A DNA stretch of 64,000 nt from Acidimicrobiia bacterium (lineage in GTDB: Bacteria; Actinomycetota; Acidimicrobiia; IMCC26256; PALSA-610), in NCBI GenBank assembly GCA_038202885.1, contig JBBREP010000007.1, positions 12,327 through 76,326 of the forward strand, written 5' to 3'. Shown one piece after another: positions 1 to 64,000 of this stretch. The position numbers and the translations under genes were made by a program. Below the pieces are notes generated by a model. The model saw only the letters and a program-made list of their open reading frames with translations, had not been told where the DNA came from and did not search any database. Position 1 is the stretch's first letter; every line of letters begins with the position of its first letter.

Positions 1-5
1 CGCAT
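1..5 (-). CDS. Start of a minus-strand gene running off the left edge
   Basis: Minus-strand AGGAG (12-16) followed by ATG at 5-3; the rest lies outside the window. Confidence 0.4.
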
Positions 6-65
6 GGGTTTCTCCTCTATTGCGTTGACTGTGTCGACCGTACGCATGCACGGTGGCATGTACCA

Positions 66-79
66 GAGGCGGAGGTCCC
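66..79. promoter_or_regulatory. DosR/DevR-like box
   Basis: Minus strand GGGACCTCCGCCTC matches GGGAC-N4-GNCCC with 1 mismatch; lies upstream of the USP gene. Confidence 0.45.
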
Positions 80-156
80 AATCACCCGAGCCTGATCTCT
101 CGGGCGCGCCGCAGCCCGCCCGCTCGCCGGCCGTGGCCGATGGGTCCGGTCGCGAC

Positions 157-170
157 GGGACGTTTGGCTC
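157..170. promoter_or_regulatory. DosR/DevR-like box
   Basis: GGGACGTTTGGCTC, 1 mismatch to GGGAC-N4-GNCCC, upstream of the USP gene. Confidence 0.45.
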
Positions 171-227
171 TTCCAGCGGCGCTGGTCTGCCGCGATTGTG
201 AGGGAGGTTCACAACAAGGAGCAGGTC

Positions 228-1049
228 ATGCCCCGAACGATCATCGTGCCGCTTGATGGCTCGCTCCACGCCGAGCGCGCGCTCGAGCCCGCGTGGATGC
301 TCGCGCAGCAGGCGCACGCCCAATTGGTGCTCGTGACGACCGGGCCCGAGGGCATGGTCCATCCGATGTCGTACCTCGAAGCGGCGGCGCGCAATGTGGG
401 AGGAGCCGCAGTGCTCAAGTTCGTGTCGCCGGAGCACTCGGCCGCCGACGCGATCATGCGCATCGCGGCCAGCGAGCCCGGCGCGGTCGTGTGCATGACG
501 ACGCGCACGCACGGAGGTGTCGGTCTTCCCGTGTTGGGCAGCGTCGCGGAGGAGGTGCTGCGCCGGATCGAGGTACCACTGGTGCTCGTCGGACCGTCGA
601 TGACCGCACGCGCCGGGAGCGCTCCGTTCAAGGAGTTGCTCGTATGCCTCGACGGCTCACACGCTGGGGCCAGCATTATGCCGACGGCCGTGCGGTGTGC
701 TGGAACCCTCGGGCTCAGCGTATGGCTGGTTGGCGTCGTCGATCCCGAATGGGAGGCCGAGTCCGAACGTGAGGCTGGGCATGACGTGTCGGTGTCGGGG
801 CCGCTTGAGCGCGTCGCGCTCGAGCTGCGCGCGTCGCACATTGAGGTGAACTGGGAGACCCTGCATGGGCCCGACGCGGCCGAGGCGATCGTCAATTTCG
901 CGCGCAACCGGTCCGCGCCGCTCATCGCCATGACCACGCACGGGCGCACGGGGCTCGCGCGAGTGCTTGCCGGAAGCGTCGCGATGGCGGTCGTGCGCGA
1001 TGCGCCGTGTCCGGTGCTCGTCACGCGTAGCCCGGATCTCGGTGATTGA
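228..1049 (+). CDS. Universal stress protein with two UspA domains
   Basis: IIVPLDGS...LGSVAEEVLR and LLVCLDGS...HGRTGLARVLAGSVA..VV..APCPVLV; AAGGAG SD before ATG 228. Confidence 0.92.
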   Translation: MPRTIIVPLDGSLHAERALEPAWMLAQQAHAQLVLVTTGPEGMVHPMSYLEAAARNVGGAAVLKFVSPEHSAADAIMRIAASEPGAVVCMTTRTHGGVGLPVLGSVAEEVLRRIEVPLVLVGPSMTARAGSAPFKELLVCLDGSHAGASIMPTAVRCAGTLGLSVWLVGVVDPEWEAESEREAGHDVSVSGPLERVALELRASHIEVNWETLHGPDAAEAIVNFARNRSAPLIAMTTHGRTGLARVLAGSVAMAVVRDAPCPVLVTRSPDLGD

Positions 1050-1094
1050 CCGCCGTGGCAACGGTTCGCACTCCGGAAGGGATGGTACGCAGCG

Positions 1095-2579
1095 ATGGAA
1101 ACTGAACCGACACGAGCCGCGGTACACGAAACTCACGTGTCGACGGTGTTCTTCGTGGGCGACCGAGCGTACAAACTCAAAAAGTCTGTGCACCTCGACT
1201 TCCTCGACTTCTCGACCCGAGCCCGACGCGCGGCAGCGTGTCGGCGCGAAGTGGAACTGAACCGGCGCCTCGCTCCCGACGTGTACCTCGGGGTTGCCGA
1301 CGTGCTCGGCACCGACGGCCAGCCGTGTGACCACATGGTGGTCATGCGGCGCATGCCCGAGCATCGGCGCCTGTCGACGCTGGTGCGCCAACACTCCCCG
1401 GTCGACGGCTGCGTCCGTGACACCGCGCGCATGATCGCGGCCTTCCACGCCGTCGCCAACACGTCGCCGTCGATCGCCATGGCCGGCTCCTTGAGTGCCG
1501 TGCGCGCCCACTGGGTGTCGAACTTCGCCACGATGCAGCCGTTTGTCGGTCGAGTCCTGCAACCCGAGATGGCCGAGGCCGTCGAAAAGCTCGCGTCGCG
1601 CTATCTCGACGGTCGCGCCAGGCTGTTCCAGTCACGCGTTGCGCACGGGCGGGTGCGAGACGGGCACGGCGATCTTCAGGCCGATGACATCTTCTGTCTC
1701 GACGATGGCCCGCGTGTGCTCGACTGCATCGAGTTCGACGACCAACTCCGTTACGGCGATGTGCTCGCCGACGTCGCGTTTCTCGCGATGGACCTCGAAC
1801 GACTGGGAGCGCCGGAGCTCGCCGAACGCTTTCTTGGTTGGTACCGCGAGTTCTCAGGCGAGGCGCATCCGCAGACGCTCGCGCATCACTACATTGCGTA
1901 TCGAGCACACGTACGCGCGAAGGTCGCGTGCCTGCGCGCTGACCAAGGTGACGACACCGCCGCGGCCAGGGCCCAGGAGTTGCTCCAGCTCGCGCTCGAC
2001 CACCTTGAACGCGGCCGGGTCACGCTCACGCTTGTGGGCGGGCTCCCTGGCACCGGAAAGTCGACGCTCGCCGGTGATCTCGCCGACCGGCTCGGGTGGA
2101 CCGTGCTGCGCTCGGACGAGTTGCGCAAGGATCTGGCTGGCCTCGGCCACACCGCACGTACCGGCGCCGCGTATCGCGAGGATCTCTACAGCGACGCGAG
2201 CACCACCGCGACGTACCGGACGCTGCTCGACCGGGCCGGCGCGCTGCTGGAGCTGGGCGAACCGGTGATCCTCGACGCGTCGTGGGGCGCGAGCCGTTGG
2301 CGCGACGAGGCGCGGGCGCTGGCGCGCAACACGCGCAGCGACGTCGTCGAACTGCGCTGTGAGGCACCGACCGACGTTGCTCGTGCGCGGCTCGCGGCGC
2401 GTGGGCACGCCGACAACGACGCGTCCGACGCCACCAGTGCAGTAGCAGCGCAGATGGCCGTCGACGTCGACTCCTGGCCCACTGCGACGACGATCGACAC
2501 GTCGTCGTCACGCGAGTCGGCCCTCTCTGCCGCCACGCACGCGGCCACCACACATGCGGCCACCGCACCGGCGGATTGA
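1095..2579 (+). CDS. Aminoglycoside-phosphotransferase-like/AAA_33 kinase fusion (Rv2004c-like)
   Basis: ETHVS, AYKLKK, RDGHGDL, DCIEF; Walker A GLPGTGKST. Confidence 0.9.
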   Translation: METEPTRAAVHETHVSTVFFVGDRAYKLKKSVHLDFLDFSTRARRAAACRREVELNRRLAPDVYLGVADVLGTDGQPCDHMVVMRRMPEHRRLSTLVRQHSPVDGCVRDTARMIAAFHAVANTSPSIAMAGSLSAVRAHWVSNFATMQPFVGRVLQPEMAEAVEKLASRYLDGRARLFQSRVAHGRVRDGHGDLQADDIFCLDDGPRVLDCIEFDDQLRYGDVLADVAFLAMDLERLGAPELAERFLGWYREFSGEAHPQTLAHHYIAYRAHVRAKVACLRADQGDDTAAARAQELLQLALDHLERGRVTLTLVGGLPGTGKSTLAGDLADRLGWTVLRSDELRKDLAGLGHTARTGAAYREDLYSDASTTATYRTLLDRAGALLELGEPVILDASWGASRWRDEARALARNTRSDVVELRCEAPTDVARARLAARGHADNDASDATSAVAAQMAVDVDSWPTATTIDTSSSRESALSAATHAATTHAATAPAD

Positions 2580-2582
2580 GAC

Positions 2583-3065
2583 ATGCACGCCACCGTGCAC
2601 GCCACACAATCATTCGCCGGGCCGTGGTGGCTTGCCGTCGTCGTCGTCGAGGCATCGGCGCACGACGTCCTTGAACCGGTGTTGCGGGAGCTGCCGGCGC
2701 GGCTCACGCCTGCGGCCGGTCCGCCGGATTCGACCGCGGTCGACTTCGGACCCATGGTGCGCACCGGAACGGTTGGATGTCTGGCATTGCGATGGCAGGC
2801 TGGCGCGCCCGCCGCGGTCGCGCGTACGAACGCCGATGTCGCCACCATGGTCGGTGAGCTGCGCCTGGCCGAAATCGGTGCGAACAGCACGCAACTCACG
2901 CTCACGGGTCAGTTCGTGCCCGCGCCAGCAGCGTCACGGTTCGCGGTCGAGTCCGTCGCCGCGCAGCGTGGCTGCGACGAGGTCGTCGAGCGACTGGCCC
3001 GAAGCATCGAAGACGCGGTCGCCGACCAAATCGGTACCCGCTCGCCCTACGACGGTCGATACTGA
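2583..3065 (+). CDS. Hypothetical protein, possibly SRPBCC/START-like fold
   Basis: Starts 3 nt after the upstream stop; LRWQA...GELRL...TQLTLTGQF..P resembles hypotheticals I associate with actinobacterial USP clusters. Confidence 0.55.
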   Translation: MHATVHATQSFAGPWWLAVVVVEASAHDVLEPVLRELPARLTPAAGPPDSTAVDFGPMVRTGTVGCLALRWQAGAPAAVARTNADVATMVGELRLAEIGANSTQLTLTGQFVPAPAASRFAVESVAAQRGCDEVVERLARSIEDAVADQIGTRSPYDGRY

Positions 3066-3090
3066 ATGCCCTACGACGGTCGATACTGAA
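3044..3090. repeat. Tandem duplication, 23-bp unit, period 24
   Basis: GCCCTACGACGGTCGATACTGAA at 3044-3066 and 3068-3090; the first copy contains the stop codon. Confidence 0.95.
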
Positions 3091-3127
3091 CGGTGCGGTT
3101 GACGCCGATGGGGCTGTTGCGAGCGGC

Positions 3128-3688
3128 TCAGGACGCGATTGACGATGGGCCCGGTGACGCCGCGGGCCAGACCTTGGCCGCCAGCGCTTGGCCCCAACGC
3201 CGTGCTTCAGCTTGCTCGCCGGGCTCGAGATCGTTGTGCTTGGTCACAAGGAAGCTGCGGGGCTCGGTGACCACGGTGCAGCCGTGGACGCGGAGCCGCT
3301 TGCTGATGCCACGCGAGGCGCGTCCGGCTACCCACGCCGGCACGTTCACCCGCGTGTCGAATGCTGCGGCTGGCCCGCCGAGCTGGCCCAGCGACTCGAA
3401 CCATTCGCGCAGGCCTGGGCCTTCGGCGTCGGGTTCGACCACGAGCTCGTGTCCGGGTTTGCGCGCGTCGCCGACCGCGGCCCGGCGCGTGCTCGCGCGG
3501 CTCAGGCTGTGCGCGTGGGTCGGACCACCGACCACGATCAAGTCCGCGCCGTAGACGAGGTCGTGACCAGCCTGGCCGACTGGCACGACGACGACGTCGT
3601 ACGCCGAATCTGCCAGTCCGGCCCCGATCGCCTCGGCGATGAGGTGAGTATTGCCGTACATCGATTCGTAAACGACGACTCCGCGCAT
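3128..3688 (-). CDS. Flavodoxin domain protein
   Basis: VVYESMYGNT FMN loop, VVGGPTH, AAFDTR; GGAGG SD. Confidence 0.9.
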   Translation of the reverse strand: MRGVVVYESMYGNTHLIAEAIGAGLADSAYDVVVVPVGQAGHDLVYGADLIVVGGPTHAHSLSRASTRRAAVGDARKPGHELVVEPDAEGPGLREWFESLGQLGGPAAAFDTRVNVPAWVAGRASRGISKRLRVHGCTVVTEPRSFLVTKHNDLEPGEQAEARRWGQALAAKVWPAASPGPSSIAS

Positions 3689-3759
3689 CTCGGCCTCCGC
3701 ATCCGTGGCTCGGTAGTTCGAGCTGCCTCAACAATGGCGGGCCGCGCCGGCGATGGCCA

Positions 3760-3773
3760 GGGACCAAAGACAC
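3760..3773. promoter_or_regulatory. DosR/DevR-like box upstream of flavodoxin
   Basis: GGGACCAAAGACAC versus consensus core GGGACTWWAGTCCC. Confidence 0.55.
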
Positions 3774-3819
3774 GTTTTGGCACAGTCTTGTCCGACGGCC
3801 GGCACTACGGTTCGCCCGC

Positions 3820-4998
3820 ATGACCGAGCTCTCGCTTGACCCATCGGTGATCATCGACGCCGCGGTCGCCGCGGCCGGCACCGACGATTTCGGCGCGCCC
3901 ACCTGGCGCGAAGGCCTCGAGCGCCTCCTCGCGTCGCTACGCGACGAAGCGCAGCTCAATGCACTCGGGGTGCAGATCGCCGCCGGCGAGATGGTCGACT
4001 ACCTCACCACGCGCGCTGCGATCCTCCAATATCGGCTCGAGCACCCAGCCGTCGCCGAAGGCGATGTGGTGCCGCCGATCGTGATCGTCGGCCAGGCCCG
4101 TACCGGCACGACCATGCTCTACGACCTGCTCGCGCAGGACCCGACCACCCGGGTGCCGCTGACGTGGGAAGTCGACCGGCCGTGTCCGCCGCCCGAGACC
4201 GCCACCTACGACACCGACCCGCGCATTGACGAGGTCGAGGCGATGTACGCGGGTACCGAGCTGCTCATCCCTGGCTTTCGGGCGATGCATCCGCTCGGCC
4301 CCCGTCTCGCGCAGGAGTGCGTGCGGATCACCGGTGGTGAGTTCGCGAGCCTGATCTTCCCCACGCAATACCGAGTGCCGTCGTACGCGATGTGGCTCCA
4401 ACACGAAGCCGACCTCGCGCCCGCGTATCGGTGGCACCGCGTGTTCCTCCAGCATCTCCAGGCCCGCCACCATGGCGATCGGTGGCTCTTGAAGTCACCA
4501 GCGCACATCTGGCATCTCGGTGCGTTGCTCCACGAGTACCCGGGCGCGCTGTTGGTGCAAACGCACCGCGACCCGTTGCGCATTATTGCGTCGGTGTCGT
4601 CGTTGCAGGCCACGTTGCGACGCCTCGGATCCGACGCCCCCGACCTCGCCGACATCGCGGCCGAGTGGGCGCCGTACATCATCGAGGGACTCGACCGGTC
4701 GGTAGCTGGCCGCATCGATGGCACGGTGGCGCCCGAGCACGTCGTGGATGTGCAGTTCGCCGAGTTTCTCGCCGACCCGTTCGGGGTCGTCGGGCGCATC
4801 TACGACCGTTTCGGCATCGAGCTCAGCGCCGAGGCCGAGCGCCGCATGCACGCCTTTTATGCCGACCATCCGCACGAGGGCCCTGGCGCGCACCACTACT
4901 CGTTCGCCGACACGGGCCTCGTGGAAGCCGAGTGGCGTGAACGCGCGCAGCCGTACCAGGAATATTTCGGCGTAGCGTCCGAGCAGCTCGACAGCTGA
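3820..4998 (+). CDS. Sulfotransferase family protein (mycobacterial Stf-like)
   Basis: GQARTGTT PAPS loop, WLLKSPAH, THRDP. Confidence 0.9.
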   Translation: MTELSLDPSVIIDAAVAAAGTDDFGAPTWREGLERLLASLRDEAQLNALGVQIAAGEMVDYLTTRAAILQYRLEHPAVAEGDVVPPIVIVGQARTGTTMLYDLLAQDPTTRVPLTWEVDRPCPPPETATYDTDPRIDEVEAMYAGTELLIPGFRAMHPLGPRLAQECVRITGGEFASLIFPTQYRVPSYAMWLQHEADLAPAYRWHRVFLQHLQARHHGDRWLLKSPAHIWHLGALLHEYPGALLVQTHRDPLRIIASVSSLQATLRRLGSDAPDLADIAAEWAPYIIEGLDRSVAGRIDGTVAPEHVVDVQFAEFLADPFGVVGRIYDRFGIELSAEAERRMHAFYADHPHEGPGAHHYSFADTGLVEAEWRERAQPYQEYFGVASEQLDS

Positions 4999-5042
4999 TT
5001 GACGACAAGTGTCGCGCGAGCGACCCGGATCGAGGAGGCCGT

Positions 5043-5546
5043 ATGCCTGCGGCAGTGCAACGACTCAACCACGCGGTGCTGTTCGTGAGCGACGTGGAAC
5101 GCTCGGTGGCGTTCTACTGCGACACACTTGGCTTCAGCGTCGCGGTGCATCTCGGCAACGCCGCGTTTTTGCGCGCGCACGACTCGCCGAACGACCACGA
5201 TCTCGGGCTGTTCGGTATCGGCCCGAACTCCACCGCGCGGCCACGGCGCTCGACGGGGCTGTACCACCTCGCGTGGCAGGTCGACACGATCGAAGACCTC
5301 GCCGGCCTACGCAACGTGTTGCTCGAGGCTGGCGCGCTCGTGGGTGAATCGGATCACGGTGTGTCGAAGTCGCTCTACGGCGTCGATCCTGACGGCATCG
5401 AGTTCGAGGTGATGTGGGCGGTGCCGCGTGCGGACTGGCCGGAGGTCCCCGGCACCGAACACCTCGACCTCGATGCCGCGCTGGCGCGCTACGCGGCGAC
5501 GCCGACCTTGATCGAAACCGCCGGGCGCGCGGGCCAAGGAAGCTGA
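5043..5546 (+). CDS. VOC/glyoxalase family protein
   Basis: LNHAVLFV, GLYHLAW, DHGVSKSLY..DPDGIEFE; GAGGAGG SD. Confidence 0.9.
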   Translation: MPAAVQRLNHAVLFVSDVERSVAFYCDTLGFSVAVHLGNAAFLRAHDSPNDHDLGLFGIGPNSTARPRRSTGLYHLAWQVDTIEDLAGLRNVLLEAGALVGESDHGVSKSLYGVDPDGIEFEVMWAVPRADWPEVPGTEHLDLDAALARYAATPTLIETAGRAGQGS

Positions 5547-5578
5547 TCGCGACGCTCGGCGTGCCTCCCGCGAGGCGT

Positions 5579-6322
5579 CTACAAGATGTTGACTGCGCGC
5601 GCGACGACGAGCGCGACGGTCATCAGCGACACGGCCGATTGCACCATCATCGTCATCTTCGCCCATCGACTCAGGGGCAGCACGTCGGTGGGGCTGAACG
5701 CCGCGGCATTCGTGAACGACAGGTAGAAGTAGTCAACAAATCCCGATGCCCAGCCCGGTGGCGCGAGCTCGGGGTTCTGCATCTGCACGAACGCGAAGTC
5801 GGGGAAGCGCTCGGTGCCGACGGCGCGCGCGACGGGCCCGCCGCGATCGAGCTCCCAGTATCCGAGCGCGAACACGATCACATTCGTCAGCCAGATGGCG
5901 CCACCGGTGACGAGCAATTTGGTGGCGTCACCGCGGAAATGCCCATGGAGCAACGCGCTCACGAGCCGCGTTCCCGACACAACGTTCGCAGTCGCAAGCG
6001 ACGCGATCATCGCCAGGCCAAGGACTCGTACCGTGGTGGAAACCTCGGTGAGTCGCTTCGGCCGTGCGATGCCCAGGGCGGCAAGTAGCAATCCACCGAT
6101 CAGCCCGAGGATCCAGTGGTGGCGAAGTTGCACTTGTGCGGGCAGGGTGTACTGCATCGCGAGCGCGGCGATGACGGTGAGCGTGACGGGCCAGCGCGGC
6201 TCACCGCCGGTTGCTTTGCGCCACACCGGGAGCACCGTCGCGTCGAGTACCCGATTCGACAGCCCTTCGGTCTTGCGTAGACCTGCGTCGACGTTACGTC
6301 GGATGCGTCCGAAGCTCGACAT
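5579..6322 (-). CDS. DUF1345-like membrane protein
   Basis: YWELDRGGP, PDFAF.Q, DYFYLSFTNAAAFSPTD; start moved to ATG 6322. Confidence 0.8.
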   Translation of the reverse strand: MSSFGRIRRNVDAGLRKTEGLSNRVLDATVLPVWRKATGGEPRWPVTLTVIAALAMQYTLPAQVQLRHHWILGLIGGLLLAALGIARPKRLTEVSTTVRVLGLAMIASLATANVVSGTRLVSALLHGHFRGDATKLLVTGGAIWLTNVIVFALGYWELDRGGPVARAVGTERFPDFAFVQMQNPELAPPGWASGFVDYFYLSFTNAAAFSPTDVLPLSRWAKMTMMVQSAVSLMTVALVVARAVNIL

Positions 6323-6354
6323 ACGCGCGCATTCTCGCGCGCGATGAACGACGC

Positions 6355-8028
6355 TTACGCGACCGGGTGGTACCCGTTCCAGCGAACTTGGAACGTTGGT
6401 GCGGTCGCCTGGGTGGTCGGCGGCTTCAAGAACAGCGCCAGGCGCTTGAGGAAGGCCTTTGAGCTGGTCGACCACGTCGGCGCGCCGACACGCGTGAACA
6501 GCGAGTTGGATTGGCGCTGGGCCGATGCCCATTTCGGGCGCTGGCCGGTGGCGGGCGCCGCGCCGGTGCGGCGGGCGTCGTGGCGCCACGTCGGCCACGC
6601 GGCGGCGGCCGACGACGGTCCGAGGTTGTAGATCGACAGCATGCCGTAGGCGGCAGGGTCGGCCTCGGTACGTGGCCAGCCGCCTTGCATCCCGGCCATG
6701 ACGAGGATGCGTCCGGTGGGCGTCGTGGCGACGGTCGGCGTCGACTGGTACGCGAAGTGCGAACCGAGCGGACCGGCGATGCGGGCGCCGTTGCGGCCGT
6801 CCAGCACGTAGACGGCGGTGTCGGTCGGGACGATCACGTCTTGGTGGCCATCGCCATTCACATCGGCGATGGCGGCGCCGGCCTCGATACGTGACGGCTG
6901 CGCGCCGACCGCGCCGGTGAACGGGCTGACGTCCCAGAGCTTCTGGCCATGGATCGCGTACGCGCGCACTCGTCCGTCCCAACCTCCAGCGACGACATCG
7001 GAGCGACCATCGCCGTTGAGGTCACCGACCGCGACGCTTGCGGCGGTGACCGATCCGGTGTCGACCGGCCAGCCCGGCACGGAACTGCCGTTGTCGAGGT
7101 GCCATGCGTAGATCCGACGGCTGTCGGCGTTCTGGAACGCCCAACCAGTCGTGGTGATGACTTCCATCCGGCCGTCGTTATCAAGGTCAGCGATCGCCGG
7201 CGATGCGTCGAGGGATTCGGTGATGTTGTGACGCCACATCGTGTAGACGGTGCCGTTTACGTCGGCGAGCGCGAACATGGTGCCGCCGATGTGCGGCTGC
7301 GGTCCACCGCCGGTGCTGGGTGAGCCGACGAAGATCTCGTTGCGACCATCGTGGTTCACGTCGTAGAGCGCCGGCGAGGACCACACGGTGTCGTCGGCCT
7401 GATACGGAAAACCGCGTAGCTCCTGGCCGTAGCGGTTCAGCGCATGGATCCGCGCTTCGAGTGTGCCGAACACGATGTCGGGATGCCCGTCGCCGTCGAC
7501 GTCACCGATGGCCGGCGTCGCGATCGCGCCCTCGGTGTAGCCGTCGTGGTGGAACGACGTCTGGCCCCAGATCGTGATGTAGTCGATGCCTTGCCAATGC
7601 CACAGGATGCGCCCGCTGGGATCGAACACCACCAGTCCGCCTTGCTGGTTCGGCGCCCACACCGATGTGGCGCCGACAATGACTTCCATTTTGCCGTTGC
7701 CGTACAGGTCGGCAACCGCCGGCGCGCTCTCGACGGCTGTCGGGTGCACGCCGTCGGGGCGTGCGTACTGCGGCCAGCCGGGGAGTTCGCCCGAACCGTC
7801 GGCGCGATACGCGTGCACGAGCCCGTCGAGGTCGCCCACGATGATCTCGGGGGTGCCGTCGCCGTTGAGATCGGCGACGACGGGTGCGGATTCGTGGAAT
7901 CGGCCCGACGTTTTGTGCTGCCAGGAGAGACTCGGCGTCGACGCGGCTCCGGCACCAACCGGCGACACGGCAAGGAGGCCGAGCGTCACCAGGCATGGCG
8001 CGATGAGTTGGCGCGCGAAACGCTGCAT
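6355..8028 (-). CDS. Secreted FG-GAP/VCBS-repeat beta-propeller protein
   Basis: Signal peptide from ATG 8028; seven repeats of type DLNGDG/DVDGDG/DLDNDG; WPTWRHDARRTG. Confidence 0.85.
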   Translation of the reverse strand: MQRFARQLIAPCLVTLGLLAVSPVGAGAASTPSLSWQHKTSGRFHESAPVVADLNGDGTPEIIVGDLDGLVHAYRADGSGELPGWPQYARPDGVHPTAVESAPAVADLYGNGKMEVIVGATSVWAPNQQGGLVVFDPSGRILWHWQGIDYITIWGQTSFHHDGYTEGAIATPAIGDVDGDGHPDIVFGTLEARIHALNRYGQELRGFPYQADDTVWSSPALYDVNHDGRNEIFVGSPSTGGGPQPHIGGTMFALADVNGTVYTMWRHNITESLDASPAIADLDNDGRMEVITTTGWAFQNADSRRIYAWHLDNGSSVPGWPVDTGSVTAASVAVGDLNGDGRSDVVAGGWDGRVRAYAIHGQKLWDVSPFTGAVGAQPSRIEAGAAIADVNGDGHQDVIVPTDTAVYVLDGRNGARIAGPLGSHFAYQSTPTVATTPTGRILVMAGMQGGWPRTEADPAAYGMLSIYNLGPSSAAAAWPTWRHDARRTGAAPATGQRPKWASAQRQSNSLFTRVGAPTWSTSSKAFLKRLALFLKPPTTQATAPTFQVRWNGYHPVA

Positions 8029-8037
8029 GCCTGATCT

Positions 8038-8064
8038 GTCGGCACGTAGGCCATGCGACCTGAA
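8038..8064 (-). promoter_or_regulatory. Candidate sigma-28 (FliA/WhiG)-type promoter
   Basis: TTCA-N17-GCCGAC ending 9 nt before the ATG. Confidence 0.4.
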
Positions 8065-8075
8065 TCGTGGGGCGC

Positions 8076-8837
<762 letters not shown>

Positions 8838-8883
8838 ACAGCGAAATGTTCGCGCGGCGAGTGAGGGAACGGCTACGCGGAGG

Positions 8884-9987
8884 TCACAATCTGGCGAAAT
8901 ATTGGTCTGCGAGCCGTTGTCGTTGCCAACCCTGGTTGCCGAGGAGCAGGTCATCGACCTTGGCCCGGCGAAGGTAAAGGTGTGCGTCGCACTCCCACGT
9001 GTAGCCGACCCCGCCGTGGATCTGGACGCACTCGGCACTCACGTGATTGGCGGCCTCGGCCGCGTAGGCCTTGGCCATGGCCGCGGCATCAGCCCGTTCG
9101 GGCGCGTCGGTGTCGGAGGCCCAGGCGGCGAAGTGCACACCCACCCGAGCGAGTTCGATCTCGCGCAACAGGTCGACGGCCTTGTGCCGCGTGACTTGGA
9201 ACTTCGAGAGTGGTTTGCCGAACACCTCACGCGCTTGCGCGTAGTCGAGCGCGAGCGCGTTGGCCGCGTCGGCGACGCCGAGCAACTCTGCCGCGAGTGC
9301 CACCGCGCCGTCGTCGGCAATGCGACGCCAGATCTCGTGGTGATCGCCTGCCGGTCCGACCGCCGTGGCCGGCGTGGCGTCGAATTCCAGCGTCGCGAAG
9401 CGGCGGGTGACGTCGAGCGTCGGAGTCGGCACGGCTGGCGGGTTGCGCACGAGAAACGAGCGGATGGCGAGATCGGGTGTGGCGCGGGCCGCGACAATGA
9501 CCCAATCGCAGGTGTCGCCGTCGATCACGAGCGGCTTGGCTCCGTTGAGTCGGTAGTGGCCGGTCGCGCCATCCGCGGTGGCGGTGACCTGTACGCGCTC
9601 GGTTGGGTCGCCGTGGCCGAGCTCGTCGAGCGCGATCGTGCCGCGTTCGTTGTGCACGAGACCGGCGATGAGATCGTGCGCGCCGAGCGCCCGTGCGCCC
9701 AGTGTCGCGAGCACCGCCGACGACAGGAACGGTCCGTCGTAGAGCGCACGCCCGATCTCCTCCATGATGAGCGCGGCGTCGACAATGCCGAGGCCGAGCC
9801 CGCCCTCGTCGCTGGGCACGAGCGTGGCCGTCCAGCCGAGCGCGACGATGCGGGCCCACGCGTCGGACGGTGCGCGAACGTGTGCGTCGACTCGGTCGCG
9901 CACGAGTGCGATTGGTGATTCGCGAGCCAGTACGTCGCGCACCGACGCGCGCAGCGCGCCTTGTTCGGGGGAGAAGGCGAACTCCAC
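8884..9987 (-). CDS. Acyl-CoA dehydrogenase, short subunit of a heterotetrameric type
   Basis: GTG start VEFAFSPEQ; REVFGKPLSKFQ; QIHGGVGYTWE. Confidence 0.88.
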   Translation of the reverse strand: MEFAFSPEQGALRASVRDVLARESPIALVRDRVDAHVRAPSDAWARIVALGWTATLVPSDEGGLGLGIVDAALIMEEIGRALYDGPFLSSAVLATLGARALGAHDLIAGLVHNERGTIALDELGHGDPTERVQVTATADGATGHYRLNGAKPLVIDGDTCDWVIVAARATPDLAIRSFLVRNPPAVPTPTLDVTRRFATLEFDATPATAVGPAGDHHEIWRRIADDGAVALAAELLGVADAANALALDYAQAREVFGKPLSKFQVTRHKAVDLLREIELARVGVHFAAWASDTDAPERADAAAMAKAYAAEAANHVSAECVQIHGGVGYTWECDAHLYLRRAKVDDLLLGNQGWQRQRLADQYFARL

Positions 9988-10016
9988 GGACCTGACGGTA
10001 GCGTCAGGTCCGTGGA
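9983..10016. promoter_or_regulatory. Perfect inverted repeat, likely bidirectional leaderless promoter
   Basis: TCCACGGACCTGACG-GTAG-CGTCAGGTCCGTGGA includes both GTG starts; TAGCGT (+) and TACCGT (-) each lie 7 nt before a GTG. Confidence 0.75.
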
Positions 10017-11241
10017 CTTTGCCTGGTCTGACGACGACCGCGCGTTCGAGGCCGAACTGGTTGCCTTCCTCGACGAGCGACTGCCGCCGTTTCGGGCCGA
10101 GTGGGGCACGCGTGGCGACCAAGCAAGCGTCGCGGCGAGTGCAGCAGTCGGCTCGGCCAATGGCGTGATGGGGGCCATGGCGAAACGCCAGGCCTGGCAG
10201 CGCACCCTGAACGAGGGTCAGTGGGCTGCCATCCTGTGGCCGGCCGAGTGGGGTGGCCGTGACGCCACCGTGAGCCAGCACGTGCTCTATACCCAGACGA
10301 TGGCGCGCTATCGCACGCCGGGTATCTACAACGCAAACGGCATCGTGCAGATTGGGCCGGCCATCCTGCAATGGGGGACCGACGAGCAGCGCGGTCGGTG
10401 GCTGCCACCAATCCTCGACGCGTCGGAGCATTGGTGTCAGTGCTTCAGCGAGCCGCAGGCCGGGTCGGATCTTGCGAACCTGCGCACGGCGGCCATCCGT
10501 GACGGCGACCACTACGTGGTGAGCGGAGAGAAGGTCTGGATCTCGAGCGCGCAGCTCGCGCAGTGGGCGATGTGTTTGTTCCGCACCGATCCCGACGCGA
10601 TCGCCCGCGGCGCCAAGCACGAAGGAATCACGATGTTCTGCGTCGACATGACGACGCCGGGCATCGAGGTCACACCGATCCGCGAGATCACGGGCGACTC
10701 GTTGTTCTGCTCTGTGCGTTTCGACGGCGCGCGGGTCCCGGTGGCGCATCGTCTGGGTGGCGAAGGCGAGGGGTGGCTCGTGTCGATGGGCGCGCTCGGC
10801 AAGGAGCGCGTCGGCAGCGCGGGCCAGGCGATTTCAATGGCGAACGACCTCCGCCAGCTCCTCCAGACCGCGAAGGTGGTCAACCCGCACGCGTTGGACG
10901 ATCCGCAGATTCGCGATCGCGTCGCTCGGCTGCACACGCAGATCGAACTGACCCGGTTATTGCTCGCGCGGGCGTTGTCGAAAGTGTTGCAGGGCGACAA
11001 GGGTTGGCCCGAAGTGCCGCTGTCGAAGCTGCAATGGGGCTCGATCTCGCTGTGGCTCGCCGAGCTCGCGCTCGACGTGCTCGGGCCCACCGGCGTGCTG
11101 TTGAAAGGCGCGGAGGGCGCCGTCGACGGTGGGCTTTGGGCCCGCAACTACGTGTGGCAGCGCTACACGACGATTGGTGCCGGCCCCACCGAAGTGCAGA
11201 AGAACATCCTCGCCGATCGCGCCCTGCGCCTCGAACGCTGA
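10012..11241 (+). CDS. Acyl-CoA dehydrogenase, partner subunit
   Basis: GTG start VDFAWS; WCQCFSEPQAGSDLA, KHEGIT.F, TIGAGPTEVQKNI. Confidence 0.9.
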   Translation: MDFAWSDDDRAFEAELVAFLDERLPPFRAEWGTRGDQASVAASAAVGSANGVMGAMAKRQAWQRTLNEGQWAAILWPAEWGGRDATVSQHVLYTQTMARYRTPGIYNANGIVQIGPAILQWGTDEQRGRWLPPILDASEHWCQCFSEPQAGSDLANLRTAAIRDGDHYVVSGEKVWISSAQLAQWAMCLFRTDPDAIARGAKHEGITMFCVDMTTPGIEVTPIREITGDSLFCSVRFDGARVPVAHRLGGEGEGWLVSMGALGKERVGSAGQAISMANDLRQLLQTAKVVNPHALDDPQIRDRVARLHTQIELTRLLLARALSKVLQGDKGWPEVPLSKLQWGSISLWLAELALDVLGPTGVLLKGAEGAVDGGLWARNYVWQRYTTIGAGPTEVQKNILADRALRLER

Positions 11242-11264
11242 AGTCTGCGAACCTGGCGCCACGG

Positions 11265-14003
11265 TCACCTCGAGATGAGCGGTATCGATGTCGGATGCCA
11301 CGGAGCGTCCGATCGGTGAGCGACAAGCGCTGCCGACATCGCTGTGGCGTCGATCGGTCGAGCAAAGAAGTATCCCTGAAGAGCGTCACAGCCCAGTTGA
11401 TCAAGGATCACGCATTGCTCTTCGCTTTCGACGCCCTCCGCGACCGTCGTGAGCCCGAGCGTCTTCGTCAGCTCGATGATGCTGCGGACCATCGCGATGC
11501 CGTCGGGTCCGTCGCAGACGTGATCGACGAACGATTTGTCGATCTTGACGATGTCGGCCGGAAGGGTAGCGAGGTAGCTCAGCGACGAGTACCCGGTGCC
11601 GAAGTCGTCGATGGCGATTCGGATGCCCTGCTGCTTGAAAGCGTTGAGTCGTTCGATGGCCTCGTCGCGGTTCTCCATGACGGCACTTTCGGTCACCTCC
11701 AAGACGAGGGCGTGCGGTTCGAGTCCGGACTGGGCGAGCGCGTGGGCGACATCGTTCATGACGTTGGGGTCGTTGAGTTGGCGCGCCGAGAGGTTGACGC
11801 TGATGTAGAAGCGATCGTCGACGACACCGATCGTGCGCCACGACTGCACCCGCCGACACGCGTCGACGAGAACCTGACGACCGAGCGCGACGATCAGGCC
11901 GGTCGATTCCGCCGCAGGGATGAACTCGTTCGGCGCGATGCGTCCGCGGATCGGATGCTGCCAGCGCACGAGCGCCTCAGCTCCGGCGATGGCACGCGTG
12001 TGCGGATGGATCGTTGGCTGGTAGAAGACCTCGAATTCGTGTTCCTCGATACCGCGGCGCAGGTCGGCAGCCAGGCGCAGGCGATTCATGGCTTCGTCGT
12101 GCATCACCGGTCGGTAGATCTCGAATCGCCCCTTGCCATTGTGTTTGGCCATAAACATCGCGAGGTCCGCATCACGTAGCAGATCCTCGGGACTGTCGTC
12201 GACAGCGTGGCCGACCGCGATACCGATACTGGCACGGACCAACAACTCTGCGTCGCCGACCTGGAACGGCGCGTCGAAGTCGGCAACGATGCGCCGCGCG
12301 ACGGATTCGGCCAAACCTGGCATCTCTCCCGCTTCGAGCAGGAGCGCGAACTCGTCGCCGCCGAAGCGGGCAAGGGTGTCGCCGGGGCGGGTTGCGCGAC
12401 GGAGTCGTTCGGCGACCGCGTTGAGTAGCAGATCGCCGGTGGGGCGGCCGAGACTGTCGTTGACCGTCTTGAAGTCGTCGAGGTCCAAGAACAACACCGC
12501 GATCTCTCTGACGTCTCGATCGTGACGCCGCAGCGCGTTCTGGACTCGGTCGAGGAACAACGTGCGATTCGCCAAGCCGGTGAGGTCGTCGTAATACGCC
12601 TGCTGATGTACGCGTGCTTCGAGCGCTCGTCGTTCCGTCACGTCACGCAGGTTCGCGACGATCGCGCCGACATCGGGATCGTCGAGCCGGTTCGTGACGA
12701 TCGCCTCGACGACCCGCCAGCTTCCGTCGAGGTGCCGGATGCGCGACTCGATCGTGGCCGAGGCGCCCAGACCCGCCGCAACGACCTGGTCGTACGCCGC
12801 AACGACGGCGTTGGCGCCGTCGGGGTCAATCATCGTATCGAAGGTGTGACCTACGAGTTCGGTAGAACCGGCGCCGAAAATGGCTTGCGCCGCGGGGCTC
12901 GCGTATTGCAGCACGTGATCGAGCGATACCAGCACGACGCCGTCCGACGACTTCTGGATCAAGGACCGAAACATGTGGTCGTCGCGCGCCCGGTCGCGGC
13001 GAGCATCCATGAGTGCTCGTGCCACTATCCGCATCCGCGTCAGCACGAGGAGAAACTCCAGTGCGGCCGTTGCCGCCAAGAGTGCGACCTCGACGTTCAC
13101 ACCGCGTCGATCTTGCACGATCAACACCACCGGAGCCGCCAGCGCGGCGATCGTGAGGGGCACGATCATCGCGCCGTCGCGTCTCGGTGCTTCCGTGGAA
13201 GTGACCGTGATGACCGACATCGATGGGTGGAGCGCGGCGGCGCCCCACAGCGCGTACGACGCAATCCAGCCGAAGTCCACGAGGCTTCCGCCCGAATACG
13301 ACCCGTGTGCGACAAGCACGACGTAGATCGCGTCGGCGGCCAGCATGGTGGTCACACTTGCTACGAGCAAGACGAAGGCCACGTTCGACGTTCGACGATT
13401 CGTGACCAGGTGCAAGAGCACCGCGAGTATGACGAGATCGAGCGCCGGATAGGCAATAGCAATCGTCTTGTCGGCCACCGTGAGTGTCTGATCGCGAGCA
13501 TACGGAGCCATGACGAATACCCACGCCAAGACTCCGACGCCGAGCGCGATGATCGCACCGTCGATCGCGCCGATTAGGTGTTCACCGCGCACGTGAGTTC
13601 GAATCAGTGCGACCATCCCCGCGGCCAGAATCGGGTACGCCGCGAGGTACAACACGTCCGGGCCATGACTGGCGACGAGATCGCGGCCGAACACCGATGG
13701 GGCGTCGAAGGCGACGTCGGCGAAGGCGAACAACGCCAGACCGACCGCGAACAGCGACCAGGGTCGGCGGTGTTCGCATCGATGGATACGAACACCGATC
13801 AAGATCGCCGCGACCGATGAAAATCCAAACGACCAGTACACGACGCTCTGCAGTGTGCCTTGCGGTAGGAAGTAGTACACCGTCGCGCCGACGACCGCCA
13901 GAGTCAGGTAGAGCCACCAGGCGGCCTTTGACCAATGCACAGTGTTGCCGTCAGAATTGTGGTCGACTGCGATTCCACGCTCGACGAACGCGGCGGCGTT
14001 CAC
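11265..14003 (-). CDS. Multi-TM PAS-GGDEF-EAL protein
   Basis: About 9 TM segments, PAS, RPGD I-site + FGGDEF, AEAL, DDFGTGYSSL; GTGA overlap with the upstream gene. Confidence 0.93.
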   Translation of the reverse strand: MNAAAFVERGIAVDHNSDGNTVHWSKAAWWLYLTLAVVGATVYYFLPQGTLQSVVYWSFGFSSVAAILIGVRIHRCEHRRPWSLFAVGLALFAFADVAFDAPSVFGRDLVASHGPDVLYLAAYPILAAGMVALIRTHVRGEHLIGAIDGAIIALGVGVLAWVFVMAPYARDQTLTVADKTIAIAYPALDLVILAVLLHLVTNRRTSNVAFVLLVASVTTMLAADAIYVVLVAHGSYSGGSLVDFGWIASYALWGAAALHPSMSVITVTSTEAPRRDGAMIVPLTIAALAAPVVLIVQDRRGVNVEVALLAATAALEFLLVLTRMRIVARALMDARRDRARDDHMFRSLIQKSSDGVVLVSLDHVLQYASPAAQAIFGAGSTELVGHTFDTMIDPDGANAVVAAYDQVVAAGLGASATIESRIRHLDGSWRVVEAIVTNRLDDPDVGAIVANLRDVTERRALEARVHQQAYYDDLTGLANRTLFLDRVQNALRRHDRDVREIAVLFLDLDDFKTVNDSLGRPTGDLLLNAVAERLRRATRPGDTLARFGGDEFALLLEAGEMPGLAESVARRIVADFDAPFQVGDAELLVRASIGIAVGHAVDDSPEDLLRDADLAMFMAKHNGKGRFEIYRPVMHDEAMNRLRLAADLRRGIEEHEFEVFYQPTIHPHTRAIAGAEALVRWQHPIRGRIAPNEFIPAAESTGLIVALGRQVLVDACRRVQSWRTIGVVDDRFYISVNLSARQLNDPNVMNDVAHALAQSGLEPHALVLEVTESAVMENRDEAIERLNAFKQQGIRIAIDDFGTGYSSLSYLATLPADIVKIDKSFVDHVCDGPDGIAMVRSIIELTKTLGLTTVAEGVESEEQCVILDQLGCDALQGYFFARPIDATAMSAALVAHRSDAPWHPTSIPLISR

Positions 14004-15772
14004 GAGCGTGGCGCTGGTGCCGGCGCGATCGGCGGTGTGTCGCGCCGGGGATCGCCGTGCGGATCACCGGGTTGTGTGGTGCCCAGGGTCGGCACGTCGG
14101 TCGGAAGTCGGTCAGCGAGGATGACGCGGTTGCGCCCCGCGACCTTGGCCGCGAGCAGCGCTTGATCGGCAGCTGCGAGTGTCTCCGCGAAGGTGCTGTG
14201 TCTGGTCGACGATGTGACGCCGAACGACACAGTGAACGCCGGGACGCCACCGGCGGTGAGCGTGAGCGCGAGGTTCTCGCGTACGCGTTCGAGTACGGCG
14301 ATTGCGACTTCGGTGCTGCAATCGGGGAGCACGATTACGAACTCCTCGCCGCCGTAACGCGCGACCATGTCGCTCGGCCGAACGGAATCTCGCATGATCG
14401 TCGCGAACATTCGAAGCGCCTGATCACCCGCGTCGTGGCCGTACGTGTCGTTCAGAATCTTGAAGTGGTCGAGGTCGCCGTAGGCAAGCGTGTATTGGGT
14501 TGCTTCGTAGTGAAGGTCGCGCACGCGGTCTTCGAGACTCCGCCGGTTTAACAATCCGGTGAGTGGATCACTGTGGGCCTGCATCTCGGACTTCTCGAAG
14601 GCGCGAACCATCGCGACGCGTTCCGACGCTTTCCGTGAGGCGATCTCCAGGTAGCGGATGTCGTCTTCGGTGGGCGGATTGTTGTCGGCTCCCGTGGCGT
14701 GGGTGACTCCCACGGTCTTGCCGGCCACGCTCACCGGAACGCAAACCGCGGAACAGTCGCCCGACGGTCGGTGTTTCAGGTACGGACAGGCGTCGAGCAC
14801 GCGACTGGATGGAAAGACAAGTGTGTGGGCCCGAATGGTCGCGGGACATTCTTGGGGCGATAGCACGCCACACCCGCTGCGCTCGCCGGCTCCGTCCGCT
14901 GTGTGGAACGTGCGACGGAAGTGTGCCCGGCTCGAGTCGGCCACGAGCATCTCCACCTGCAGGTTCGGTACCGCAGCTGGCATCGCTTCGCGCAAGAGGT
15001 CGTACACGTCGGGTTCGGCCGTCGACATGTCCAGCGCCTGTTGCAGCACCGTCTCGAACCTCAGCCGTCGCATTGCCGTGCGCTGCGAGTGTTCTCGTTG
15101 CCGTGCGCGCTGGCCAAATACGACTGTGCCGATCAACACCGCGGTAGCGAACAAGCCATCCAAGACAACGACGACAGTGCCACCGGTGCCGAGATGGTCC
15201 GTCGCCCGCTGGCGATCGGCGGTGGTGACCTGCGTTACCTGTTCGACGGCGTTCGCGGTGAGGCTCCACATCCGCGCGAATGCCGTACGTTCCGCGGCGA
15301 TCAGTCCAAGGATCGATGCCGTCGATGCGCCGGCAAGGAGCGGGGCCAGGTCCGTCACCGTCTTGAAAAACTTTGCGTTCACGAACTCGAGGTTGCTTCC
15401 CACGGCCGAAAGTCCCATCGCACGAAGCGCCTTGGCCAGATCCTGTGCCTGCGACTGCTCGTCGGCGATGTGTTGCGTGCCTTTGGCCAAGTCGACCGGA
15501 TCGATCTTTGGAGCCGTCGCGGACAACAATGCGATTCGCTGTTCGACGAAGAGTTGCCAGTCGGAGAGCGTCGTGCGCAGTTCTCCCACGTAATGGCGCG
15601 CGAGGTCATCGCGGCCCACCTGCTTGAGGGCGCGCTGTCCTGAGACCATCGGACTGATGCTGAAGAACGCCGACACCATCGTCGTCATCAATAAGAGCGC
15701 GCCGAGTGTCAGGATCATTCGCCGAGCCCGCATCAGCCCGGGTTCACGCTCGAAGACCGCGCCGGAATTCAT
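14000..15772 (-). CDS. Membrane diguanylate cyclase (2 TM, GAF-like, GGEEF)
   Basis: DPLTGLLNRR, DLDHFK..ND.YGH, RPSD I-site + RYGGEEF; start uncertain. Confidence 0.9.
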   Translation of the reverse strand: MNSGAVFEREPGLMRARRMILTLGALLLMTTMVSAFFSISPMVSGQRALKQVGRDDLARHYVGELRTTLSDWQLFVEQRIALLSATAPKIDPVDLAKGTQHIADEQSQAQDLAKALRAMGLSAVGSNLEFVNAKFFKTVTDLAPLLAGASTASILGLIAAERTAFARMWSLTANAVEQVTQVTTADRQRATDHLGTGGTVVVVLDGLFATAVLIGTVVFGQRARQREHSQRTAMRRLRFETVLQQALDMSTAEPDVYDLLREAMPAAVPNLQVEMLVADSSRAHFRRTFHTADGAGERSGCGVLSPQECPATIRAHTLVFPSSRVLDACPYLKHRPSGDCSAVCVPVSVAGKTVGVTHATGADNNPPTEDDIRYLEIASRKASERVAMVRAFEKSEMQAHSDPLTGLLNRRSLEDRVRDLHYEATQYTLAYGDLDHFKILNDTYGHDAGDQALRMFATIMRDSVRPSDMVARYGGEEFVIVLPDCSTEVAIAVLERVRENLALTLTAGGVPAFTVSFGVTSSTRHSTFAETLAAADQALLAAKVAGRNRVILADRLPTDVPTLGTTQPGDPHGDPRRDTPPIAPAPAPRS

Positions 15773-15953
15773 CAAGGCAGCAGACGTCGGGCGAGAGCGG
15801 AAAGCGCCGTCGGTGCAGTGGTGGCCGGCCGCGTCACGACCGCGATTCGCGCCGCGTGCGGGTGTCGCGGTGCCAACATGGCCATGAGTCCTCGTGGTGG
15901 CGTGCATCGAGCGACGCTCGGTCACGCGCACCTCTATGAGTCGGACTCCATCG

Positions 15954-15981
15954 TCATCGGCCACCACGCCGCCGTGGTGAA
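15954..15981 (-). promoter_or_regulatory. Candidate sigma-28 (FliA/WhiG)-type promoter
   Basis: TTCA-N16-GCCGATGA upstream of the GGDEF operon. Confidence 0.5.
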
Positions 15982-16005
15982 GGGCCTTTTGTGCCCGGGA
16001 CCAGG

Positions 16006-17349
16006 TCAGCCCCGGGTATAGGCGTCGGCGACGACGAGGGCGTCGTCGAGCATCGCAATGCCCTGCTTGGCTTCCTCAGGGCTGATCACGAGCGGCGGCA
16101 CCACGTGGAGGCGGTTGAAGTGTGTGAACGGCCAGAGCCCGGCGGCCTTGCACGCGGCGGCGAGCTCTACCATCGGGGCCGTATCGGCGCCTGTGGCATT
16201 GAACGGCACGAGCATCTCGCGTGTGGCGCGATCCCGGACGAGCTCGATGGCCCAGAAACACCCGAGCCCGCGCACTTCACCCACGCTCGGGTGCCGCTCG
16301 GCGAGCGCGCGCAGGCCAGGCCCGAACACCTCGTCGCCGAGGTGGCGCGACCGTTCGAGGATGCCCTCGTCTTCGAACACGTTGATGCTCGCGACGGCCG
16401 ACGCGCACGCGAGCGGATGGCCGCTGTAGGTGAGACCGCCGGGATAAGGCCGCTTCGCGAACGTCGCGGCGATCCGGCGCGAGATCACGACGCCGCCCAA
16501 CGGTACGTAGCCGCTGTTGATGCCTTTGGCGAACGCGATGAGGTCGGGGGTGACGTCCCAGTGCTGCACCGCGAACCACTCGCCGCACCGGCCGAAACCA
16601 GCCATCACTTCGTCGCAGATCATCACGATGCCGTGGCGGTCGCACAGATCGCGCACGCCCTGGAGGTAGCCGTCGGGAGGTACGAGAATGCCGTTGGTGC
16701 CCACAACCGTCTCGATCATGATCGCGGCGATCGTGGTCGGGCCCTCCATCATGATCGTGAGGTCGAGATGTTCGAGCGCCCGCCCGCACTCTTCGGCCTC
16801 GGTGCTGGCGTGGAAGGCCGACCGGTACAGATACGGGCCGTGGAAGTGCACGACGCCAGGCATGCCAGGCTCGCTCGGCCAGCGCCGCGGGTCGCCGGTG
16901 AACGTGATCGCCGCGCCGGTAGAGCCGTGGTAGCTGCGGTACATCGTGAGGATCTTCTGGCGGCCGGTGTGCAGGCGGGCCATGCGCGCCGCGTTCTCGG
17001 TGGCCTCGGCGCCGCCGTTCGTGAAGAACACCATGTCGAGATCGCCGGGCGCGCGTTCGGCGATGAGACGCGCGGCCTCGCCGCGCACGTCGTTCGCGAA
17101 TCCGGGCGCGACGGTGCAGAGCTTGGCGGCCTGCTCTTGAATCGCCGCAACGACCTTGGGGTGTTGATGGCCGAGGTTGAGGTTGATGAGCTGGCTCGAA
17201 AAGTCGAGGTAACGCCGGCCTTCTTCGTCCCAGAACCAACAACCTTCGCCGCCCACAATCGGCAACGGATCGATCAGTGCCTGCGCGCTCCAAGAGTGGA
17301 ACACGTGCCCGCGGTCATTGGCGCGCGTCTGACTCGTGTGATCGGTCAT
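16006..17349 (-). CDS. Class III aminotransferase (beta-alanine/taurine-pyruvate type)
   Basis: YLDFSSQL, DEVMAGFGR.G, FAKG (PLP Lys), GLTYSGHP. Confidence 0.9.
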   Translation of the reverse strand: MTDHTSQTRANDRGHVFHSWSAQALIDPLPIVGGEGCWFWDEEGRRYLDFSSQLINLNLGHQHPKVVAAIQEQAAKLCTVAPGFANDVRGEAARLIAERAPGDLDMVFFTNGGAEATENAARMARLHTGRQKILTMYRSYHGSTGAAITFTGDPRRWPSEPGMPGVVHFHGPYLYRSAFHASTEAEECGRALEHLDLTIMMEGPTTIAAIMIETVVGTNGILVPPDGYLQGVRDLCDRHGIVMICDEVMAGFGRCGEWFAVQHWDVTPDLIAFAKGINSGYVPLGGVVISRRIAATFAKRPYPGGLTYSGHPLACASAVASINVFEDEGILERSRHLGDEVFGPGLRALAERHPSVGEVRGLGCFWAIELVRDRATREMLVPFNATGADTAPMVELAAACKAAGLWPFTHFNRLHVVPPLVISPEEAKQGIAMLDDALVVADAYTRG

Positions 17350-17367
17350 GGTGATGGGTCTCCGATG

Positions 17368-18915
17368 TCAGCGGTTCTCTGGGAAGTTGAGATCGACGTC
17401 GCTTCGGTGCCCCTCGGGGGATTCGGCCGACTGCCCCTGGGGGCGCGTACCGGAGGCGAGCGGGGGTAGCGGCGCGCCCCACCGGCTCGTGACGACCTTG
17501 CCCCGCGTGTAGAACTGGACGCCTTCGGGTCCGTACATGTGCGTGTCACCAAACAGCGAGGCCTTCCAACCGCCGAAACTGTAGGCAGCTACCGGGACTG
17601 GAATCGCCACGTTCACGCCCACCATGCCGGCGCGCACGTCGAACTGAAATCGGCGCGCGGCGCCGCCGTCGCGCGTGTAGATCGCGGCGCCGTTCCCCCA
17701 CGGGTTGTCGTTGACGATCGCGAGCGCTTCGTCGAAGGAGCCGGCGCGCACCACGCACAACACGGGACCAAAGATCTCGTCGGTGTACACACGCATTGCG
17801 GTCGTGACGTGGTCGAGCAACGACACGCCGAGGAAGAAGCCACCACCATCAACGCGCAACGTGCGGCCGTCGACCACGACGGTCGCGCCTTGCGCCGCGG
17901 CCCCCTCGACGTAGGACGCCACCTTGTCGCGGTGCTCGCATGTGATGAGCGGGCCCATATCTGAATCGGGGTCGGTGCCGGGTCCGATGCGCAACGACGG
18001 GAGCCGTCGCGCGATCTCAGCGACAAGATCGTCCGCAATGTCGCCAACGGCGACGACCACAGACACCGCCATGCAACGCTCACCGGCGGAGCCGTACGCC
18101 GCGCTGATCGCGCCGTCGGCCGCCAGCGCGAGGTCGGCGTCGGGCATCACGACCATGTGGTTCTTGGCACCGCCGAGGGCCTGCACCCTCTTGCCGCGCG
18201 CCGTGCCCGTCTCGTACACGTACTGCGCGATGGGCGTGGAGCCGACGAAGCTCACGGCCTGGATCGTGGGGTGCTCCAGGATGCGGTCGACAGCCACCTT
18301 GTCGCCGTGCACCACGTTGCACACGCCGGCGGGAACGCCAGCCTCGTGCAGAACCTCGGCGAGGAACAACGCCGCGCTCGGATCCTTCTCGGAGGGCTTG
18401 AGGATGAACGTGTTGCCACACGCGATGGCGTTCGCCACCATCCACAGCGGCACCATCGCCGGGAAATTGAACGGCGTGATGCCGGCGACCACTCCAAGTG
18501 GCTGGCGGATGGAGTACACGTCGACGCCCGTGGCGACCTGCTCGCTGAAGCCGCCCTTCAGCAGTTGTGGCACACCGCACGCGAACTCGACATTCTCGAT
18601 CCCGCGCGCGATCTCGCCGAGTGCGTCGGAGGTGACCTTGCCATGCTCCGCGGTGATGATCGCGGCGAGTTCCTTGCGGCGCGCATCGAGCAACGCGCGC
18701 GCGCGGAACAGCACCTCGGCGCGGCGCGACAACGACGTAGCGCGCCATGCTCCGAAGGCCTCGGCCGCGCGATCGACGGCCGCGTCGACCTCGGCCACCG
18801 AAGCGAGGTCGACGGCGCCAGTCTGCTCGCCGGTCGCGGGGTCGAACACCGGGCTTGAGCGCCCCGATTCGCCGACGACCGAACGCCCCCCGATCCAATG
18901 GCTGATCCGTTGCAT
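17368..18915 (-). CDS. mmsA: CoA-acylating (methyl)malonate-semialdehyde dehydrogenase
   Basis: ITPFNFPAM, FVGST, GGAKNH, AGERCMA, EIFGP. Confidence 0.93.
   Translation of the reverse strand: MQRISHWIGGRSVVGESGRSSPVFDPATGEQTGAVDLASVAEVDAAVDRAAEAFGAWRATSLSRRAEVLFRARALLDARRKELAAIITAEHGKVTSDALGEIARGIENVEFACGVPQLLKGGFSEQVATGVDVYSIRQPLGVVAGITPFNFPAMVPLWMVANAIACGNTFILKPSEKDPSAALFLAEVLHEAGVPAGVCNVVHGDKVAVDRILEHPTIQAVSFVGSTPIAQYVYETGTARGKRVQALGGAKNHMVVMPDADLALAADGAISAAYGSAGERCMAVSVVVAVGDIADDLVAEIARRLPSLRIGPGTDPDSDMGPLITCEHRDKVASYVEGAAAQGATVVVDGRTLRVDGGGFFLGVSLLDHVTTAMRVYTDEIFGPVLCVVRAGSFDEALAIVNDNPWGNGAAIYTRDGGAARRFQFDVRAGMVGVNVAIPVPVAAYSFGGWKASLFGDTHMYGPEGVQFYTRGKVVTSRWGAPLPPLASGTRPQGQSAESPEGHRSDVDLNFPENR
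17433..17474 (+). repeat. Dispersed 42-bp repeat, copy A (inside the mmsA 3' end, antisense)
   Basis: GCCCCTGGGGGCGCGTACCGGAGGCGAGCGGGGGTAGCGGCG; 36/42 identical to copy B without gaps. Confidence 0.8.
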
Positions 18916-18972
18916 CGGCCCAGGTTAGACACCGAGGTCCGATCGACCACCAGCGTTCATTAGCGTGCGCCG

Positions 18973-19974
18973 GTGGACAATGCGCTCTCACCGTTTCTGG
19001 AGCTGTCGCGCGCCGAATGGGCGCGATTGCGTGCGAATACGCCGCTGACGCTCGATGAGGAGGAGCTCGTTGCGCTCCGTGGGGTCAACGAGTTCGTCGC
19101 GCTTGACGAGGTGCGCGACGTCTATCTCCCGCTGTCGCGACTGCTGAATCTGCGCGTGGCCGCCACCCAGCATCTTCACGAGGTCACGAGTGGGTTCCTC
19201 GGCGTGCTCACGCCGCGGGTGCCGTTCGTGATCGCCGTCGCCGGCAGTGTGGCGGTGGGCAAGAGCACGATCTCGCGCATTCTCCAGGCGCTCCTCGCTC
19301 GCTGGCCCGGCCATCCCAGTGTCGATCTGGTCACCACCGATGGGTTCCTGTATCCCAACGCCGAGCTCGAGCGCCGCGGACTGTTGACCCGCAAGGGCTT
19401 CCCAGAGAGCTACGACGTGCGCCGGCTGCGCGGCATGCTTGCCGACTTGAAGTCGGGCGCCGAGCGGGTTGAGGTGCCGCTGTATTCGCACATCACCTAC
19501 GACGTCGTGGCCGACGAGGTGATGACCATCTCACGCCCCGACATCGTGATCGTCGAAGGCATCAACGTCTTGCAGGTACCGCCGACAGGTGCGAGCGGGG
19601 GTGGAACCGCGAGCCCCTCGGGGCGCGAGCCGAAGGCGAGCGGGGGTGGAGGCGAGGCCACCGATCACGTGCACGTGTCGGACTACTTCGACTTTTCCAT
19701 CTACGTGGATGCAGTGGAGACCGACGTGGAGCAGTGGTATGTCGACCGCACGTTCGCGTTGCGCGAGGGCGCGTTCCAACAGCCCGATTCGTTCTTCCAC
19801 TTCCTCACGCCGCTCGGCGACGACCAGGTACGCGAGTTTGCGCACATGATCTGGAACACCATCAACGGCGTGAACCTGCGTGAAAACATCGCGCCCACGC
19901 GTTCGCGCGCCCATCTCATCTTGGAAAAGGGCCCGGACCACTCAGTACGCAGCGTCCGGCTCCGCAAACTCTGA
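18973..19974 (+). CDS. coaA: Type I pantothenate kinase
   Basis: [31 protein letters not shown]; Gly-rich insertion. Confidence 0.95.
19591..19654 (+). repeat. Dispersed repeat, copy B (in frame inside coaA) with 15-bp direct repeat
   Basis: GCCCCTCGGGGCGCGAGCCGAAGGCGAGCGGGGGTGGAGGCG at 19613-19654; GCGAGCGGGGGTGGA at 19591 and 19636 (period 45). Confidence 0.8.
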
Positions 19975-19993
19975 GTGTCCGCCGGCCGCTCGC

Positions 19994-20626
19994 TCAGGCC
20001 TGGGCGGTGCCCGCGTCGTCGCCGCGGATGCCTCGCAGGCCGAACCAGGCCAGCTCGGCGAGCCAGTGAGCGAGGCGCTCGGGGTCGGGATGCTCGTCGT
20101 GGTCGTCGCCCGCGATCGATCGCCTGCTGGTGGCCTCGGCGATGCCGACGATGGCGTGCGCGAGCACCGATCGATGATCGGGATCGACGGGTAGGTCGAT
20201 CAGCGTCTCGATGACGCGGGCGCCCTGTTCGAGCACGCGCTCGGCCCGCTCGGCAAACTCGGGGTCGTTGCGCACCGACGCACCGAACAGCAGGCGGAAC
20301 GCTGGCGGGTCGTCGCGCACGAACGCGAAGTAGGCGTTGAAACCGGCCTCGACCCTGGCGCGGCCGCTCATCCCCGGTTCGGCTGCAGCTGCAAGCTTCG
20401 TGAGCAGCCGCGCTCCCACATCGTCGAGCAGCTCGAGAAACAGCGCGCGCTTGTTCTGAAAATGTTGGTAGAGCACCGGCTTGGTGACACCCGCCGCGGC
20501 GGCGACATCATCCATCGACGTGGCGTGAAAGCCTCGTTCGGAGAACACCTCGCCGGCGACGTCGAGGAGTTGGCGGCGCCGTTGCTGGGCGGGCAGTCGC
20601 GTGCTGCGCGACGCGGCTGCGACCAT
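19994..20626 (-). CDS. TetR family regulator
   Basis: GFHATSMDDVAAAAGVTKPVLYQHF HTH. Confidence 0.93.
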   Translation of the reverse strand: MVAAASRSTRLPAQQRRRQLLDVAGEVFSERGFHATSMDDVAAAAGVTKPVLYQHFQNKRALFLELLDDVGARLLTKLAAAAEPGMSGRARVEAGFNAYFAFVRDDPPAFRLLFGASVRNDPEFAERAERVLEQGARVIETLIDLPVDPDHRSVLAHAIVGIAEATSRRSIAGDDHDEHPDPERLAHWLAELAWFGLRGIRGDDAGTAQA

Positions 20627-20628
20627 CC

Positions 20629-21636
20629 CTAGACGCTCGACTTCAAGGGCATCACGAAACGGTCATCGTGGTCGAAGTTGCGTGCGTACAAGTCGGCGAG
20701 CGCGCGGGCCTCGTCGGCCGTCAGCGCCAAATCGGACGCGGCCGCGTACTCACGCACCTCGTCGACAGTGACGACCGTCGGCAGCACGTTGGCGAACGCC
20801 GCATTGGCGAGGATCCCAGCGACGGCGGCTTGACCGATCGTCCGCCCCGTCTCAGGCGCCCACAAGAACGCGAGCGATTCGGCCTTCTCGAAGTTGTCGC
20901 GCATGTTGTCGCGGTTGCGGTGCGCTCGGTGATCGCCCGCCGGGAACACGGTGTCGATCGTGACCTTGCCCGACAACGAATCCGACGCGTGCGGCACGCG
21001 CGAGATCAGGCTGCAGTCGCCGCTCTGGACGCGTGGTTGGGCCGCGAACGTGAGGCCAGGCTCCTGTTCGAGCACGTTGAACACTGTCTGCAGCGTGCAG
21101 ATCGGACGATCGCGCACTGCTTCGATGCCTTCGGTGACCCAGCCGATGGCCGGTCCGAGCGCCACACCGATCTCGCGGATCTTGCCTTCGGCGCGCAAAC
21201 TCGCAAGCAGTTCCCACAGCGCGTCGTCGCGAATCGGGTCAATGCGCACGTTGTGGAGTTGGTAGAGGTCGATGTAGTCGGTGCCGAGCCGGCGCAGCGA
21301 CGCTTCGAGCTGATGGCGGATGGCATCGAGGCCGAAATCCTGCGGACGCTCGCGCTGGCCCGCCGGGCGCGGCGCGTCGATGTCGTAGCCGCACTTGGTG
21401 GTGAGCACGATCTCGTCACGATGGGTCGACAGGAGCGGCGCGAGCATCGTCTCGCCGATCCCGTCGTCGCCGTAGACGGGAGCCGTGTCGATGAAGTTGA
21501 TGCCGCAGTCGAGCGCGGCGTGCAGCATCGCTTGTGGGTCCTCGACGGCACCCCACCAGTTGCTCGCGAGCGTCCACGTACCGATCCCCACCTCGGAGAC
21601 CGTCAGGTCACTGGCACCAAAGCGGCGAAATCGCAT
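20629..21636 (-). CDS. Aldo/keto reductase
   Basis: FIDTAPVYG, TKCG, SLRRLGTDYIDLYQLH. Confidence 0.92.
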   Translation of the reverse strand: MRFRRFGASDLTVSEVGIGTWTLASNWWGAVEDPQAMLHAALDCGINFIDTAPVYGDDGIGETMLAPLLSTHRDEIVLTTKCGYDIDAPRPAGQRERPQDFGLDAIRHQLEASLRRLGTDYIDLYQLHNVRIDPIRDDALWELLASLRAEGKIREIGVALGPAIGWVTEGIEAVRDRPICTLQTVFNVLEQEPGLTFAAQPRVQSGDCSLISRVPHASDSLSGKVTIDTVFPAGDHRAHRNRDNMRDNFEKAESLAFLWAPETGRTIGQAAVAGILANAAFANVLPTVVTVDEVREYAAASDLALTADEARALADLYARNFDHDDRFVMPLKSSV

Positions 21637-21645
21637 CGCGGGATG

Positions 21646-21999
21646 TTACGGCCGGCCTTCGCCGTCCGCGGCACCGGGCGTAGGGCCGGAGTCGGGGCGT
21701 GCGGTCGTGCTCGACTGCTGCTTCGCGGCGCGCTCCTGGCGTTCTTCGCGCTCGGCCGCTCGGATCGCGTACCCGAACACGATGGCGCCTGGCAGCGCGA
21801 CACAACTCACCGCCAGGCCGATCGTCGCCGCGGTCACAGTCCAGGTCGGAAAGTCGGTGATGGCGCCGACCACGAACGCGAGGATCGCCGCGGCGAGTGC
21901 GCCGTACCCGATCCGTTTGCCGAGCACCACCCACGTGCGGATCAGGGTGCGGCGCCGGTCGACGGCATCGGGACTCGTTGTGGGTTCCACAGCACTCAT
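21646..21999 (-). CDS. Small 2-TM membrane protein
   Basis: ATGA overlap with folP; two hydrophobic helices; IVFGYAIRAAEREE. Confidence 0.7.
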   Translation of the reverse strand: MSAVEPTTSPDAVDRRRTLIRTWVVLGKRIGYGALAAAILAFVVGAITDFPTWTVTAATIGLAVSCVALPGAIVFGYAIRAAEREERQERAAKQQSSTTARPDSGPTPGAADGEGRP

Positions 22000-22958
22000 G
22001 TTGGCGTGGGCGCGATGCGTGCGTCCCACCGGAGTTCGGCCGCGAGGCCTGCGCCGCTTGCGAGTGGCTCGCGACCTTCGAGCACGTCGAGCACCGCGAG
22101 AAAGTCGCGCACGGCGGCGACGTCGTGCACGCGCAGCATCGACGACGGCGCCCGCGCGATCGCGTACGCGATCGCAGCGAGAGTTCCGGCGAGCCGTTCG
22201 CGCGGCGCTCGCCCTGTGATCACGCCAACGAAGTCCTTCCGCGACAGCGCGAGCAGCACTGGCCGTCCGAGTGCGGCGACATCGTCGAGCGCGCGCAGCA
22301 CCTCGACGGTCTGCGACGCGGTCTTGGAAAAGTCGGGTCCGGGATCCACGATCAACTGTTCGGATGCCACCCCAGCCGCTTCGAGTTCGGCGAGCCGCGT
22401 CGTGAGCAGATCGAGCACGTCGCCAGCTACGCCGCCGGGAACGTCGTCGTACAGCTCGCGCGCGTCTTCGCGCGTCTTTGGGCGCCAGCGCGTGTGCATC
22501 ACGACGAGCCCAGCGTTGTGCCGTGCGATGACGGCCGCGAGCGACGGATCGCACAGACCCGAGACATCGTTGATGATGTCGGCGCCCGCGCGCAGCACCG
22601 CGTCGGCAACGCCCGCGCGGTAGGTGTCGATGGAAATCACGCAGTCGCTCTCCCGTCGCAGCCCTTCGACGACGGGCAGCACCCTTTCCAACTCTTCATC
22701 AACGGTGATTTCGGGAACCCCCGTGATGGCCGATTGTCCCCCAATGTCGATGATGGTCGCACCATCGGCCACCAACGCGATCGAGCGGGCCACGCAGGCG
22801 TCGACCGAATCGAGGTCGCCACCGTCGGAGAACGAATCCGGCGTCGCGTTGACGACGCCCATGATCAGCGGCCGGTCGATCGTGATCTCACGATCGCGGC
22901 AGCGCAATCTGATCGAAGATGGGCTCGGATCGGATGGCATCGACGCTCGCGTGTTCAT
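21996..22958 (-). CDS. folP: Dihydropteroate synthase family (FolP2-like variant)
   Basis: GVVNATPDSFSDGG, SIDT, INDVSG, DPGPDFSK, SRKDF, LRVHDV. Confidence 0.85.
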   Translation of the reverse strand: MNTRASMPSDPSPSSIRLRCRDREITIDRPLIMGVVNATPDSFSDGGDLDSVDACVARSIALVADGATIIDIGGQSAITGVPEITVDEELERVLPVVEGLRRESDCVISIDTYRAGVADAVLRAGADIINDVSGLCDPSLAAVIARHNAGLVVMHTRWRPKTREDARELYDDVPGGVAGDVLDLLTTRLAELEAAGVASEQLIVDPGPDFSKTASQTVEVLRALDDVAALGRPVLLALSRKDFVGVITGRAPRERLAGTLAAIAYAIARAPSSMLRVHDVAAVRDFLAVLDVLEGREPLASGAGLAAELRWDARIAPTPT

Positions 22959-23992
22959 CGGTTGAGTCCCACGAACGTCAGCGCTTCGTCGATGCGCCAC
23001 GGCAGATCGGTAATGGAGAACGAGAGGCGTGCTCGGCGCAGGTTCACGTCGAGGAACCGCTCCGAGGGCCGGGCGAGGAACTTCACGAGCTCGGCGGGTT
23101 CGTCGAGTGCGAAGAAACGCAGACCGCACGCCTCGATCTCGCCGAGCACCGCAAACGCGCCGACCACGCAGGGTCGGCGCGCGATGACGGATTCGATCGC
23201 GGCGTCGCCGAAACGCTCCCAGGTCGAAGGCAGGAGCACGACATCGCACGCAGCGTAGGCATCGGCCATGGACGCGGCCGGTCCGATCGTCACCGGGACC
23301 GGGCACCGTTCGAGCAAGCGATGCACGAGCGGCGCGACGTCGTCATCAATAGGTCCACGAAGCCAGTACCGCAACGGCGTTGCAGGAAACATCGTGTGCA
23401 GGGTCTGCAGGTAGCGGATCGCGCCAGCCACGTTGGTGCGCTCACTCGCGCGCGATGGCTGGAAGAACACGATCTCGTCGTCGCCGAACCGCAGCGCGTC
23501 GCGCGTCGTTGCGCGATCTCCGGGTGGAGCATCGAGATCGAAATGATTGTGCACCGTCGACACCGGCGCGAACCCACGAGCGCGCAACTCGCGGCGCGAT
23601 CGCAAGTTGATCGTGGTGTGCAACGCGCCCGGCACCGCGAGCGGAAACTCGTTTGGTTCGTCGCCGTCGCTGTCGTATTCCCCGCCGGGTTGCCAGGGCA
23701 AGTCGTGATGGCGCAACACAACGCGTCCGCCGTGCGCGGCGAAGTCGGTGAGCGCGGCGGCAGCGGCACGGGCCCGCTCGCCATAGCGCGGGAGCGAACA
23801 CAGGTTGTCGACGATGACGAGGTCGCTCCCGGTGAGTGCATCCGAGAGTTCCTGCGCGTCGGCGAAGCGTCCGTCGCCACGACGGACAGCGAAGTCGAGT
23901 TCACCGAGTGCGGTCGCCCAGTGCGCCGACTGCGCGCCGATACCTCCATCGTCGTCGAGTGGATGCGAGAGCATCGTTGCGGTTCGCGCCAC
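22955..23992 (-). CDS. GT4-type glycosyltransferase
   Basis: DNLCSLP, HHDLPWQ, QPSR, PSTWERFG...E; GTG start 6 nt after TACCGT. Confidence 0.75.
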   Translation of the reverse strand: MARTATMLSHPLDDDGGIGAQSAHWATALGELDFAVRRGDGRFADAQELSDALTGSDLVIVDNLCSLPRYGERARAAAAALTDFAAHGGRVVLRHHDLPWQPGGEYDSDGDEPNEFPLAVPGALHTTINLRSRRELRARGFAPVSTVHNHFDLDAPPGDRATTRDALRFGDDEIVFFQPSRASERTNVAGAIRYLQTLHTMFPATPLRYWLRGPIDDDVAPLVHRLLERCPVPVTIGPAASMADAYAACDVVLLPSTWERFGDAAIESVIARRPCVVGAFAVLGEIEACGLRFFALDEPAELVKFLARPSERFLDVNLRRARLSFSITDLPWRIDEALTFVGLNR

Positions 23993-24143
23993 GTCGCGAC
24001 GGTATCGGCCCGGGGCTGACAGGCCTGGCTCGGCACGCTCGGTGGGACTCGCGCGCGCCAGCACCACTGTCCGTGAGAAACGTCGGATCCGACTGGGAAA
24101 ACCGTGGATTGAGGGGTTGCCAAGCGCCTCCACAATGCGCACA

Positions 24144-24222
24144 CTCCTTGGGCACGTGAGGGTGACGATCACAGCAGGTTGTGCGCGTCTCGGGTGGAGC
24201 CGGCCAACTCACGAGGAAGGGG
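24144..24222 (+). ncRNA. Candidate structured leader RNA
   Basis: CACAAT at 24131; nested pairings CTCCTT/AAGGGG, CGTGAG/CTCACG, GTGA/TCAC, GTTG/CAAC. Confidence 0.25.
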
Positions 24223-24339
24223 GAGCATCGAGGAACGCCACTGCGGACACGACGCCGGCGGCACGGTCGCGACCACTGCGACCAACGACCCTGCCGCGTA
24301 CGCCGTGCCCACGGTGCTGCCCGCAACGATGCCTTCGGC

Positions 24340-25734
24340 GTGACTGATTTCCCCCGCCACCTCCGGCTCCTCACCACCGCAACCGCGACGCTCGCGATCG
24401 CCGTTTTCGCTTGCGCCGTCGCGCGTGACGGCGGGCTCCCGCCCGTCGTGCCCTGCGTCTTGCTCGCAGCGATGGCGATCGTCGCCGAACACCAGCGGCT
24501 CACGTTGCGCACCGGCATCGACATCAGCCCTGGGGTCGTCGTGCTGGCGGCGTCGGTGGTCGTGTTCCGACGTTTCGACGCAACCGCCGGCCCGATCCTC
24601 ATCGGCGCGTGCGGCGGGCTGCACCTCGCCTGTACCGGATCGGGTCGACGAGGCTGGATCGTGTTTCATGCCGCGAGTTCGTCGCTCGGCGCCGCCGCGG
24701 CGACCGCGTGTTACTGGGCCATGCCGGCGCAGTTCGTCGCTCGCCTGCCGCTCGGCGTGCTCGCGATCGTTCCGGTTGCGTGCACCGCAATGATCGTCGA
24801 GACGATGGTCGTCGCCGCGTCGTATCGGATCGAAGGAGTGACGCGGCTACGTCACTGGGCCGCCGAGCTGGCGGTGATCGGTGCCGAGGTGCTGGTCTTC
24901 GCGGTCGTTGGCGCACTGATCGGCGTACTGATCAACGCACTTGGATGGTCCGTCGTCGCGCTGTTGCTCGTGCCGGTGTTGCTCGTGCGGCGGGTGCTGG
25001 CGTCGGCCGTTGCCCTCGGTGATGCCCATGCGTCGACGCTGTCCGCCTTGATGCACGCACTTGAGGCGAAGGATCCGTATACCGCTGCGCACGCGGCCCG
25101 GGTGGCGCGTTACGCGACGTACATCGGCGAAGAGTTGGGGATGACGACATACCGACTGGAGCAGCTGCGCCAGGCCGCACTGCTGCACGATGTCGGCAAG
25201 CTCGTCGTGCCGAATCAGCTCTTGAACAAGCCGGGCCGCCTCACCCCAGACGAATACGCTGTCGTCCGTCGACATGAGGGCGTGTCGGTGGCGATGTTGT
25301 CGTGCATCGACCTGCTCGGGCCGATCTCCCACGCCGTTGCCGATGTACGTCACGACACAGATCGCCAACCCCGTTCCCTTGAAGCCCACGTGATCGCGGT
25401 CGCCGATGCCTACGACGCCATGACGTCGACCCGGAGTTATCGGCGTGCGCTCACCCAGGAGGTGGCCTTCGATGAGCTCATCGCGAAGTCGGGGACCCAG
25501 TTTCTCACCCCGTGTGTCGACGCGCTGATCACGGCGTTGACCCGTCGCGATGAGCGTCATGGCGACGGGTGTGAGCAGGCAATGGAGCCGACGTCGGCGT
25601 GGCGGGTCGCGCCGCCGATCGCCGGAGTCGGCTCAGCCGGACTCGGTGACTTCGAGCCCGAACGCACCGTCGACCTCGACCTCGACGAAGCCGAGGTGAC
25701 CGACCTGTTCGATCGGCTCGGGGCGGCGCGGTGA
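24340..25734 (+). CDS. Multi-TM HD-GYP family protein lacking the HHE/GYP segment
   Basis: EAKDPYT..H..RVA, LLHDVGK, AVADAYDAMTS.RSY present; HHExxDGxGYP absent; about 6-7 TM. Confidence 0.85.
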   Translation: MTDFPRHLRLLTTATATLAIAVFACAVARDGGLPPVVPCVLLAAMAIVAEHQRLTLRTGIDISPGVVVLAASVVVFRRFDATAGPILIGACGGLHLACTGSGRRGWIVFHAASSSLGAAAATACYWAMPAQFVARLPLGVLAIVPVACTAMIVETMVVAASYRIEGVTRLRHWAAELAVIGAEVLVFAVVGALIGVLINALGWSVVALLLVPVLLVRRVLASAVALGDAHASTLSALMHALEAKDPYTAAHAARVARYATYIGEELGMTTYRLEQLRQAALLHDVGKLVVPNQLLNKPGRLTPDEYAVVRRHEGVSVAMLSCIDLLGPISHAVADVRHDTDRQPRSLEAHVIAVADAYDAMTSTRSYRRALTQEVAFDELIAKSGTQFLTPCVDALITALTRRDERHGDGCEQAMEPTSAWRVAPPIAGVGSAGLGDFEPERTVDLDLDEAEVTDLFDRLGAAR

Positions 25735-26915
25735 ACCTGCACACCGCGCTGCGCGGCCGTCGCGTTCGCACTGCCGCGGTTGGGGTGGCCGTGGCGGTTG
25801 CCTGCGCCGCGTTCGTCCTTGTCGAGATGCAGCCATCGGGCGCGCTCGCCACCGCCGCGATCCTGGGTGCTGGGATCGTCGCCGGTGAACTCCTCGTGCT
25901 GCGATGGGACGCCGACGGCGAATTGCCCTTGTCATACGCCGTCTTTCTCGTGGTGGCACGGGGTCTGGACCTGCGCTGGGCGATGGCCACCGTGGTGGTC
26001 GCCGAAGCGATCGCGGTCTTCGGTCGCCGGCCGCGCGCCGGCCGGCTCGACATCGACACGGCAACGCAACGGGTCGCGGTCGGCCTCGCGACGATCTTCG
26101 GTTTTCGCGGCGCATTTGCCGTGGTCGCCCACACCGAAAAACTCGACGCGGTCGTCGCGGCGCTGCTCATCGGCGCCGCGAGTGCGGCGTGCGCCGACGG
26201 CGCGTTGCGCCGTACACAGCGCCGGCCGATCGAATGGTCCGAGCGAGCGATGCTCGCGTGGGCCACGCTCGTATCGTGCGGTCTGCTCATGGCGATCGCG
26301 GACCGCGGTGTGGGCGGCGCCGGCCGCATGGGCGTGGCGGGCGCGGCGCTGCTCGCATTGCCGCTACTCGCGGCATGGTTCAGTTTCGAGCGCGTCGCGG
26401 CGATTCGTCGGGCGCACCGCCAGACGATCGAGGCGTTGTCGATGGCGCCCGAACTCGCTGGCCTCGTGGAACCTGGGACCACAGACCGAGTCGCGGACCT
26501 CGCGCGTGCAGTCGGCGAACACGTCGGCCTGACGGCGGGCGAACTCGAGACCCTCGACGCCGCGGCGCGCCTCCAGCACCTGGGTGCTGTGACACTCGAT
26601 GACCCCGCGCACGGCGCGGACGCGCTGGGTACCGGCGACGTTGCCAGGGCCACTGCGGAGATGTTGCGACGCGTCCCTGCCTTTGCGGCCGCGGGCGAGA
26701 TCGTGCGCCGCGCGGGGGCTCGTCGCAGCGTCGTGCTGCTCGATGCTCGCGGCAGCTTGTCGGCGAACGTGCTGCAAAAGGTCAGCCACTACGACGTTGC
26801 GCGCGCCGCCGGACTCGACCCGGCGTCGGCCATTGCGGTGTTACGTGCCGCGGACGCTGACCGGCGGTCGTGCAGCACCATCGACGCGCTCGAGTTCGTG
26901 CTGCTCACCGGTTGA
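25731..26915 (+). CDS. Multi-TM degenerate HD-GYP-like protein
   Basis: GTGA coupling; TM region then QTIEALS.APE.AG, LQHLG in place of LHD.G. Confidence 0.75.
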   Translation: MNLHTALRGRRVRTAAVGVAVAVACAAFVLVEMQPSGALATAAILGAGIVAGELLVLRWDADGELPLSYAVFLVVARGLDLRWAMATVVVAEAIAVFGRRPRAGRLDIDTATQRVAVGLATIFGFRGAFAVVAHTEKLDAVVAALLIGAASAACADGALRRTQRRPIEWSERAMLAWATLVSCGLLMAIADRGVGGAGRMGVAGAALLALPLLAAWFSFERVAAIRRAHRQTIEALSMAPELAGLVEPGTTDRVADLARAVGEHVGLTAGELETLDAAARLQHLGAVTLDDPAHGADALGTGDVARATAEMLRRVPAFAAAGEIVRRAGARRSVVLLDARGSLSANVLQKVSHYDVARAAGLDPASAIAVLRAADADRRSCSTIDALEFVLLTG

Positions 26916-27731
26916 CGCGCGCTCGCGGGGCACGACCCGCACCGAACTCGTTCCCGCGTCGAGGTCTTCGCGCTCGACGATGGCGTCGATGCTGACATCG
27001 ACGGGTAGATCGATTGGGACATCGATTGGGACATCCGCGCTGGCATCGACTGGGACATCGACGGGCGCCGTCGACGCGTCGACGAGCGCGTTGGCGTCGT
27101 CAGCAGCTCGCCGATTCGGGCGCGCCGTGCGGAAGTTGCCGTGCGCAGCGGGAATCAACGTGTCGGCCGCCAGCGTCTGGTGCCCGAACATGTCATCGGC
27201 GTGTGCATGTAGCCGGCGCCGGCGGCGGCTGGCGTGGAACGCGACATCGATCAACCCGACCGCGAGGATGAGATCACCGAAGCTGATCACCTCGTTCGTG
27301 GCCGGCGCATAGATGACGTCGGTGAGCCAATACAGGTGTGTGCTCGAATCGGTGGCGTGGTGCTTCACGGTCGGCTTCAGTCCACCGTCGACCACCCAGT
27401 CGTACGGCACGCGGACGGGCATTCCGTGGTTGACCGTGATGGCGACTGCGTTACACGCAATGCCGATCAGCACGACCGTCATCCCTGTGCGTAGGAGGTT
27501 GCGTCCGCTGAACGCCAGCAGCAGCGCGTACGAGGCGACGAGTGCGCCGAAGCCGAGGTCGTGGCCCCCTGGCGACGGGAGGTGCTCGCTCACGACCGAC
27601 AACGCGACCCCGGCGCCGAACAGCAGTCCCCAGCGCCAACGCGTGTCCAGCAGCATCGCGGCGTAGCTCCCGCGGGTGACCAAGGGGGTCGCGAGCGCCA
27701 GGGCGACGCTGATCCACAGGAAACCCGTCAC
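26841..27731 (-). CDS. DUF5317-like membrane protein
   Basis: N..AI..NHGMPV, KHH, WLTDVI, SFGD; acidic VPID-repeat tail. Confidence 0.78.
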   Translation of the reverse strand: MTGFLWISVALALATPLVTRGSYAAMLLDTRWRWGLLFGAGVALSVVSEHLPSPGGHDLGFGALVASYALLLAFSGRNLLRTGMTVVLIGIACNAVAITVNHGMPVRVPYDWVVDGGLKPTVKHHATDSSTHLYWLTDVIYAPATNEVISFGDLILAVGLIDVAFHASRRRRRLHAHADDMFGHQTLAADTLIPAAHGNFRTARPNRRAADDANALVDASTAPVDVPVDASADVPIDVPIDLPVDVSIDAIVEREDLDAGTSSVRVVPRERASTGEQHELERVDGAARPPVSVRGT

Positions 27732-27788
27732 ATGCCCAACGGTACCGGCCGCGGGTGTGCGGACCGCGGCACCTCTACGATGCCGCGC

Positions 27789-28580
27789 ATGCAGTCAGCG
27801 ACATCCGATGTCCAGTACGAAGTCGAGGGTCCGATCGCGCGCATCACGATCGATCGCCCGCAGCGCCGTAACGCTATGTCGTTCACGGTGATCGAAGGTT
27901 TGCTCGAGTCGTTCAGGAGTGCGGCCAACGACGCCAATGTGCGCGTCGTCGTACTTACCGGCGCGGGCGACAAAGCGTTTTGTGCCGGCGCCGATCTGAG
28001 TGGCATCGCCGACAACGCGAGCTTCGCCGAGGTACATGTCGCGCGCGGTCGACTCGCCGAGTTGTTCGAACTCATGCGCACGCTCGCCAAACCGTCGATC
28101 GCCCGCGTGCGCGGCTACGCGCTCGCCGGTGGGTTCGGCCTGGCGTGCGCATGCGATCTCTTGGTCGCAGCCGACGACGCCGTCTTCGGCACCCCGGAGA
28201 TCAACATCGGCCTGTGGCCCTACATGATCACCGTGCCGCTGTTGCGATCCCTGCCGCCCAAGCGGCTGCTCGAACTGATGATGACCGGACGGCGTGTCGA
28301 TGCGACGGAGGCATTGCAGCTCGGTATCGCCACCAGCGTTGTGTCCGTCGCCGATCTCGATGCTGCCGTCGACGAACTCGCCGCAACGCTCGCTTCGAAA
28401 CCGCCGCTTGCGTTGCAGTGGGGGAGAGAGTCGTTCTATCGAACGCTCGAAGAACACGACAGCACCGCGGCGCTTGCATACTTGCACGCGATGCTGACGA
28501 TCACGACGAACACCGACGACGCGGCCGAGGGTGTTACCGCGTTCGCCGAAAAGCGTGCGCCGCGCTGGAGCGGACGATGA
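27789..28580 (+). CDS. Enoyl-CoA hydratase/isomerase (methylglutaconyl-CoA hydratase-like)
   Basis: FCAGADL, ALAGGFGL, PEINIGL. Confidence 0.9.
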   Translation: MQSATSDVQYEVEGPIARITIDRPQRRNAMSFTVIEGLLESFRSAANDANVRVVVLTGAGDKAFCAGADLSGIADNASFAEVHVARGRLAELFELMRTLAKPSIARVRGYALAGGFGLACACDLLVAADDAVFGTPEINIGLWPYMITVPLLRSLPPKRLLELMMTGRRVDATEALQLGIATSVVSVADLDAAVDELAATLASKPPLALQWGRESFYRTLEEHDSTAALAYLHAMLTITTNTDDAAEGVTAFAEKRAPRWSGR

Positions 28581-30175
28581 GCGCGCCACGCTCGCCCGAG
28601 TCGTCGGCCGGTGGGGACCGCCACGACTGGGGACCGCTCGTCGGCGACCTCAACGACCGCAAGACGCGTGCGCTCGGCATGGGTGGGCCCGAGCTGCTCG
28701 AACGCCAGCGGTCGCTTGGCAAGCTGCCCGTGCGCGAACGACTGGCGTTGTTGGTGGATCCCGGCAGTTTCGTCGAGTACGGCCTGCTCGCCGACCACAT
28801 GGATGCGGGCATCGGCGATCGCTATCTCGCCGCCGACGGCTGCGTCACGGGGATCGGCCGCATCGATGGGCGATCGGTTGCGATCGCGGCATACGACTTC
28901 ACGGTGATGGCCGGCTCGATGGGCGCGGTCAGCGAGAACAAGATCGCACGGATGCGGGCTCACGCACTGGGCCAACGCATACCGATGGTGTGGCTCCTCG
29001 ACTCAGCCGGCGCTCGGATTCAGGCCACGAGCGGCTCCACGTTTGCCGGCGCGGGCGCACTGTTCCGTGAGCAGGTCGCGATGAGCGGTGTCGTGCCGAT
29101 GGTGGCCGCGATGATGGGCCATTGCGCGGCGGGAACCGCCTACATCCCCGCGCTCGCCGACTTCGTGCCGATGGTGAAGGGCACGTCGTCGATGGCGCTG
29201 GCCGGCCGCCACCTCGTCAAGGCAGCGGTCGGTGAAGACGTCACCGAGGAGGAGATGGGTGGATCGGCCGTGCACTGCAAGGTGTCGGGGGTCGCTGATC
29301 TCGAGGTGGCGTCCGACGAGGACTGCCTGCGCGTTGTGCGCGACTACTTGTCGTTCTTCCCACAGCACAACGGCGAGTCGCCGCCCGTGCGCGAGTGTGA
29401 CGATCCCGTCGATCGGCGAGTCGAGGAGCTGTACGAGATCGTGCCGACGGCGCCGCGCCGTGCGTACGACGTGCGCAAGGTCATCACCGCGATCGTCGAC
29501 GACGGCCACGTGTTTTGGATGAAGCCGGATTGGGCCAAGAACATCGTGACCGGTCTGGCGCGCGTCGGCGGGAAACCCGTCGGCATCGTTGCGAACCAAC
29601 CGATGGTGCTCGGTGGCGCGCTCGACGTGAACGCGGCCGACAAGGCGGCTCGTTTCGTGTGGCTGTGCGACGCCTTCAACGTGCCGCTTGTGTTCCTGCA
29701 CGACGTGCCCGGCTTCATCGTGGGCAGCGCGGTCGAAAAGCAAGGAATCATCCGCCACGGCGCCAAGATGCTGTTCGCCATCTCCGAGGCGACCGTGCCG
29801 AAGATCAGTGTGGTGATGCGCAAGAGCTACGGCGCGGGCTATTTCGTGATGAACGGGTTGGCCTACGAGGCCGACTATCTCGTGGCCTGGCCCACAGCCG
29901 AGATCGCGGTGATGGGTCCCGATGGCGCCGTCAACATCATCCATCGCAAGCAGCTCGCGGCGATCGAGGACGAGGCCGAACGCGTGGCGCGCCGTCTCGA
30001 GTTGGCCGAGGAGATCCGGGCCAACATCGACCCCTACATCGCGGCCGGCCATGCCCAGCTCGACGACGTCATCGACCCGGCCGATACCCGCGCCGCGATC
30101 TGGAAGGGTCTGTCGATCACGGCCGACAAGCGCGTCGAGCGTCCCTGGCGCAAACACGGCGTCCTGCCCGTCTAA
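28577..30175 (+). CDS. Acyl-CoA carboxylase carboxyltransferase (beta) subunit
   Basis: DFTVMAGSMG, DSAGARIQ, DVPGF, RKSYGAG, RKHG. Confidence 0.93.
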   Translation: MSAPRSPESSAGGDRHDWGPLVGDLNDRKTRALGMGGPELLERQRSLGKLPVRERLALLVDPGSFVEYGLLADHMDAGIGDRYLAADGCVTGIGRIDGRSVAIAAYDFTVMAGSMGAVSENKIARMRAHALGQRIPMVWLLDSAGARIQATSGSTFAGAGALFREQVAMSGVVPMVAAMMGHCAAGTAYIPALADFVPMVKGTSSMALAGRHLVKAAVGEDVTEEEMGGSAVHCKVSGVADLEVASDEDCLRVVRDYLSFFPQHNGESPPVRECDDPVDRRVEELYEIVPTAPRRAYDVRKVITAIVDDGHVFWMKPDWAKNIVTGLARVGGKPVGIVANQPMVLGGALDVNAADKAARFVWLCDAFNVPLVFLHDVPGFIVGSAVEKQGIIRHGAKMLFAISEATVPKISVVMRKSYGAGYFVMNGLAYEADYLVAWPTAEIAVMGPDGAVNIIHRKQLAAIEDEAERVARRLELAEEIRANIDPYIAAGHAQLDDVIDPADTRAAIWKGLSITADKRVERPWRKHGVLPV

Positions 30176-30237
30176 CGCCGCGCCGTGGTCCCATAAAAAG
30201 CGCGGTTTTCTGCGCTTTGATGGGACCACGGGGCGTT
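30174..30237. repeat. Long intergenic hairpin (terminator or REP-like)
   Basis: CCGTGGTCCCAT/ATGGGACCACGG, AAAGCGC/GCGCTTT and AACGCC/GGCGTT arms. Confidence 0.8.
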
Positions 30238-30270
30238 GGGGGCGGCGGCGGGTCGCTACGCTCCCACGCC

Positions 30271-30489
30271 GTGCATGAGATCAAAGCCGAGATCACCGCG
30301 AACGTGTGGCAGGTGCGCGCCGAAGAGGGCCAGCTCGTCGGCGAGGGCGACGAGATCGTCGTCCTCGAGTCGATGAAGATGGAGATCCCCGTGTGTAGCG
30401 AAGTGCCGGGCACGCTGGTCGAACTCCACGTGACCGAGGGCGGCACCGTCCACGAAGGCGACCTCATCGCAATTATCGACGAATCGTGA
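30271..30489 (+). CDS. Stand-alone biotin carrier protein (TB7.3/Rv3221c-like)
   Basis: 72 aa with LESMKMEIPV. Confidence 0.9.
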   Translation: MHEIKAEITANVWQVRAEEGQLVGEGDEIVVLESMKMEIPVCSEVPGTLVELHVTEGGTVHEGDLIAIIDES

Positions 30490-30493
30490 ACGA

Positions 30494-31261
30494 GTGATTC
30501 GCACGAGGCGGGACGGGTTCGTCGCGACGATCACGATCGATCGTCCCGAACGCCGCAACGCTTTGAACGGTGAGCTGTGCGACGTGCTCGCCGAAGCGCT
30601 ACTCGAGCAAAGCGATGCCCGTGCGGTCGTGCTCACCGGCGCCGGGTCAGCTTTTTGCGCAGGGGCCGACCTCGTCACCCGTTTCGGCGCGGGCGACGGC
30701 GAAGGCGGCGCCACCGACACCTTCCGCCCGCGCTTCGAAGTCATGCTCGACGCCATCGTTGCCCACGCCGCACCCGTCATCGCCGCGCTCAACGGGCCCG
30801 CCATCGGTGCCGGGATGCAGCTGAGCGTGGCGTGCGATCTGCGCATCGCCCGCCCCGACACGAGAATGTCGATTCCTGGCGGACGGCTCGGCATTTTGCT
30901 GAGCCCGACGAACATCTGGCGGCTTGCCATGCTGGTCGGCCACGGGCTCGCACGAGACTTCCTGCTGACTGGGCGCGAAGTCACCGGCGAAGAGGCGCAG
31001 CGCATCGGGCTCGTGCAGCGTGTCGTCGACGAACCGCTGGCCGCCGCGCAAGAACTCGGTGCGCACATCGCGTCGCTCGCGCCGCTCACGGTCCAGGGTC
31101 ACAAGCGGGCGCTCAACGCAGTCGGCGAATCACTCGATCTGAGCGAAGCCGCCCGCGGCGAAATCCTCGCCCTCGAAACCGCCATCTTCGCCAGCGAGGA
31201 CCTCGTCGAAGGTATGGCCGCGTTCGCCGAAAAGCGCACCCCGGTCTTTCGCGGCGAATGA
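30494..31261 (+). CDS. Enoyl-CoA hydratase family protein
   Basis: FCAGADL, AIGAGMQL..ACDLR; catalytic Glu positions appear replaced. Confidence 0.88.
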   Translation: MIRTRRDGFVATITIDRPERRNALNGELCDVLAEALLEQSDARAVVLTGAGSAFCAGADLVTRFGAGDGEGGATDTFRPRFEVMLDAIVAHAAPVIAALNGPAIGAGMQLSVACDLRIARPDTRMSIPGGRLGILLSPTNIWRLAMLVGHGLARDFLLTGREVTGEEAQRIGLVQRVVDEPLAAAQELGAHIASLAPLTVQGHKRALNAVGESLDLSEAARGEILALETAIFASEDLVEGMAAFAEKRTPVFRGE

Positions 31262-32223
31262 GCGCTCGGCGAGAGACCGAAGACCCAGCCGGCACGGATC
31301 GCGCCGCCCCCGATGCGCGCCCTCGCGTTGGGATTGTCGATGTCGCGCCCCGAGACGGACTGCAGTCCGACGCGGTCATGTTCTCGACTGCGCAGAAGGT
31401 CGAGCTGATCCGTCGCATCGTCGATGCCGGCGTCGGCCGTGTCGAAGTCGCCAGCTTTGTGAACCCGGCCCGCGTCCCACAGATGGCCGACGCAGAAGCC
31501 GTGCTCGCCGAGGTGGGCACCGACCTGCGAGCGCGCTACATCGGTCTGGTCCTGAACGAGCGCGGTTTCGATCGGGCACTCGCGGCGAACACACCCGAAG
31601 TGAATGTTGTCGTCGCGTGCACCGACACGTTCTCGCAGCGCAATCAGGGCGTCACAACGGCCGAAGCGATCGTCGCGGCCACCACCGTCGCCCGGCGCGC
31701 CCGCGCGGCCGGCATCCCGTGCAGCGTGACGCTGTCGGCCGCGTTTGGGTGCGGCTACGAGGGCGAAGTGCCGCAGCAACGCGTGCTCGACGTGGTGCGC
31801 CAGATCGTCGACGCGCAACCCGACGAAATCGCGCTCGCCGACACCGTCGGTGCCGCGGTGCCCGCGCGCGTGCGCGAACTCGTGGGCGCCGCGGGCGGCT
31901 TGCTCGGTCCCGCGATCACGCTGCGCGCGCATTTCCACAACACGCGCAATGCCGGGCTCGCCAACGCGTTGGCGGCCGTCGAATGTGGCGTCACCGTCAT
32001 CGACGCGAGCCTCGGCGGCATCGGCGGGTGCCCGTTCGCGCCGCGCGCCACGGGCAACATCCCGACCGAGGATGTCGTGTTCCTGCTCGAACGCAGCGGC
32101 TACGACACGGGTGTGTCGCTCACCAAGCTCATCGAGGCCAGCGACTGGCTTGCGGCCCAGCTCGGCCGACCCACGCCGGGACTTGTCGCCAAGGCTGGGC
32201 CCTTCCCGCGCTCGTCCGATTAG
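31258..32223 (+). CDS. Hydroxymethylglutaryl-CoA lyase
   Basis: PRDGLQ, LADTVG, HFHNT, GGCPFAP.ATGN. Confidence 0.93.
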   Translation: MSARRETEDPAGTDRAAPDARPRVGIVDVAPRDGLQSDAVMFSTAQKVELIRRIVDAGVGRVEVASFVNPARVPQMADAEAVLAEVGTDLRARYIGLVLNERGFDRALAANTPEVNVVVACTDTFSQRNQGVTTAEAIVAATTVARRARAAGIPCSVTLSAAFGCGYEGEVPQQRVLDVVRQIVDAQPDEIALADTVGAAVPARVRELVGAAGGLLGPAITLRAHFHNTRNAGLANALAAVECGVTVIDASLGGIGGCPFAPRATGNIPTEDVVFLLERSGYDTGVSLTKLIEASDWLAAQLGRPTPGLVAKAGPFPRSSD

Positions 32224-33266
32224 AAGCCGGCGGGCAGGACGCGCTCGAGGTACACGTAGAAACCGAACAGCACCGGCAGGAACGGCACGAGCCCGGCGAA
32301 CCAGGTGAGCGGATGACGCCAATGGCGGTACACCCACCACCAGGCCAGCCCGACGATCAGCGCGAACATCCCCCAGAGCACCGTCGGTGTGCGGCTCGCG
32401 GTGTCGCCCGCCAGCCCGTTGCGGAGCGACGCCTGGGTCGCGGCGTTCTTGCTCACACCGTCGGGAGTGTCGGGGTCTTGGAGCTGTTTCGGTGGCGGCT
32501 GGGCAACGTAGGGCCTCGGCGGTGGGCTCTTCGCGACGATGAGAGCGGCCTCCACCACGAGGCGCTGTCGGGCCGAGTACTTCGGGTTGCAGGTGGTCAA
32601 CGTGAGCATCGCCGTGGTCGGATCGTGCGTGGCGACGACGGCGACGTCGGTCGGACTCACTGGGTAGGGCTCGCGCGTCACCCGGTAGGTGTAACGGCCC
32701 CACAACATGTCGACGCGGATCTCGCTGCCCACGTGCAGCGTGTCGGCGTCGTAGAACGGGTGGAGATACGTCGTGCGGTGGCCCGCGATCGCGGCGTTGC
32801 CGAGTTGGCCGGGAAACACGGTCGCGGGGTAATGCCCGGGGCCCTTTTCGAGGTCGGATCGCGACGTGCCTTCGACCACGGCGTAGTTGCTCCACGGGAG
32901 GTGGATGATGCCGACCACGTCACCGTCGTTGACCGTGGGGATGCGTGCGGCGCTGACGATGGGCGAACTCGCCGGCGCGGTCGTGCTCGTCGTTGCCGTG
33001 GGCCTGGCGGTTGTCGGCCCGGTCGAGGGTCGGGTCGAGGGTCGGGTCGTGGGCGAGGTGCTCGACGTGGCCGTGGTGGCGGTGGAGCTTTGCACCCGGG
33101 CCAGTTCGGACGTGAAGCGGTCCTTCAGACGGTTTTGCTCACGGGCGGTAATCAGACCCGTACCCCACAACTGGTAACCGACGAAGCCGAGAATCAGCAG
33201 GCCACTGGTGATCAGGGTGCGGCCGGCACCGCCCAAGGTGCGCCGGAGCCGTTCGCGCATGACCAT
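32220..33266 (-). CDS. Class E sortase with extra C-terminal TM helices
   Basis: N-terminal TM, Thr linker, GPGHYP, AGHRTT, LTLTTC.P....QR; start 33266 or 33260. Confidence 0.9.
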   Translation of the reverse strand: MVMRERLRRTLGGAGRTLITSGLLILGFVGYQLWGTGLITAREQNRLKDRFTSELARVQSSTATTATSSTSPTTRPSTRPSTGPTTARPTATTSTTAPASSPIVSAARIPTVNDGDVVGIIHLPWSNYAVVEGTSRSDLEKGPGHYPATVFPGQLGNAAIAGHRTTYLHPFYDADTLHVGSEIRVDMLWGRYTYRVTREPYPVSPTDVAVVATHDPTTAMLTLTTCNPKYSARQRLVVEAALIVAKSPPPRPYVAQPPPKQLQDPDTPDGVSKNAATQASLRNGLAGDTASRTPTVLWGMFALIVGLAWWWVYRHWRHPLTWFAGLVPFLPVLFGFYVYLERVLPAGF

Positions 33267-33367
33267 TTGAGCGTACCGGCCTCAGGAACGGCCGCACGCG
33301 CGTTCGGTGCCGCGACGTCGGGCTCCGTAGACTGCTGGCGATTTCGCGCCGGTCCCCGGGAGGCTCC

Positions 33368-34063
33368 TTGGCCGTCGTCGCGCCCGTGGTACCCGTGGTC
33401 ACGACCCGAACGGCAGTGTGTGTGCTCGGTCGTTTTCCCGCTCTCGCGGGCGCCGACCTCGATGTCATGCCGGGTGAGATCGTGTTGTTGTCGGGGCCGA
33501 ACGGTGCTGGGAAGTCGACGTTGCTGCGCGTGCTCGCCGGTCTGTTGCCGTTGCGCAGTGGGTGGGCGACGGTGTTCGGCTGCGATTTGAACCTCGACCG
33601 TCGCAGTTTCCGGCGGCGGCTCGCGCTTGTGGGCCACGACACCGGGTGTTACGACGACCTCACCGCGCGCGAGAACCTGCGGTTCGCGCTGCGCGCCGCG
33701 GGTGCCGACGCGACGAACCTCGACGGCACGCTCGAACGGCTCGGTCTCGACACCGTGGCGCGCGTGCGTCACGCTGACCTGTCTGCGGGTCAGCGCCGCC
33801 GGCTCGCGTTGGCGATTGCCTTCGCACGCAACACCGAGATGCTGCTGCTCGACGAGCCCCACGCGGGCCTCGATGCCGACGGGCGCGCGCTCCTCGACGA
33901 TCTGTTGCGCGAGGCCGCGGCCGGGGGCCGCACTGTGGTGTTCGCGTCGCACGAGTTGGAGCGCGCCCGGGAACTCGCACACCGCGAAGTACTCGTGGAA
34001 CGCGGACTGTTGCACGGTGGCGTCCTGGAACCCGCCCCCGAACCCGTCGGCGCAGTGCCATGA
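33368..34063 (+). CDS. ccmA: Heme ABC exporter ATPase
   Basis: GPNGAGKST, LSAGQRRR, LLDEP; heads the ccm operon. Confidence 0.88.
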   Translation: MAVVAPVVPVVTTRTAVCVLGRFPALAGADLDVMPGEIVLLSGPNGAGKSTLLRVLAGLLPLRSGWATVFGCDLNLDRRSFRRRLALVGHDTGCYDDLTARENLRFALRAAGADATNLDGTLERLGLDTVARVRHADLSAGQRRRLALAIAFARNTEMLLLDEPHAGLDADGRALLDDLLREAAAGGRTVVFASHELERARELAHREVLVERGLLHGGVLEPAPEPVGAVP

Positions 34064-34104
34064 GCGCCTGGGGGCGCGAGCGCAGGCGAGCGGGGGAGGA
34101 GGTG
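34064..34104 (+). repeat. Dispersed repeat, copy C (ccmA-ccmB junction)
   Basis: GCGCCTGGGGGCGCGAGCGCAGGCGAGCGGGGGAGGAGGTG directly after ATGA; its end is the AGGAGGT SD of ccmB. Confidence 0.8.
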
Positions 34105-34111
34105 CCATTCC

Positions 34112-34789
34112 ATGAATAGCTTGCTTTCCGAGGCGCTGCTCGTCGCGGGCAAGGATCTGCGGATCGAGGCGCGGGCCAAGGTCGGCTTGGCCCAGATCCT
34201 GCCGTTCGGCGCGCTCGTGCTCCTGCTGTTCGCGTTTGCGCTCGACCCGCACCGGGGCTTGCTCCCGACCGTCGCACCCGGGCTGTTCTGGATCGCGGTG
34301 CTGCTCGCCTCGATCCTGGCCGTGGGCCGCAGCTTTGCCATCGAGTCCGAGCACAACGCCCGCGACGGTCTGCGCCTCGCCGGGCTCGACGGTGCCGCCA
34401 TCTTCCTCGGCAAGGCCGCGGCCATCGCGCTCGAACTTCTCGCGCTCGAGGTGTTGTTGCTCATCGGCACGTTCGTGCTCTATGACGTGTCGGTGCGAGG
34501 CATGGTGGCACTCGTGCCGACCGCGCTGGCCGCCACCTGCGGGATCGCCGCCACCGGTACGGTGTACGGAATCCTTGCGGCGGGGCTGCGCATGCGGGAG
34601 ACGCTCGTGCCGTTGCTCGTATTACCGATCAGCGCGCCCGTGATGCTCGGCGCCACCAGGGCGTTCGAGGCTGCGCTCGACGGCAATACGAGCGAAGCTT
34701 GGCCTTGGGTGCAGCTCCTCGTGGTGTTCGCGGCGGTGTACTTGACCGTCGGCGTGTTGGCCTTCGGGCCGTTGCTGGAGGAAGCATGA
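34112..34789 (+). CDS. ccmB: Heme exporter permease
   Basis: KDLRIE.R, PGLFW, LVPLLVLPI..P; about 6 TM. Confidence 0.9.
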   Translation: MNSLLSEALLVAGKDLRIEARAKVGLAQILPFGALVLLLFAFALDPHRGLLPTVAPGLFWIAVLLASILAVGRSFAIESEHNARDGLRLAGLDGAAIFLGKAAAIALELLALEVLLLIGTFVLYDVSVRGMVALVPTALAATCGIAATGTVYGILAAGLRMRETLVPLLVLPISAPVMLGATRAFEAALDGNTSEAWPWVQLLVVFAAVYLTVGVLAFGPLLEEA

Positions 34790-35658
34790 GCGTGCAAGCA
34801 CCACCATCGCAGGCGCCTCGGTCAGCGCCCTCGCCGTCACCGGCTCCGGTAGCCGTGCCGCGCCTGGTGTCGCGATCGGTCGCGCGAGTGTTCGTGGTGA
34901 TCAGCGTCGTCGGTGTGGCAGCCACGTTCGTGATGGGCCTTGTCGTCGCGCCGACCGACGCCGAACAGGGTGACGCCTACCGATTGCTGTTCGTGCACGT
35001 GCCGTCGGCCTGGCTCGCGTACCTCGCGTTCGGCGTCACGGCGCTCGCGTCGGCGCTGTATCTCGTGCCGCGTACCCGTTCGCCGCGTTGGGACCATCTC
35101 GCGGGAGCTTCGGCCGAGCTCGGCGTGTTGTTCACCGGACTCGTGCTCGCCGAGGGTTCACTGTGGGGCCGGCCGATCTGGGGCGCATGGTGGGCGTGGG
35201 ACGCGCGGCTCACCACCACCGCCGTCATGCTGTTCCTCTATCTTGGCTACCTCGCGCTCCGCCGCATCGGCGGTTCACCGCACCAGCGGGCGATGCGCAG
35301 TGCCATCGCCGCGCTGATCGCGTTCGTCGACGTGCCGATCGTGCACTTCTCGGTGTCGTGGTGGACCACGTTGCACCAGGACGGCTCGGTCTTCAACGAC
35401 AAGATGCAGGTACACATCCACGACGCGCGCATGAACGCCGCGCTGTTGGTCGGTGTCGTGGCGTTCACGATCGCGTACGCCACGTTGTGCGTGGCGCGAA
35501 TGCAGCTGCTTGCGATGGAAGACGGCCTCGATGAACGTGAGCTGCAACTCGCGATCGATGAGCGCCTTGCGAATCGCGTCACGGGCCCGTCGGGTGCCAC
35601 CCCGAGCGGTCCGTCGGCAGCATCTCCGGGCCCGACGCAACCGGCAGTGACCGCCTGA
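34786..35658 (+). CDS. ccmC: Heme chaperone-loading protein
   Basis: HVPSAW; WWD motif WGRPIWGAWWAWDARLT; WWTTLHQ. Confidence 0.93.
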   Translation: MSVQAPPSQAPRSAPSPSPAPVAVPRLVSRSVARVFVVISVVGVAATFVMGLVVAPTDAEQGDAYRLLFVHVPSAWLAYLAFGVTALASALYLVPRTRSPRWDHLAGASAELGVLFTGLVLAEGSLWGRPIWGAWWAWDARLTTTAVMLFLYLGYLALRRIGGSPHQRAMRSAIAALIAFVDVPIVHFSVSWWTTLHQDGSVFNDKMQVHIHDARMNAALLVGVVAFTIAYATLCVARMQLLAMEDGLDERELQLAIDERLANRVTGPSGATPSGPSAASPGPTQPAVTA

Positions 35659-35795
35659 TGGACAGCAACTGGCCCTACGTCGCTGTGGGCTACACGCTCG
35701 CGGCCGGCTCGCTCGGCGGCTACGTGACTTGGCTGGTACGAAAGTTGCGGCGGGCCGAGCGCTCGCTACCACCGGTGCAGGAACCGCCGCGATGA
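35658..35795 (+). CDS. ccmD: CcmD-like small membrane protein (45 aa, not in ORF track)
   Basis: MDSNWPYVAVGYTLAAGSLGGYVTWLVRKLRRAERSLPPVQEPPR; TGATG and ATGA coupling to ccmC and ccmE. Confidence 0.8.
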   Translation: MDSNWPYVAVGYTLAAGSLGGYVTWLVRKLRRAERSLPPVQEPPR

Positions 35796-36325
35796 CGCCA
35801 GTGAGTGGACCAGTGAGTGGACCCGTGAGTACCCCAGCGCCCGCCGCGGCACCGACCGGACGCGCCACGCTCCAACGCAGGCTGCACGGCAAGCTCCGTT
35901 ACGTCGTCGCCCTGGCCGTCTGTGTGGGCGCGATCATCTGGATGATCACGTCGTTGTCGGCGAACATCAACTACCTCGAGACAGTGAGCGACGCGGTCAA
36001 GCACCGCAGTGCCAACGCGCACCGCGAGCTGCGCATCGGTGGCGTCGTGGTGCGCGGCACCGTGCACCGCCTCGCAGACGGCACCAGCTTCAAGCTCTCC
36101 GACGGCAAGGCGACGGTGTTCGTGCACGTGCGCGATATTCCGTCCAAGCTGTTCGCCGACTGTGCGCCGGTCGTCGTGCAGGGCACCTGGAACGGCAACG
36201 ACTTCGCGGGCGACAACTTGCTCGTGCGCCATGGCGCCAACTACGGCCCAAGTACGAAAGACGCGAAGCATCTCAGTGCCGTCGACAATGCGCTGGCCGG
36301 CACGGGTTGTGCGAAGGCCTCCTGA
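35792..36325 (+). CDS. ccmE: Heme chaperone
   Basis: TM anchor, RIGGVV, VVVQG, heme motif HGANY (HxxxY). Confidence 0.9.
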   Translation: MTPVSGPVSGPVSTPAPAAAPTGRATLQRRLHGKLRYVVALAVCVGAIIWMITSLSANINYLETVSDAVKHRSANAHRELRIGGVVVRGTVHRLADGTSFKLSDGKATVFVHVRDIPSKLFADCAPVVVQGTWNGNDFAGDNLLVRHGANYGPSTKDAKHLSAVDNALAGTGCAKAS

Positions 36326-36334
36326 GCGAACCTG

Positions 36335-38419
36335 ATGCGCGCGCAACTCGGCTCCTTCACGATCATGGTCGGCGTCACTGCGTCGCTGCTCGGCATCGTC
36401 GTGCTCGGCCGCGGCATCGCCAAGGACGACGAACGGTTGCTGCGCCTCGGGCGTCGTTTCACCGCGGTCATCCTCGCCGCGGGCATCGGCGGTTTCGTCG
36501 TGATGGAATGGGCGTTGTTCGCGCACGACTACTCGATCACCTATGTCGCGAACAACGTTGCGCGCGCCACGCCCGGTCTGTTCACGTTCACCGCACTGTG
36601 GTCGGCCCTCGAAGGTTCGATCATGCTGTGGGGCCTCATCCTTGCGATCTACATGGCGGGAACGAGTTACGCGTTCCGGGCCCGGGTCGCCGATCCGCTC
36701 GTAGCGTGGGCGACGATTGTGCAGTACGTCGTCGCGCTCTTCTTTTTCGGCTTGATGGCCACGGTCGCGAATCCGTTCGCCACCGTGAGCGGGCTGCAGG
36801 TACTCGATGGTCGCGGCCCGAACCCGTTGCTGCAAGACCACCCGCTCGTGGCGTTCCACCCGCCGTTCCTCTACGCCGGCTATGTGGGCATGACGATCCC
36901 GTTCAGCTTCGCGATCGCCGCGCTCGTGACGGGGCGCTTCGGTGAAGGGTGGCTCGCCGACACGCGTCGCGCCTCGCTCATTGCGTGGGGGTTCTTGACG
37001 GTCGGGATCATCCTCGGCGCGTGGTGGAGCTACGAGGTGCTCGGCTGGGGTGGCTACTGGAGTTGGGACCCGGTCGAGAACGCGTCGCTGCTGCCGTGGC
37101 TCACCGCCACCGCGTTCTTGCATTCGGTGATGGTGCAGGAACGCAGAGGGATGCTGCGCGTCTGGAATCTCTCACTCATCATCGCCACGTTCTCGCTCAC
37201 GATCCTCGGCACCTTTCTCACTCGATCGGGCGTGATCACGTCGGTGCACGCGTTCAGCGAGAGCAAGATCGGCCCCGCGCTGCTCGCCTTCTTCGGGCTC
37301 GTGATCGTCACCGGCCTCGGACTGATCGCGTGGCGTGGCGACCGCCTGCACGCGCCCGGTCGCATCGACGCGGTGCTGTCGCGCGAATCGGCGTTCTTCG
37401 CGAACAACTTGTTGTTCGCCGGCTTCGCGTTCGTCATCCTCACGGGCACGGTGTTCCCGTTGCTCGTCGAGGCGCTGCAGAACAAGCAGATCTCGGTGGG
37501 TTCGCCCTACTTCGAACGCATGACCACGCCACTCGGGCTGGCGTTGCTGTTCATGATGTCGGTGGCGCCGATCCTGCCGTGGCGCGCCGTCAGCGGCGAG
37601 GTGCTGCGCGACCGGTTGCTGTTGCCGCTGTATGCGGCTGGGCTCGTGATGCTCGGCGCGGTCGTGTTGAGCTCGGCCGACGTCGCGGGTGTGCTCGCGT
37701 ACGGCCTCGCGGCGTTCTGCGCCGCGGGCATCTTCAGGAACTTCGGCGTTGCCGTGCGCGCTCGGCGATCGGCCTTGCACGAACCAGTGGCGCGCGCGGT
37801 GGCCGGCACGGTGCGCGGGAACCCGCGTCGATGGGGCGGGCTCGTCGTGCACCTTGGTGTCGTGATGATCGCGGTGGCGCTCGCGGCATCGCAGGGCAGC
37901 GCCACCCGCCGTTCGGTGCAACTGGCCAAGGGCGAGTCGGCCGTCGTCGCCGGGAACCGCATCACCTATCTCGGCTCGTCGGTCACCCAGACCGCGCAGA
38001 AAGCGACGCTGCGGTCGCGGTTCGCGATCCATGACGGCAGCGACTCGCTCGGTGTGTACGCCCCTGCGATTTCCACGTATCCGAACGTCACGCAGGGCAT
38101 CGCGACGCCGTCGGTGCATGTGGGCTTGGCGCGCGACATCTATCTCGCGCTCGTGGCCGCGCCGGACGACACAGGGCGCGTCACTGTCCAGATCCTCGTG
38201 AACCCGATGGTGATGTGGTTGTGGGTGGGCGGCGCCATGATGGCGCTCGGCACCGTGCTGTGTCTCGTGCCGCAGCGGCGATCCGCCTCGCTCGGATTGT
38301 CGGCCGCGCATCGGGCGGCTGGCGGCCCGCCCTCGCCCGACGCCGGGCCACCCGACGGTGACGCCGATCCCGAACCCGAACCCGATCCCGAACCCGCCAG
38401 TTCGGGTGCGCCCGCATGA
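36335..38419 (+). CDS. ccmF: Heme lyase
   Basis: EGSIMLW, HPPFLY.GY, WGGYWSWDPVENAS, SVHAF. Confidence 0.95.
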   Translation: MRAQLGSFTIMVGVTASLLGIVVLGRGIAKDDERLLRLGRRFTAVILAAGIGGFVVMEWALFAHDYSITYVANNVARATPGLFTFTALWSALEGSIMLWGLILAIYMAGTSYAFRARVADPLVAWATIVQYVVALFFFGLMATVANPFATVSGLQVLDGRGPNPLLQDHPLVAFHPPFLYAGYVGMTIPFSFAIAALVTGRFGEGWLADTRRASLIAWGFLTVGIILGAWWSYEVLGWGGYWSWDPVENASLLPWLTATAFLHSVMVQERRGMLRVWNLSLIIATFSLTILGTFLTRSGVITSVHAFSESKIGPALLAFFGLVIVTGLGLIAWRGDRLHAPGRIDAVLSRESAFFANNLLFAGFAFVILTGTVFPLLVEALQNKQISVGSPYFERMTTPLGLALLFMMSVAPILPWRAVSGEVLRDRLLLPLYAAGLVMLGAVVLSSADVAGVLAYGLAAFCAAGIFRNFGVAVRARRSALHEPVARAVAGTVRGNPRRWGGLVVHLGVVMIAVALAASQGSATRRSVQLAKGESAVVAGNRITYLGSSVTQTAQKATLRSRFAIHDGSDSLGVYAPAISTYPNVTQGIATPSVHVGLARDIYLALVAAPDDTGRVTVQILVNPMVMWLWVGGAMMALGTVLCLVPQRRSASLGLSAAHRAAGGPPSPDAGPPDGDADPEPEPDPEPASSGAPA

Positions 38420-38955
38420 CCCGCATCCGTTGGGTCACCACGATCGTGTTCACGATCGTCATCGCGTTGGGCGTGCTGCTCGCGGTCAATCTCGGTGGCG
38501 ATCCGACGAAGACGTCGAACGATCTCGTTGGCAAACCGGCGCCGACGTTCTCGCTCACGGCGTTCGACGGCTCGAAGATCGACCTGGCGTCGCTGCAAGG
38601 TCGGGTGGTGATGGTGAACTTCTGGAACGAGTGGTGCGCGCCGTGCATCGAGGAGACGCCGAGCCTCGTGGCGCTCGCCAACGCGCACAAGACCGACAGC
38701 GGCTTCACGCTCGTCGGCATCGTGCACCTCGGTCGCTCGCAGAGCGACGCGCGCGCGTACGCCGCAGCACCGTCGCACAAGATGCAGTTCCCGCTCGCGT
38801 TCGACCCGGGCTCGCACACCTCGCTCGACTACGGCGTGACGGGGCAGCCCGAGACGTTCCTCATCGACAAGGCCGGCGTCGTGTCGCAATGGATCTCCGG
38901 CCCGATTGATGCCCAGCGCATGGAGCGCGACATCGAGCGCTTGGAAGCCACATGA
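38416..38955 (+). CDS. ccmG: CcmG/TlpA thiol-disulfide oxidoreductase
   Basis: VNFWNEWCAPC, GQPETF, N-terminal TM. Confidence 0.88.
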   Translation: MTRIRWVTTIVFTIVIALGVLLAVNLGGDPTKTSNDLVGKPAPTFSLTAFDGSKIDLASLQGRVVMVNFWNEWCAPCIEETPSLVALANAHKTDSGFTLVGIVHLGRSQSDARAYAAAPSHKMQFPLAFDPGSHTSLDYGVTGQPETFLIDKAGVVSQWISGPIDAQRMERDIERLEAT

Positions 38956-39401
38956 GGTCGAAGCGTTTTGCGGCGCTGGGCGGGGCGCTGCTCGTGGTGC
39001 TCGCCATCGTGGTCGTGGCGCTGCGCCCTTCGCACGAGACGGCCGAGGCGCGCGCGCAACGGCTGGAACGCCACATCGCGTGCCCGGTGTGCGTGGGTGA
39101 ATCCGTGGCCGAGAGCAACAGCGACGCGTCACTGATCATTCGCTCCGACATCGAGGCGCGCATCAGGCGCGGGCAATCCGACAGCGAGATCCTCGGCTAT
39201 TACGCCAAGCACTACCCGAAGCAGCAGTTGAATCCGAGCGATGGCGGCATCGGGCTGGTCGCGTGGGGTCTGCCGGTGGTGGCAGTCGTGCTCGCCGTCG
39301 CGGGACTCGGCGTCGCGATGGTGCGTTGGAAGCGCGTGCCGCGCATGGTGGCCACGACCGACGACGAGGTGCTCGTGCAACGGGCCCGTAGGCGGGCCTG
39401 A
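38952..39401 (+). CDS. ccmH: Cytochrome c biogenesis redox protein
   Basis: IACPVC.GESVAES, WGLP. Confidence 0.9.
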   Translation: MRSKRFAALGGALLVVLAIVVVALRPSHETAEARAQRLERHIACPVCVGESVAESNSDASLIIRSDIEARIRRGQSDSEILGYYAKHYPKQQLNPSDGGIGLVAWGLPVVAVVLAVAGLGVAMVRWKRVPRMVATTDDEVLVQRARRRA

Positions 39402-39404
39402 GCC

Positions 39405-40223
39405 ATGGCGAAACTGTCAGCGCACGAACGGGCCGAACTCGAGGCCGAGCGCGACTTCCTCGTGCGGTCGCTCGACGACCTCGAAGCCGAACGCGCCGAT
39501 GGCGCGATCGATGACGCCACCTACGAGACGTTGCACTCGGATTACACCGCGCGCACAGCCGACGTGTTGCGCACACTCGCCAGCGGAACCGCGCGTCGGG
39601 CGCCGAAGCCACCGCCGGTGCCGAAGGGTCGCCGGGCGGTCGTGGTGTTCGCGATCGTGGTGTTCGCGGGCGGGGCGGCGTTCTCGCTCGCGAAGGCGTC
39701 GGGCACGCGCGCTCCTGGCGGGCTACCGACTGGTGGCGTGGGAACCGTCGCACCCGACCCCAACTCGTACGAGGGCCACATTGGCGCGGCCCGGCGATTC
39801 CGCGCCGAGAGCATCACCGACAAGGCCACCAAGGAGTACCTCGCCGCGGCGAAGGTGCGTCCCAAGTCGGCCGAGCCGGTCACCGAACTGGCCGAGATGC
39901 TCCTCACGCGCATCGCAACCGGACTGAGCAACGACTCGCGTCTTGTCACCCAGGCCGGCCAACTGCTCGACCGTGCGATCGCGCTCGACCCGAAGTATGC
40001 GCAGGCCTATCTCTACAAGGGCCTGGTGTTCAAGGCGCAAGGCAAGCCGGGCTCGCAGTCGGTGGCGCTGTTCCGCAAGTATCTCGCGCTGGCCCCGAAC
40101 GGAGCGCAGGCCGAGATGGCCCGTAGCCTGATCACGCAGTTCACGAGCCCCACCACCACGTCGACCACCCCGCCGACCACCACGTCGACAACAACGTCCA
40201 CTGCAACGTCCACGACGCCCTGA
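39405..40223 (+). CDS. CcmI/CycH-like TPR protein
   Basis: LRSLDDLE.E...G.I-type start, one TM, TPR-like helices, Thr tail. Confidence 0.75.
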   Translation: MAKLSAHERAELEAERDFLVRSLDDLEAERADGAIDDATYETLHSDYTARTADVLRTLASGTARRAPKPPPVPKGRRAVVVFAIVVFAGGAAFSLAKASGTRAPGGLPTGGVGTVAPDPNSYEGHIGAARRFRAESITDKATKEYLAAAKVRPKSAEPVTELAEMLLTRIATGLSNDSRLVTQAGQLLDRAIALDPKYAQAYLYKGLVFKAQGKPGSQSVALFRKYLALAPNGAQAEMARSLITQFTSPTTTSTTPPTTTSTTTSTATSTTP

Positions 40224-40233
40224 GGAGCCCACG

Positions 40234-40710
40234 TTGGTAGACCAGCCTGAATACGCGATTGACGGTTCCAAGATCTACCGCACCACCATCACCCTTGCTG
40301 CTGGCCCCATCGTGATGGACCTCGACCCGCAGCTCGCCGCGAACACGGTCAACAATTTCGTCGGGCTCGCGCGCCAGGGCTATTACGACGGCCTCACGTT
40401 TCACCGTGTCGTTCCCGATTTCGTCGTGCAAGGCGGTTGCCCGCAGGGCTCGGGTGCCGGCGGGCCGGGCTACAAGTTCCGTGACGAGCCGGTGCAGGGC
40501 GAGTACACGCTCGGTGCCGTCGCCATGGCGAACGCGGGCAAGCACACGAACGGCTCGCAGTTCTTCATCTGCATCGACGACTGCACCCGCAAGCTGACCA
40601 AGGACTACAACCTGTTCGGTTACGTGGTCGAGGGCATGGACGTGGCGCTCGGCGTCAAGGTCGGCGACGTCATGCAGACCGTCGTCGTCGAAGAAATCGA
40701 CCGCCCCTAA
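40234..40710 (+). CDS. Cyclophilin-type peptidylprolyl isomerase
   Basis: FHRVVPDFVVQGG, AMANAG..TNGSQFF; GAGGAG SD before TTG. Confidence 0.93.
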   Translation: MVDQPEYAIDGSKIYRTTITLAAGPIVMDLDPQLAANTVNNFVGLARQGYYDGLTFHRVVPDFVVQGGCPQGSGAGGPGYKFRDEPVQGEYTLGAVAMANAGKHTNGSQFFICIDDCTRKLTKDYNLFGYVVEGMDVALGVKVGDVMQTVVVEEIDRP

Positions 40711-40724
40711 ACAACGCACCGCAT

Positions 40725-41636
40725 CTAGGCTTCGGCGACCTCGAGCATGGCGGCGTGTTCCACGCCGATGGCGCGCTTTTTGATCGCATCCCCACGGGCG
40801 ATGTGGACGAGTTCGGCGATGAGCGGTACTGCGCAGACCGCCAGGACGATCTCGAGCAGTCCGTTGCTCGCGTTCAGCATCTTGAGCGCCGAGAACACCA
40901 GTGCGAAGATGATGACGGGGCGGATGTAGGCGTCGTTCGCCTTCGCCGACATCCGAGCGCCGAGGTACACCGCGGGCACCGCACCGATGAGCAACGATGA
41001 CGTCGTCGAGAATTGCAGGTGACCCCACAGTGCGATGCCGAGCGTCGCGCTGCCGATGAGCGGGATCGCCTGCACGAGGTCGGTGCCTACCAGTTCACGA
41101 GTTGAAATGCGCGGGTAGAGCACCATCAGCAGCACGACCATGAGCGAACCCGAACCCACCGACGTGAGCCCGACGATGAAGCCGCCGACGACGCCGATGC
41201 ACACCGTTGGAAGGATTTTGACCGGCAGCGTTCCGGGCGCGGCGTGTTCCCGCGGCATGCGCGTGCTGACGACGGCCTTGGCGATCATCGCCAAGGCGGC
41301 GATGACGAGCACCCATCCGAGAATCTTCTTGACCGTGGTGTCGACGTCGCCACCGATATGGGTGATCGTGTACACACCGACGATTGCCGCCGGCATCGAT
41401 CCGAGGCTGAGCCAACCGACCAGCCGGCGGTTGACGGTGCCCGAGCGCAGGTGGACCGCGCCGCCGATCGGCTTCAGCACGAGCGACGCGACGATGTCGG
41501 TCGACACGGCCGCCAGAGGATTCACGTTGAGCATGATCAGCAGCGGCGTGAGCAAGGCGCCGCCACCGACCCCGGTGAGGCCGATGACGAAGCCGGCGAT
41601 GAGCCCGGCCAGGGCGATGGCGAAGTCGATATGCAC
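40725..41636 (-). CDS. TSUP (TauE/SafE) transporter
   Basis: GLTGVGGG, GLTSVGSG, LVGTD. Confidence 0.9.
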   Translation of the reverse strand: MHIDFAIALAGLIAGFVIGLTGVGGGALLTPLLIMLNVNPLAAVSTDIVASLVLKPIGGAVHLRSGTVNRRLVGWLSLGSMPAAIVGVYTITHIGGDVDTTVKKILGWVLVIAALAMIAKAVVSTRMPREHAAPGTLPVKILPTVCIGVVGGFIVGLTSVGSGSLMVVLLMVLYPRISTRELVGTDLVQAIPLIGSATLGIALWGHLQFSTTSSLLIGAVPAVYLGARMSAKANDAYIRPVIIFALVFSALKMLNASNGLLEIVLAVCAVPLIAELVHIARGDAIKKRAIGVEHAAMLEVAEA

Positions 41637-41661
41637 GAACGCAGTCCTCGGCGAAAACGAT

Positions 41662-41729
41662 AGTCAACTGAAGTGGTCGACAAAGTAGACAACATGGGTA
41701 CGAGGAAAGTCAAGTGCTTTGGTCGACAA
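41662..41729. promoter_or_regulatory. Two candidate Rrf2 operator boxes
   Basis: AGTCAACTGAAGTGGTCGACAA (41662-41683) and AGTCAAGTGCTTTGGTCGACAA (41708-41729), 18/22 identical. Confidence 0.6.
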
Positions 41730-41758
41730 GCGCGAGGATGTGACCAAGGAGGTTCGGC

Positions 41759-42214
41759 ATGCGGATCACGGCCAAGGCTGACTATGCGGTGCGAGCGGCG
41801 GCGGTGCTCGCCGCAGCTGAGCCCGGCGTGCCGGTGAAAGGGGAGGCGATCGCCACCGCCCAGCGGATCCCACTGAACTTCTTGGAGAACATTCTGCGCG
41901 AGCTTCGCCGGGCCGGGATCATCCGCACCCAGCGCGGGGCCGACGGCGGCTACCTCCTGGCGGTGGCGGCGAACACCGTGAGCGTCGCTGACGTGATCCG
42001 AGCCGTGGAGGGTCCGTTGGCCGCGATTCAAGGGGTGCGGCCCGATCAGCTCCATTACGACGGCGCGGCCGCGGCCTTGGCCGACGTCTGGGTCGCGATG
42101 CGGGCGAGCCTGCGTTCGGTGCTCGAGAACGTCACGCTGGCCGACATCGCACGCGGAGAACTTCCGAAATCGGTCAAGCGCTTGGTCAACGATGCGGAGG
42201 CGTGGCAGCCATGA
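41759..42214 (+). CDS. Rrf2 family regulator (Cys-free, CymR-like)
   Basis: AKADYAVRA, RG..GGY.L, DVIRAVEG; no Cys residues. Confidence 0.92.
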   Translation: MRITAKADYAVRAAAVLAAAEPGVPVKGEAIATAQRIPLNFLENILRELRRAGIIRTQRGADGGYLLAVAANTVSVADVIRAVEGPLAAIQGVRPDQLHYDGAAAALADVWVAMRASLRSVLENVTLADIARGELPKSVKRLVNDAEAWQP

Positions 42215-42816
42215 GTTTCTTCGACCGGAATCGGAAACAGTTAGCTGCGATGGGTATCGATCCGTCGCGATTGCCGCCGGGGCAGTATCACACCGAACGA
42301 TTTCCTGTCCTCCACGTCGGCGACGTACCGACGATCACTCGCGACCAGTTCACGCTGGCGGTCTTCGGTGAGGTCGAGCGGCCAACCACGTTTTCGTTCG
42401 CCGATCTCGAAGCGCTCGGTCCCGTCGAGCTCACCTTCGATATCCATTGCGTCACGAAATGGTCGCGCTTCGACACAACGTGGAAAGGCGTGCGGTTTGT
42501 CGACCTCATGCACACAGTGGGCGTGAAGCCCTCGGCCCGCCATGTGATCGAGCACGCGGTCTACGGCTACACCACCAACGTGCCGCTGGCCGACTGCATG
42601 CGCGACAACGTGCTCGTCGCGTGGGAACACGGCGGCGTGCCGCTCGAAGCCGAGCACGGTGGACCGGTGCGGCTCGTCGTGCCGCACCTCTACTTCTGGA
42701 AGTCGGCGAAGTGGCTCGAAGGTATCGAGCTGCGAGTCGACGATCAGCCGGGTTTCTGGGAGCAGAACGGCTACCACAATTACGGCGACCCGTTTCTTGA
42801 GCAGCGGTTCTCGTAG
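42211..42816 (+). CDS. Sulfite oxidase-like molybdopterin oxidoreductase
   Basis: RLPPGQ, DIHCVTKWS, HGGPVRL, WKSAKW, GFWE.NGYH. Confidence 0.9.
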   Translation: MSFFDRNRKQLAAMGIDPSRLPPGQYHTERFPVLHVGDVPTITRDQFTLAVFGEVERPTTFSFADLEALGPVELTFDIHCVTKWSRFDTTWKGVRFVDLMHTVGVKPSARHVIEHAVYGYTTNVPLADCMRDNVLVAWEHGGVPLEAEHGGPVRLVVPHLYFWKSAKWLEGIELRVDDQPGFWEQNGYHNYGDPFLEQRFS

Positions 42817-42836
42817 TCAAACGGCGCGAGCGGCGA

Positions 42837-42881
42837 CCATTGGTACTTGGCTTGCAATAGTTACGCCTCAAGTACCAATGG
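42837..42881. repeat. 13-bp perfect inverted repeat
   Basis: CCATTGGTACTTG-N19-CAAGTACCAATGG. Confidence 0.85.
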
Positions 42882-42919
42882 ACGCGCTGCCGCGGCGGTC
42901 CGCCCGTAGGATCAGCGTT

Positions 42920-43612
42920 GTGGGCATTGCCGCCATCATCGTCATCGCCGTCGCCATCATCGGCGCGATCGGGTACTTCGCGTGGAAGAAGCGCCAGGCC
43001 GAGATCGCGGCGCTGGCCGCACTGGCGGCCAGCCTCGGGTTGCAGTACTCACAGAGCGACCCGGGCAACGTGCTCGCGATGCCGTTCAAGTTCCTGCGGC
43101 AAGGCGATGAGCAGAAGGTGCGCGACTTCCTCGTGGGCACGCACGACGGCCGCGATCTGCAGCTGTTCGACTTCGACGCCATCACCGAAACGCGCAGTAC
43201 CAACGCGCAGGGCATGACGACCACTTCGCACTCGCATCATCACTACACGTGCGGGACGATCACGATGGCGGCGGCGTGTCCGGAGCTCAGGATCGGCCAG
43301 GAGAACTTCTTGTCGCGCCTCGGCAGCCATATCGGTGTGCACGATGTCGAGTTCGAATCGGCCGAGTTCAACAAGGAATTCCGTGTGCACTGCGACGACC
43401 AGCGGTTCGCGTTCTCTCTCATCGACGCGCGGATGATGGAGTGGCTACTCACCGCCGCGGGTTCGGTTCCCGCGATCGAAGTCGTTGGGCCGTTCGTGTT
43501 CCTTGCCGTGAATCGCATGAATCCGTCGGAGTGGTCGAGCCTGCTCGAGTGGTTCGACCAGTTCCTTGCCCATGTGCCCGAAGTCGTCTACTCCACCTAC
43601 CCGCCGAGGTGA
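42920..43612 (+). CDS. Membrane-anchored LemA partner (DUF3137-like)
   Basis: N-terminal TM; DVEFES.EFN..F.V, RMMEWLL. Confidence 0.7.
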   Translation: MGIAAIIVIAVAIIGAIGYFAWKKRQAEIAALAALAASLGLQYSQSDPGNVLAMPFKFLRQGDEQKVRDFLVGTHDGRDLQLFDFDAITETRSTNAQGMTTTSHSHHHYTCGTITMAAACPELRIGQENFLSRLGSHIGVHDVEFESAEFNKEFRVHCDDQRFAFSLIDARMMEWLLTAAGSVPAIEVVGPFVFLAVNRMNPSEWSSLLEWFDQFLAHVPEVVYSTYPPR

Positions 43613-43616
43613 CGCC

Positions 43617-44171
43617 ATGGGCATAGCGATCATCCTCATCGTCATCTTCGTCGTGGTCGCGCTCGTGCCGTTGTTCGTGTTCAACGGTCTTGTGCGGGCG
43701 CGCAACCTCGTCACGAACTCATGGGCGCTGGTCGACACCGAGCTGCAACGCCGCCACGATCTCGTGCCCAATCTCGTCGCGACCGTCAAGGGCTACGCGG
43801 CGCACGAACAAGGAGTGTTCGACGCGCTCACCAAGGCTCGAGCCGATGCGGTGGCAGCCGGACCCGACGCGGCGCAACGCACCGAGAGTGAGACCGCACT
43901 CGTCGGTGGGCTCGGCCGACTCTTCGCAGTCGCTGAGGCCTACCCGGATCTCAAAGCGAACGAGGAGTTCCTCGCGCTCCAGCGTCAACTCGTCGACACC
44001 GAGGACCGCATCGCGGTGGCCCGGCGCGTGTACAACGCGAACGTGCGCGACTACAACACGCGGATCCAGTCGTTCCCTGGCCTGGTGTTCGCTGGAAGCG
44101 GCCGCTTCGCCGTGGCGGCGCCGTTCGACGTGGGCGAGAGCATCCGCAACGAGGCGCCTCCAGCCGTGTGA
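43617..44171 (+). CDS. lemA: LemA family protein
   Basis: ELQRRHDLVPNLV.TVKGY, EAYPDLKA, ARRVYN. Confidence 0.93.
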   Translation: MGIAIILIVIFVVVALVPLFVFNGLVRARNLVTNSWALVDTELQRRHDLVPNLVATVKGYAAHEQGVFDALTKARADAVAAGPDAAQRTESETALVGGLGRLFAVAEAYPDLKANEEFLALQRQLVDTEDRIAVARRVYNANVRDYNTRIQSFPGLVFAGSGRFAVAAPFDVGESIRNEAPPAV

Positions 44172-44191
44172 GCCGGCCTCCCGGCCCCGAG

Positions 44192-44226
44192 TTGTCAAGG
44201 TGGCGCAATACAAGTACGATACAAGT
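44192..44226 (+). promoter_or_regulatory. Sigma-70 promoter with ATACAAGT direct repeats
   Basis: TTGTCA-N17-TACGAT, 6 nt before GTG; ATACAAGT at 44208 and 44219. Confidence 0.7.
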
Positions 44227-44970
44227 GTGATGCGGTATCTCGAAGTGGCCGACAACCTGCGCGAGCGACTCGCGCGGGGCGAGGTCGCCGCCGGCGGGGC
44301 CCTGCCCTCGGAAGCCGAGATCGGCGCCGAGTGCGGCGCCAGCCGGGTCACGATACGCCGCGCCCTGGAACAGCTGCGCGGCGAAGGGCTCGTGACGAGC
44401 CGGCGGGGGAGTGGCTGGTTCGTCGCCCACGACCCGGTGCGTCAAGCGCTCGGGAGGGTCACCACCGTCGAGGCCGCGCTCGAGGCCGCCGGCGCGCGCC
44501 CCGAGCGGTACGTACTCGAGTTTGCGTTCGAAGCGGCGTCGGCCGTGGTCGCCGAGGCCCTCGGACTCGCGCGCGACGCCGAGGTGTTGCGAGTGCTTCG
44601 TCTCAACCTCGCCGACGGCGAACCGTTCGCGCTCGTGACGGTGTGGGTCCCCGGCGAACTTGGCCACTACTTGTCGCGCGCCGAAGTCGAGGTCGCCACG
44701 TTTTACGACCTGCTGCCGTTGCGGGGTGTCGCGCTCGGCCGCGCCGTGCAACAAATCGGCGCGGACATCGCGTCGGCCGACGACGCCCGCCACCTCCATG
44801 TGGCCAAGGGGTCGGCCGTGCTCACCGCTCGGCGCATCACGAACGATTGCTCGGGCAACCCCGTGATCTTCTCGTTGCACCGCTATCCCGCGCACCGCAC
44901 CTCGATCGAGATCGAGCTGCCGTCGCTAGCCTTCGAAACCGCCACCCACACTGGAGCCCGTCATGGCTGA
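44227..44970 (+). CDS. GntR family regulator with UTRA domain (HutC subfamily)
   Basis: LPSE, SRVTIRRAL, G.GWFV; UTRA-like C-terminus. Confidence 0.92.
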   Translation: MMRYLEVADNLRERLARGEVAAGGALPSEAEIGAECGASRVTIRRALEQLRGEGLVTSRRGSGWFVAHDPVRQALGRVTTVEAALEAAGARPERYVLEFAFEAASAVVAEALGLARDAEVLRVLRLNLADGEPFALVTVWVPGELGHYLSRAEVEVATFYDLLPLRGVALGRAVQQIGADIASADDARHLHVAKGSAVLTARRITNDCSGNPVIFSLHRYPAHRTSIEIELPSLAFETATHTGARHG

Positions 44971-47251
44971 TCAACAAGCACACGTAGGACCAAGCACGCC
45001 CGCCTCGCTCGTGCAACACGCGTACGAACGACTGGCGAGCAGCGCAACCGTTGCGCGCGAACGACTCGGACGACCGATCACGTTCGCCGAGAAGGTGTTG
45101 TTCGGCCACGCCGACAACGTGGCCACGATCGGCCTCGGGCGCGGTGTCGACTACAGCGACTATCGCCCCGACCGCGTTGCGATGCAAGATGCCACGGCGC
45201 AAATGGCGCTCCTCCAGTTCATGCTCGCGAAGATGCCGAGCACGGCCGTGCCCACCACGGTGCACTGCGACCACCTCATCCAGGCTCGCGTGGGCGCCGC
45301 CGCCGATATGAAGGTGGCGCTCGACATCAACAGCGAGGTCTACGACTTCTTGCGCACGGTTTCGGCGAAATACGGCATCGGTTTTTGGAAGCCGGGCAGC
45401 GGCATCATCCACCAGGTCGTGCTCGAGAACTACGCCTTCCCGGGCGGGATGATGATCGGCACCGACTCGCACACTCCCAACGCCGGCGGGCTCGGCATGG
45501 TGGCGATCGGTGTGGGCGGCGCCGACGCGGTCGACGTGATGGCGGGGTGGCCCTTCAACACACGCGTGCCCAAGCTGATTGGTGTGCACCTCACCGGCTC
45601 GCTGTCGGGATGGGCCGCACCCAAGGACATCATCTTGAAGGTCGCCGGCATCCTCACGGTGAAGGGTGGCACCGGTGCCATCGTCGAGTACTTCGGTCCC
45701 GGCGCCGAATCGATCAGCGCCACCGGCAAGGCAACGGTGTGCAACATGGGCGCCGAGATTGGTGCGACGTGCTCGGTGTTCGCCTACGACGCGCACACCG
45801 CGCAATACCTGAAGGCGACGCGCCGCGAGGACCTCGCTGATCTGGCTGACCGTTACGCCGAACTCTTGCGCAACGACGCCGAGGTGACCGCCGACCCCGA
45901 GCGTTACTACGACCGGGTGATCGAGATCGATCTTTCTGAACTCGGACCGCACCTCGTTGGTCCGCACACGCCCGACCTCGACCGTCCGATTGGCGACATG
46001 GCGGCGGCGGTGCGGGCTGAGGGCTACCCCGTCGAGATCAGTTCCGCCCTCGTCGGTTCGTGCACGAACTCCTCCTATGAGGACATCGGTCGTGCGGCGA
46101 ACATCGCGCGCCAAGCTTCGGCGAAGGGCATGCGTGTGAAGACACCGTTGCTCATCACGCCCGGTTCGGAGCAGGTGCGCGCCACGATCGAGCGCGACGG
46201 TCTGCTTGCCGACCTCGAGGCGATCGGCGCGACTGTGCTCGCCAACGCGTGTGGCCCGTGCATCGGTCAATGGCAGCGCGACGACGTGCCGAAGGGCACG
46301 CGCAACACGATCGTGTCGAGTTTCAACCGCAACTTCCCGGCCCGTAACGACGGCAACAAGGAGACGTTGTCGTTCATCGGGTCACCCGACACGGTCGTCG
46401 CCTTGGCGCTGAGCGGCCGACTCGACTTCGATTTCACGAGCCAGCCACTGGTGGCACCCGACGGTTCCGAAGTGCGCCTCGAAGCGCCTTTTGCCGACGA
46501 TCTGCCGTCGCGGGGCTTCGATCAGGGTGCCTCGGGCTTTGTTCCGCCTGCGGCCGATCCCGACGCGGTCACGGTCGTGGTGGCGCCCGGTAGCGACCGT
46601 CTCGAACTCCTCACGCCGTTCGCGGCCTGGGACGGCCGTGACTTCGCCGGTCTGCGCGTCTTGCTCAAGGCCAAGGGAAAGTGCACGACCGACCACATCT
46701 CGCCTGCCGGCCCATGGCTCACCTACCGGGGTCACCTCACCAACATCTCGGGCAACATGTTCCTCGGTGCGAACAACGCCTTCGCTGACAAGGAGCCCGG
46801 GCTCGGTGTCGACGTGCGTGACGGTTCGGTCAAGGCATTGCCCGAACTCGCGCGTGAGTACAAGGCCGCGGGCATCGCGTGGCTCGCGGTCGGCGACGAG
46901 AACTGGGGTGAAGGCTCGTCGCGCGAGCACGCCGCCATGGAACCGCGGTACATGGGCTGCAAGGCGATCCTCGTGCGATCCTTCGCCCGCATTCACGAAG
47001 CCAACCTGAAAAAGCAAGGTGTGCTGCCGCTGACGTTTGGCGACCCGGCCGACTACGACAAGGTGCAGGTCGACGACACGGTCGATGTCACCGGACTCGC
47101 GGCCCTCGCTCCGGGTTCGCAGATCACGGTGGTGCTGCACCACGCTGATGGCAGTCACGACGACGTGGTGTGCAACCACACGATGAGCGACGAGCACATC
47201 GGCTGGTTCCGAGCCGGTTCGGCGCTCAACTTGCTGGCCACCAGGACCTGA
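44963..47251 (+). CDS. Aconitate hydratase, mitochondrial-type
   Basis: DRVAMQDATAQMA, HCDH, TDSHT, GSCTNSSYED, ACGPCIGQW, GEGSSREHAA; 762 aa. Confidence 0.93.
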   Translation: MADQQAHVGPSTPASLVQHAYERLASSATVARERLGRPITFAEKVLFGHADNVATIGLGRGVDYSDYRPDRVAMQDATAQMALLQFMLAKMPSTAVPTTVHCDHLIQARVGAAADMKVALDINSEVYDFLRTVSAKYGIGFWKPGSGIIHQVVLENYAFPGGMMIGTDSHTPNAGGLGMVAIGVGGADAVDVMAGWPFNTRVPKLIGVHLTGSLSGWAAPKDIILKVAGILTVKGGTGAIVEYFGPGAESISATGKATVCNMGAEIGATCSVFAYDAHTAQYLKATRREDLADLADRYAELLRNDAEVTADPERYYDRVIEIDLSELGPHLVGPHTPDLDRPIGDMAAAVRAEGYPVEISSALVGSCTNSSYEDIGRAANIARQASAKGMRVKTPLLITPGSEQVRATIERDGLLADLEAIGATVLANACGPCIGQWQRDDVPKGTRNTIVSSFNRNFPARNDGNKETLSFIGSPDTVVALALSGRLDFDFTSQPLVAPDGSEVRLEAPFADDLPSRGFDQGASGFVPPAADPDAVTVVVAPGSDRLELLTPFAAWDGRDFAGLRVLLKAKGKCTTDHISPAGPWLTYRGHLTNISGNMFLGANNAFADKEPGLGVDVRDGSVKALPELAREYKAAGIAWLAVGDENWGEGSSREHAAMEPRYMGCKAILVRSFARIHEANLKKQGVLPLTFGDPADYDKVQVDDTVDVTGLAALAPGSQITVVLHHADGSHDDVVCNHTMSDEHIGWFRAGSALNLLATRT

Positions 47252-47255
47252 TAAC

Positions 47256-47310
47256 CCGACCGTTTGCCGCTCCGGCGGCACGGGCGACGGTCAGATCGGC
47301 ACACGGTCGG
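47256..47310. terminator. Hairpin between convergent genes
   Basis: CCGACCGTTTGCCG / CGGCACACGGTCGG, 14 bp with 1 mismatch; no U-tract. Confidence 0.5.
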
Positions 47311-47337
47311 CTCCGATGTTCCCAACGGGTGCGAGAC

Positions 47338-48450
47338 TTACGCGCGCAGGTCGCGCAGCCTTGTGACGACGTCGGCGAACGCCTTGGCGAAGTGATCCAC
47401 GTCCGCGTCGGTCGACGACCACCCCACCGAAACACGCAACGAGTGTTGGGCATCCACACCCATCGCGACCAGCACGGGCGACGGCTCCCATGCTTCGGAT
47501 GAACACGCCGAACCTGAATGCACCGCCACGCCGCGCTGGTCGAGTCCGAGCAGAATCGGTTCGGCCTCGACGCCCCGAACACCCAGGCAGACGACATGCG
47601 GGACCGAGCCTTCGGGTGAGGTGTCACCGAACTGCTCGACCCCGTCGACCGCGTTCGTAGCCGCGCGGAGCCGCTCCGTGAGGCGTCGCTCGTGCGCAGC
47701 TTCGGTGTCGAGCACGATCGCCGAGCACGCCGCGCCGAAACCGACGCACGCAGCAACGTTCTCGAAGCCGCCGCGCCGGGCGCGTTCCTGGGCGCCACCC
47801 ACGACAAAGGGTGCAATGCGCAGCCCGCGGCGCACGAGCAGCGCAGCCGCGCCGGGTGGGCCGCCGAGCTTGTGCGCGGTCACCGAGCACAGATCGGCGC
47901 TGAGCGCAGAGAATGACAGGGCCACATGGCCGGCGGCGGCGCACGCGTCGACGTGCACGCGGGCGCCGTGGGCGCGCAGGACCGCGGCGATTTCGGCCAC
48001 AGGCTGGATCGTGCCCACCTCGTGGTTCGCGAGCTGCACGCTCACCAGCGCGGTGTCGTCGCGCACGGCTGCGACCACATCGGCGGCGCTGACTCGTCCG
48101 TGATGATCGACACCAACGACCGTGCAGTCGGCCTCGGCCCGGTCGAGCGCGTCGCGCACCGCCGAGTGCTCGACTTCCGTGGTCACGACGTGTGCGCCGG
48201 GTGCGACCCACCAGTGTGCGGCGTTGATCGCCTCGGTGCCCGACGAACAGAACACGACCTCACGTGGTCGGGCGCCAAGGAACGCCGCTACTTGTTCGCG
48301 TGCCGTCTCCAACGCAACGCGCGTCACGCGCCCTTCCGCGTGTAAGCGACCAGGGTCGCCGGGTGCGTCGCGCAACAGTTCGAGCATCGCCTCGAACGCG
48401 GCGGGGCGGATCGGTGTGGATGACGCGTGGTCGAGGTACGCGCGGGCCAT
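47338..48450 (-). CDS. iscS: Cysteine desulfurase (IscS/NifS type)
   Basis: YLDHAS, ANHEVG, TAHKLGGP, SGSACSS. Confidence 0.9.
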   Translation of the reverse strand: MARAYLDHASSTPIRPAAFEAMLELLRDAPGDPGRLHAEGRVTRVALETAREQVAAFLGARPREVVFCSSGTEAINAAHWWVAPGAHVVTTEVEHSAVRDALDRAEADCTVVGVDHHGRVSAADVVAAVRDDTALVSVQLANHEVGTIQPVAEIAAVLRAHGARVHVDACAAAGHVALSFSALSADLCSVTAHKLGGPPGAAALLVRRGLRIAPFVVGGAQERARRGGFENVAACVGFGAACSAIVLDTEAAHERRLTERLRAATNAVDGVEQFGDTSPEGSVPHVVCLGVRGVEAEPILLGLDQRGVAVHSGSACSSEAWEPSPVLVAMGVDAQHSLRVSVGWSSTDADVDHFAKAFADVVTRLRDLRA

Positions 48451-48477
48451 GGTCGTGCTTCGTCAGCGGCGCTTGGG

Positions 48478-49185
48478 TCAGACGCGCGTCACGCAGTGGT
48501 GGTCGCCGTCGGGCCGCGATGCCGTGATCGTCGGCTGCGTCGCGCCGTAGAGGCCTTCGAGCATGCCGCGGATCATGCCGGTGTCGACCGCGCACAGTAC
48601 GTGTGGATACTGCTGCGCAGCCTCGCCGAACGGGCATTGTTCCTGCACGAGCTGCAACACGTTGCCCCGCGATTCGGAATGGGCTGCGAAGCCGTGCGCG
48701 GTCAGTGCGTCGGCGACCGAGGACACCGCGGCCTTCACCGAGCGGTGGCCTTCGGCTGGGTCCATGCGCAACGCGAGCGCGCGCCCGTATTCGTAGCCGA
48801 CCTCTTCGGCGAGCGCACTCGCCTCGTCGCGCGGGAGGCGTCCGAGGGCACGGGCGAGCAACATGCCGAGCAGATCGTCGCGCCGGGGCGGGAACGACAA
48901 CTGCGACGCCGTGTCGGCCGCGAGGTAGATCTTCGACGGCCGTCCCGCGGATTCGTGGCGGGCCATCTCGACGCGTACGTAGCCCCCGCCCGCGAGCTTT
49001 TCGAGGTGATGGCGCGCCACATTGGGGTGCAAAGAAAAGTGCTCCGCAACCTCGGCCGCACGGACTCCGTCGGGCGAGCTGCGCACGAGCAGATAGATGT
49101 CTCGGCGGGTCGGGTCGCCAAACGCCGCGGTCACGGCCATGACGGCTGCCGTGAATTCGTCCGGAGTGAGGTCCGCCGCAGGCAC
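48478..49185 (-). CDS. HTH regulator with C-terminal Cys (SufR/ArsR-like)
   Basis: HPNVARHHLEKL, GRP; CPF...LC.VD...HC. Confidence 0.8.
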   Translation of the reverse strand: MPAADLTPDEFTAAVMAVTAAFGDPTRRDIYLLVRSSPDGVRAAEVAEHFSLHPNVARHHLEKLAGGGYVRVEMARHESAGRPSKIYLAADTASQLSFPPRRDDLLGMLLARALGRLPRDEASALAEEVGYEYGRALALRMDPAEGHRSVKAAVSSVADALTAHGFAAHSESRGNVLQLVQEQCPFGEAAQQYPHVLCAVDTGMIRGMLEGLYGATQPTITASRPDGDHHCVTRV

Positions 49186-49230
49186 CCCGGTATTGTACCT
49201 ATGTCGATAGTGGAAATCCCCGGGAGCGAT

Positions 49231-50070
49231 ATGGCCGCCAGTGACGGACCGGCGACCCCGCCGATCCAACGTGAGAACCCCTTTGAGTCGAACCGCACCC
49301 GGATCCTCGCGATCTCGAGCGGCAAGGGGGGCGTGGGCAAGAGTTCGGTCACGGCGAACCTGTCGATCGCGTTGGCCCAGCTGGGCCACAAGGTTGCGGC
49401 GATCGACGCCGATGTGTGGGGCTTCTCGATGCCGAGGATGCTCGGGATCACGCATGGCCCAGAGGTCGTCGACGAGGTCATCCAACCGCCATCGGCCCAC
49501 GGCGTACACCTCATCTCGATGGGCTTTTTCGCCCGGGAGGACCAGCCCGTCGTGTGGCGCGGGCCCATGCTGCACAAGGCCCTCAGCCAGTTCCTCACCG
49601 ATGTGGAGTGGGGCGACCCCGACTTCCTCGTGGTCGACATGCCGCCGGGCACGGGTGATGTGGCCATCTCGATGGCGCAGTTCCTGCCCCGCGCCGAGGT
49701 GATTGTGGTGACCACACCGCAGATCGCGGCCCAGAAGGTGGCCCAACGTGCTGCCTACATGGCCGAGAAGGTGAACCTCTCGGTGATCGGCGTGATCGAG
49801 AACATGTCGTGGTTCACGTGCGAGCACGGCGGGCGCTACGAGATCTTCGGTGGCGGCGGTGGTCAAGAGCTGGCCGATGCACTGAAGGTGCCACTGCTCG
49901 GCCAGGTGCCACTCGTGTCAGAGCTGCGCGAGGGGAGCGACGAAGGTCGCCCGATCGTGGCGCATAACCCCGACTCCGAGGCGAGCCTGGCGATCAAGGC
50001 CATTGCGTTGAAGGTTGCCGAAGAACTCGCGCCCAAGCGCATCTACCGTCCCGAGCTCAAGATCATCTAA
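49231..50070 (+). CDS. mrp: Mrp/NBP35 (ApbC) Fe-S carrier ATPase
   Basis: SGKGGVGKSS, WRGPM, DMPPGTGD, ENMS. Confidence 0.92.
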   Translation: MAASDGPATPPIQRENPFESNRTRILAISSGKGGVGKSSVTANLSIALAQLGHKVAAIDADVWGFSMPRMLGITHGPEVVDEVIQPPSAHGVHLISMGFFAREDQPVVWRGPMLHKALSQFLTDVEWGDPDFLVVDMPPGTGDVAISMAQFLPRAEVIVVTTPQIAAQKVAQRAAYMAEKVNLSVIGVIENMSWFTCEHGGRYEIFGGGGGQELADALKVPLLGQVPLVSELREGSDEGRPIVAHNPDSEASLAIKAIALKVAEELAPKRIYRPELKII

Positions 50071-50106
50071 CCAAGACGTGATCGGCCCACCGGTAGCGTC
50101 GTCGCC

Positions 50107-51072
50107 ATGGGTCCAGAGCCGGGTTGGCTTGAGCAGCGCCTGCTGTTCTTCACCGGCAAGGGCGGCACCGGCAAGAGCACCATCGCGGCTGCGACCGCGC
50201 TGCTCGCGGCGCAGCACGGGCGACGCGTGCTGCTCGTCGACGTCGATGCAAAGGGTTCGTGCGCGCGGCTGCTCGAACACGACGATGTCGGCTACGCCCC
50301 AGTCGTTGTGCAACCCGGCGTCTCCGCGATGGCGATGGACACCGAACGGTCGTTGCGCGAATACCTCAAGCTGCACCTGCGCGTTCCTGTTGTGGGCCGC
50401 ATTGGTCCGCTCGCGCGCGCCTTCGAATTCGTGGCGACTGCCGCGCCGGGCGTCAAGGAAATCCTCACGATCGGCAAGATCGTGTGGGAGGTCCGTGAGG
50501 CGATCGAAGGTCGGGCCGACCACGACATCGTGATCGTCGACGCAGCCGCGAGTGGCCATGTCGTGGCGCAGCTGGCCGCGCCGCAGACGATCCGCGACCT
50601 GGCCGACGTCGGGCCGTTGCGAGCCCAGACCGACTGGATGCTCGAGTTGCTGTCGGACGGCGCGATCACATCGGTCAACATTGTGACCACGCCCGAAGAG
50701 ATGCCGGTCGCCGAGACGATCGAGCTCGTCGATCGGATTCGCACCGAAACGCAGGTACATCTCGGCGCCATTGTGGTGAATCGCGTGCTTCCTGAGCTGT
50801 TCACGCGGCGTGACGAGGTGACGTTCGATGCGTTGCGCGACGAACCGATCGTCGCTCAGCTTGCCGGCGCGGTCGGGCCGGGTGTCGGCGCGGTGCTTGC
50901 GGGCGCTCGGCTCGCGGTCACGCTGCGCCGCACGCGCGCCGAACACCTCGACCGGTTGCGCGCCGCGGTGACGTCGCCACTGTTGTTCGTGCCGTATCAA
51001 TTCGGTGGCCAACAGGGTGTGCGCACGACGCGCCGCATCGCCGAATCGCTCGGCGAGGAGCTCGGGCTATGA
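50107..51072 (+). CDS. ArsA/GET3-like ATPase (Rv3679-like)
   Basis: TGKGGTGKST, APGVKEIL..GK, DAAASGH, PEEMPV.E. Confidence 0.88.
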   Translation: MGPEPGWLEQRLLFFTGKGGTGKSTIAAATALLAAQHGRRVLLVDVDAKGSCARLLEHDDVGYAPVVVQPGVSAMAMDTERSLREYLKLHLRVPVVGRIGPLARAFEFVATAAPGVKEILTIGKIVWEVREAIEGRADHDIVIVDAAASGHVVAQLAAPQTIRDLADVGPLRAQTDWMLELLSDGAITSVNIVTTPEEMPVAETIELVDRIRTETQVHLGAIVVNRVLPELFTRRDEVTFDALRDEPIVAQLAGAVGPGVGAVLAGARLAVTLRRTRAEHLDRLRAAVTSPLLFVPYQFGGQQGVRTTRRIAESLGEELGL

Positions 51073-51118
51073 GCCCCCAGGGGCGCGAACGGCGTATCTC
51101 CGACGGGTCCAGGATGAG
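51069..51118 (+). repeat. Dispersed repeat, partial copy D at the ATGA junction
   Basis: ATGAGCCCCCAGGGGCGCGA; second ATGAG 45 nt later. Confidence 0.55.
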
Positions 51119-52355
51119 TGCGTCGCTCGCCTCGTTGCTCACCGGCAAGGAGATCGTCGTGTGCTGCGGTTCGGGCGGCGTCGGCAAGACGAGCGTGGCT
51201 GCGGCATTGGCGCTCGCGGCGGCCGAACATCGCGACGGCAAAGTGCTCGTACTCACCGTCGACCCGGCGCGCCGGCTCGCGACCGCGCTCGGTATTGACG
51301 GCATCGGCAACCTGGAACGACGCGTCGACCCCGCTCTGCTCGCGGCAGCCGGCATTGATGCGCGCGCCGAGGTGTGGGCCGCGATGCTCGACACAAAGCA
51401 GAGTTGGGACGCGCTTGTGTTGCGGCACACTCCCGACGCCGAGACGGCGTATCGCATCCTGCACAACCGCCTCTACGCAAACCTCACGGCTCGCTTTGTG
51501 CAGAGCCACGACTACATCGCCGTCGAACGTCTCTACGAGCTTCACAGTTCCGGGACCTACGACCTGATCATCGTCGACACGCCCCCCACACGTAACGCGG
51601 TGGACTTCCTCGACGCGCCGCAACGCATGGCCGAGTTCTTCGGCGGCCGTCTCCTACGTTGGCTGACGCTGCCGTATCGCGTCGGTGGCACACGAGGGGC
51701 GCGGATGTTGAACGTGGCGAGTCGACCCTTCTACCAAATCGCTGACCGCCTGATCGGGAGCAAGTTCCTGGAAGAAATCGCCAACTTCTTCTTGAACTTC
51801 CAGTCGATGTACGAGGGATTCGTGACTCGCTCGGGTGCCGTAGAACGGTTGTTGCGCGATCGTCGCACGACGTTTGCTGTTGTCACCACGCTCGAAGCCG
51901 CGCCGCTGCGCGAGGCCGAGGATTTCTGCCGTGAGTTGTTGGCGCGCGACCTGCATCTGGGCGCGCTCGTTTGCAACCGGGTGTTGCCCGATTATTTCGT
52001 CGTCCCCGAGGTGGTCTCCGCCGCCCGCGACCTCGGTGCGCGCGCCGATGATCTCGGTGGCGAAGTCTCGGCCGCATTCGGTGCCGACCGGGAGGCGCTG
52101 GCCGACGCCGGCGCCGTCGCGCGGGTACTCCACACGGTGGCCCGGTCGTTTCGTGATTTCTCGCTCGTGGGAGCCCAAGAGCATCAGTTGCGGGCCGATC
52201 TGTCTCGCGTGCCCGACGTGACCGTCACTGTGCCGATGCGCTCCTCTGATGTTGCCGACGTGGTGGGGCTGGCCTGGATCGCTCGACGTCTTTTGGGTGC
52301 CGAGGACCGCGCGGTCGATGATGACGGCGTGGCCAGCGATGGGATCGGCGCATGA
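51069..52355 (+). CDS. ArsA/GET3-like ATPase (Rv3680-like)
   Basis: GSGGVGKTS, DPARRLA, DTPPTRNA.DFL; alternative start at 51114. Confidence 0.88.
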   Translation: MSPQGRERRISDGSRMSASLASLLTGKEIVVCCGSGGVGKTSVAAALALAAAEHRDGKVLVLTVDPARRLATALGIDGIGNLERRVDPALLAAAGIDARAEVWAAMLDTKQSWDALVLRHTPDAETAYRILHNRLYANLTARFVQSHDYIAVERLYELHSSGTYDLIIVDTPPTRNAVDFLDAPQRMAEFFGGRLLRWLTLPYRVGGTRGARMLNVASRPFYQIADRLIGSKFLEEIANFFLNFQSMYEGFVTRSGAVERLLRDRRTTFAVVTTLEAAPLREAEDFCRELLARDLHLGALVCNRVLPDYFVVPEVVSAARDLGARADDLGGEVSAAFGADREALADAGAVARVLHTVARSFRDFSLVGAQEHQLRADLSRVPDVTVTVPMRSSDVADVVGLAWIARRLLGAEDRAVDDDGVASDGIGA

Positions 52356-53812
52356 CGACGTTCGATGATCTCGTTCGTACGCGCACGACGCTGCGAGGAC
52401 GGTCGCTCAGCCACGTTCGTCGGCTGGCCTCGACGTGGCGAGCGTTGGCCGACCTGTCGTTTTCCGATTTGTTGTTGTTGGGATCGCTTGAGGGCGATGA
52501 AGGCCACCGCTTCGTCGTGCTCGCACAAGTGCGCCCGACCACGGGTCAGACGCTGTATCCGGCCGACATGGTCGGGACAATCGTCGATGAGGTCGAGCGA
52601 CCGATGCTCACGCGCGTGTGGCGATTGGGAGAGATCGTCGAGTCGGACACGAGCGCCCTCGGCTCGAAGGAACGCGTGCGGGTGCAGGTGATCCCGGTGC
52701 GGGTCGGCGACGAACTCGTGGCGCTGCTGACACGCGAGTACGTGCCCAACCTCGGTCGTCGGCCCGGCGAGTTGGAGCGCACGTACCTCGAGGTGTTTCA
52801 ACGCTTCGCCCGGATGGTCGCCGACGGGGTGTTCCCGTTCGCCCGCGAGGAGGAGGAGTTCGAGACCGCGCCCCGCGTCGGCGACGGCGTGCTCGTGGTC
52901 GACGCCGATACGCGCGTGCGGTTCGCGAGCCCGAACGCCGTCAGTTCAATGCACCGGATGGGCATTCACGCGTACGCGCAAGGGATGCGCCTTCGCGAGA
53001 TCGGATTCGACGACGGACCCGTCGTCGAAGCGTTCCGTGAGGTGCATCCAGTGCTCGAAGAGGTCGAACGCAACGACGTCGTGATCGTGGTGCGAGCGAT
53101 TCCGCTCGTGGATGCGGCCGAACTCACCGGTGGGATCGTCTTGGTGCGCGATGTCACCGACGTGCGTCGCCGTGACCGCATGCTCATGTCGAAGGACGCC
53201 ACGATCCGTGAGATACATCACCGCGTGAAGAACAACCTCCAAACGATTGCGTCGCTGTTGCGCCTCCAGCGCCGTCGGCTCACGAGCGTGGAGGCCCGAG
53301 CCGCGCTCGCGGAGTCGGAGCGCCGCATCCGTTCGATCGCGATCGTGCACGAGACGTTGTCACGCGACGCAGGCGACGTGGTCGACTTCACCGACATCGT
53401 CAAGCCGCTCGTGCGCGAGGTCGAGGACAGCGTGTCGTCGCAAGACCTGTCGATTCACTTCACGGTCGAGGGCGACGCAGGGGAGCTACCGGGAGAGGTC
53501 GCCACGCCCGTCGCGGTTGTGCTCAATGAGCTCATGCAGAATGCCGTCGACCACGCGTTCGTCGATCGAACGCTCGGAACCGTGCGCATCGAATTGACGC
53601 GCCGCCCGGACCACCTCGAGATCGATGTGGTCGACGACGGCGTAGGTCTGCCCGACCAGTTCACCCTCGACGGGTCGACGGGCCTGGGCCTCTCGATCGT
53701 GAAGGCGCTCGTCACCGGGGAACTGGGCGGCTCCATCGAGATGCGAGCGACCGATTCGGGAACGCGTGTGCACGTGCGCGTACCGGTCAGTGTGCCCCGT
53801 GTGGAGGTGTGA
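52352..53812 (+). CDS. pdtaS: Cytoplasmic GAF/PAS sensor histidine kinase
   Basis: ADLSFSDL, Q.RPTT, KDATIREIHHRVKNNLQ, DDGVG, GLGL. Confidence 0.9.
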   Translation: MTTFDDLVRTRTTLRGRSLSHVRRLASTWRALADLSFSDLLLLGSLEGDEGHRFVVLAQVRPTTGQTLYPADMVGTIVDEVERPMLTRVWRLGEIVESDTSALGSKERVRVQVIPVRVGDELVALLTREYVPNLGRRPGELERTYLEVFQRFARMVADGVFPFAREEEEFETAPRVGDGVLVVDADTRVRFASPNAVSSMHRMGIHAYAQGMRLREIGFDDGPVVEAFREVHPVLEEVERNDVVIVVRAIPLVDAAELTGGIVLVRDVTDVRRRDRMLMSKDATIREIHHRVKNNLQTIASLLRLQRRRLTSVEARAALAESERRIRSIAIVHETLSRDAGDVVDFTDIVKPLVREVEDSVSSQDLSIHFTVEGDAGELPGEVATPVAVVLNELMQNAVDHAFVDRTLGTVRIELTRRPDHLEIDVVDDGVGLPDQFTLDGSTGLGLSIVKALVTGELGGSIEMRATDSGTRVHVRVPVSVPRVEV

Positions 53813-53843
53813 CCTGTGGAGGTGTGACCTGTCGAGGTGTGAC
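53800..53843. repeat. 15-bp tandem repeat x3 spanning the pdtaS stop codon
   Basis: TGTGGAGGTGTGACC TGTGGAGGTGTGACC TGTCGAGGTGTGAC. Confidence 0.92.
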
Positions 53844-53855
53844 GTGTGACCGGGT

Positions 53856-54146
53856 TCAGACGGCGGCGGTTGCGGCGGCTTGACGCTCGCGGCGCATCTG
53901 GCGACGCTCGTCTTCGGTGAGGCCGCCCCAGATTCCGGAGTCCTGGTTCGTCATCAGCGCGAACTCGAGGCACTGCGGCCCGGCGTGGCACTGGGCGCAG
54001 ATCGCCTTGGCCGCCGCGATCTGGTCGAGGGCCATGCCCGTGGTGCCGATCGGGAAGAACAGCTCCGGGCTGGTGTCGCGACACAACGCGTGCTCTCGCC
54101 AGTCCTCGGCATCCCAATCGTGCGTGCGGATCCATGTGAGCGCCAC
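53856..54146 (-). CDS. whiB1: WhiB family Fe-S regulator (WhiB1/WblE type)
   Basis: Four Cys, PELFFPIG, GIWGG.TEDER; GAGGAGG SD before GTG. Confidence 0.9.
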   Translation of the reverse strand: MALTWIRTHDWDAEDWREHALCRDTSPELFFPIGTTGMALDQIAAAKAICAQCHAGPQCLEFALMTNQDSGIWGGLTEDERRQMRRERQAAATAAV

Positions 54147-54287
54147 GGGGTGTCGTCCTCCTCGTCTCGGACGTCGTATTGTCGTCGTATCGTCGAAATA
54201 TCGTCGAAATATCGTCGTCGTGTCTTCGCGTCGTGCCGTGTCGTGTGGTCGCGCGGGCTTGCATCCTGCGCGCCTGACGTGCCCGTC

Positions 54288-54316
54288 AACGTACCGGCGT
54301 TGCATGCCATGTGCAA
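54288..54316 (-). promoter_or_regulatory. Sigma-70 promoter of whiB
   Basis: TTGCAC-N17-TACGTT; TTGCA-N7-TGCAA palindrome overlaps the -35. Confidence 0.6.
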
Positions 54317-54421
54317 GGGCTGTGACCTGGTCTTTTGACGGTGGAACTGGAACGTGTTCCCGTTTGTTACCAGTATGTCCGAATGCCATTGATGTGACTC
54401 AAGGGGCGTACGGGGGAGGGT

Positions 54422-55186
54422 TTGGCCGAAGTGTCTGGTGTGCATCGTGACGCGGGAGAGCCGCCGAAGTCACGACCGGGACGGCCGCTCGTGCTCGGCC
54501 ATCGCGGCGCGTCGCACCGCGCCCCGGAGAACACAGTCGAGGCCTTTGCCCTCGCTGCGGCCATGGGTGCCGACGGGGTGGAACTCGACGTGCATCGCTG
54601 CGCCGACGGCGCGCTGGTGGTGCATCACGATGCTGACATCGCCGGCTTCGGGCTGATCAAAGACGCCGATCTGGGCGCGCTGCGAACGGCCCGACCCGAC
54701 GTGCCGACGCTCGCCGAAGCGCTCGACGCGTGCGCCGGGATGCGTTTGGTCAACATCGAGATGAAGTGCTGTTCCTGGGATCCCGATCCCGATCCTGCGC
54801 GCGTCGTCGCACGTGGCGTCGCCGCGCAGGTCGCAGCGCGCGACACCTATGCCACCACGGTCGTGTCGTCGTTCGACCTGTCGATGATCGACGATCTGCG
54901 CGCCATCGACGACGCACTCACCACGGGGTGGCTGATCCAGGGCAAGGACCCGGCGCAGTTGCTCGCCAAGGCCCGTGATCGTGGCCACCGTTGGTTGCAT
55001 CCCGATTGGGGCAACCTGCTGGTGCATCTCGACGCGACGATGGCGGCGGCGCGCGACGCCGACGTGTCGATCGCCACCTGGACGGTCGATGACCCCGACG
55101 CGATGCGCGCGTTCGCGGCCGCGGGCGTCGGCGTGATCATCACGAACGAACCCGACACGGCACTGCGCGCACTCGCTACGGCCTGA
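54422..55186 (+). CDS. Glycerophosphodiester phosphodiesterase
   Basis: GHRGAS..APENT, ELDVH, VVHHD, NIEMK, WTVD; start uncertain. Confidence 0.9.
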   Translation: MAEVSGVHRDAGEPPKSRPGRPLVLGHRGASHRAPENTVEAFALAAAMGADGVELDVHRCADGALVVHHDADIAGFGLIKDADLGALRTARPDVPTLAEALDACAGMRLVNIEMKCCSWDPDPDPARVVARGVAAQVAARDTYATTVVSSFDLSMIDDLRAIDDALTTGWLIQGKDPAQLLAKARDRGHRWLHPDWGNLLVHLDATMAAARDADVSIATWTVDDPDAMRAFAAAGVGVIITNEPDTALRALATA

Positions 55187-55234
55187 CGACGTTCTGTCGT
55201 CCGGTCCTGCTCGCCGCCTGGTCGCGCGGCCGGC

Positions 55235-56173
55235 TTACGAGGCCGGTTCGTCGACGGTGAATGGTGTGACGAGCGTGATGGCGTCGGGCACGTGCGTGAT
55301 CACGAGTCGTGACGCGTCGCCGAGGTCGTCGCCGTCGACCTGGTGCGCGAGAGGTCGGCGCGCCGTCACAACACAACGACCGATATCGGTGCGGCGTTCC
55401 ACACCTTTGCGGCGCCGGAGGAATCGCCCCGAACCCATCGCGGATGCCGAACTGCCGAGCAACGTGACGACGTCGAGGCGTGTGAATGCCGTCAGCGCCA
55501 GTGGTGTGTGCAGTCCGGCCGCGGGCTCCACGTGAAGGGGCCGATGGCCGAGGTAGGTATAGGGCGACATCTTGTGCACGATCGCGAAGTAGACGCCGTC
55601 GATACATTCACCGTCGCCAAGTTCGAGATCGAACCCCGGTGATGAACGGTCGAAGCCGCGAAGCCACGTGTCGAACGCGGCCGCGACATAGATCGCATGC
55701 GCGGCATGGCGCTTGAACCGCCCGTAGCGCTCCACCTGGCGGATGACGGCGGCGTCGAAGCCGAGGCCGCAGTGGAACAAGAAGTGACGGTCGTTGACGC
55801 GGCCGACGCCGATGCGCGTGGTGCTGTTCGTCTCGAGGCTTTGGATCAAGACCGACGCAGCGTCGACCGGGTCGGTCGGAACGCCGATCGATTGCGCGTA
55901 CACGTTGGTGGAGCCACCGGGGAGCGGCGCGAGCATCGTGGGCGTGCCGACGAGCCCGTTGGCCGCTTCGTTGAGCGTGCCGTCACCGGCGAGCACGACG
56001 ACGAGATCGACGCCGTCGGCCGCGGCCTTGGCCGCGAGTTCAGTGGCATGGCCGCGATGCGTGGTTTCGACCGCTTCGAGGTCGTGGTCGGCGGCGAGCG
56101 CCTTGCGGATCACGACGCGCCGGCGTGCGCTGTAGGACGATGCCACGGCGTTGGCAATGAGCAGGATCCGCAT
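55235..56173 (-). CDS. Diacylglycerol/lipid kinase family protein (Rv3218-like)
   Basis: AGDGTLNE, PGGSTNV, QVDGD. Confidence 0.9.
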   Translation of the reverse strand: MRILLIANAVASSYSARRRVVIRKALAADHDLEAVETTHRGHATELAAKAAADGVDLVVVLAGDGTLNEAANGLVGTPTMLAPLPGGSTNVYAQSIGVPTDPVDAASVLIQSLETNSTTRIGVGRVNDRHFLFHCGLGFDAAVIRQVERYGRFKRHAAHAIYVAAAFDTWLRGFDRSSPGFDLELGDGECIDGVYFAIVHKMSPYTYLGHRPLHVEPAAGLHTPLALTAFTRLDVVTLLGSSASAMGSGRFLRRRKGVERRTDIGRCVVTARRPLAHQVDGDDLGDASRLVITHVPDAITLVTPFTVDEPAS

Positions 56174-56200
56174 TGCTCGGGGAGCCTACGTTGACTCGCT

Positions 56201-56902
56201 GTGGCCCGCCGTGACCGAACCGACTCGTTGGCACGGTTGTCTGACGAGATCAGCGCCTGCCGCGCGTGTGCCCGGTTGGTGGCCTGGCGCGAGGAAATCG
56301 CGCACGACAAACGGGCCTCGTTCGCGAATGAGGAGTACTGGGGCCGGGGCGTACCCGGGTTCGGTGATCCGCAGGCGCGGCTACTCATCGTCGGGCTGGC
56401 CCCGGCCGCGCACGGGGCGAACCGAACCGGGCGTGTGTTCACGGGTGATCGCTCGGGCGATTTCTTGTTCGCGTCGCTGCATCGGTGTGGTTACGCGAAC
56501 CAAGCGCGTTGCGTGGCGCGTGACGACGGCCTGAAGCTGCGCGACGCCTACGTGGCCGCCGCGGTGCGGTGTGCGCCGCCCGCGAACAAGCCGACGCCTG
56601 CCGAGCGCGACACGTGCCGCCCGTTCCTCGTGCGTGAGCTGACCCTGCTCACCGAGGGGCGCGTGATCGTTGCGTTGGGTGCGTTCGCCTACGACGCGAT
56701 CTGGGCGACGCTGCGCGAGGCCGGCGTCGACCTACCGGCGCGACGAGCCCGCTTCGGCCACCTCGTCGAGCAACCGGCCTCGCAGTACACGATCGTGTGC
56801 TCATTTCACCCGAGCCAACAGAACACCTTCACCGGCCGGCTCACCGAACCCATGCTCGACGCCGTCTTCACCCGGGCCCGCGCGCTCACGACACCGTTGT
56901 GA
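56201..56902 (+). CDS. udgB: Family 5 uracil-DNA glycosylase
   Basis: CRAC, GLAPAAHGANRTG, HPSQQNTFTG. Confidence 0.92.
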   Translation: MARRDRTDSLARLSDEISACRACARLVAWREEIAHDKRASFANEEYWGRGVPGFGDPQARLLIVGLAPAAHGANRTGRVFTGDRSGDFLFASLHRCGYANQARCVARDDGLKLRDAYVAAAVRCAPPANKPTPAERDTCRPFLVRELTLLTEGRVIVALGAFAYDAIWATLREAGVDLPARRARFGHLVEQPASQYTIVCSFHPSQQNTFTGRLTEPMLDAVFTRARALTTPL

Positions 56903-56913
56903 TGATGTGACGG

Positions 56914-57786
56914 TTACTTGAGCAGGGCGATGAGTTCGGCGATGCCGTAGCCGAGGCCGACGGTGCCGAGGATCGAGCCGAGCGCGAACCGGAGGTGGCG
57001 GTCGCTCGCCTGGATCGCGAAGTGCGCGCCGAGCCGAGCGCCGGGGACCACGCCCAGACATAGCGGGAGCGCGTACACCCAGTTCACGGTGCCCTCGTAG
57101 ATGTGCGTCAGGGACGACGGAATGGCGATGAGCCCGACACACGCCAGCGAGGTGGCGACGGTCTCCTTCAGCGGGAGCTTGAGCCAGCCGCGAAAGGTCG
57201 GTGCCATGAAGATGCCGCCGCCCACACCGAGGAAGCCGGACAGCGCGCCGGCGCCGAGTCCGATGACGGCACATGCGAACGTCGGGAGCGTGAGCCGTGG
57301 GGGTGCCGCGGTCGTGGGCGCGGCCGTCGGCGCGGCCGTGGGCTGGGGCGCGTGGGTGAGCGTGCGGGCGGTGGTGCGCGCGCCGTCGGCTCCGGTGGCC
57401 ACCGGCACTGGTGTCCTCGGCGGGCGCGACGCTCGGTACGCGGTGAACAGCACAAGCCCCGCGGTGAGCAGCATCTGCACGTGGCCTTTGCCCGGGAAGT
57501 GCACCGAGGCGACGGCCCCGGCGACGCTCGCGGCGCAGCCCCACGGCGCAACCTTGGCGACGACGGACCAGCGCACGAGGCGCTCGCGGTGATAGCGCAT
57601 GGCACCGGCGATCGCCGACGGCAGGACCGAGGGAAGCGTGGAGCCGATGCCCTCGATCGGCGTTGCGCCAAGCACCCGGATACCGGGCGTCGAGATCACC
57701 GCGCCGCCCACGCCGAACATCGCCGACAGGACACCAGTGAGCACGCCGAGGAACACGCACAGCGCAATCACGAACCCGACCGGCAC
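56914..57786 (-). CDS. TSUP (TauE/SafE) transporter
   Basis: FGVGG, GFLGVGGG, ATSL; GTG 6 nt after TACAGT. Confidence 0.88.
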   Translation of the reverse strand: MPVGFVIALCVFLGVLTGVLSAMFGVGGAVISTPGIRVLGATPIEGIGSTLPSVLPSAIAGAMRYHRERLVRWSVVAKVAPWGCAASVAGAVASVHFPGKGHVQMLLTAGLVLFTAYRASRPPRTPVPVATGADGARTTARTLTHAPQPTAAPTAAPTTAAPPRLTLPTFACAVIGLGAGALSGFLGVGGGIFMAPTFRGWLKLPLKETVATSLACVGLIAIPSSLTHIYEGTVNWVYALPLCLGVVPGARLGAHFAIQASDRHLRFALGSILGTVGLGYGIAELIALLK

Positions 57787-57849
57787 GGACGGACTGTAGG
57801 CGAGCGAATCTCGCCGGAACGCGTCGGGCGGGGCCACTACAGTTGTTCC

Positions 57850-58749
57850 ATGGCCGCGAGCATCGACCTCCACGGGGTGTGGATACCGCTGATCACGCCG
57901 TTCGCCGCCGACGGCAGCGTCGATGTTGCTGCGGTCGAACGGCTCAGCAACGAGTATCTGGATGCGGGCGCGGTGGGAATCGTGGCCCTCGGCACCACCG
58001 GTGAGTCACCCGCGCTCGACGCTGCTGAGAAGCAGTCGGTGATCGACGCGTGCTCGCGCGGGTGTGTGTCGCGCGGCGCGGCGTTGATGGTGGGCACCGG
58101 CACGAACAGCACGCGCACCACGATCAGCGCGACCAAAGCGTTGGCAGGTATCCCGGCGCTCACGAGCGCGCTCGTGGTAGTGCCGTATTACGTGCGCCCG
58201 TCGGAGGCTGGAATCGTCGAGCACATCAAGGCGGTTGCGGCCGAGAGTCCCGTGCCCGTGGTGCTGTACAACATCCCGTACCGCACCGGCCGTGGGCTCG
58301 GTGCGAGCGCCATCCTCGAGTTGGCGCGCACGCCGAATGTCGCCGGCTTGAAGCAGTCTGTGGGTGCACTCGACGCCGACACGCTGGAGGTGTTGCGCGA
58401 CGCGCCCGACGGGTTCGGCGTGCTCGCTGGCGAAGACACCTACATCGAGCCGACGATCTTCATGGGTGGGCACGGCGCCATTGCTGCGGCGGCGCACGTC
58501 TGCACGGAACGGTTCGTGGCGATGGTCGAGTGCGGCTTGCACGGCAAAGTCGATGACGGTCGCCGCCATGCCGAGGCGCTCCTCGAGGTCGTGCAAGCCG
58601 GGTTCGCGGAGCCGAACCCCGCGGTGTGGAAAGCCGCGCTGCATGCGCAGGGTCGCATCGCAACGCCCGACGTGCGTGCCCCGATGACCAACGCGAGCAC
58701 CGCCGCCACCGACCGGCTCCTGCGAGCCATCGACCGCGCCGCGGTCTGA
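57850..58749 (+). CDS. dapA: DapA family (4-hydroxy-tetrahydrodipicolinate synthase-like)
   Basis: LITPF, GTTGES, PYY.RP, LYNIP.RTG, GLKQ, EPNP. Confidence 0.85.
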   Translation: MAASIDLHGVWIPLITPFAADGSVDVAAVERLSNEYLDAGAVGIVALGTTGESPALDAAEKQSVIDACSRGCVSRGAALMVGTGTNSTRTTISATKALAGIPALTSALVVVPYYVRPSEAGIVEHIKAVAAESPVPVVLYNIPYRTGRGLGASAILELARTPNVAGLKQSVGALDADTLEVLRDAPDGFGVLAGEDTYIEPTIFMGGHGAIAAAAHVCTERFVAMVECGLHGKVDDGRRHAEALLEVVQAGFAEPNPAVWKAALHAQGRIATPDVRAPMTNASTAATDRLLRAIDRAAV

Positions 58750-58831
58750 AACAGCGCTGCGCCGAACTCGCCGGTCACTTGCCCCGGCGTCCGGTGGTGT
58801 ACCGGGGTGTGTTGGTTCCTAGCCTGGGGCC

Positions 58832-59035
58832 ATGAATCGTCGGACTGCGAACGTGCTCCTGGTCACCTGTGGGTGGACCTTCTTCGTGTGGATCGTCGCC
58901 GTCAAGAACCTGGTGATCAACGACCACACCGCGGCGTTCCGCGCCGTCCACCTCGTGCTCGCGTTGGTATCGCTCGGCCTCGGTGCCGCCGTCGGCGTCA
59001 TCGGCTGGAAAGCGCGCCGACCCACTGGGGTCTGA
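58832..59035 (+). CDS. Small 2-TM membrane protein (SCO4848-like)
   Basis: W...W...KN, F..VH.VL; TAGCCT 6 nt upstream. Confidence 0.7.
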   Translation: MNRRTANVLLVTCGWTFFVWIVAVKNLVINDHTAAFRAVHLVLALVSLGLGAAVGVIGWKARRPTGV

Positions 59036-59090
59036 TTGCACCCGACGGCGTATAGCGCCGCGTGGTGCAGAGGAAAACCGGTTTGGGGGG

Positions 59091-62000
59091 CTAGAGGTCG
59101 GCGAAGGCTGCGGTGAGGATGCGTTCTTGTTCTTCGTCGTGGACCTTGCTGGAGCCGCTCGCCGGGCTGGCGCTGGCGTCGCGGGCCACCGAACGGGTTT
59201 CGAGGCGATCAGGGAGCAACTCGCGCATTGCTTGGCGGGCATAGATGCGTGCGCCCATGTTCTCGGGCTCTTCTTGCACCCACACCACCGATTCGAGTGC
59301 GGGGTAGCGCAACACCGTTGCCGAGAGCTCGGCCGTGGGGATCGGGTAGAGCTGTTCGACCCGCACCACCGCGGCAGGCGCGCCGGCCTTGTCGCGTCGC
59401 TCGATGAGTTCGTGGCCGATCTTGCCGGTGCACACGATGAGCCGTCGGACCGCCGAGGGTTCGAGCGCGCCCGCGTCCACGAGCGTCTTGCGGAAGCTGC
59501 CTGCAGTGAGTTCGTCGACGCGTGATGCCGTCGCCGGCATGCGCAGGTAGCGCTTTGGTGTGAACACCACGAGCGGTTTGCGTTCTGCTTCGCGCACTTG
59601 GCGGCGGAGCAGGTGGAAGTAGTTCGCCGCGGTCGTGGGGTAGGCGACGCGGATGTTGTCGTCGGCGCACAGCGCGAGGAATCGTTCGATGCGCGCGCTC
59701 GAGTGTTCGGGCCCCTGGCCCTCGAAGCCGTGCGGGAGCAGCAACACGAGCCCGCAGCGCTGCCCCCATTTGTCCTCGGCGGCCACGATGAACTGGTCGA
59801 TGATCGCCTGGCCCACGTTGGCGAAGTCGCCGAACTGTGCTTCCCAGCACACGAGCGCGTCACGATCCGCCGTCGAATAGCCGTACTCGAAGCCGAGCGC
59901 GGCGTACTCCGACAGCACCGAGTCGTAGATCATGAACGGTGCCTGCGCCGCGTCGAGATGGGCAAGCGGCGTGTACTCGGCCTCGGTATGGAAGTCGACG
60001 AGTGTGGCGTGGCGTTGGCTGAAGGTGCCGCGCCGCGTGTCCTGTCCGGCGACGCGCACGGGTGTGCCTTCGAGCAGCAACGAGCCGAACGCGAGCGCCT
60101 CGGCGGTGGCCCAGTCGACGTGATCGGTGTCGAAACCGGCGCGGCGAGACCCGAGGATGCGGCCGAGTTTCGGGTGCACGGTGAAATCGTCGGGGAACGT
60201 CGTGAGCGCGGTGACGATCCGGTCGAGGCGGGCTCGGTCGACGCCCGTGTCGACCGTGGCGGCGACGCGACGTTCGGGTTCGGTCTCGCCCCAACCGCTG
60301 CCGTGCGGTGAAGTGTCGTGGGTCTCCACGAACGCGCTCTCCAGCTTCGTGCGGTAGTCCTCGAGCATGCCTTCGCACGCGTCGACGGTGAGATCGCCGC
60401 GGTTCACGAGCACTTCGGTGTAGAGCTTGCGGACCGAGCGGCGCTGCGCGATCAACTCGTACATGCGCGGCTGGGTGAACGCTGGCTCGTCGCCCTCGTT
60501 GTGGCCGTAGCGCCGATAGCAGACCATGTCGACGACGACATCTTTCTTCCAACGCTGGCGGAACGCGAACGCAAGCCGGATCACGCGCACCGCGGCTTCG
60601 GGGTCGTCGCCGTTCACGTGGAAGATCGGCGCTTGCACGCCCTTGGCGATGTCGGTGCAGTGGACGGTCGAGCGCGCGAACGTCGGTGAGGTGGTGAAAC
60701 CGAGCTGGTTGTTGACCACGATGTGGACCGTGCCGCCGACGTCGTAACCCGGCAGCTCCGACAGGTTGAGCGTTTCGGCGACTACACCCTGACCAGCGAA
60801 CGCGGCGTCGCCATGAATGAGTACCGGCAGCACGCGGTCGTGATCGCCGTCAGCCGTGCGGTCTTGTTTGGCGCGCGCCATACCTTCGACGACGGGGTCG
60901 ACGGCTTCGAGGTGACTCGGGTTCGCGGCGAGCGTCACCGCAATCGGCGTGCCGTGGCGAGTAGGGAAATCTCCGTGCGCACCGAGGTGGTACTTCACGT
61001 CGCCCGAGCCCTGCGGCACGTTCGGGTCGAGCACACCTTCGAACTCCAAGAAGATCTGGCCATAGCTCTTGCCCACGATGTTGGCGAGCACGTTCAGCCG
61101 GCCGCGGTGGGCCATGCCCATCACGACCTCGCGCATGCCCACCGTCGCGGCCTCTTCCAGGAGGAACTCAAGCATCGGGATCAGCGTCTCTGCGCCTTCG
61201 AGCGAGAAACGCTTCTGTCCGAGGTACTTCGTGTGCAGAAACTTCTCGAAGGCCTCGGCCGCGTTGAGCGACAGCAAGATTTCCTTCTTGTCGTCGAACG
61301 TCGTCTCGTACGCCGTGCCTTCGACGTGGTCCTGGATCCAGGCCTTTTGGTCGTATTCCTGGATGTGCATGTATTCGACGCCGGTGGTGCGCGCGTAGGC
61401 GTCGCGCAGCACACCCAAGATGTCGCGCAACGTCATCGTGCGCTGCCCTGCGAGCCCTCCGGTGGGAAATTCTCGGTCGAGGTCCCAGATCGACAGGCCC
61501 CAGTGCGTGATGTCGAGCTCAGGGTGCGTGTGTGGCTCGGCGCGCGCGAGGGGATCGAGGTTCGCGATGAGATGCCCGCGCACCCGATACATGTTGATCA
61601 GTTGTTGCACGCGGATCGCCTTTTCGGCGAGCGCCGTCGTGTCGTCGAGCGGCTGGGCGTCGCGCATCCACCGGGCTGGCTCGTACGGCACCCCGAAACT
61701 GTGGAAGATGTCGTCGTAGAAGCCGTCGCCGCCGAGCAAGAGCTTGTGGATCGCGTTGAGGAACTCGCCCGACTCCGCGCCTTGGATCACCCGATGGTCG
61801 TAGGTGCTCGTGAGCGTGACGACCTTGCTCACGCCAACGCGCGCCAACGTGTGCGGGTCGGCACCCTGATACTCCGGCGGGTAGTCGATCGAGCCCACGC
61901 CGACGATCACGCCCTGGCCGGGCATGAGCCGGGGCACCGAATGCATCGTGCCGATCATCCCCGGGTTCGTGAGTGACACGGTGGTGTTCGCGAAATCGTC

Positions 62001-62690
62001 GGGCGTGATCTGCTTCGCGCGCACGCGCCGCAACAATTCTTCGTACGCCGCGTGGAATTGCGCGAAGTCGAAGGTGTCGGCCGACTTCACGTTCGGCACC
62101 ACGAGCGTGCGTGAGCCGTCGGGCTTCTGCTGATCGATCGCGAGCCCAAGGTTCACGTGCTGGTGATGGACGACCGCGGGCTGGCCGTCGACGAGCCCGT
62201 AGCTCGAGTTCATGCCGGGCGTGGTGCGCAGCGCGCGGAGCACCGCGAAACCGATGAGGTGCGTGAAGCTGACCTTGCCGCCGCCAGTACGGCCCAGATG
62301 GTTGTTGAGGATCTGGCGGTTGATCTCGAGGAGCTTGGCCGGGATCGTCCGCACCGACGTCGCGGTGGGGACGCCGAGGCTCAACTCCATGTTCGTCACG
62401 ATCGCCTTGGCTGGGCCCTTGATCGGCGTCGCCTCCTCGCCGTCGAGGACGTTGATCGTGCGCGGCCCGCTTGGCGCGGCTACCCCCCGCACCGGCGCGG
62501 GCGGCGAAGGTGTCGCGGCGACGGGCGACGCCGTCACCGTCGCGGCGGGCACGGTTGCTGCGCGCGGCGTGTAGTCGGCGAAGAACTCTTGCCACGCGAG
62601 GGCGATGGAGGCAGGGTTGTCCTGATAGCGCCGGTACATCTCGTCGACGAGCCCGGCGTTCGGCCCCAGCTCGTCGCTCTGGTCGGTCAT
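59091..62690 (-). CDS. kgd: Multifunctional 2-oxoglutarate decarboxylase/dehydrogenase (E2-E1 fusion)
   Basis: YDHRVIQG, GMAHRGRLN, HGDAAF.GQG, WEAQFGDF, GPEHSS; GAGGA before ATG 62690. Confidence 0.95.
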   Translation of the reverse strand: MTDQSDELGPNAGLVDEMYRRYQDNPASIALAWQEFFADYTPRAATVPAATVTASPVAATPSPPAPVRGVAAPSGPRTINVLDGEEATPIKGPAKAIVTNMELSLGVPTATSVRTIPAKLLEINRQILNNHLGRTGGGKVSFTHLIGFAVLRALRTTPGMNSSYGLVDGQPAVVHHQHVNLGLAIDQQKPDGSRTLVVPNVKSADTFDFAQFHAAYEELLRRVRAKQITPDDFANTTVSLTNPGMIGTMHSVPRLMPGQGVIVGVGSIDYPPEYQGADPHTLARVGVSKVVTLTSTYDHRVIQGAESGEFLNAIHKLLLGGDGFYDDIFHSFGVPYEPARWMRDAQPLDDTTALAEKAIRVQQLINMYRVRGHLIANLDPLARAEPHTHPELDITHWGLSIWDLDREFPTGGLAGQRTMTLRDILGVLRDAYARTTGVEYMHIQEYDQKAWIQDHVEGTAYETTFDDKKEILLSLNAAEAFEKFLHTKYLGQKRFSLEGAETLIPMLEFLLEEAATVGMREVVMGMAHRGRLNVLANIVGKSYGQIFLEFEGVLDPNVPQGSGDVKYHLGAHGDFPTRHGTPIAVTLAANPSHLEAVDPVVEGMARAKQDRTADGDHDRVLPVLIHGDAAFAGQGVVAETLNLSELPGYDVGGTVHIVVNNQLGFTTSPTFARSTVHCTDIAKGVQAPIFHVNGDDPEAAVRVIRLAFAFRQRWKKDVVVDMVCYRRYGHNEGDEPAFTQPRMYELIAQRRSVRKLYTEVLVNRGDLTVDACEGMLEDYRTKLESAFVETHDTSPHGSGWGETEPERRVAATVDTGVDRARLDRIVTALTTFPDDFTVHPKLGRILGSRRAGFDTDHVDWATAEALAFGSLLLEGTPVRVAGQDTRRGTFSQRHATLVDFHTEAEYTPLAHLDAAQAPFMIYDSVLSEYAALGFEYGYSTADRDALVCWEAQFGDFANVGQAIIDQFIVAAEDKWGQRCGLVLLLPHGFEGQGPEHSSARIERFLALCADDNIRVAYPTTAANYFHLLRRQVREAERKPLVVFTPKRYLRMPATASRVDELTAGSFRKTLVDAGALEPSAVRRLIVCTGKIGHELIERRDKAGAPAAVVRVEQLYPIPTAELSATVLRYPALESVVWVQEEPENMGARIYARQAMRELLPDRLETRSVARDASASPASGSSKVHDEEQERILTAAFADL

Positions 62691-62721
62691 GGTTTCATCC
62701 TCGCGCACCGAGGAAGCGCGA

Positions 62722-62760
62722 ACGGTTCGCAGCGACGATGCGCAGTCGCCCGTGAACCGT
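62722..62760 (-). terminator. Hairpin between DAHP synthase and kgd
   Basis: ACGGTTC.../...GAACCGT outer arm and GGCGAC/GTCGCT inner arm. Confidence 0.4.
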
Positions 62761-62766
62761 GACGGG

Positions 62767-64000
62767 TCAGGCCCGCATCAGCTCCGACAACCGGAACGCG
62801 AGCTCCAGCGATTGGCGCGCGTTCAGCCGTGGGTCGCACAGCGTCTCGTAGCGAGCGTCGAGGTCGCCGCCCTTGATCTCGTGGTCGCCGCCGAGGCACT
62901 CGGTCACATCGTCGCCCGTGAGTTCGACGTGTACGCCGCCGGGCCACACCCCTTCGGCGTGACACACGTCGAAGAACCCTGCGAGTTCGTCGATCACGGC
63001 TTCGAAGTGACGCGTCTTGTACCCGGACTCGTGTTGATAGGTGTTGCCGTGCATCGGATCGCACGCCCACACGACGGGGTGCTTCGAGTTGGTGACGGCC
63101 CGCAGAATCGGCCCCAACGTGTCGCGCACCTTGGTGGCGCCCATGCGCGTGACCAGCGTGAGCCGCCCGGGAGTGCGATCGGGGTCGAGCATGCCGCACA
63201 ACGCGACGGCTTGCTCGGGCGTCGCCGTTGGGCCGAGCTTCACCGCGAGTGGGTTGTTGACGCCCGCGAGGAAGTGCACGTGGGCACCGTCGAGTTGTCG
63301 GGTGCGTTCCCCGATCCATAGAAGGTGCGCCGAGGTGTCGTACCAGCCGCCGCTGATCGTGTCGCGGCGCGTGAGTGCTTCTTCGTAATCGAGGAGCAAC
63401 GCCTCGTGCGACGTGTAGATGTCGACCTCGTGGAGCTGGCGCTCCTTGGCGAGATCGATGCCGCACGCGGCCATGAAGCGCAGCGCCCGGTCGATCTCGG
63501 TCGACAGCTGTTCGTAGCGCTCGCCTTCGTGCGTGGTGTCGACGAACTCGAGGTTCCAGCGGTGCACCTGCGACAGATCGGCGAAGCCCCCTTTGGTGAA
63601 GGAGCGGAGCAGATTGTGGGTCGCCGAGGCTTGCTCGTAGGCGCGCAGCAGACGCCCGGGATCGGGACGCCGTGTCTCGAAGTCGAACTCGAAGCCGTTG
63701 ACGATATCGCCGCGAAAGCTCTCGAGTTCGACGCCGTCGCGCTGCTCGGTCGGTGCCGAACGTGGCTTGGCGTACTGACCCGCGATCCGACCGAGCTTCA
63801 ACGTGGGGAGCCCCGTCGAGTACGTGAGCGCGACCGACATCTGGAGGATGACCTTGATCTGATCGCGCACCTTGTCGGCCGAAAACTCGGCAAAGCTCTC
63901 GGCACAATCGCCGGCGTGCAACAGGAAGCCTTCGCCTGCGGCCACGCGTGCGAGTGATTCGGTGAGCGAGCGTGCTTCGCCCGCGTAGACGAGCGGTGGC
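62767..64000 (-). CDS. aroG: Class II DAHP synthase, 5'-truncated by the window edge
   Basis: GDCAESF, GRIAGQYAKPRS, WIGERTR, DPMHGNT, CDPRLN; frame open to the edge. Confidence 0.95.
   Translation of the reverse strand, partial: PPLVYAGEARSLTESLARVAAGEGFLLHAGDCAESFAEFSADKVRDQIKVILQMSVALTYSTGLPTLKLGRIAGQYAKPRSAPTEQRDGVELESFRGDIVNGFEFDFETRRPDPGRLLRAYEQASATHNLLRSFTKGGFADLSQVHRWNLEFVDTTHEGERYEQLSTEIDRALRFMAACGIDLAKERQLHEVDIYTSHEALLLDYEEALTRRDTISGGWYDTSAHLLWIGERTRQLDGAHVHFLAGVNNPLAVKLGPTATPEQAVALCGMLDPDRTPGRLTLVTRMGATKVRDTLGPILRAVTNSKHPVVWACDPMHGNTYQHESGYKTRHFEAVIDELAGFFDVCHAEGVWPGGVHVELTGDDVTECLGGDHEIKGGDLDARYETLCDPRLNARQSLELAFRLSELMRA

Follow-up and report, generated by a model that had tools for sequence, protein, structure and literature searches.

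A 39-nt interspersed repeat within enzyme genes and at operon junctions of an uncultured actinobacterial genus

Copies of the repeat in the 64-kb window

The window, the whole 64,000-nucleotide stretch of DNA analyzed here, comes from an uncultured soil actinobacterium with a 4.1-Mb draft genome in 229 contigs. It carries an mmsA-like aldehyde dehydrogenase gene and coaA, each containing a copy of a short repeat (copies A and B), and two gene junctions with further copies (C and D; Table 1). The original prediction had claimed these four copies, and on re-reading the sequence we located each where it had been placed. The consensus pattern matched copy A at 17433–17466 with 0 mismatches and copy B at 19613–19646 with 1 mismatch, against 0.00 expected from 100 shuffles. 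MmsA translation ends ...RWGAPLPPLASGTRPQGQSAESPEGHRSDVDLNFPENR, which agrees with the proposed position of copy A in the C-terminus. Copy B is read in frame in coaA with the translation that had been given, and the 15-bp direct repeat of period 45 described there lies at 19591–19605 and 19636–19650. Copies C and D each lie between two ATGA, as claimed (34060–34063 and 34112–34115 for C; 51069–51072 and 51114–51117 for D). An independent unitig of run X1 covers 17405–18160, including copy A, with 0 differences; no unitig bridging copy B was found among those listed.

Table 1. Positions of repeat copies, partial units, and associated features in the window
Feature	Position	Strand	Remarks
Copy A, full unit	17433..17474	+	Antisense to mmsA; translated within the MmsA C-terminal tail
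Partial unit (GCCCCTCGGGGG) adjoining copy A	17409..17420	+	Within the same insertion, found in the genome under study only
mmsA-like aldehyde dehydrogenase gene	17368..18915	-	Copy A in last 36 codons; from ORF, translation, and synteny; name from first reading
Copy B, full unit	19613..19654	+	Sense, in frame in coaA
Partial unit (3' end of unit) ahead of copy B	19591..19605	+	With copy B, a 63-nt insertion of ~1.5 units
coaA, type I pantothenate kinase	18973..19974	+	Insertion in the loop that follows the NVLQ strand
Copy C, unit at operon junction	34064..34104	+	Sense to both genes; inner stem lacks one base
Mini-ORF through copy C, 20 codons	34060..34119	+	ATG overlaps upstream stop (ATGA), TAG overlaps downstream start (ATGAATAG); three-frame translation
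Copy D, 13-nt remnant (GCCCCCAGGGGCG)	51073..51085	-	Directly behind the upstream stop
Empty site E	44563..44580		Vacant in the genome under study; unit in both sister species

Anatomy and distribution of the repeat family

The unit has the consensus GCCCCTSGGGG-CGCGAGCC-GMA-GGCGAGCG-GGGGTGGA (39 nt) and runs from a C-run through a short loop, a G-run, an inner hairpin (CGC-GA-GCC / GMA loop / GGC-GA-GCG), and a second G-run to TGGA. Its ends are fairly constant across copies, and its size is about 39–45 nt. Within arrays the units abut, with linkers of 3–7 nt that are constant inside any one array, and array periods are 41–46 overall (42 or 45 inside genes). The 39 nt correspond to 13 codons that are stop-free in all reading frames, the antisense frames included, and the peptide encoded in genes is Gly/Ser/Pro-rich, mostly PSGREPxASGGG. 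Two inner-stem subfamilies carry paired changes, a C/G swap in 7 units at 5 loci and a one-base deletion in 5 units at 2 loci, and a further one-base stem deletion, present in 6 units, is uncompensated. The loop is of the GNA type, and such loops form very stable DNA mini-hairpins. Because single units, folded either as DNA or as RNA, had predicted energies no more favorable than those of shuffles (z -0.3 to +1.3), it is covariation, and not predicted stability, that argues for the hairpin here. Rfam gave no match in the 64-kb window at gathering thresholds, and for five repeat loci it gave only two weak plant-miRNA matches (E 0.09 and 0.14) that are due to an inverted pair.

Genome-wide, nhmmer (E<0.01) located 52 units at 39 loci, which sets aside the concern that no further copies would exist. 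A 27-nt core, searched with ≤2 mismatches, gave 37 matches (reversed control, 0). All three genomes of the genus contain it, namely the genome under study (G000) and those of two sister species (G001, a single 4.6-Mb contig, and G002), the latter two with 41 and 94 matches. Across the family, 7/63 genomes match the core (the three of the genus plus G012, G014, G055, and G062) and 56/63 have none (reversed control, 0), and three other genera have 1–5 matches. The dispersed units are nearly identical, and the DNA identity of orthologous genes among the three species is only 68–83%. Of the 38 loci that could be assigned, 30 run sense to their nearest gene (binomial test run), and all 19 gene-internal loci are sense. 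Four loci lie ≤140 nt from a contig end, where contigs break in the repeat, and a repeat divides dnaE between two contigs. An ORF-based census of the two sister genomes was discarded; it called the intergenic site D "inside a gene" and was unreliable because all repeat frames and many shadow frames are open. A literature search on repeats of Acidimicrobiia gave nothing relevant among the matches listed, supplements aside.

The identical 27-nt core occurs in 55 stretches, in a scan across phyla that used exact 27-mers only and so sees only the most conserved copies; carriers include Burkholderiales terminator-like repeats and one Rhodobacterales genome. At paired C/T...G/A positions of the Burkholderiales core, T.G is tolerated and C.A is not (2/96; Fisher p=1.3e-4), and this covariation supports the predicted hairpin. 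The Burkholderiales core lies ~30 nt behind stop codons and sense to the gene at 5/8 loci, and in 9/16 Burkholderiales-type metagenome loci a T run directly follows it. The first reading of the window had not included this shared core, the strand bias, or the in-gene tandem arrays described below.

Insertions in coding sequences and at operon junctions

The original prediction held that the repeat adds peptide loops to core enzymes, and orthologue alignments of CoaA and MmsA bear this out: the extra residues coincide with the repeat, and orthologues lack them. In CoaA the loop is 21 aa longer, and the insertion is missing from 15/15 orthologues, with a 63-nt gap in the coaA alignment for G001, G002, and G014. 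Pantothenate kinases of the PDB align to CoaA residues 4–201 and 231–332, leaving a 29-residue loop in the query versus 9 residues in the solved chain, and the AlphaFold2 model of CoaA has pLDDT<50 in one segment only, residues 202–236, with flanks at ~90. The MmsA tail has 20 extra aa (~60 nt) in G000 only, missing in both sister species. GuaA has gained 13 aa through a clean 39-nt insertion that is missing from both sister species and is without duplication or evident microhomology. An AMP-binding enzyme contains 55 additional aa, a four-unit array missing from 4/4 orthologues, both sister species included.

At 12 loci, in 11 genes (with DnaE, LacZ, ApbE, and an E1 dehydrogenase among their products), Pfam or orthologue matches in the same frame flank the repeat on either side, and a further 9/39 loci are probably gene-internal. 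Roughly half of all loci fall within enzymes that belong to unrelated pathways. All 7 arrays within genes have a period of 42 or 45; of the 5 outside genes, only one has a period that is a multiple of three. The longest array inside a gene has four units in G000; in G001, as many as six core matches follow one another. Every insertion keeps the host frame because the unit is 13 codons long, the periods are multiples of three, and no frame contains a stop. Programmed translational bypassing, for which mitochondrial "byp" elements provide a case, was considered and rejected, since each firm in-gene insertion has a length divisible by three and an open frame.

At operon junctions, mini-ORFs overlap the upstream stop and the downstream start at C4:64067, C7:46385 (copy C), and C60:19137, and variants of this layout occur at C9:41462 and C82. 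The ATGA stop/start context noted for the window recurs at other junction copies. NTGA is present on both sides at copy C, C4, and C60; the two flanking copies are not the same (ATGA and GTGA), and selection for coupling could produce this picture as well. Comparison with the sister species revealed filled and empty sites. At copy C, G001 is empty, with a single GTGA joining stop and start, and G002 is filled by a longer variant. At copy D, G001 is again empty; in G002 the site has a full unit, reversed in orientation, with a 21–23-nt direct duplication on its flanks. Five sites in the window allowed comparison across the three species, and none was filled in all of them. C and D are common to G000 and G002, and E is common to G001 and G002, a pattern that requires a clean loss or a parallel insertion at least once. 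Flanking repeats were at background at ~100/111 loci, with no regular target duplication; duplications of 20–29 nt (20, 23, and 29) occurred at three independent loci only.

Spread of the repeat and its relation to known systems

Searches for a mover or vector covered several candidates. Y1_Tnp (PF01797, RAYT) was found in 0/5 genomes, including the one-contig genome of G001 (control, 6/14 known genomes), RVT_1 (reverse transcriptase) in 0/3 genomes of the genus, and the TnpB domain in 0/5 genomes. In Burkholderiales carriers, the loci of 8/12 Y1 matches were examined, with no core within ~1.5 kb of any. In a search for an autonomous element at seven loci, the sequence between nearby pairs of repeat clusters contained only ordinary ORFs by ORF listing. 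Viral contigs gave 0 exact core matches, and plasmids gave no blastn match.

We think it likely that this is a lineage-specific, non-autonomous, MIRU/RPE-like interspersed repeat of the genus, spreading by copy-and-paste, growing into arrays, neutral to frame in genes, and keeping coupling at junctions. Copy-and-paste from a few master variants would place copies at new sites, and the presence of the same stem variant at separate loci fits such master copies. Slippage may then grow copies in place, yielding tandem arrays with periods of 42 or 45 in genes. Each insertion in a gene would add a Gly/Ser/Pro-rich loop, and because such a loop is probably disordered, copies could persist where core enzymes have surface loops or tails. 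Copies that survive at junctions would be those on an NTGA stop/start overlap, where the mini-ORF may keep translational coupling in a MIRU-like manner. Several observations sit less easily with this reading. The sense-only orientation of gene-internal copies is not predicted by pure neutral tolerance and hints at selection or at a mechanism tied to RNA or transcription, and the high sequence conservation could mean function rather than youth. Failure to find a mobilizing enzyme (Y1_Tnp, RVT_1, TnpB), the lack of a regular target duplication, the unremarkable fold energy, the uncompensated stem deletions, and the loss or parallel insertion required by sites C, D, and E also count against it.

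The strand bias (30/38 loci, and 19/19 inside genes) speaks for the repeat being a selected functional module and not selfish DNA, with benefit driving its spread and conservation either as an mRNA hairpin (acting, for example, in junction coupling or in transcript processing or stabilizing) or as a binding site for a conserved protein. Tolerance of T.G but not C.A in Burkholderiales, as in RNA pairing, would fit such a module, as would the stop/start overlaps preserved by junction mini-ORFs and the conservation of the core across phyla. We nonetheless regard it as unlikely, given that about half of the loci are in enzymes of unrelated pathways with no common regulatory role apparent, that sites differ between sister species, that copies decay (copy D being a 13-nt remnant), and that no Rfam family matches. 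The same strand bias is not predicted by template switching in replication or repair, whereby the hairpin would stall the fork and the nascent strand would copy a unit elsewhere via microhomology and then return, with no dedicated enzyme. This mechanism would account for the transposase not found and the lack of a regular target duplication, for the occasional flanking duplications of 20, 23, and 29 nt (a return upstream of the leaving point), and for the partial units that often adjoin full ones, and the stability of GNA-type loops in DNA would favor it. The clean insertion in GuaA, the fairly constant unit ends, and the unremarkable DNA fold energies point the other way, and we consider it quite improbable. 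As for chance G-rich resemblance or an assembly or binning artefact, the draft does consist of 229 contigs with four loci near contig ends, but no matches were expected by shuffling or seen with the reversed control, the family recurs across three assemblies (including the one-contig G001), copy A is unaltered in a separate set of unitigs, and insertions keep the frame in 11 genes; the chance of such an origin is negligible.

A wider and doubtful possibility starts from the shared core. GGGG-CGYGAGCC-GNA-GGCGARCG-GGGG might be a mobile structural module of Actinomycetota, Burkholderiales, and Rhodobacterales, moved by something other than a known transposase, which in one actinobacterial genus would have become a 13-codon, frame-neutral, sense-inserted cassette that is actively reshaping loops of essential enzymes (DnaE, GuaA, CoaA).

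Frequent in-frame colonization of housekeeping enzymes by a repeat is best known from Rickettsia, where a 2002 paper reportedly called it "unique but recurrent" in its title. Its independent occurrence here, in a soil lineage that is free-living and GC-rich, shows that it extends beyond reductive intracellular genomes. The repeat combines the MIRU layout at operon junctions with coding insertions and tandem growth inside genes, and it offers a natural series for studying the tolerance, and perhaps the use, of added disordered loops by proteins. Its mechanism of spread is a testable question, given that no known transposase was found, that copies in genes are strictly in sense orientation, and that an identical core exists in distant phyla. 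In practical terms, such repeats break short-read assemblies, as with dnaE, and, being open in every frame, can mislead gene calling.

The repeat was compared with several known systems. It is not a CRISPR array, as units abut with constant 3–7-nt linkers and there are no unique spacers. PARCELs are described as tandem coding repeats with dyad symmetry and a patchy distribution suggesting horizontal transfer (PMC2996958, in the part drawn on here); they are amphipathic domains of 25 residues within ORFs whose function is unknown, whereas the present repeat forms short cassettes in conserved enzymes. SPRITE is named in a table of PMC3184786, and a likeness to a SPRITE-like terminator type is seen in the Burkholderiales form of the core, behind stops with a T run after it; the actinobacterial form lacks the T run and lies inside genes. 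Small MITEs (ERIC, BOX, Correia, Nezha) sometimes fuse in frame with genes, according to passages of PMC10969869 and PMC3184786, and the present repeat is likewise small and non-autonomous with in-frame insertions, but its ends (GCCCC.../...GGTGGA) are not inverted copies, it has no fixed-length target duplication, and its unit is much shorter. REP/REPIN-RAYT systems share the short GC-rich hairpin repeat with tens of copies, often directly behind genes; membership was rejected on the grounds that there is no Y1 transposase (0/5), that the arrays are direct and tandem and not inverted doublets, and that about half of the loci are not extragenic.

RPEs and MIRUs come closest. RPEs make many in-frame insertions into unrelated metabolic genes, with a conserved peptide thought compatible with the fold of the host protein, in an obligate intracellular alphaproteobacterium, and they are about 105–150 bp and not tandemly amplified (PMC10969869, as excerpted). 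The repeated in-frame insertion into unrelated conserved genes is shared (12 loci in 11 genes here); the present repeat differs in its 39-nt unit, its tandem arrays, its additional presence at operon junctions, and its free-living GC-rich actinobacterial host. MIRUs, as characterized in the relevant parts of PMC3184786, are 40–100 bp, dispersed and tandem at tens of loci with no known transposase, and lie between operon genes, where a small ORF overlaps the neighbors, four-base repeats flank the element, and relatives have empty sites. The present repeat resembles them in unit size, tens of loci, dispersed and tandem copies, empty sites, no transposase found, and a junction ORF whose ends overlap the adjacent genes. 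The NTGA on both sides may correspond to the four-base repeats of MIRUs or may reflect selection for coupling. It differs in host lineage and in having about half of its loci in coding sequence, which those parts of PMC3184786 do not describe for MIRUs. No Mycobacterium record was among the 55 stretches with the exact 27-nt core, and on exact 27-mers the repeat shows no sequence kinship with the mycobacterial units. The suggestion that this is a possibly undescribed element analogous to MIRUs and RPEs is thus supported, the likeness being one of layout and not of sequence or membership.

A dispersed 39-nt repeat and its filled and empty sites

All four copies claimed in the original prediction (A in the mmsA tail, B in coaA, C and D at gene junctions) lie where they had been placed. 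Both translations are correct, with MmsA ending in ...RWGAPLPPLASGTRPQGQSAESPEGHRSDVDLNFPENR and CoaA containing the 23-residue stretch, and the 15-nt direct repeat of period 45 and both ATGA pairs are present. (The name coaA comes from PDB and orthologue matches; mmsA is a putative name from the first sequence reading.) The consensus pattern hits copies A and B, against an expectation of 0.00 from 100 shuffles; copy C has an inner stem short by one base, and copy D is a 13-nt remnant.

Further copies, as had been anticipated, occur across the draft genome G000 (4.11 Mb, 67% G+C, 229 contigs, with the window on contig C7). A strict regular expression found 25, and a profile built from these 25 detected 52 units at 39 loci on both strands (E<0.01); these are minimum counts, given that four loci are less than 140 nt from a contig end. 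When aligned, the 50 best units are near-identical across GCCCCTSGGGG-CGCGAGCC-GMA-GGCGAGCG-GGGGTGGA. Units stand singly or in direct tandem arrays, and the GuaA site puts the length of one insertion at exactly 39 nt. Array periods were 42 or 45 in all seven arrays within genes and 41, 41, 42, 43, and 46 outside them. In a one-contig relative (L034, L040, L049), arrays hold between five and seven units, neighboring arrays can be as little as 0.6 to 2 kb apart, and periods of 41 and 43 occur besides 42.

We compared the window with G001 and G002, two other species that are the sole other genomes of the genus. It is syntenic with both at 68 to 83% DNA identity, and the alignments are interrupted at the repeats. 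The prediction that the extra residues of CoaA and MmsA map to the repeat was borne out in both proteins: the CoaA insert is missing from 15 of 15 aligned orthologues, both sister species included, and about 60 nt of the MmsA tail, comprising a partial unit plus a full unit antisense to the gene, are missing from both sisters. In the predicted CoaA protein, an insert of 63 nt, about 1.5 units, adds 21 residues to the loop after the NVLQ strand, where solved pantothenate kinases, which align on both sides, have 9 residues versus 29 in G000; in the AlphaFold2 model (mean pLDDT 79), the sole stretch below 50 is the insert (residues 202–236). The site of copy C is a bare GTGA stop/start overlap in G001 and carries a longer variant in G002. 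At the site of copy D, G001 is empty, G000 retains its 13 nt, and G002 has a full reversed unit between direct duplications of 21 to 23 nt that take in the gene's stop. Site E (window position ~44570) holds a unit in both sisters and none in G000, and none of the sites carries a unit in all three species. Judged by these alignments, the copies are insertions, and for sites C, D, and E, one clean loss or one parallel insertion is the minimum that explains the pattern.

Repeat loci and related features
Feature	Locus	Detail
In-gene, both sides matched	CoaA	
In-gene, both sides matched	MmsA tail	
In-gene, both sides matched	GuaA, G000:C21:26976-28553 (L083)	
In-gene, both sides matched	E1 dehydrogenase	Transketolase_C
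In-gene, both sides matched	GH2 beta-galactosidase	TIM barrel
In-gene, both sides matched	ApbE	two units
In-gene, both sides matched	Family III CoA-transferase	two units
In-gene, both sides matched	AMP-binding enzyme	four units
In-gene, both sides matched	Acyl_transf_3 protein	two units
In-gene, both sides matched	Luciferase-like monooxygenase	
In-gene, both sides matched	DnaE, C200:3-43 and C100:24-65	array at ends of both contigs
Tandem array	C196	four units
Tandem arrays	C48, C62, C41, C10, C29	two units each
Duplicated target	G000:C70:7196-7236	
Duplicated target	L080:17541-17583	same place as L052:5541-5583
Duplicated target	L004:1376-1405	
Exact core, Burkholderiales/Betaproteobacteria	L015, L021, L024, L029, L031, L035, L050	
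Exact core, Rhodobacterales	L009	
Unrelated short tandem repeat	window 53798-53850	15 nt x 3.3
Unrelated short tandem repeat	window 3044-3090	24 nt x 2.0

Placement within genes and at junctions

Open frames surrounding each of the 39 loci were translated for a Pfam search. Matches in the same frame, to domains or to orthologues, stand on both sides of 12 loci (11 genes), nine further loci probably lie within genes, as suggested by a match on one side or by the open frame alone, and the remaining 18 of 39 are at junctions, gene ends, or intergenic positions. None of the 4 orthologues compared has the four-unit array of the AMP-binding enzyme (55 residues), and the three closest GuaA orthologues likewise lack the GuaA insert. 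Orientation is sense at each of the 19 gene-internal loci; the two antisense cases are in the C-terminal tails of MmsA and of a luciferase-like gene on C31. Sense orientation holds for 30 of the 38 assignable loci; binomial p values are 1.5e-5 (17/17) and 5e-4 (30/38), with loci that are not independent. The commonest in-frame reading is PSGREP(Q/K)ASGGG (11 loci), followed by one of 13 residues.

Two of these genes have further peculiarities. The two contigs that share dnaE both terminate in a repeat unit, the assembly having broken within the in-gene array. In a comparison with L111–L115, GuaA of G000 shares 84 to 87% identity with its counterparts from three other genera but only 64 to 65% with those of both same-genus genomes, its match in G001 being in two pieces, a pattern pointing to gene transfer, misbinning of the contig, or a different paralogue.

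The ATGA stop/start context noted for copy C recurs at other junction copies. At C4:64067, copy C, and C60:19137, an ATG or GTG overlaps the upstream stop and begins an ORF of 19 to 20 codons, which runs through the unit to a stop overlapping the next gene's predicted start. This mini-ORF overlapping both neighboring genes is the junction layout of mycobacterial interspersed repetitive units (MIRUs) described in the review PMC3184786. On C82, a unit directly follows the ATGA-coupled predicted start of argininosuccinate lyase, and at C9:41462 a unit ends 6 nt ahead of an ATGA-coupled predicted start.

Hairpin core and its distribution

The inner 19 nt can be paired as three G-C/C-G pairs, tandem G.A/A.G, three pairs, and a GMA loop, and the minimum-energy fold of the sense-strand RNA shows this hairpin within CCCC:GGGG. 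Because the folding energies of the units are no better than those of shuffles, structural support rests on sequence variants. A paired C-to-G/G-to-C change (7 units, 5 loci) and a one-base deletion in both arms (5 units, 2 loci) support pairing; a deletion in one arm alone (six units) does not. In Burkholderiales relatives, the third pair (96 matches, by eye) is C...G in 26, T...A in 32, T...G in 36, and C...A in 2 (Fisher p=1.3e-4, not a true probability because the copies are related), and this covariation (CGC..GCG, CGT..ACG, CGT..GCG) supports the hairpin.

With up to 2 mismatches, the 27-nt hairpin core has 37 matches in G000, 94 in G001 (one 4.6-Mb contig), 41 in G002, and 1 to 5 in each of four genomes from three other genera; the remaining 56 of 63 family genomes have none, nor do 16 genomes of other families in the order, and a reversed-core control gave 0 matches in every genome searched. 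Exact-core records include genomes titled uncultured Acidimicrobiia or Actinomycetes. In a microbial-mat metagenome from another study (run X2, compared with window 19591-19651), units of the family stand in other contexts with 1 to 3 differences per 36 to 61 nt, one context having the same linker as G000 contig C107. Three metagenome contigs (L133, L136, L142) carry a conserved ~35-nt stretch with a degenerate half-unit, GCGAGCGGAGCGAGCG, before actinobacterial-type units, a sign that another lineage may have a longer composite unit, of ~80 nt.

The exact 27-mer also occurs in five Burkholderiales/Betaproteobacteria genomes and one Rhodobacterales isolate record, at 5 to 11 copies each (≤3 mismatches), and among relatives of one Burkholderiales carrier the core is found in 17 of 41, at up to 27 copies. 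Burkholderiales-type repeats are intergenic and have a different 5' hairpin, CCCCCCTGAYAAGGGGGG; 5 of 8 loci have the element ~30 nt past a stop codon and in the gene's sense orientation, often with a T run next, a terminator-like placement. No Rfam family matches the Burkholderiales/Rhodobacterales-type repeats. A metagenome scan yielded 25 stretches, 16 of Burkholderiales type and 9 of actinobacterial type. Going by the sequences, 27-nt identity between phyla cannot be chance, and its simplest reading is that the hairpin module may have spread horizontally between them.

Means of spread and comparison with known repeats

We found no Y1/RAYT transposase (the transposase of REP repeats) in five genomes, although a control search hit 6 of 14 known genomes. 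A TnpB domain was likewise missing from five genomes searched, and a reverse transcriptase from the three genus genomes. Of the 12 Y1 matches in the Burkholderiales carriers, the 8 examined as loci all lack a core nearby. At ~100 of 111 loci, direct repeats in the flanks do not exceed background; at three independent loci, targets of 20, 23, and 29 nt are duplicated on either side of the unit, with the upstream gene's stop codon within the duplication at two. Two compensated variants recur at several loci, which fits copying from variant masters. Because none of these enzymes was found, flanks are mostly at background, and variants recur, we read the repeat as a probable non-autonomous element whose mover would not be among the enzymes searched; template switching without a dedicated enzyme is a live rival as the means of spread.

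Membership in the REP/RAYT, MITE, and CRISPR classes was rejected on the defining tests of each, and a literature search for such elements in Acidimicrobiia gave nothing relevant among the matches listed. Rickettsia palindromic elements (RPEs) are the outstanding case of in-frame insertion according to reviews, including PMC10969869. The repeat is a member of neither the MIRU nor the RPE family, but it behaves like a MIRU at gene junctions and like an RPE within genes.
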